A stretch of 23,592 nucleotides of DNA from an uncultured virus (IMG/VR IMGVR_UViG_3300031857_023291) (Duplodnaviria > Heunggongvirae > Uroviricota > Caudoviricetes): IMG/VR virus record IMGVR_UViG_3300031857_023291, one strand, 5' to 3'. This document shows positions 1 to 23,592 of this stretch, one piece after another. The stretch's first letter is position 1, and every line of letters begins with the position of its first letter. The translations under genes were made by a program, and so were the position numbers. Below the pieces are notes generated by a model, which saw only the letters and a program-made list of their open reading frames with translations, did no database searches and had not been told where the DNA came from.

Positions 1-1
1 C

Positions 2-190
2 GATGATATAATCAAATGTATTAAGAAAAGAGGAGTTATTTATTCTACAATTGTTAAAGAGTATCCAGATAATGATCCGAAAGATCCAATCACTCCAGTT
101 GATATAGATGAAGATGGTTTAATCACAGTTGATATAGACGGTAGAGAATACTATGTTGATTTAGATGATGTTGAGAAAATCGAATACTAA
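2..190 (+). CDS. 3' end of hypothetical protein (partial, runs in from window start)
   Basis: Open frame 2 from base 2 (DDIIKCIKKRGVIYSTIVKEYPDNDPKDPITPVDIDEDGLITVDIDGREYYVDLDDVEKIEY) ending TAA 188-190, overlapping the stop of the convergent minus-strand gene; not in the ORF track. Confidence 0.7.
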   Translation, partial: DDIIKCIKKRGVIYSTIVKEYPDNDPKDPITPVDIDEDGLITVDIDGREYYVDLDDVEKIEY

Positions 191-660
191 TCTAAAAGTT
201 TTTTTAATTTCAAATCTCGAAGAATAGATTTTGTTTTTTCATTTATAATTAATGGTATGTCATTTTCACTTCTGTAATTCATCCCAGTGAGGTCATAAAC
301 TAAGTTGTTGTAATTATCGATAATATTTCGCATTATCGATATATGTGGCTCATTATTTCTCCAAAGATTTTTTTTTGGAAATGGTATCCACATATCTATG
401 TTTTTATTATTACAATATTCAATCAAATCTGTTATTTTGTGTGTGTCTTGCATATACACATCAGTGTGAAAAAGTATTAAATTTTTTCCATCTAATTTGT
501 CAAATATTATTTTATCTGGATGATTGCATCCGAACTTAGTCCATAAATATGTTTCTGCCAATTTATGTCGATATAATATCATACATTTTGGTAAATTATA
601 AAAAATATGGAATGTAGCTCTCGCTGCTACATTCCATGCAAGTTTATAATCAATACTCAT
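187..660 (-). CDS. Hypothetical protein with C-terminal RxxKLxxLL tag
   Basis: ORF track 187..699; ATG at 660 (MSIDYKLAW) is more plausible because the longer start lies within a terminator hairpin. Ends ILRDLKLKKLLD. Confidence 0.75.
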   Translation of the reverse strand: MSIDYKLAWNVAARATFHIFYNLPKCMILYRHKLAETYLWTKFGCNHPDKIIFDKLDGKNLILFHTDVYMQDTHKITDLIEYCNNKNIDMWIPFPKKNLWRNNEPHISIMRNIIDNYNNLVYDLTGMNYRSENDIPLIINEKTKSILRDLKLKKLLD

Positions 661-688
661 ATCAAATTCTAGTACATAAATCATAATC

Positions 689-714
689 AAAAAAGTCAAC
701 TTTGAAGTTGACTT
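689..714 (-). terminator. Intrinsic terminator after vWA gene
   Basis: Inverted repeat AAGTCAACTT (693-702) / AAGTTGACTT (705-714), followed by a T-run on the minus strand (A-run 689-694). Confidence 0.65.
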
Positions 715-718
715 ATTT

Positions 719-2182
719 TTATTTGTCGGTATTTTCTACCATAATTTGTTTTACTTTGTTGTTAGTTCTAGATATTGGAACTTTAACACCAATTGAAATC
801 ATTAATACTCTACCTCTAATTTTAGAAAGATCTAAGGAGTCACAATAACCATCTGTCAAAACTACGGTGTTATATTCATTAAACTTCTCAGAAACTAAAT
901 CAATAGCAGGTTGAAGAATGGTACCACCAAGACCTTTGATAACAAGTGTTTCAAGTTTTTTCTTAGATTTAATGTTCTGAATCCATTTCACTTCTGTGTC
1001 AGCCTCAATAAGATTTACTTCAATATCATTTCTGTAGATGTAGGAAAGCACTCTCTCAAAAGTTCCACCCATTGAACCAGATGTATCTAATATACAATTG
1101 ATTTTTGTTTTGACTTTTCGACTACCTTTTAGTCCAGAAATTTGTTTTCTGTTTGGTTTTACTATTGTTTTTTCCTTCACCGTTCCAAAAATCATATTAG
1201 ATACCGCTCTTTTGATTTCACGTAAATAATCTTTGCGTTTCTTACGTAGTTTGTTAAGAGTTTGTTCGACATTACCGGCTGATAATCCACGAGCGGCTAA
1301 TCTTTCCATTACGTCTTTTACCATGCCTTCTCTCATTTCTTCAGGAACATCATCGTTGATGTGCTTATCAAGATACTCACCATTTCCATTTTCCATGTCT
1401 TGAAAAATTTGTTCTTTAGACCAAGTATCAAGTGACTCACCATCTTTAGATGGATTTTTACCATAAGGACCATAAGATGGTTTACCACTAGAGTCTTTAC
1501 CACCCTCATTACCCGTTCCTTGGCAATCTGAACAAGACTCTCCTTCACCAGGATTTTGGCTCTGATCTTGTCCTGGTTGTTGACCTTCACCTTTATCATC
1601 TTGTTTCTCACCTTTACCGTCACCTGGTTGTTGACCATCTTGTTTTTTACCAGAACCACCACAAGATTGACATTGAGAGTTTTGTTTTTGCTCTTTTTGC
1701 CATTTATCTTTTTCTTCTTTTAACCACTCATATAGTTCTTCGAAAATAAGTTTTCCGGTGTATTCTTTTGGAACAAAGAGTGCCATATTTTTACCATCTG
1801 GTGATTTTGGAATTTCAACAAAAGCGTGTGGAATATCCTCCCAGATAACGTGATTAATGATCATGTCTTGAGCAATGTTAGACAATTTATGATCATATTG
1901 ACCTGTAATTGTTCTACGTGGATGGTTAAAAAGAAGGTGAAAGTCCTCGTGAAGAGTAATAAAATTTACTTCTTTCTGAGACATATTTTCTAAAAACTTT
2001 GGTGAATAGTAGAAGTTCATTCCTTTAGATGTAACATTAACCGCACAAGTTCCTATAGAATCTTGTTCGTGAAAATTAACGTGTAGGTTGAACTCACCAT
2101 AGTAAGGTAAATTAACTTTAGTATCAATTAACATGGTTTGAATACCATTAAGTAATTTTTCGTGTATGTTCTTAATTATCAT
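719..2182 (-). CDS. Putative metallopeptidase (HExxH) plus vWA domain protein (DUF2201-like), with CxxCxGxG zinc-finger-like insert
   Basis: HEDFH motif followed by NIAQDMIIN; C-terminal MIDAS DTSGS, GGT and TDG; central CQSCGGSG and CSDCQGTG flank a G/Q/D-rich linker. Confidence 0.85.
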   Translation of the reverse strand: MIIKNIHEKLLNGIQTMLIDTKVNLPYYGEFNLHVNFHEQDSIGTCAVNVTSKGMNFYYSPKFLENMSQKEVNFITLHEDFHLLFNHPRRTITGQYDHKLSNIAQDMIINHVIWEDIPHAFVEIPKSPDGKNMALFVPKEYTGKLIFEELYEWLKEEKDKWQKEQKQNSQCQSCGGSGKKQDGQQPGDGKGEKQDDKGEGQQPGQDQSQNPGEGESCSDCQGTGNEGGKDSSGKPSYGPYGKNPSKDGESLDTWSKEQIFQDMENGNGEYLDKHINDDVPEEMREGMVKDVMERLAARGLSAGNVEQTLNKLRKKRKDYLREIKRAVSNMIFGTVKEKTIVKPNRKQISGLKGSRKVKTKINCILDTSGSMGGTFERVLSYIYRNDIEVNLIEADTEVKWIQNIKSKKKLETLVIKGLGGTILQPAIDLVSEKFNEYNTVVLTDGYCDSLDLSKIRGRVLMISIGVKVPISRTNNKVKQIMVENTDK

Positions 2183-2199
2183 ATTTTTTAATATTTATA

Positions 2200-2207
2200 C
2201 AAATATA
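2200..2207 (-). promoter_or_regulatory. Bacteroidetes-type -7 promoter element TATATTTG
   Basis: TAnnTTTG match in the intergenic gap, 17 nt upstream of the ATG at 2182. Confidence 0.6.
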
Positions 2208-2231
2208 ATATTTATAAATCAATAAACCTAA

Positions 2232-2699
2232 TTATTTTTTTGATTTAGGTTTAATATCAAAGTTTTTAATTTTTTCTAATGTGCTGTCTAACGAGTGATT
2301 TATTTTAGAAAGAACTTCTTTCTTAAATGCATTTCTTCTAATTGACATTTCACGAATAAATTTATCAAGTAAATAACTTTCTAAGTCAGCTCTAATATGA
2401 ACATCGTATCCGAATACCGAATTAATTACTTTAACATTCAATGACTCAAGAAAAACAAAAAGTGTTCTATCCCCAGAGCTTATGTAACATTCTTGAGTTT
2501 GTATATCGTAATATAGTTTACTATCCTTATTGTGTAAGATAGTAAGAAATATTTCACAAACCGTATCTTCAGCCTCAGTCAGTCTTTTTGGCTTTGTTAG
2601 TTTTTTTTCTTTACCTAAAGTTTTGAATAATCTTAGGTAATAAACCTTAATCAATCTTCTGAACCTTGTCAACTTTTTATTAAATTCTTCTTTTGTCAT
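2232..2699 (-). CDS. Hypothetical protein (basic)
   Basis: 155-aa ORF with ATG start, tightly packed in the minus-strand gene array. Confidence 0.75.
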   Translation of the reverse strand: MTKEEFNKKLTRFRRLIKVYYLRLFKTLGKEKKLTKPKRLTEAEDTVCEIFLTILHNKDSKLYYDIQTQECYISSGDRTLFVFLESLNVKVINSVFGYDVHIRADLESYLLDKFIREMSIRRNAFKKEVLSKINHSLDSTLEKIKNFDIKPKSKK

Positions 2700-2706
2700 A
2701 TTATAT

Positions 2707-3093
2707 TTATTTTAAAATTTTATTAAGTTTATTTTCTCTTAGAATAGATTTGACTTGTTTTATTATATTTTCATCATCAGATGGATCACAATCTTGATTT
2801 ATTTTTATATTATCACTAAAAATTAATTTAGCGGTATAAAGACACGCACAAACAACATCATCATAAATTTTTAATTGTGTTTTACAAAAGTTAAGACCAT
2901 TTTTATTTAAAGAAAAGTTAAATGTTTCATGACCATCTTCATCAACACCATTAAATCTAACCTGTGTCTCATTCACGGTCACATCTTCTAAAGAAATTTT
3001 CATACTATCTATAAGAGTCTGGCAGATAGAAGAGAAGTCTTTAAACTTATCACTATCTAATGATTCAAATTCCCAATATCTTGTAAAACCCAT
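2707..3093 (-). CDS. Hypothetical phage protein (MGxTxYW...FCKT...YD type) with C-terminal tag
   Basis: 128-aa ORF; MGFTRYW, GHETF and FCKT..K.YD motifs; ends ILRENKLNKILK. Confidence 0.8.
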   Translation of the reverse strand: MGFTRYWEFESLDSDKFKDFSSICQTLIDSMKISLEDVTVNETQVRFNGVDEDGHETFNFSLNKNGLNFCKTQLKIYDDVVCACLYTAKLIFSDNIKINQDCDPSDDENIIKQVKSILRENKLNKILK

Positions 3094-3097
3094 TTAC

Positions 3098-4408
3098 TTA
3101 ATTACTTGATCCAAATACACCTTTACCGATATCTACAAATCCTTCATCATTTCCTAAATCCATTTCAGTTGATTTATCTTCTTCTTTACTTTCATAAGAA
3201 TTTGAGTTACACAATTTATCAAACTCTTCATCTTGTGCAAATCCAGATTTAATCATTTTAGAGACAAGTTGATGCCAGTTTAATTTACCACGGTATCGAA
3301 ACTCACTGTCAGTGAGTGACATCTTACCATCGATATCTAAAGTCATAATCTTATTATAGATTTCTTTGTCTAATTCAAAGTCTTGATTTGAAATATCATC
3401 AACCTTAGCAATTTTGATTTTGTAGTAACCCTCTGTTAGCATCTTAACAATCACATCACCTTTTAATTTCATAATATCTGAAATCTTAAGAGCGATTTTT
3501 GTTTCTTCTTCACTTAATGACTCCATATCTTTTTGTTCTTCAGACACAAAGAATACATAACCATTAGGTTCATCACCCGATTTCATGCTTTCTAATCTGG
3601 TTTCTAAAACGCCAAGTGCTTCAGACTTTTCTTCTGATTTTGATTCAGCTTGTTTTGCTTCATTTTTGTATCGAATGATTTCTTTTTTTGTTTCTTCAAT
3701 TCGATACTCTAATTCTATAATCTTAGCCTCATTCATCTTACGGAATTGCTCTTCCATATAAGACTCTGCTGCTGTTTTTAATTTCTCATTTGGTGTAGAT
3801 GGATTTTCTACTTCTTCAACGATAGTTTTAACATCTTCTTCTGAAAGGTCGTCTAACACACCATTCATAACTTCTGAAAGTGCGTTATCTTCATCCCACT
3901 CTTCTTCAACTTCATCATCATCAGATGAACCGAATAAATCATCAAGTAAACTCAAACTTTTTTTAGAAACTTCAACTTTATCTTCTTCTTCAAAAAGTGA
4001 CTTTAATTTATTAATTGGTTTGTCGTGTTCAACTTCTAAATAGCAACGGTCACCATTAATATCATTAAACTCTAAACCAGCTACTACAAATTTTTGCGCA
4101 TAACCAGTTACATCTTTATCATCAATATCCGCAATAAGACGTTTAATCATAGATTCATCTGTTAAGTTAGAACCTTTTTGTTCTTCAAAATTAATCGTTC
4201 CTTCATCACAGATTGTTACTTTAAGAATGACACCTTCTAAGACACCTGATAGTTTTTCACCTTTAATAAAGGCAACGTCTCTGATAAAACGAATGCGAGC
4301 ACCATTTACTGCAGAAACAAAGTTTAAGAATTTTCTTTTTGGTTTGAAGTTGCCGATTATTGGTTCAGTTCTTACCTCTACATTTTCGTTTTGAATATCT
4401 TCTTGCAT
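3098..4408 (-). CDS. Acidic hypothetical protein with central coiled coil
   Basis: 436-aa ORF with a D/E-rich stretch and a heptad-like region (KIIELEYRIEETKKEIIRYKNEAKQAE). Confidence 0.85.
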   Translation of the reverse strand: MQEDIQNENVEVRTEPIIGNFKPKRKFLNFVSAVNGARIRFIRDVAFIKGEKLSGVLEGVILKVTICDEGTINFEEQKGSNLTDESMIKRLIADIDDKDVTGYAQKFVVAGLEFNDINGDRCYLEVEHDKPINKLKSLFEEEDKVEVSKKSLSLLDDLFGSSDDDEVEEEWDEDNALSEVMNGVLDDLSEEDVKTIVEEVENPSTPNEKLKTAAESYMEEQFRKMNEAKIIELEYRIEETKKEIIRYKNEAKQAESKSEEKSEALGVLETRLESMKSGDEPNGYVFFVSEEQKDMESLSEEETKIALKISDIMKLKGDVIVKMLTEGYYKIKIAKVDDISNQDFELDKEIYNKIMTLDIDGKMSLTDSEFRYRGKLNWHQLVSKMIKSGFAQDEEFDKLCNSNSYESKEEDKSTEMDLGNDEGFVDIGKGVFGSSN

Positions 4409-4421
4409 AATTATTTTTTTA

Positions 4422-4429
4422 CAAATTTA
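4422..4429 (-). promoter_or_regulatory. Bacteroidetes-type -7 element TAAATTTG
   Basis: TAnnTTTG match 13 nt upstream of the ATG at 4408. Confidence 0.55.
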
Positions 4430-4435
4430 GGAAAA

Positions 4436-4834
4436 TTATATTAAATTATTATCATTAATAATATTAATTTTTGCATCTCTTACTTCTTCTTTAGTCAAAG
4501 GGTCAGGTAGTTTTTTACCATAAACATCAACTATATTATCAGTTTCAATGTATTTATCACCAGATTCTTCAATCAGTATCTGAAGAATTGGATTTAGAGT
4601 TTCTTTATCATCTTGAATTTCAAATATCTCCATTACTTCTTCTCTGAAAGGTTGAAAGTTATAAACAACTGTTGGTTGTTCATCATCATGCTTATCTAAA
4701 CAGACAGTTAATAATAGATATAACTCTTTCTTAGAAAGTAATTTCATATCTTCAACTACATTAACGACATTGAAATTTTTAAAAATATCAACAAACTCCT
4801 TAGATACTTTTAGTTGTTTTGTTTCTTCGCTCAT
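4436..4834 (-). CDS. Hypothetical protein with C-terminal tag
   Basis: 132-aa ORF ending LTKEEVRDAKINIINDNNLI. Confidence 0.8.
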   Translation of the reverse strand: MSEETKQLKVSKEFVDIFKNFNVVNVVEDMKLLSKKELYLLLTVCLDKHDDEQPTVVYNFQPFREEVMEIFEIQDDKETLNPILQILIEESGDKYIETDNIVDVYGKKLPDPLTKEEVRDAKINIINDNNLI

Positions 4835-4836
4835 AT

Positions 4837-5130
4837 TTATTTTAGTATTTCGTTTATTTTACCTTCTCTTAATTTATCAATGTTCATTTCAAAGATAGCG
4901 TTCATGTGTGCTTTTGAAATTTCTTCTTTTTCACCTTTTTCATTTATGACCCAGTATCTACGCCAACCACCATTTAATTTATAAAGTTGATCAGACCAAG
5001 TCTCATATTCACCATCATACCACTTTCCCTCAATAAATCTATCCTCCCATTGAATATTAGACAAAGATAATCCTTTAGGTGAGCTTTGGTGACTACTTCT
5101 CTTACAAAGAAATTTAGTTTTAACTATCAT
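4837..5130 (-). CDS. Small hypothetical protein (CK...GKxY family) with C-terminal tag
   Basis: 97-aa ORF; start overlaps the upstream stop (TAATG); ends KLREGKINEILK. Confidence 0.8.
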   Translation of the reverse strand: MIVKTKFLCKRSSHQSSPKGLSLSNIQWEDRFIEGKWYDGEYETWSDQLYKLNGGWRRYWVINEKGEKEEISKAHMNAIFEMNIDKLREGKINEILK

Positions 5131-5642
5131 TAGATTCCTAATTTTTCTAATTTATACTCACGGTATTCCAATTTAGAAACAGACCCCAATTCATAAGCTC
5201 TATGAAAGAAAACCTCAAAGATTTCTTCATAACCCATTTCTTTAGCGCTCATAGCTCGATTTATTGCCTTCCATTCATCGGTGATTCGATTTGCTTGTGT
5301 TTTTGCGAGTATTATTGCTTTATCTACATCACCGCCAGATTTAGTCCAAATATCACTAACTCTAACTTTATTCTTTTCAAACTCAGCTTTGGTTTGACCG
5401 TTGTATTTTCCTTCTTTTAGACCTCTCATATAATTTTCTGTTAATTTATGAAGACAATTATAAAATCCATATTTTAATCTTTGACCATTCCACTCAAAGG
5501 TTGCTGTAAGATTTTGCTCGTAGATTTCTCCAGTATCTCTATTCTTTTTTCTTGTAATTTTTCCTTTATACCAGAACCAATAACAATTCGTTCTTTCTAC
5601 TTCGAGATAATCTCGAAATTGTAAATTAGTCCATTTATCCAT
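5130..5642 (-). CDS. Hypothetical protein with C-terminal tag
   Basis: ORF track 5130..5666; ATG at 5642 (MDKWTNLQF) follows the stop of a small upstream gene; ends YREYKLEKLGI. Confidence 0.8.
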   Translation of the reverse strand: MDKWTNLQFRDYLEVERTNCYWFWYKGKITRKKNRDTGEIYEQNLTATFEWNGQRLKYGFYNCLHKLTENYMRGLKEGKYNGQTKAEFEKNKVRVSDIWTKSGGDVDKAIILAKTQANRITDEWKAINRAMSAKEMGYEEIFEVFFHRAYELGSVSKLEYREYKLEKLGI

Positions 5643-5643
5643 A

Positions 5644-5769
5644 TTAAATTGTACAAAGTAAAGCAAAAACTAACCAACCCCAACCATTAACTCCTGCGAA
5701 AGCAAGAATAGTAATACCAGCAATTAAACCTAATTGTAATAATGTTTTATTTGTTATCTTTTCATTCAT
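5644..5769 (-). CDS. 41-aa small membrane protein
   Basis: Translated by hand: MNEKITNKTLLQLGLIAGITILAFAGVNGWGWLVFALLCTI. It fills the gap between genes, sits directly behind a promoter and is not in the ORF track. Confidence 0.75.
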   Translation of the reverse strand: MNEKITNKTLLQLGLIAGITILAFAGVNGWGWLVFALLCTI

Positions 5770-5773
5770 CCTA

Positions 5774-5804
5774 CAAATATAAGAATAAATTTAAAATAAA
5801 CAAA
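5774..5804 (-). promoter_or_regulatory. Complete Bacteroidetes sigma-A type promoter TTTG-N19-TATATTTG
   Basis: Minus strand TTTG at 5804-5801, 19-nt spacer, TATATTTG at 5781-5774, ATG 4 nt downstream. Confidence 0.75.
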
Positions 5805-5807
5805 AGA

Positions 5808-6563
5808 TTAATTCAAAATATCATCAATGCGATTATTGCGAGACCATGTTATATCAGATTCTCTTACAATTTCTGACTGACTATATTGTATTATTTGACC
5901 TTTAGTGATCATCTTACAAATCTCATAATTCAGTGAAAAGTCTTTTCCATTTTTTTGAGGAATAAAATCCAAAATAAGATAATCCTCTGATTGATCACCA
6001 ACTTTTGTAACAATATCACCAATTGAGAATCTAGTTAAAGTGTGTTCACCTCCATCTTCATCATATCCCCAGATTTTAGAAAATATTTCAATTGTATCTT
6101 CCAAAAACATAACATAAGCCATTATTGATGATAAGTGACCTTCAAATTCATAAGTTAATTTAGTGTACTCTTTTTCTTTTACTTTGTGGTCAATTTGTTT
6201 CTTTGATTTAATAATAGAGTCTGATACTTCAATATCACCTATTTTCTCTCGATTACTATTATCAACAAAAAGTGTTTTTGTCTCTATTTTATTTGTGAAC
6301 CATTTATTAAAAATATGAAAGAAATTATCTACTCTATTTTTAGCAACCGAAAAAGAAAATTGAAATTTCATATGTGGATCCAATGTCACTACCTCTGATT
6401 CTGGATCAGAACCAAAAGAGCCAAGTCCATATTTAAGCCTTTGCTTAAAAACAATAGCAGGAAAGGAATTATGTGTGCTATATTTTGGAAAAACATGATA
6501 AGGTGTATTTTCCAGTCTATCATTCCAATTTAAAATTTCACTATCTGATAAGTATTTTTTCAT
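5808..6563 (-). CDS. Hypothetical protein with C-terminal SH3-like segment and C-terminal tag
   Basis: 251-aa ORF; FSIGDIV motif near the C-terminus; ends SRNNRIDDILN. Confidence 0.8.
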   Translation of the reverse strand: MKKYLSDSEILNWNDRLENTPYHVFPKYSTHNSFPAIVFKQRLKYGLGSFGSDPESEVVTLDPHMKFQFSFSVAKNRVDNFFHIFNKWFTNKIETKTLFVDNSNREKIGDIEVSDSIIKSKKQIDHKVKEKEYTKLTYEFEGHLSSIMAYVMFLEDTIEIFSKIWGYDEDGGEHTLTRFSIGDIVTKVGDQSEDYLILDFIPQKNGKDFSLNYEICKMITKGQIIQYSQSEIVRESDITWSRNNRIDDILN

Positions 6564-6567
6564 ATTT

Positions 6568-7059
6568 TTATTTTTTTATCCAAATTACCGCAATGTACTT
6601 TGTACCAAACTCAACTGGTAAACCAGCGTGTATACTATCTTTATTTACTTTACCATCACTATCTAAATTTTCCCAAATGATAAGTTTGCCAGTTTCTGGT
6701 TTTATTTTATTATTAACCTTCGGAAAAAAAGTTTCACCACCTACAAAACTATTATTTAAGTATATCAGTGCGGTCTTTGATCTTGAAGCCCCATCATGAT
6801 GTTCTTTGTACTCACCATTTGGCTCATATTTAACAAAATGAAAATCTTCTTGATTTTTTTGAGGTAGATTTGCAAGTTCTGATACTTCTAATTTTATCCT
6901 ATCTACAAGTGGGTGGTCATTGAACCACCTAACTTTAGCCTTTCTATAACCAAGTCGATTTCCTGTGGTAGTGCCGGCTCTGAGTTGACCAGATTCACCT
7001 AAACTTATTAGTGTTTCGCACTCTTGTTGTGTAAGAAAATTTTTATATTCAGTTATCAT
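6568..7059 (-). CDS. 2OG-Fe(II) oxygenase, prolyl 4-hydroxylase-like
   Basis: N-terminal NFLT..EC; KY..GEYKEHHD (HxD); LIYLN...GGET.FP; distal H in SIHAGLPV; GTKY. Confidence 0.9.
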   Translation of the reverse strand: MITEYKNFLTQQECETLISLGESGQLRAGTTTGNRLGYRKAKVRWFNDHPLVDRIKLEVSELANLPQKNQEDFHFVKYEPNGEYKEHHDGASRSKTALIYLNNSFVGGETFFPKVNNKIKPETGKLIIWENLDSDGKVNKDSIHAGLPVEFGTKYIAVIWIKK

Positions 7060-7291
7060 CTAATATCTCGTTAATTTTTGAATTTCTCATTTCATCGATG
7101 GTTGTAAAATATTTATCAAAAATATTCATAGTTAAAGGTATTTTTTCACCACTTTCAGATTGTGACCATAATATAAGGCCGCTTTTATACTCAAACTCAG
7201 ATGGAGGTGTCGTCTGGTATATTTTTCCTTTAGCACATATAACCCTTTTTTCATCTGGATCGAACATCGTTCTTTTGCAGTAAATGAACAC
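7049..7291 (-). CDS. Small hypothetical protein (CK...GKxY family) with C-terminal tag
   Basis: 80-aa ORF with GTG start; ends EMRNSKINEILDDN. Confidence 0.7.
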   Translation of the reverse strand: MFIYCKRTMFDPDEKRVICAKGKIYQTTPPSEFEYKSGLILWSQSESGEKIPLTMNIFDKYFTTIDEMRNSKINEILDDN

Positions 7292-7296
7292 TCATA

Positions 7297-7599
7297 TTAT
7301 TTAGTTTTTGTATCAAAATCAACATTAACATTTGTGATTTGATTAAGTTTTATTTCTCTCATTAATTGAATAAAATATCTTTCTAAATCCGCCACAGAAT
7401 TAAATTCAACGCCTATATAACTACTCTTACTATCAAAACACAAAAAGTTGCCAGAAGAATAGATATGTTGATATTGGGTTACTCCTGGGATGATAATAAT
7501 ACTATCTATATCATTACCATTGTAACCGGGATCAACCTCATCTTTAGTATACCATTTGATACTAACAACTTTTGGTGTTTCTTTAGTTATTCTCAACAT
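7297..7599 (-). CDS. Hypothetical protein with C-terminal-proximal tag
   Basis: ORF track 7297..7623; ATG at 7599 (MLRITKE) is more likely; contains LMREIKLNQIT near the end. Confidence 0.7.
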   Translation of the reverse strand: MLRITKETPKVVSIKWYTKDEVDPGYNGNDIDSIIIIPGVTQYQHIYSSGNFLCFDSKSSYIGVEFNSVADLERYFIQLMREIKLNQITNVNVDFDTKTK

Positions 7600-8401
7600 A
7601 ATCTTTAATTCTTTTGTTAGCAACCTCTATGTATTCTATTTGTTTCTCAAATCCAATAAAATTTCTACCAAGTTTTTTTGAAGAAACGGCTGTTGTTCCA
7701 GTTCCCATAAAAGGATCTAAAACCAAATCACCTTCATCAGTTGAGCCTTTTATAAAATAATCAACTAACTCAACTGGATAAACAGCAACGTGATTATCTG
7801 CTATTCTTTTAGCCTCAGATGATATATTAATTAGTGTTGTAGGAAGTGCGCCTTTTGGATTTGGTTCCCAATTCTTATATTGTTTATTAGTTTGATTTTG
7901 TTCGTCTCTAGCAAATCTCTTAATGAGAGGATTTTTCATTCTTTGAATAGACTTCTCAGCATATGGCGTTCTCATTTCATCGATATTAAATTTGAATCCT
8001 TTTTCTTTTGCGAACCAAAAAAGATATTCAACTCTATCACCAAATCTACTTTTATTGGGAAGACTTTTTAATTTATTCCAAAAAAGCCTTTCAAATAGTT
8101 TTAAATCTGTTCTTTTATGAATTTCAGAAATCAGTTCAAAAACATAGGGATGTCTAAACCCGCCTTCTACTTTGTCATTGATATTTAAAATAAAAGAACC
8201 TGTCGGTTTAATAACACGACAGATTTCATTACAATAAGGTAAAAACCATTCAACATAATTATCAGCTAGTATTCCTGGATTATCGATATAAACTTTCAAG
8301 TCAGCATAGGGTGGTGAAGTAATAACTAAATCAACTGAGTTATCATCTAATTCTTTCAAAAGTGATAAGGATTCTCCGTGAAATATTTTATTTAATTCCA
8401 T
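7583..8401 (-). CDS. Site-specific DNA methyltransferase, beta class (N4-cytosine/N6-adenine)
   Basis: Catalytic motif IV VDLVITSPPY near the N-terminus; H.A.YP..L; SAM-binding VLDPFMGTGTT near the C-terminus. Confidence 0.92.
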   Translation of the reverse strand: MELNKIFHGESLSLLKELDDNSVDLVITSPPYADLKVYIDNPGILADNYVEWFLPYCNEICRVIKPTGSFILNINDKVEGGFRHPYVFELISEIHKRTDLKLFERLFWNKLKSLPNKSRFGDRVEYLFWFAKEKGFKFNIDEMRTPYAEKSIQRMKNPLIKRFARDEQNQTNKQYKNWEPNPKGALPTTLINISSEAKRIADNHVAVYPVELVDYFIKGSTDEGDLVLDPFMGTGTTAVSSKKLGRNFIGFEKQIEYIEVANKRIKDYVENN

Positions 8402-8404
8402 TGA

Positions 8405-8980
8405 TTACATTTCTTTACTTTTCTTATCAAGAAATTCTTTTTCTTCTATAGTCAAAGAATTCATTCCATTGTTAGCTATTTTGTCAAGTATATCATCAAT
8501 ATCAAGAGATACATTGTAATCACTTTTGACTAAGTCTTTAATCATTTCGAAAGAAACTACTGATTTATCAACATCTGGAATAGAATTTTTCACACTTTGA
8601 TTATTATGGTACTCAAATTCAACAAGCATTTTGACTTTTGTGATTTCACTTACAATATCTTTGATAATTTGAGGCAAAAAATCTTTAATTCTATTAGATA
8701 GTACAAATTGTCCTACTTTAAGAGTTAATTCGACTCTTACTTTCGACAATTCAAATTCGACTCTTTGATTGTATTCCATTTTAGAACACTTTTCAAATAA
8801 TTCTGTATAGTATTTTTCTTTATCTTCTACTTTCGGATGAAAAAACCCATAAGAGTATAAAAATTCAACTTTATCAACATTTATATCCTTACCCGTTAGT
8901 TTCTCAGCTATTTCTATCCATTCTGTAACTTGTGGATAATCGTGAAAAACTTCTTCTTTTGTAGCTAAAATTGTAAACAT
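8405..8980 (-). CDS. Hypothetical protein with C-terminal DUF6576-like module
   Basis: 191-aa ORF ending DIDDILDKIANNGMNSLTIEEKEFLDKKSKEM. Confidence 0.8.
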   Translation of the reverse strand: MFTILATKEEVFHDYPQVTEWIEIAEKLTGKDINVDKVEFLYSYGFFHPKVEDKEKYYTELFEKCSKMEYNQRVEFELSKVRVELTLKVGQFVLSNRIKDFLPQIIKDIVSEITKVKMLVEFEYHNNQSVKNSIPDVDKSVVSFEMIKDLVKSDYNVSLDIDDILDKIANNGMNSLTIEEKEFLDKKSKEM

Positions 8981-9026
8981 AATTTATTGGTTTTATTTAT
9001 TTTTATATAAAATTTTTTTACTTAGT

Positions 9027-9461
9027 TTATTTGTCTCCCAATAGGTTAGACAATCTACCAGATCGAAACTCAGATAGACTTATTCCCTTAGCTATTTCTA
9101 AAAGTGTATCTTCTACATCTGAAATCGACGGTGACATATCTTTACAGAAGTTTGTTAAGATTGAATTTCTTAACTTTAGTGTCTCACCATCACTTCTGAA
9201 TGAACTGACTAACATCATGGTATCTGGTAGCTTATTGTTTCTAATCCAAAGAGAAGCTTCATCGTCAATTACCCAGTTATCATTTTTGAGAAGATATTTA
9301 ATCTCTATCTCATACTTAGTCCCATCTTCACCTTCTGAGAACATCTTTCTTTTGAATGATCTGTTTGGGTGATTCGGATCTTCTTCCTTCCAAATCATTA
9401 TATTTTTATCGGTATATAAAGTAAGACTTTTAACTATTTCTATTATTCTATCTTTCAACAT
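9027..9461 (-). CDS. Hypothetical protein with C-terminal tag
   Basis: 144-aa ORF ending EFRSGRLSNLLGDK. Confidence 0.8.
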   Translation of the reverse strand: MLKDRIIEIVKSLTLYTDKNIMIWKEEDPNHPNRSFKRKMFSEGEDGTKYEIEIKYLLKNDNWVIDDEASLWIRNNKLPDTMMLVSSFRSDGETLKLRNSILTNFCKDMSPSISDVEDTLLEIAKGISLSEFRSGRLSNLLGDK

Positions 9462-9660
9462 AACTAAAATTTTTATTTATATAATCTATAGGAAAATTGT
9501 TATATTCATTTCCATATAGATTATGGTTAAGAGTGACCATTATTTTCAATGATTCATTATCAATGTAAAGAACCTCATATTCTTTACCTTTTTCAAAGAG
9601 GGGCATCCCAAAGATATTATTCACCGTCTCTTTGCAAATAAGTTTGTCTCCCTTTCTCAT
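9448..9660 (-). CDS. Small hypothetical protein (CK...GKxY family, SH3-like)
   Basis: 70-aa ORF: KGDKLICK...FEKGKEYEV. Confidence 0.75.
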   Translation of the reverse strand: MRKGDKLICKETVNNIFGMPLFEKGKEYEVLYIDNESLKIMVTLNHNLYGNEYNNFPIDYINKNFSYVER

Positions 9661-9662
9661 AA

Positions 9663-10145
9663 TTATTTACTTCTATCAATCACAACATAAATGGTGTCAA
9701 TAACTTTTCCACCGGTTTTACAATCACAATCAGAGTTTTTAGATTTCTTAGAATCATCACCGAAAAGATTACCAATTGGGTTTTTATCTAATACTTCTAC
9801 TTCTTTAACAAAGTAATTAGTTTCTCCTCGATTAGATAACCAGTTTTTACCAAATGTTTCGTGATATTTAATTTTTACTTTCCAACCATTTGTTGCAGCT
9901 GAGTCTAATGTCTTAATGACTTTTTCATCATTGACATCATTATCTACAGAGAAGTGAAAAGGTTCTGCGGAGTTCATACCTGTTTGAGTTGTGTTAAGTG
10001 TTCCTTCCCAGGAATTCCAAACAAGTCCTTTTTGTGAGAATTTTGTAATCATACCAATACGTTCACCATTAGAGTAGTTCTCAGTACAAGAAGTCATTGT
10101 GATTGCGGCTACTAAAGCCAAAAAGATAAATTTAATTGTTTTCAT
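9663..10145 (-). CDS. Putative lipoprotein
   Basis: Basic N-terminus, hydrophobic stretch and lipobox-like MTSC; YSNGERIG..KFSQKG..SWEG motif. Confidence 0.8.
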   Translation of the reverse strand: MKTIKFIFLALVAAITMTSCTENYSNGERIGMITKFSQKGLVWNSWEGTLNTTQTGMNSAEPFHFSVDNDVNDEKVIKTLDSAATNGWKVKIKYHETFGKNWLSNRGETNYFVKEVEVLDKNPIGNLFGDDSKKSKNSDCDCKTGGKVIDTIYVVIDRSK

Positions 10146-10173
10146 TTTTTATTTTGTTTTTAATTGTTACTTA

Positions 10174-10545
10174 TTATATTCCTAATACTTTGAGTTTATC
10201 CTCTCTTAATGAGATTTTATTTGGTTTAAAAGTTGTCTTGATATAATCAAACCACTCAGACCAATTATCAAATACTGGTTCTGAATACCATCTATCTAAA
10301 TCTTTAGATGAAACAGCATCTTCTTGTAGAGAATAAAGTGACATAATTTTTTCTCTATCTGACTCTTTGAGATTGTTCCACCAATACTTATCAATTTTTG
10401 TAATCAAAAACTTTTGATAAAATAAAGTTAATCGTTGTTGTTTTTCTCTACGAATCTGTCTTTCTGACCTCTGTGACCAAAATCCGACTTCACCGTCTCT
10501 TTGTTTTTCTTGGTATTTTGCAAATCTTTTATCTTGATATTTCAT
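10174..10545 (-). CDS. Hypothetical protein with C-terminal tag
   Basis: 123-aa ORF with ATGA overlap with the upstream gene; ends SLREDKLKVLGI. Confidence 0.8.
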   Translation of the reverse strand: MKYQDKRFAKYQEKQRDGEVGFWSQRSERQIRREKQQRLTLFYQKFLITKIDKYWWNNLKESDREKIMSLYSLQEDAVSSKDLDRWYSEPVFDNWSEWFDYIKTTFKPNKISLREDKLKVLGI

Positions 10546-11033
10546 ACTATTATATTATCAATTTTCATATTTCTTAAAACAACTTTGATGTTGTTTTTAT
10601 TTCCATCTAAGATTTCATCAACAAATTTATTTGTTCTATGGTGTAATCCCGGTTTATCTGGATCATCTGATATCATGCTCATTGAACCAATGTATTCCTC
10701 AAACTTCTCAGACATTAATACTATACTCAAATTTTGAGTTGAGTAAAGATACATCAAAATATTTTTTAATTTAAGATTTATATCTTTTGTGTTTGGTCCA
10801 TTATTGTACTTTCTCCACATTTTCCAATATTTATTGAAAAAGTCGGTCATATCATCTGGTGTGTATAACTTACTTTCAACCGTTGGTTCAAATCCAATCC
10901 AGTGATTATATTTCTCAAGAATATAGTCTGGACTTTGTTTTAAAAGGTCACAACTATCCACATACTTACTGAAATTAACATTGAATTTAGTAAGATTAAC
11001 AATTTTATTATATTCTTTATCTAAAGATATCAT
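10542..11033 (-). CDS. Hypothetical protein with C-terminal tag
   Basis: 163-aa ORF ending VLRNMKIDNIIV. Confidence 0.8.
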   Translation of the reverse strand: MISLDKEYNKIVNLTKFNVNFSKYVDSCDLLKQSPDYILEKYNHWIGFEPTVESKLYTPDDMTDFFNKYWKMWRKYNNGPNTKDINLKLKNILMYLYSTQNLSIVLMSEKFEEYIGSMSMISDDPDKPGLHHRTNKFVDEILDGNKNNIKVVLRNMKIDNIIV

Positions 11034-11037
11034 TTTA

Positions 11038-11045
11038 CAAATATA
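11038..11045 (-). promoter_or_regulatory. Bacteroidetes-type -7 element TATATTTG (probably leaderless transcript)
   Basis: TATATTTG-TAAA-ATG; start codon at 11033. Confidence 0.65.
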
Positions 11046-11093
11046 AACAAAAAAACTGGTTCTTTATATATAACTTAAAATATATTTTTTAAA

Positions 11094-12038
11094 ATGAAGA
11101 TTAAACATAAAGTAGTCAAAGAATTCCAGTATCTAAGTCCAGATAAAAAAATCTTTATACTTAAAGTTGGAACTTTACTTCAAGAGTATAACTACACAGT
11201 AAAATCCGAAATTATTCCAATTGATAAAGATATCATCGATAATAATCCGGAATTTTTTGAAGTCGTAGACTGGAAGAGTGAATTATTAACACATATGCGG
11301 GCTAATAAGTTTCCAACACCTACTCAGTTTCATAAAAAATTAGTTCCTTTTATTGAAGAAATGGTCCTTTCATCTATTCAACAAAACTCAGGACCAGTTT
11401 CAACTATCGATGAATCTAAAGTAAGAGAAGTTGAATGGAAAGAAATTGACCTTAATAATAGAGAAAAGAGAATCAAAGATAAAGAAGAAGAAATTGATAT
11501 TCGTTTAAAAAGAGTTGAGAAAAGAGAAGAGGATCATAAATCAGAGCTGAAATCTTTAGATAAAAAGGAGGATGAGTTAAGGTCAAGATCAAGAGAGCTT
11601 ACTGAGAAGCAATTAGGTTTAGAAGATAAACTACAAGACTTAAATGAAAAAGAAAGAAACTTTGATAGGAGTGTTTTAGAATCTGCTAAGGATTTAGATG
11701 TTAAGTATGCCGACTTACAAAATAAAATTGATGACGACTTAAAGAAAGTTACTGATAAAGAAAAAGAATTAGAAAATTTATCTAAGGAATTAAGAAGAAA
11801 AGAGGAAGACCTTCTTCAAAAAGAATCAGATTTGATAGAGTTAGAAAAATTAATTCAAATCAAAATAGAGGAAATTAATTTAGAGGAAGATTCATTAATG
11901 AAGCTAAGTCAAGAAATAAAAGATTGGGAATCACTACATTGGAAGTTTCAAAGAAACACAAAACCACCTTCGGCTATTCCTGATTCTATTTCACAAAGTT
12001 TATTAAGTAAATACCCAGGGCTTATAAATATTAAATAA
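11094..12038 (+). CDS. Coiled-coil protein
   Basis: 314-aa ORF whose C-terminal half is a long E/K/R/L heptad coiled coil; preceded by TTTATATATA. Confidence 0.85.
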   Translation: MKIKHKVVKEFQYLSPDKKIFILKVGTLLQEYNYTVKSEIIPIDKDIIDNNPEFFEVVDWKSELLTHMRANKFPTPTQFHKKLVPFIEEMVLSSIQQNSGPVSTIDESKVREVEWKEIDLNNREKRIKDKEEEIDIRLKRVEKREEDHKSELKSLDKKEDELRSRSRELTEKQLGLEDKLQDLNEKERNFDRSVLESAKDLDVKYADLQNKIDDDLKKVTDKEKELENLSKELRRKEEDLLQKESDLIELEKLIQIKIEEINLEEDSLMKLSQEIKDWESLHWKFQRNTKPPSAIPDSISQSLLSKYPGLINIK

Positions 12039-12062
12039 AGAGGACTTAAAGTCCTCTTTTTT
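12037..12062. terminator. Intrinsic terminator between convergent genes, likely bidirectional
   Basis: AAAGAGGACT-TAA-AGTCCTCTTT perfect inverted repeat (12037-12059), extending into a T-run on the + strand. Confidence 0.8.
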
Positions 12063-12408
12063 ATGATTTTAATTTTTTGATTTGGTCACGCAATTGAGCT
12101 GCTTTTTCAAACTCTTCTTTTTCAATTGCTTCTTTTAAAGCCGATTCAAGCATTTTAACATCAACTTTTGGTTTTTGATTTTTACTTTCAGAATAAGTTC
12201 TGGTGAATTTATATCTACCATCTGTACTAACCCAAGTTTCTTTTTTAATAATGTGGGTATCAGATTCTGTTTCTTCAATAGTTTTGTTGTAGCGACTATC
12301 ATTATCTTTTGGAAAGTATTCATCGTCGCTTTTAGAAAAGTCACTAAACATATTTTTAGATGTTAGTGAAAATAGATCTGATAGGTCAAATAAATAAATT
12401 TTTCTCAT
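12061..12408 (-). CDS. UvrB/UvrC (UVR) motif-containing protein
   Basis: C-terminal LESALKEAIEKEEFEKAAQLRDQIKKL matches the UVR coiled-coil motif of UvrB/UvrC/ClpC/McsA. Confidence 0.85.
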   Translation of the reverse strand: MRKIYLFDLSDLFSLTSKNMFSDFSKSDDEYFPKDNDSRYNKTIEETESDTHIIKKETWVSTDGRYKFTRTYSESKNQKPKVDVKMLESALKEAIEKEEFEKAAQLRDQIKKLKS

Positions 12409-12428
12409 AGTTTTAGTTTTTTTTCTTA

Positions 12429-12475
12429 CATATTGTCAAATTATAGACCAAAATATAATTTATGTCATATTGTCA
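12429..12475. repeat. Direct repeats CATATTGTCA x2 (TGTCA x3) upstream of UVR gene
   Basis: CATATTGTCA at 12429-12438 and 12466-12475; a third TGTCA at 12463-12467. Confidence 0.55.
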
Positions 12476-12509
12476 TATTTACTTACAATTAAAATAAATA
12501 GATAAAAAG

Positions 12510-12527
12510 TTAATATATAGATTATGA
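12510..12527 (+). promoter_or_regulatory. Putative phage (late-type) promoter/start motif TTAATATATAGATTATGA
   Basis: Identical 18-mer at 20878-20895; both copies end in the start codon. Confidence 0.6.
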
Positions 12528-13270
12528 CCGAATTAAAAAGACTTTATAACTATTTAAAAAAGAATCCTAAAAAGAAGATTCTTTTCTTAACCACATCGAA
12601 TAGATGGTCTGGTGATAAAGAGCTTCCAAAGTCTTCTATCATTGCTGAAGAAATTATGAAAAAATTGGGAGATGATAGATGTCAAATTATGAATGTCGCA
12701 AAACTTAAAATATTTGCTTGTGAAGGTAATGTTTCAACTAAAAGAGGAAATACTTGTGGATTAAAAGATGCTATACTTAAAGATAAAGAAAAAAATCCAA
12801 CAGGACATATAAGATGTTGGGCATCGCTTAATAACAAGTCTGATGAAATGTATAAAGTAGCAAATGCTATTTTTGAATCAGACATAGTAATTTTCTTTGG
12901 ATCAATCAGATGGGGTAAGATGAATGCTATTTACACATCACTTATTGAGAGATTAACTTGGCTTGAAAACAGACACACAACACTTGGTGAGAGCAACTTA
13001 CTTAAGAATAAAGAAGCTGGAGTAATTGCAGTTGGGCACAACTGGAATGGTTCAGAAGCCGTCAAGTTAGAAAAAGAAGTATTAAGTTTCTTTGGATTTA
13101 AAACACCACAACAACTATCATTTAATTGGCAATTCCTTAAAAACGCAAATGACGAATCTAAAGAGGGTTACGTTGAAGAATTCGGGAAGTTTTTAACAGA
13201 TTTTAATTTCGTAGAAAACTTACAAGAAGCAATACTCAGATTCAAAGATTGGTATAAAAGCCAAAATTAA
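12524..13270 (+). CDS. Flavodoxin-like NAD(P)H-dependent FMN reductase / iron-sulfur-flavoprotein-like protein
   Basis: KILFLTTSNR...S; Cys cluster (ACEG..TCG..RCW); SDEM....AI.ESDIVIFFGSIRWG; LKNKEAGVIAVG. Confidence 0.75.
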   Translation: MTELKRLYNYLKKNPKKKILFLTTSNRWSGDKELPKSSIIAEEIMKKLGDDRCQIMNVAKLKIFACEGNVSTKRGNTCGLKDAILKDKEKNPTGHIRCWASLNNKSDEMYKVANAIFESDIVIFFGSIRWGKMNAIYTSLIERLTWLENRHTTLGESNLLKNKEAGVIAVGHNWNGSEAVKLEKEVLSFFGFKTPQQLSFNWQFLKNANDESKEGYVEEFGKFLTDFNFVENLQEAILRFKDWYKSQN

Positions 13271-13293
13271 TATATTAAGAATATCATGATGTT

Positions 13294-13644
13294 TCATGAT
13301 TGTTGATTCTGACTGGTTTTTTTTAATTTCTCTTTAAACAACAATAATGAAAAAATTTTGTTTTCCTTAATTAAATCACTTGTTCTTTCTTTACACCATT
13401 CTAAATCCTTCACTCTTTTTTTTGCGTAAATTACATAATAAGTAGTGTATTTTTTTTTGAAATTTATAACATCCCAGTTTTTTATTAAATAAGATAAAGA
13501 AACATTAATGTAACTATCACGCGCTGAAAACTTGTTTATATTTTCATATAAATAATTTATTGTTGATTCTATACTATTTGAAGAGTCTGAAAACTTTTCT
13601 AAAATTTTTTTATCAATAAATGATTCTATTTTTTCAGGTGCCAT
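13294..13644 (-). CDS. Hypothetical protein (paralog of 13644..14015)
   Basis: 116-aa ORF sharing the Y..I.AK....DL.W.K and FK.KLK motifs with its neighbour. Confidence 0.7.
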   Translation of the reverse strand: MAPEKIESFIDKKILEKFSDSSNSIESTINYLYENINKFSARDSYINVSLSYLIKNWDVINFKKKYTTYYVIYAKKRVKDLEWCKERTSDLIKENKIFSLLLFKEKLKKTSQNQQS

Positions 13645-14015
13645 TACGATGATTTAGATTTAGTTTTTAATTTTTTTTTAAATTCAATTAAATTATGTAG
13701 CTCAATTAGCGTTTTGTTTTGGAATTTATGACTATTGTCTTTCATCCAAAATAAATCTTCAATTTTTTCTTTAGCAACAATGATGAAATACAGAGCGTAA
13801 AGTCCTCTATGTGTAATATCAAGTTCTTCTAAACAAATATATTTAAAAGGAATATTTGCTAAATAAGTCAAGTCTGTCTTTTCTTTGCTAAGTAATTTTG
13901 AAATATTTAATTTTCTAACTTGTAAATCGACCATAATCTTTTCAAGTGAGTCGCCATTAGTAAGTCCTATTTTTACTATATTATTTATATTATTAGAGAC
14001 CAAGTCGATATTCAT
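13644..14015 (-). CDS. Hypothetical protein (paralog of 13294..13644)
   Basis: 123-aa ORF, TAATG-coupled to the downstream gene. Confidence 0.7.
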   Translation of the reverse strand: MNIDLVSNNINNIVKIGLTNGDSLEKIMVDLQVRKLNISKLLSKEKTDLTYLANIPFKYICLEELDITHRGLYALYFIIVAKEKIEDLFWMKDNSHKFQNKTLIELHNLIEFKKKLKTKSKSS

Positions 14016-14019
14016 TTTA

Positions 14020-14027
14020 CAAAGATA
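14020..14027 (-). promoter_or_regulatory. Bacteroidetes-type -7 element TATCTTTG (probably leaderless transcript)
   Basis: TATCTTTG-TAAA-ATG; start codon at 14015. Confidence 0.6.
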
Positions 14028-14056
14028 GTAAAAAGTTTATGATATAGTTTGTTTTA

Positions 14057-14626
14057 TTATGAATTTTTTTTGAATAAATCATAATGATTTATTAATAGAT
14101 AAATTATAGCAAAAATAGAACCGAATATATGAGCCCAATGACCAATATTGTCATTGGTTCCTACAATAACATAATAAAACTCAAGTATTATTAGTGAGAT
14201 AGAAATTATATTTATAAGTTTTAATGATACTAATTTTTTGTATCTTTCACTTCTTAATGAAATAAAAATTGAAGCTGACATTACAGCGAAAACAGCACCA
14301 GATGAACCTATGATGGCACCATCAACACCTAAGCAGTATAATCCAGAACTAAATATACCTGAAAATAAATAAAATGATAGAAATTTTTTTCCTAAAAATT
14401 TCTCTACTTCAGTACCAAAAACTAAAAGGAAAAACATATTAAAAAAAAGATGATCTATGTTTTCGTGAATAAAAAGATGAGATATTAATTGGTATGGTGA
14501 AAAGTAATTAGAGGTAACTGGATAAAGAGCCAATATATTATCAAAGTATAAACCATAGATAGATAAAAAATTTAAAATGCCAAATGCAACAATGTTTATA
14601 ATCAATATTTTACTAACATAACTCAT
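14057..14626 (-). CDS. Rhomboid family intramembrane serine protease
   Basis: Multiple hydrophobic helices; HENIDHLFFNM; G..VE...G; catalytic GSSG; HWAHIFG. ATG at 14626 (track gives GTG 14635). Confidence 0.92.
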   Translation of the reverse strand: MSYVSKILIINIVAFGILNFLSIYGLYFDNILALYPVTSNYFSPYQLISHLFIHENIDHLFFNMFFLLVFGTEVEKFLGKKFLSFYLFSGIFSSGLYCLGVDGAIIGSSGAVFAVMSASIFISLRSERYKKLVSLKLINIISISLIILEFYYVIVGTNDNIGHWAHIFGSIFAIIYLLINHYDLFKKNS

Positions 14627-14786
14627 CTTTGTCACGATTATCCATTACTATTCTTTTACAACCAAGACATACAATGACAGGACCATTTTGTGTCATAATA
14701 ATTCTTCTCTCACACTTCATTTGACAATCTTTTTCACCAACTGGTGCAAAATCATCCTCTATTTTGCGAAGCTTTTTATTTTTCAT
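14613..14786 (-). CDS. 57-aa small Cys-rich (zinc-ribbon-like) protein
   Basis: Translated by hand: MKNKKLRKIEDDFAPVGEKDCQMKCERRIIMTQNGPVIVCLGCKRIVMDNRDKDELC. ATGA overlap with the upstream stop; fills the gap; not in the ORF track. Confidence 0.7.
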   Translation of the reverse strand: MKNKKLRKIEDDFAPVGEKDCQMKCERRIIMTQNGPVIVCLGCKRIVMDNRDKDELC

Positions 14787-15112
14787 ATAATACCTTTTAT
14801 AATAAGTTCTCTTCTTAATGATTTCAATAAACTCAATTCATCTTCAAATTGATTAAAATCATTTGTTAATTTTTTTATTTGTTCATTCAATAGTGACAAA
14901 GATAAGGATTTTTTATTATATTTTATCCAATCCTCTTTGATATAAATAGGCATTTGAGATATATCGAATATTTTTTGTTCCTCTTCTACCAAAAAAGAAT
15001 ATTCACCATCTTTTTCTATCAAAATCGTCAAATAATTATCTAAACTGTAATAATTGATTTTAGATGTGGTAGTGATGTGATTCCACGGACTTACATTAAT
15101 TTCTCTTTTCAT
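14783..15112 (-). CDS. Hypothetical protein with degenerate C-terminal tag
   Basis: 109-aa ORF ending LKSLRRELIIKGII. Confidence 0.75.
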   Translation of the reverse strand: MKREINVSPWNHITTTSKINYYSLDNYLTILIEKDGEYSFLVEEEQKIFDISQMPIYIKEDWIKYNKKSLSLSLLNEQIKKLTNDFNQFEDELSLLKSLRRELIIKGII

Positions 15113-15722
15113 TTGAGTAATTATCTAAAAATAATCTTTCTTCAATAGTTAAAGAAGATATTCCGTATTCGGAAATTTTATCTAAGATTTCATCAATATC
15201 AAATCTAACAGAATTTTCCGAAACAATATTATCAATTTCTGATAAGTTTAAGTTTTCTTTGACCCTTTGTAAATCATCGTATTTCATGTTGAAATTCTTT
15301 TCAAATTCTGATTTTGACAATACTAAACCTAGTACATTTACAACATCATTTATTTCTTTGATGAAAGCAGATTCAATAAATTCTGAAATTTTGAATAAAG
15401 TTTCTTTTTCAACTAACTCAGATGTGTGTATACATACACCATTCTGAAATATCGCAACTTCTTTTTTATCTAAAAAATAAGCCACCTCTACAATACCTTT
15501 ATCATCGATTTCAGATAAAAGATGGCAGATTTGATTCACTCTACTTTTGAACTTAACTTTACCATTCAGAAAAGAATTTAATAGTTTTTTATAAACATTA
15601 TTAATATCATTAAGGACTTTTTCCTGAGCTGACTTTTGACTTTTCTCAAACAAGAAATTTGAAACCTTCAAACCAATATAAAGACCAAGTATAAAAAAAA
15701 ATGAGGATGCTAGTATTATCAT
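15096..15722 (-). CDS. Membrane-anchored hypothetical protein with C-terminal DUF6576-like module
   Basis: N-terminal TM helix (IILASSFFFILGLYIGL); ends DIDEILDKISEYGISSLTIEERLFLDNYSNEKRN. Confidence 0.8.
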   Translation of the reverse strand: MIILASSFFFILGLYIGLKVSNFLFEKSQKSAQEKVLNDINNVYKKLLNSFLNGKVKFKSRVNQICHLLSEIDDKGIVEVAYFLDKKEVAIFQNGVCIHTSELVEKETLFKISEFIESAFIKEINDVVNVLGLVLSKSEFEKNFNMKYDDLQRVKENLNLSEIDNIVSENSVRFDIDEILDKISEYGISSLTIEERLFLDNYSNEKRN

Positions 15723-15726
15723 AAAA

Positions 15727-16836
15727 TTATATATTATAAAAATTCTTTCTTATTTTTAGTAAAAGAGTAGTAATAAAGTTGTCTTCAATTTTATCCGGAA
15801 TTGAAGAATTTTCAAAAATTTTATCAACTTCTTTAATTTCCTCTTCAACTTGGTCAATTAGAGTCTGTAAATCAACCTCACCTTTACGGATAGCAATAAG
15901 TTCTGAAGCATTTGGACGTCTTACAATAATACCTTTACCCTGACCTATTTCTTTAGCCATTTCCATTAAACGTTTGCAGTGCATCATATTTTTTCCGTCA
16001 ATTTTTTGACCGTGTGAAGTGACATCTATCCAACGAGCTTCATTTCTATTTTTTAGCCATTCTTGATAAGAAAGATAGTCTTTACAATGTTGTGAATATC
16101 CATCTTTGTTATAAGAAACATAACCCATAAATGAGCCCTCAAATTCTTTATCTATTGAACTTAATCTAACTTCATTAGAATCCTCAAAGGCTATTCCTTT
16201 AAATTTAGCACTACTTCCAATGCTTCTATCATAGTAAAGAGCGTATAAATCTTTACAATGTGGAATCTTTGATAGACCACAGAGTTCCTGTCTCATTCCT
16301 CTAAAATTTAACCATTCAACTAACGGAATTGATTTGTTCTTATCATAGATATAACAAAAATCTAAAGGTGTTTTACGAGTTACTTTATCTTTTTCCCAGT
16401 TTTGTTTTTTATCTTGACCTTTTGCTTTTTGAATCTGAGCATGTGCGTAACCAGCAAATGAGTTTTTACATTTTTTTGTTAAAAATTTACTTTTGTTATC
16501 CAGTATCAAATCAAAAATTGGATTTTTATAAACAACACAATCTTCTGGCATATTAAGTAGTTCCAATAAATTTGGATTAGCAGATGATATCAGACTAAGA
16601 AATCTACCTATTTCATATCCAACTACATCATTCGTATCGTCATTTACCTGTTCAACTATATTACCAGATAAAATATAACTTATTGGTAGTATATAAACAT
16701 ATCTCCTATCCTCATCAGAAGTTGGTAGATTTGTTCCATAGGCAATTGATCCAGATATGACCTCATAGAGTATCAGATTCCTTTCCTTTAACCATTTATA
16801 GTCTATTTTTTGATTTTCCATAAATAAAAACACCAT
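15727..16836 (-). CDS. Predicted nucleotidyltransferase (Pol-beta superfamily, Nuc-transf/RlaP-like)
   Basis: SGSIAYG...SDED.R motif, NPN.LELL, K.MMH..RL...and L..IRKG. Start could be 16821 (MENQK). Confidence 0.88.
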   Translation of the reverse strand: MVFLFMENQKIDYKWLKERNLILYEVISGSIAYGTNLPTSDEDRRYVYILPISYILSGNIVEQVNDDTNDVVGYEIGRFLSLISSANPNLLELLNMPEDCVVYKNPIFDLILDNKSKFLTKKCKNSFAGYAHAQIQKAKGQDKKQNWEKDKVTRKTPLDFCYIYDKNKSIPLVEWLNFRGMRQELCGLSKIPHCKDLYALYYDRSIGSSAKFKGIAFEDSNEVRLSSIDKEFEGSFMGYVSYNKDGYSQHCKDYLSYQEWLKNRNEARWIDVTSHGQKIDGKNMMHCKRLMEMAKEIGQGKGIIVRRPNASELIAIRKGEVDLQTLIDQVEEEIKEVDKIFENSSIPDKIEDNFITTLLLKIRKNFYNI

Positions 16837-16846
16837 AATAAGGATA

Positions 16847-16854
16847 CAAATATA
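16847..16854 (-). promoter_or_regulatory. Bacteroidetes-type -7 element TATATTTG
   Basis: TAnnTTTG match in the divergent intergenic region upstream of the nucleotidyltransferase operon. Confidence 0.6.
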
Positions 16855-16949
16855 TGGAAAATATAAATAATAAAAAAGAAGAAATAGTAAAATTACAAAA
16901 ATATGTATCGGAAGTAATTTATTTAATTATTAAAACTAATATATAACTA

Positions 16950-17657
16950 ATGAAATTAAAAAATATATTATTCGCAGTAATAACTTTACTTTTGGTAAGT
17001 TGTAAAGTTACAAGTCAAACAAATAGAGAACTTTATGAGAAATCTATGATTAATTCTATCAGACCTGATAGTTCTAAAATCTCTTATGATTTAGTACAAA
17101 TTAATGATTCTAATACTAATCTTATTAGAAAGACTATTAATGGAGAAGAATATATTTTAGTATGTACTTGGAAACAAAATGTGAGTTTTTATCAAAAAGA
17201 TACTATTTTTAACACAGGTTCTTATAACATTTGGGTAACAACGGCACCTGAGTTAAAAGAAAGAATTAAATTAGAATCTCCTAAAGATACTAACTTAAGA
17301 TTAATTCAGTTATTGGGATTGCCACCTACTTCTAAGTATTCCTACTTTGTTGAGTTTTGGGTTAGACCGGTAGACCTTTTCAGACCTTGTCCTGATAAAG
17401 AAATTTGGGATGGTAATTGTGATTTGTGTTTTCCAGAAGGAACTTCTAAAGAACACATTGATTGGATAAATGAAAATCGTATTTCAAGATACTATCAGTG
17501 TGACCTTTACAATCAGTATCCGTGGGGTCAATTAGGTTATACTTATGATTGGAATCCTAAGAATAAGACACATATAGGTTTAAGTGAGTTTATTATTGAT
17601 AAGAATAAAACTATTTATGTAAATAGAATAGTTACTACTTCTGAGTATTTCAAATAA
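16950..17657 (+). CDS. Putative lipoprotein of unknown function
   Basis: Signal peptide II-like N-terminus ending LLLVSC; motifs QLLGLPP, LFRPC.D and YPW..LGYTYDW; TAATATATA directly upstream. Confidence 0.8.
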   Translation: MKLKNILFAVITLLLVSCKVTSQTNRELYEKSMINSIRPDSSKISYDLVQINDSNTNLIRKTINGEEYILVCTWKQNVSFYQKDTIFNTGSYNIWVTTAPELKERIKLESPKDTNLRLIQLLGLPPTSKYSYFVEFWVRPVDLFRPCPDKEIWDGNCDLCFPEGTSKEHIDWINENRISRYYQCDLYNQYPWGQLGYTYDWNPKNKTHIGLSEFIIDKNKTIYVNRIVTTSEYFK

Positions 17658-17711
17658 GTCAAAATTTTTTTTTAAACTAGTTTAAAGACCTAACTCATTT
17701 ATTTTATCTAA

Positions 17712-19055
17712 TTATTTAAATTTCTTTTTTAATTCGTTTAAATCTTGAATATACATATCCTTTGGATCTGTTTCTTCCATCTTTTGAATCTCTGTTTTCT
17801 TTTCAACAAAGTCAGCTTTCAATTTATCAAAAACTTCTTTTGTAAGTGAGTAGATTGGCATTCTGAGTAGATAGTCATAAGAGTCATCAATTTTATCGAG
17901 TGACATTTCTTCTATACCTTTTATAATTTCAGCTTTAGGAACATTATTGACTTTTAGTTTTTCATCTAAAATTGCTTTAATAAATTTACCTCTATTTGAA
18001 AGAATTTTTAAATCTCTATTCATTCTTTCAAGTAGATAAGCTTTTCTTTTATGATAATATTCTAATCTAAAATTAACAAAGTATTTAATTATCTCTTGAG
18101 TGCATTCAAATATTTTTAACTTACCAAATTCATCTAATGTTGAAAATATTTCAGTAGATGATTCTTCTAATTTTAAGAGTTTAACCAATTTTTCATCATC
18201 CATTTTTTCTAAATCAGCTCTTGTAAATTTAATAGTATAATCAATATTAGCTTTACAATTGTCATCATAAGAAACAATTAGTTTATCATCAACTAACTTA
18301 TCTAAAATATCTTCATACTTTTCATACGTCATCGATGGTGGAAGTTCCGTTATTTTGACAGTAGATGTATTTGCTCTTACAAACTTTCCTCTAATTATCC
18401 ATCTTTTTAAATTCTCAGTATCTTGAATGTAATCACCAGTGAATCCATTTAAGGATGGTTTAATCTCACCTGGTTCTTTTCCACTAAGAACTCTAAGACA
18501 GGCATCGATAATAGTTTTAATGTCTCTATTTAATATGTTAGAAGCAAAACCTACTGCTATTCCAGATGATCCATTTAATAAAACTGTTGGAACAATAGGA
18601 AGAAAATAATGTGGCTCAATTACCTCACCTTCTTCTTCTTTAAAATCTAATAGTTCAAAGTCTTTATAAATAAGTCTGAAATTCTCGGATAGTTTAGTTC
18701 CGATATAACGAGGAGCACCTGGTTGTGGTGACCTCAAAGAACCAAATTGTCCTTCTTCTTCTAAAAGAGGAGCATTATTCTTAAATCTTTGAGCCATTGT
18801 AATAATGGCATTCGAAAGTGAAGCATCTCCGTGATGGTAAAAACAATCAGATGCAACTTTACCACTTAATTGAAATACTTTAAGTGTTTTTTCATTTCCG
18901 GTTCTCCAGATTTGGTTAGCAATATGTATAATCTTTCTTTGAGTTGGTTTGAATCCATCTATTACAGAAGGAATTGCACGACCTTCAATAACATACATTG
19001 CAAACTCTTTATACTCATCGGATAAGAATTGTGATATACTTTTTTCTGTCATCAT
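17712..19055 (-). CDS. gp52: Type II DNA topoisomerase, DNA breakage/reunion subunit (T4 gp52-like / GyrA N-terminal)
   Basis: RAIPSVIDGFKPTQRK, YHHGD.SL, GQFGS, catalytic APRYI, LLNGSSGIAVGF and ITELP; no GyrA C-terminal pinwheel. Confidence 0.95.
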   Translation of the reverse strand: MMTEKSISQFLSDEYKEFAMYVIEGRAIPSVIDGFKPTQRKIIHIANQIWRTGNEKTLKVFQLSGKVASDCFYHHGDASLSNAIITMAQRFKNNAPLLEEEGQFGSLRSPQPGAPRYIGTKLSENFRLIYKDFELLDFKEEEGEVIEPHYFLPIVPTVLLNGSSGIAVGFASNILNRDIKTIIDACLRVLSGKEPGEIKPSLNGFTGDYIQDTENLKRWIIRGKFVRANTSTVKITELPPSMTYEKYEDILDKLVDDKLIVSYDDNCKANIDYTIKFTRADLEKMDDEKLVKLLKLEESSTEIFSTLDEFGKLKIFECTQEIIKYFVNFRLEYYHKRKAYLLERMNRDLKILSNRGKFIKAILDEKLKVNNVPKAEIIKGIEEMSLDKIDDSYDYLLRMPIYSLTKEVFDKLKADFVEKKTEIQKMEETDPKDMYIQDLNELKKKFK

Positions 19056-19060
19056 AACTC

Positions 19061-19073
19061 GTATATAGTAAAA
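19061..19073 (-). promoter_or_regulatory. TTTTACTATATAC motif upstream of topoisomerase gp52-like gene
   Basis: Same 13-mer at 22152-22164 (+) upstream of the other topoisomerase subunit. Confidence 0.55.
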
Positions 19074-19091
19074 ACTTATTTTTGTTTTTAT

Positions 19092-19826
19092 CTAATCTAA
19101 TATAACAAGTTTGATATCACCACTTAAATCCTCATATAAAAATGAGCAACTCTCACAGAAATCACCTGTATTATAGTATGTTTTTTCACCTATTTTTTCA
19201 ATTGCTGGTGTGTGAATATGACCTATCATAATTGAATCACAATTTACTTCTTCAACTTTTTTTATTGATAGAATCTTAAAATCATTAATAAATGAAATAG
19301 CATTTTTAACTTTCGATTTAAGATATTGTGAAAGTGACCAATATTCCATTCCAAATACTTTTCTAAGTTTATTATAACATTTATTAATTTTAAAACTCAT
19401 CTCGTAAGCCCAGTCACCTAAAACATATAAGAAAGGATGTAGTCTAATAAAGCCATCAAATTGGTCACCATGACAAATATAAATCTTTTCTCCTTTAGAT
19501 GTCTGATAAAAATACTCATCACAAATAAGAATATCTCCTAAGTTTATATTATCTTCTTTTATCAGACCTCTCAAGAAGTAATCGTGGTTTCCTAAAATAT
19601 AAGTAACTTTAGTTTCTTTTCTGGATGCTCTTAGAATCTTTTGTATTACAGTAGAATGGTCAGGTTTCCAATAAAACTTTCTTTTGAGTGATGTTAAATC
19701 TATAAAATCACCAACTATAACCAACTCTTTAAATTCATAGTCTTTTAGAACTTGAAGTAGTTTATCTGCTTGACATTTCGATGTTCCTAAATGAACATCA
19801 GATATAAATAATGTTCTAACCTTCAT
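19092..19826 (-). CDS. Calcineurin-like metallophosphoesterase, UDP-2,3-diacylglucosamine diphosphatase (LpxH-like) family
   Basis: SDVHLG, VGDFID, LGNHD, HGDQFD, GHIH and NTGD motifs. Confidence 0.88.
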   Translation of the reverse strand: MKVRTLFISDVHLGTSKCQADKLLQVLKDYEFKELVIVGDFIDLTSLKRKFYWKPDHSTVIQKILRASRKETKVTYILGNHDYFLRGLIKEDNINLGDILICDEYFYQTSKGEKIYICHGDQFDGFIRLHPFLYVLGDWAYEMSFKINKCYNKLRKVFGMEYWSLSQYLKSKVKNAISFINDFKILSIKKVEEVNCDSIMIGHIHTPAIEKIGEKTYYNTGDFCESCSFLYEDLSGDIKLVILD

Positions 19827-20781
19827 ATATGTTTTTAATTTTTAATAGAATATCCTCTATTGGATTTTCCCATTTGTAATCAACTTTTTTGTAATTTACT
19901 AGCCAATTTTTTAAGTTAACACTATCAAACTTGTCCGTAAAAACACCCATATGTTTTAATAGTAAAGAATTAGATAATTGTTCATACTGACTTTGAATAG
20001 GAATTGACCACAACTTTTTGTTTAATATTAAAGCCTCTGATGTTGTTGAAAATCCAGATGCTGTTATTACACCACTACAATTAGTTAAATCTTTTTGAAA
20101 TTTCTCTTTATTTAGTTTTATAACTTTTATATTTTTCGATTCATTTGAGTGTCCTTCATTAGAATAAACTCTAAATTTATGTTTTTTAAATTCTGATAAT
20201 TGGTTAAGTATATAATCTAAATTATAAGATGGTAAATAAATTAAAAAGAAATTCTTATCATTAATTTCACTATTTAAAAAGTAGTCAGATATAAACGGTT
20301 GATAAATAAAATCGTCAAATTTTTCATAGCTAAGTGCAATATACTCATCACAAGGTGCAAAATTTCTTATGAATTGCAGTGAGAATATACCTTTAATTTT
20401 AGGTGTTTTATTTGATATCAATGAATACTGATTAGCAATTCCTAAAGATTTCACACCACATCTTTTTGCAGACCAGGCAGATATAGGTTCGAAATCAGAT
20501 ATAACTAAATCATATTCAGTTACATCTTGCATTGAATCCTTTATTAGTTTTATAATGTTAGCTTGTTTTATTGTTTTTCTCCAGTCAATTGAACCAGATT
20601 TATTTGAAAATATTGACAAACCATCAAAGTGTTTATGTTTAAATGGAAGTTCTAAATTAGAGTTACTACCTGAAGAAAAAATATCAACATCATATCCAAC
20701 TGACTTTAGTTTATTGATTAGTTCAATTGATCTTGTTATGTGGCCATTGCCATTAAGTTGAATTCCATATAGAATTTTCAT
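19816..20781 (-). CDS. GT-B fold glycosyltransferase (MJ1255/GT28-like family)
   Basis: MKILYGIQ..GNGHITRS, DLVISDFEP, GVIT.SGFSTTSEAL and P...QYEQ..N motifs. Confidence 0.88.
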   Translation of the reverse strand: MKILYGIQLNGNGHITRSIELINKLKSVGYDVDIFSSGSNSNLELPFKHKHFDGLSIFSNKSGSIDWRKTIKQANIIKLIKDSMQDVTEYDLVISDFEPISAWSAKRCGVKSLGIANQYSLISNKTPKIKGIFSLQFIRNFAPCDEYIALSYEKFDDFIYQPFISDYFLNSEINDKNFFLIYLPSYNLDYILNQLSEFKKHKFRVYSNEGHSNESKNIKVIKLNKEKFQKDLTNCSGVITASGFSTTSEALILNKKLWSIPIQSQYEQLSNSLLLKHMGVFTDKFDSVNLKNWLVNYKKVDYKWENPIEDILLKIKNIYEG

Positions 20782-20891
20782 AACTTATTTATTCTGTAAA
20801 AAAGTATCTTAGTTTATGGAATCGACTAAAAAATAAAATTATAAAGGATTTTAAAATGTTAAATTAATATTAAATAATTAATATATAGATT

Positions 20892-21587
20892 ATGAAAAGA
20901 CTTAATAAGTATGACCAGTTTCTTATTTTAGAGAAGTTTGACGATAATTTCAAAGCTGAATTACAGAGACTTGGTATAACAGATGAAGATGAAATCAATC
21001 GTCATCTTTATTTTGCACATAGAGGACACTTATCTGACTATTTACGAACACAGGGTAAAGAAATTAAGTTTGGTATGATAAGAGCTCTTTTCTTAGATGC
21101 TCAAGTCGCTAAAAAAAGAACAGATTTAAAAGTAGGAATTGTTAAAGCTATACATAGAATACTTCCTATGGCACTTGCTCCTTTCTTTCCTATAGCGGCA
21201 ATATTTGGAATGATATTTGGATCCACCAGAGCATTTAACAAAATATTAGCTCCGATATTACAAGACTCATCACATTCTTACGAAGGATTTCTAAAAAGTT
21301 TTATTGATAGCTCAATGAAAGTGGCTGAAGGTGAGATTCCAGTTAAAGACCGTTTTACAAGAGCATTCGTTGTTTCTGATAGATTAGTAGCAGCAATAAG
21401 ACCAGAAGTCTTACAACAATTCTCTTTTGATTTATCGAATAGAATGTCTAAGGAAGATCCAGACATGGTTGTTCCAGATAATTATATTGAAAATGAATTA
21501 AAAGAATTCTTAAATAGAAATTTCGATGTAAACCCACCAATACCATTAAAAGGTGATACCAATTGGGATGATATTGAATCGATGTAA
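20892..21587 (+). CDS. Hypothetical protein, possible virion-internal protein
   Basis: 231-aa ORF after TTAATATATAG; N-terminus MKRLNKYDQFLILE; central hydrophobic segment. Confidence 0.8.
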   Translation: MKRLNKYDQFLILEKFDDNFKAELQRLGITDEDEINRHLYFAHRGHLSDYLRTQGKEIKFGMIRALFLDAQVAKKRTDLKVGIVKAIHRILPMALAPFFPIAAIFGMIFGSTRAFNKILAPILQDSSHSYEGFLKSFIDSSMKVAEGEIPVKDRFTRAFVVSDRLVAAIRPEVLQQFSFDLSNRMSKEDPDMVVPDNYIENELKEFLNRNFDVNPPIPLKGDTNWDDIESM

Positions 21588-21588
21588 A

Positions 21589-22089
21589 TTAACAAACAGG
21601 TAATTTCCAACCAGGACAATTACCATTTACTAAACCCTCTGATTCTACTAACAAATTTTCATCGATTATATAAGCTAGTAAATTACCATTTAAATCGGTA
21701 GCTGGTTGCTGACCAAGTGAATCATAGTATAAATTACAATCAACGGCATCATAGTATAATTTACCATCTAAATCAGTTGATTGGTTTTGTAAATAATAAT
21801 CACATAAATTGGTCGGTGAATTAAAAACTTTATAATTTAACTCTCTGGCTACTATTCTTGAGAAATTATTAATACCAGCATTAGTATCTTCGACTGTGCA
21901 ATTTATAACCAATGGTCTTACGGTAACGTTACCAGGAATTAAGACAATTTTATTTCCATCAAAATTTATAGAAAGAATACTACCCGATGAAATTGAAAAA
22001 TTATTCGATTCTGAGGATGAATTTATATTCTTTTCGAACAATAAAGTAATCTCACCATCTGCTTCGTAACATTTAACTAAACTATTCAT
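21589..22089 (-). CDS. Hypothetical protein
   Basis: 166-aa ORF with an internal repeat-like TDLDGKL/TDLNGNL; TAATATATATA upstream on the minus strand. Confidence 0.7.
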   Translation of the reverse strand: MNSLVKCYEADGEITLLFEKNINSSSESNNFSISSGSILSINFDGNKIVLIPGNVTVRPLVINCTVEDTNAGINNFSRIVARELNYKVFNSPTNLCDYYLQNQSTDLDGKLYYDAVDCNLYYDSLGQQPATDLNGNLLAYIIDENLLVESEGLVNGNCPGWKLPVC

Positions 22090-22186
22090 AATTACTATTT
22101 TTTTGTTATATATATTATAGTCAATTTATTTCGTATAAAACAATTTTTGACTTTTACTATATACATTCTAAAAATTAAAAAAAAAT

Positions 22187-23592
22187 ATGTCACTTGATAA
22201 GAAGTTTCAGAAACTTGACGATATTGAACATGTAATTTTAAGACCTGGTATGTATATCGGTTCAATCAAACCACATACTTCTAACAAATGGTTAATTTCA
22301 GAAGAAGGTGTTCAACTAAAAGAAGTAACTTATAATCCTGGCTTTTTAAAGATATTTGATGAGATTATCACTAACTCGGTTGATGAGTCTAAAAGAAAAG
22401 GAAGTAAATTAAATTCAATTAAAGTAACTATAGATAGAAGTACAAATACAATTACCATTTGGGATAATGGTGGAATTCCTGTTGTCAAACACACTGAACA
22501 CAAAGAATGGATTCCAGAAATGATATTTTCGAATCTAAAAGCTGGTTCTAACTTTGATGATTCAGAAGCCAGAAGTTGGGCAGGAACTAATGGTGTTGGT
22601 TCTACTTTGACAAATATCTATTCAAAAAGATTTACTATTTCAACTTGTGATGGTAAAAATAATTTCACTCAAACTTTCTCAAATAATATGAGAGAAAGAA
22701 CAGAGCCAATAATTAGTGCTTCTAAAAAAGGATACACAGAGATTTCATTTATGACTGATTTTGAAAAGTTTGCACTAACAGGAATAGATGATGACCATTT
22801 TAAAATGTTAGAGAAAAGAGTTTATGATTTAGCAGCTTGTAATACACATCTTAAAATACACTTCAATGGAAAACTGCTCTCATTTAATTCATTTGAAGAT
22901 TACATAAAATTATATGTCAAAGATTATTTCTTTGAATCATCTAAAGATAAAAATTGGTCTTTTGGAATTGCTCTTTCCGATAATGGATTTCAACAAGTAA
23001 GTTTTGCCAACTCAACAGAGACATATGATGGTGGAACTCATGTTGATTATATTATGAATCAAATAGTTGTATCTCTAAGAGAATTCTTTATGAAAAAACA
23101 TAAAGTAGATGTAAAGCCATCCGAATTAAAGCAACATATGTTTCTTTTCTTAGACTCAACTATAATTAATCCATCATTTTCTTCTCAAACAAAAGAGAAA
23201 CTAATTACAGAAGTTAAAGACTTTGGTTCAACTTATGAGGTTCCAAATAAATTAATCCAATCTATTCTTAAATCTGAGATTGTCAATTCTATTTTAGACT
23301 GGATTCAACAAAAGAAAAGTGCTGAAGACTCAAAACTTCAAAGAGAATTAAATAAAAAGTTATCTAAAATCAAAGTTGAAAAACTAATTGATGCTAAAGG
23401 AAAAGATCGTTGGAAATGTTCCATTGGATTATTCGAGGGAGACTCCGCTATTTCAGCTTTTAGAAAATACAGGACTCCGGAGACGATGGGTGCTTTTGCA
23501 CTTAAAGGAAAGTTTGTTAATGTATCTGAGATGACTAATCAAAAACTGGTTGGAAATGATGAAGTGGTTAATTTGATGGCGGCAATTGGACT
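22187..23592 (+). CDS. gp39: Type II DNA topoisomerase ATPase/TOPRIM subunit (T4 gp39(+60)-like / GyrB-like), partial
   Basis: Translated by hand from ATG 22187: MSLDKKFQKLDDIEHVILRPGMYIGS, KIFDEIITNSVDE, WDNGGIPV, AGSNFDD, AGTNGVGS, GGTHVD, FSSQTKE, FEGDSA and ALKGK. Open to the window end, so absent from the ORF track. Confidence 0.95.
   Translation, partial: MSLDKKFQKLDDIEHVILRPGMYIGSIKPHTSNKWLISEEGVQLKEVTYNPGFLKIFDEIITNSVDESKRKGSKLNSIKVTIDRSTNTITIWDNGGIPVVKHTEHKEWIPEMIFSNLKAGSNFDDSEARSWAGTNGVGSTLTNIYSKRFTISTCDGKNNFTQTFSNNMRERTEPIISASKKGYTEISFMTDFEKFALTGIDDDHFKMLEKRVYDLAACNTHLKIHFNGKLLSFNSFEDYIKLYVKDYFFESSKDKNWSFGIALSDNGFQQVSFANSTETYDGGTHVDYIMNQIVVSLREFFMKKHKVDVKPSELKQHMFLFLDSTIINPSFSSQTKEKLITEVKDFGSTYEVPNKLIQSILKSEIVNSILDWIQQKKSAEDSKLQRELNKKLSKIKVEKLIDAKGKDRWKCSIGLFEGDSAISAFRKYRTPETMGAFALKGKFVNVSEMTNQKLVGNDEVVNLMAAIG

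Follow-up and report, generated by a model that had tools for sequence, protein, structure and literature searches.

Short peptides read by AAA+ proteases include the ssrA tag, the C-terminus of MuA recognized by ClpX, and the C-terminal peptide of SspB that binds the N-domain of ClpX. In the eukaryotic and archaeal ESCRT-III system, the MIM1 helix docks on the MIT domain of the AAA+ ATPase Vps4. In phage T4, the capsid-targeting signal (CTS) lies at the N-terminus, where the prohead protease cleaves it off after L/I-x-E. One account (PMC3012670) describes the CTS as a single short conserved peptide on very diverse small proteins (IPI, IPII, IPIII and Alt), which it addresses to the scaffolding core.

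The C-terminal tail reported here, from huge phages of the same family as T4, is likewise a conserved short peptide on diverse small proteins, but it sits at the other end of the protein, has another sequence and shares no cleavage site with the CTS, and any packaging role is putative; T4 has a handful of CTS carriers whereas the huge phages have 31–66 tail carriers per record. As with the AAA+ degrons and adaptor peptides, the tail is short, portable, C-terminal, basic and aliphatic, and would have one machine as reader, and the genomes of tail-bearing relatives include genes for a ClpA-like unfoldase and two ClpP. The AAA+ peptides, however, have fewer residues and do not form a helix with an invariant Arg, and they mostly need a free C-terminus, whereas the tail is often extended; the phage unfoldase has no recognizable N-domain (its first AAA match starts at residue 86), and a role of the tail in degradation is putative. 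MIM1 also forms an amphipathic helix at the C-terminus and has a conserved Arg in a Leu-rich face; several proteins share it, and its reader is the N-domain of a single ATPase, but its residue register is unlike that of the tail, its system is eukaryotic and archaeal, and a search for an MIT-like domain found none. As a separate observation, the related record G001 encodes a Bcs1-like AAA protein with an uncharacterised N-terminal part of ~190 aa, and nothing links this protein to the tail.

The window, meaning the whole 23,592-nucleotide stretch analyzed here (uncultured virus IMGVR_UViG_3300031857_023291), was described in a first-pass annotation as holding eleven minus-strand ORFs that end in the same tail, and all eleven are where it placed them (Table 1). 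Its count of seven tails with Arg as the 10th residue from the C-terminus was confirmed, as were the varied codons for this Arg (CGA, AGA, CGT and CGC) and with them conservation at the protein level, and the recognizable enzymes, lipoproteins and plus-strand genes of the window do lack the tail. The degenerate twelfth it proposed has a borderline matrix score, since 0.4% of pseudo-C-termini (proteins cut at random places) reach at least 5. We also agree that this is not a named, characterized signal, and the literature searched gave no published description of the motif. The tail has ~13 residues, with an optional S/T/D cap and the form phi-x-x-phi-R-[D/E/N]-x-[K/R]-[I/L]-x-x-[I/L]-[L/I or G-I], and the protein usually ends one residue past the motif. 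Of 125 unique tails, 60 place the Arg elsewhere than 10th from the end (55 have 1–15 extra residues and 5 end one residue sooner), and many tails end in a capping pattern, either a polar final residue or a Gly-Ile/Leu ending.

Table 1. Tails (coordinates include the stop codon) and the adjoining vWA-metallopeptidase gene in the window.
Feature	Position	Strand	ORF	Matrix score	Orthologues and remarks
Tail RDLKLKKLLD	187..219	(-)	170 aa, 187-699	27.9	Directly downstream of vWA-metallopeptidase gene; 8 orthologues keep full or degenerate tail
vWA domain + N-terminal HExxH metallopeptidase (DUF2201_N + DUF2201)	719..2182	(-)			Non-carrier; Pfam matches; phrog_1314; Iyer et al. 2021 (PMC7824862)
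Tail RENKLNKILK	2707..2739	(-)	128 aa, 2707-3093	27.4	Tail in 2/2 orthologues
Tail RDAKINIINDNNLI	4436..4480	(-)	132 aa, 4436-4834	29.2	Arg 14th from end; 10/11 orthologues score at least 15, 11th degenerate
Tail REGKINEILK	4837..4869	(-)	97 aa, 4837-5130		Tail in 7/7 orthologues
Tail REYKLEKLGI	5130..5162	(-)	178 aa, 5130-5666		LGI variant; 9/12 orthologues score at least 15, remaining 3 with Gln for Lys at +3
Tail RNNRIDDILN	5808..5840	(-)	251 aa, 5808-6563		
Tail RNSKINEILDDN	7049..7087	(-)	80 aa, 7049-7291	31.2	Tail in 8/8 orthologues
Tail REIKLNQIT + 11-aa polar extension	7297..7359	(-)	108 aa, 7297-7623	29.5	Tail in 9/9 orthologues
Tail RSGRLSNLLGDK	9027..9065	(-)	144 aa, 9027-9461	18.4	Tail in 4/4 orthologues
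Tail REDKLKVLGI	10174..10206	(-)	123 aa, 10174-10545	10.8	LGI variant; strict match; score low because the matrix under-weights the LGI ending
Tail RNMKIDNIIV	10542..10574	(-)	163 aa, 10542-11033	20.4	Tail in 2/2 orthologues
Degenerate tail RELIIKGII	14783..14812	(-)	109 aa, 14783-15112	8.1	

ORFs were called mechanically, by greedily taking the longest frames (minimum 40 aa) that did not overlap. In the 67,754-bp contig that contains the window (91 ORFs), the strict pattern R-[DENS]-x-[KR]-[IL]-x-x-[IL] matched 12 times within the last 25 residues and once internally, or 12 of 1,638 C-terminal positions compared to 1 of 19,321 internal positions (Fisher p = 6e-13, for a pattern defined after the data were seen). 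The window holds 11 of these 12 matches and the other belongs to the ORF at 38840-39208 (+) of the contig. Two sets of 2,000 shuffles gave means of 0.07 and 0.12 matches, with a maximum of 2; the excess at C-termini over internal and shuffled controls is confirmed. Scored with a position matrix, 48 of 750 real C-termini from this contig and G001 reached at least 15, compared to 2 of 1,554 pseudo-C-termini.

The tail is present in every related huge-phage contig examined and ends about 6–13% of proteins in the clade. Carriers number 36 of 659 ORFs in G001, 31 of 424 in G005 and 66 of 527 in G004, the three large records, where internal matches come to 10 (at ~eleven times as many positions), 7 and 11, respectively. 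Seventeen related loci gave 102 C-terminal and 7 internal matches, and a syntenic 41.5-kb stretch of a published 634-kb genome (LR745206.1) has 13 carriers among 74 ORFs. The clade consists of uncultured T4-like huge phages, with a gp23-type capsid, gp20-type portal, T4-type terminase and gp32 encoded in G001, and its hosts are probably Bacteroidota.

The tagged proteins had been called mostly unrelated, and this held when their bodies were compared without the tails: all BLASTP E values were at least 0.13, and hhalign detected no homology across 66 family pairs (top probability 3.7%). When two family profiles were compared with tails included, the alignment spanned the 10 tail residues only. 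The carriers are mostly small and soluble, without detectable relatives outside the clade. They do not differ in charge from other small proteins and are no richer in hydrophobic segments, and composition thus gives no clue to their destination. That they are early proteins is a putative assignment; the regions upstream of carriers showed no enrichment of promoter motifs.

Across 296 orthologue pairs, the Arg codon shows 164 synonymous and 0 non-synonymous differences, which indicates strong purifying selection on the tail, acting on the protein. The tail of the 251-aa carrier is kept by 118 of the 120 homologues listed, down to 45% identity, with R242, R245, I246, I249 and L250 invariant in the family, and that of a small P-loop carrier by 9/9 homologues. 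When windows were scored on the other 16 matrix columns only (cut-off of at least 10), Arg was found in 137 of 138 C-terminal windows, with Lys in the remaining one, and in only 4 of 22 internal windows. Since the matrix and the orthologue tails were chosen by Arg-requiring patterns, this apparent invariance is inflated; a relaxed pattern gives the less biased figure of 124 of 152, the rest being spread over 8 residues with 2–5 each. Position +3 is Lys or Arg (101:23), and +4 and +7 accept hardly anything but Ile or Leu.

In the AlphaFold model of the 251-aa family (mean pLDDT 87.2, pTM 0.83) the tail makes no contact with the body, so this one confident model predicts no packing of the tail against the protein that bears it. 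Residues 244–251 have a pLDDT <50, yet 4 of the 23 invariant columns are found there, with R242 just before. Helices are modelled at residues 243–250 of this carrier and 84–96 of the 97-aa carrier, though the latter AF2 model has low overall confidence (mean pLDDT 58.2) and adds little.

An address label with a common reader would be expected to show protein-level modularity, selection and a lack of self-packing. As the likeliest reading, we give roughly an even chance to the tail being a portable C-terminal docking motif, kept by selection, that brings many proteins to one conserved partner. About one clade protein in ten, otherwise unrelated to one another, ends in this short helix, which looks like a common label. 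The first-pass annotation had proposed such a label together with a common receptor; modularity, purifying selection and the unpacked tail favour the first part, and the receptor is putative. We infer a single, phage-encoded partner.

A rather unlikely alternative is a C-terminal counterpart of the T4 CTS, by which the tail would dock small proteins on the prohead scaffold for packaging and injection with the DNA. The T4-like genes of G001 fit, the carriers resemble the T4 internal proteins in being small, diverse and of no known family, and tens of packaged proteins would be plausible in a 480–640 kb capsid, but the T4 sequence is at the N-terminus, just 35 of 123 tails have Glu at −2 so that no shared cleavage site is evident, and the genes around carriers are those of DNA metabolism and chaperones rather than of the head. 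Furthermore, the T4 late-promoter word, which may not suit this clade, is not enriched upstream of carriers (2/37 compared to 35/621).

A self-association helix, by which tails of the same or of different carriers would bind one another for multivalence or assembly into one body, is in our view improbable. The modelled helix is short, amphipathic and placed at a free end, which would allow this, and co-assembly of different carriers would also need a shared sequence. Ordinary oligomerisation helices such as coiled coils drift freely between unrelated proteins, and would not need an invariant Arg; in the tail, moreover, the hydrophobic positions (−4, −1, +4, +7 and +8) do not form a heptad and Arg and Lys lie in the apolar face.

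It is quite improbable that there is no common reader at all, the tail being a stabilising end-cap or recombination-spread module that protects small proteins from C-terminal proteolysis or aids their folding. The many capping-pattern ends and the short carriers without relatives outside the clade are what this would predict, and in one family (ORF 3098-4408) the tail is found in 5 of 15 orthologues, only those with an extra C-terminal stretch of roughly 150–200 aa, and therefore can move together with a module. With that said, near-total Arg invariance and narrow Ile/Leu preference at +4/+7 in 12 unrelated families are beyond the needs of a generic cap, the tail is unpacked from the body in the confident model, and recent copying is excluded because the tail DNA is not alike.

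Membrane-targeting ends such as those of MinD and FtsA are generally similar in form to the tail, which is helical, amphipathic and C-terminal and has two basic residues and a mean net charge of +0.9 over its 13-residue core, but an in-plane anchor or nucleic-acid-binding helix bringing carriers to the cell membrane or DNA is decidedly improbable. The tail is a poor lipid anchor: its mean hydrophobic moment is low (0.27), the lipid-binding discriminant averages 0.55 with 65% of tails <0.68 (HeliQuest formula and thresholds), and Arg lies mid apolar face, ~17 degrees from its centre, not at the edge. Lys almost never replaces this Arg, though a role in charge only would permit it.

T4 clamp-binding tails are C-terminal, and with a polar residue at position 1 and hydrophobic ones at 4, 7 and 8 the tail has the spacing of a PIP box, in a T4-like clade with a gp44-like clamp-loader ATPase, but a docking motif of PIP-box or gp43/gp33/gp55 type that loads accessory proteins on the phage or host sliding clamp is highly improbable, as a gp45-type clamp was not detected with PF02916 in 5 records, the tag seldom contains aromatics (5 of 123 tails have Phe at +8), and the G001 polymerase has, at the end of its C-terminal half, a different tail that is hydrophobic and aromatic (...VVMDIFGGFK) with no Lys at +3 and no acidic residue at +1.

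Returning to the docking motif, the tail helix would fold only when bound, its Ile/Leu residues and invariant Arg inserting into a groove of the single conserved partner, and many different proteins would thereby be brought to one machine or place. Within that reading, we tentatively suggest, as a possible but doubtful assignment, that the partner is the phages' own protein-handling machinery: Hsp70-DnaJ-GrpE, two ClpP with a ClpA-like unfoldase that lacks an N-domain, and a MoxR-like ATPase paired with the vWA-metallopeptidase. The tail might then single out a group of accessory proteins to be chaperoned, processed or removed at a set time. This link is a guess from gene neighbourhood and co-occurrence, and some adjacency of carriers and machines is expected by chance because 6–13% of genes are carriers. 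A degron that needs a free C-terminus fits poorly since 55 of 125 tails are extended, and the acidic residues at +1, +5 and +6 make the tail unlike classical DnaK-binding peptides.

The contig with the window encodes Hsp70 and the vWA protein but no Clp, DnaJ or GrpE at a CheckV completeness estimate of 21%; G001 encodes two ClpP, a ClpA-like ATPase, Hsp70, DnaJ and GrpE, and the ClpA-like ATPase is found in 5/5 relatives. In bacterial operons dnaK usually lies between grpE and dnaJ. In 3/3 large records, two genes separate grpE and dnaJ, and these are scored carriers in G001 and G005 and have degenerate tails below the matrix cut-off in G004. Carriers cluster most densely beside the vWA-metallopeptidase, as seen in the window, in LR745206.1 and in most of the 17 related loci. 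This protein is one candidate reader of the tail and, at 66–91% identity across relatives, is encoded by the most conserved gene adjoining the cluster.

The eleven tails that the first-pass annotation had claimed for proteins of the window were all found where it had placed them, each ending a protein in the motif R-[DENS]-x-[KR]-[IL]-x-x-[IL], and its count of 7 of the 11 with the Arg (position 0 below) as the 10th residue from the C-terminus was correct. Internal positions and shuffled sequences had been named as controls, and the C-terminal excess held against both. Among 91 mechanically chosen ORFs (longest non-overlapping frames of at least 40 aa) from the 67,754-bp virus contig (29.5% G+C) in which the window occupies bases 13651–37242, the strict pattern matched 12 times in the last 25 residues (1,638 positions) and once in the 19,321 internal positions, while shuffling whole proteins or the last 25 residues gave means of 0.07 and 0.12 matches, respectively, and never more than 2. 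The twelfth strict match lies beyond the window, at contig 38840–39208. A position matrix derived from 123 unique tails scored 15 or higher at 48 of 750 true C-termini and at 2 of 1,554 artificial ones. Conservation is at the protein level and not that of a DNA repeat, as had been proposed, with the tail DNA differing between carriers (the proteins that end in the tail) and using four Arg codons and several Ile and Leu codons. All 164 Arg codon differences between orthologue pairs were synonymous, in tails pre-selected by a pattern that requires Arg.

With patterns relaxed at one position, 124 of 152 C-terminal matches had Arg at position 0, and the remainder had one of 8 other residues, each seen 2–5 times. 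Position +1 is mostly D, E or N, K outnumbers R at +3 (101:23), positions +4 and +7 are I or L almost exclusively, and an L, I or G at +8 is followed by a polar residue; upstream, −5 is often T, D or S, −4 is K, I, L or V, and −1 is aliphatic. When windows were scored without the Arg column, the high-scoring ones carried Arg in 137 of 138 C-terminal cases (the other being Lys) as opposed to 4 of 22 internal cases. So strong a preference, with Lys almost never in place of Arg, suggests that the Arg makes a specific hydrogen-bonded contact. Placed on a helix, the conserved residues fall on one side of 2–4 turns, and the Arg is close to the centre of the apolar face.

The carriers had been described as mostly unrelated, and comparison of their bodies showed no similarity beyond the tail. 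A single paralogous family was rejected on two grounds: BLASTP of the bodies without tails gave nothing below E = 0.13, and profile–profile alignment (hhalign) of 12 carrier families without tails reached a probability of 3.7% at most over 66 pairs. With tails included, the profiles of a 97-aa carrier and another carrier family aligned over the 10 tail residues and nowhere else. The 12 window proteins had no Pfam match above the curated cut-off and no significant PHROG match, and 43 further carriers from relatives had only three weak Pfam matches (a small P-loop NTPase, a UVR motif and a TacA1-like stretch), none of which covered the tail. The best match of the tail profile to PDB sequences was at E 0.47. 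Carriers have a median length of 121 aa (162 for all ORFs), are mostly acidic and contain hydrophobic segments in 3 of 48 cases; pI and crude hydrophobic-segment counts do not distinguish them from other small phage proteins.

The contig has a CheckV completeness of 21%, and its only DNA-level match to deposited phage records is the gene at window 719–2182 (−), encoding a vWA-metallopeptidase that lacks the tail, which shares 76–78% identity with the uncultured huge phages LR745206.1 (634,780 bp) and LR756502.1 (642,428 bp). A Pfam scan of the 79 ORFs other than the 12 window proteins identified a split type II topoisomerase, an N6/N4 methylase, a 2OG oxygenase, a rhomboid protease, Hsp70, a subtilase, a NusG-like protein, a PrkA–DUF444–SpoVR trio and, in two proteins, the CHU_C domain of type IX secretion. 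The clade is considered T4-like because G001, a near relative of 483,262 bp, encodes a T4-type capsid protein, portal, terminase and gp32. Homologues in both of the other large related records, G004 and G005, were found for only 92 of 659 G001 ORFs, almost all of them at 289–463 kb of G001, and in this whole-record comparison the G001 head genes had no shared homologues; therefore, the three records overlap in part only, and a shortlist of candidate partners of the tail drawn from their shared genes was given up. As CheckV puts their completeness at 91–98%, either these values cannot be relied on for this clade or the records are mosaic.

C-terminal matches also outnumber internal ones across these relatives (table), and in G001 internal positions are about eleven times as numerous as C-terminal positions. 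The 17 loci include two pairs of near-duplicates. Carriers are dispersed over the whole G001 genome, the predominant ending in G004 is "...L-G-I", and in a 41.5-kb stretch of LR745206.1 syntenic with the window 13 of 74 ORFs are carriers. An IMG/VR breadth scan with one codon pattern, too narrow to gauge prevalence, returned 66 matches, about 22 of them on contigs of at least 100 kb.

Matches to the tail motif at C-terminal and internal positions in related records
Record	C-terminal	Internal	ORFs
17 non-self loci around the vWA gene	102	7	not totalled
G001, whole record	36	10	659
G005	31	7	424
G004	66	11	527

Homologues in other phages were checked for loss of the tail, as had been suggested, and orthologues retain it. 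The 251-aa carrier (window 5808–6563) has 177 homologues; among the 120 listed, 118 have the ending S-R-[ND]-x-R-I-[DN]-D-I-L, including some with only 45% identity, and the two tail-less entries are shorter (207 and 161 aa). The 23 invariant columns of this family include R242, R245, I246, I249 and L250. A P-loop carrier keeps its tail in 9 of 9 homologues, and orthologues flagged as tail-less mostly have a degenerate tail with Gln or Asn at +3. In the family of ORF 3098–4408, 5 of 15 orthologues have an extra C-terminal stretch, and the tail is tied to it; this stretch measures about 150–200 aa in five loci and about 300 aa in the homologue of LR745206.1, and the window copy lacks it.

The 251-aa family was modelled with a mean pLDDT of 87.2 and a pTM of 0.83, and in this model the last eight residues have a pLDDT below 50 and a short helix at 243–250 does not rest on the body. 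Strong conservation without intramolecular packing, as seen in this one confident model, suggests that the tail is a binding motif for another molecule. Foldseek found no match to the 251-aa model in the PDB at E ≤ 0.001. The weak model of the 97-aa carrier (pLDDT 58.2) places a helix at residues 84–96, corresponding to motif positions −4 to +8.

One explanation is that the tail may be a signal for packaging into the capsid, as known for T4. The T4 capsid targeting sequence is N-terminal and is cut off by the prohead protease at L/I-x-E. The tail resembles it in being a short conserved peptide that diverse proteins of a T4-like phage have in common: comparing the profiles of 12 families in 66 pairs showed them to be unrelated apart from the tail, and T4-like head genes are present in G001. 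However, the tail is C-terminal, Glu occupies −2 in just 35 of 123 tails, and no cleavage motif is common to them. Capsid targeting stays alive because this phage family offers one known precedent, the T-even internal proteins, which are diverse and have only a targeting peptide in common (PMC3012670).

The tail is also a candidate C-terminal degron for an AAA+ protease, of the ssrA or MuA type. An unfoldase and a peptidase are available in G001, which encodes a ClpA-like double AAA+ ATPase (L039:9339–11453) and two ClpP paralogues (L024:628–1386 and L025:14605–15276), and the ATPase is found in 5 of 5 relatives at 69–82% identity, although the 67.7-kb contig itself contains neither. The first AAA match in the 704-aa G001 ATPase begins at residue 86, too close to the N-terminus for a Clp N-domain to fit before it. 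Degrons of the ssrA and MuA type lie at the extreme C-terminus with a free carboxylate. Among 125 unique tails, the distance of the Arg from the end is exactly 10 residues in 65 and lies between 9 and 14 in 109. In 55 of the 125, 1–15 residues follow the motif as a polar extension, and in 5 the protein is one residue shorter.

Three other explanations appear unlikely. A membrane-targeting helix of the MinD or FtsA type would need a strong hydrophobic moment, basic residues at the margin of its apolar face and interchangeable Lys and Arg, whereas the Arg:Lys ratio is 137:1, the mean hydrophobic moment is low (0.27) with the Arg about 17 degrees from the moment direction and not at the face edge, and the lipid-binding discriminant falls short of 0.68 in 65% of tails (HeliQuest formula and threshold). 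A sliding-clamp tail (T4 gp43/gp33/gp55, PIP-like) does not match, as the C-terminal half of the G001 family B DNA polymerase ends ...RRLSVVMDIFGGFK, a hydrophobic and aromatic tail of a different class, which speaks against the clamp as the partner; PF02916 found no clamp gene in 5 records, and a gp44-like clamp loader is present in G001. Hydrophobic positions at −4, −1, +4, +7 and +8 do not fit the heptads of a coiled coil.

Since the tail resembles neither a lipid-binding helix nor a heptad coiled coil and is Arg-specific, we favour reading it as a putative helix that docks on one conserved partner. Candidates for this partner come from the unusual range of protein-handling machines that these phages encode, among them Hsp70 with DnaJ and GrpE, the ClpA-like ATPase with ClpP, and a MoxR-like ATPase with the vWA-metallopeptidase. 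Carriers cluster most densely on either side of the vWA gene, both in the window and in LR745206.1, as well as in most of 17 related loci examined. A MoxR–vWA pair has been described in T4-like jumbo phages, with a role in virion assembly and processing proposed for it (Iyer et al. 2021, PMC7824862). In PHROG terms the MoxR-like ATPase (phrog_1297 "ATPase", E = 3e-47) goes with the vWA-metallopeptidase (phrog_1314). Searching for MoxR with PF07726 gave nothing in the 5 relatives; PF07728 gave weak matches to a protein of about 380 aa (phrog_1297) 10–15 kb from the vWA gene in relatives, and the contig lacks this protein. Co-folding of the vWA-metallopeptidase with the 97-aa carrier scored 0.00 and 0.01 against a mark of 0.32 and, being without controls, neither favours nor disfavours binding.

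A second neighbourhood involves chaperones. The contig has an Hsp70 gene, and G001 encodes Hsp70, DnaJ, GrpE and a J-domain protein with an intein. The order grpE, two small genes, dnaJ is found at G001 352898–355487 (L041:10898–13487, −), G004 118678–121705 and G005 75819–78205. The two genes in between are scored carriers in G001 and G005, and those in G004 have degenerate tails that score under the matrix cut-off; G004 has two further small ORFs before dnaJ. The phage Hsp70 gene is 6 kb (G001, G005) to 16 kb (G004) from this operon; in bacteria, dnaK usually lies between grpE and dnaJ. Together, the vWA-flanking and grpE–dnaJ neighbourhoods are suggestive of a link between the tail and protein-handling machines.

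Other partners were considered. An M16 peptidase was rejected, being present in only 2 of 5 relatives. A Bcs1-like AAA protein is found in all three large relatives (46–56% identity), with nothing connecting it to the tail, and scanning 22 conserved unknown proteins against PHROGs named no candidate. For mimicry of a host signal, the tail profile gave 14 matches in 4 Cytophagales-type genomes, all at E ≥ 0.13 and none of the 9 inspected C-terminal, though the host may belong to another group. The full Bacteroidetes-type promoter pattern occurs twice in the window, where 1.9 matches are expected, and no enrichment of T4-late, −7 or −10 words was seen upstream of carriers.

The first-pass annotation did not recognise the tail as a named signal, and we agree: it has no Pfam, PHROG or PDB-sequence match, and no description of it was found in full-text searches of openly available articles, including passages of PMC7824862 and PMC3012670. 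We class it among portable targeting or docking peptides, a kind already known. It is conceivable, though rather improbable taken as a whole, that huge T4-like phages have a proteome-wide sorting code based on a 13-residue C-terminal helix and its invariant Arg. A receptor encoded by the phage would recognise this helix, and tens of accessory proteins with no relation to one another would thereby be removed at set times, chaperoned or packaged together in the capsid. The receptor for such a code might be an adaptor serving the ClpA-like/ClpP protease of the phage, its Hsp70 system or its prohead scaffold. Most huge-phage genes have no known function, and a common tag on 6–13% of proteins offers an experimental way in, as naming the machine that reads it could reveal what dozens of unknown proteins are for in one step. 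Should that machine be a protease, chaperone or prohead scaffold of the phage, the tag could also serve as a portable signal for controlling cargo stability or packaging in phages of Bacteroidota-type hosts.

Several further features were noted in these genomes. The two CHU_C proteins are at contig 5395–7584 (L001, −) and 62210–62776 (L003:12210–12776, +), with SprB and PKD repeats alongside, and these domains hint at a Bacteroidota host and possible phage use of the host secretion route. The PrkA, DUF444 (YeaH-like) and SpoVR trio is complete at contig 44676–49449 (L002:9676–14449, −), outside the window (Pfam E = 1e-149 to 1e-170), and the best bacterial matches of PrkA, at 66–69% identity, are from Cytophagales and gammaproteobacteria equally. 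The vWA-metallopeptidase has 1,929 homologues at E ≤ 1e-10, with 79–100% identity among the 120 metagenome homologues listed, and two invariant C-x-x-C-x-G-x-G motifs (C171, C174, G176, G178; C217, C220, G222, G224) that resemble the DnaJ zinc finger and lie inside a Gly/Gln/Lys-rich linker of variable length. In G001, the J-domain protein split by an intein is at L035:4548–6323 (+), a PhoH-like protein with a LAGLIDADG domain is at L034:3989–5830 (−), and the family B DNA polymerase is in two genes about 95 kb apart (L026:4001–5311, −; L031:9954–11492, +).

Other shared protein ends occur in the window. A 115-aa protein at 12061–12408 (−) ends in a UvrB/UvrC-type UVR motif (E = 1.1e-9), as does a bifunctional-nuclease protein of G001, and this motif may be another helical end-module reused in these phages. 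Adjacent genes at 13294–13644 (−) and 13644–14015 (−) have a common 30-residue stretch (33% identity, E = 5e-6) and similar Lys-rich ends, and are probably diverged tandem paralogues. Two proteins, at 8405–8980 (−) and 15096–15722 (−), end in a DUF6576 module (...D-I-D-[DE]-I-L-D-K-I...S-L-T-I-E-E-[KR]-x-F-L-D) and are paralogues over about 118 aa (36% identity, E = 4e-10), one of them starting with a hydrophobic segment; the phage rhomboid protease gene at 14057–14635 (−) lies between the two.
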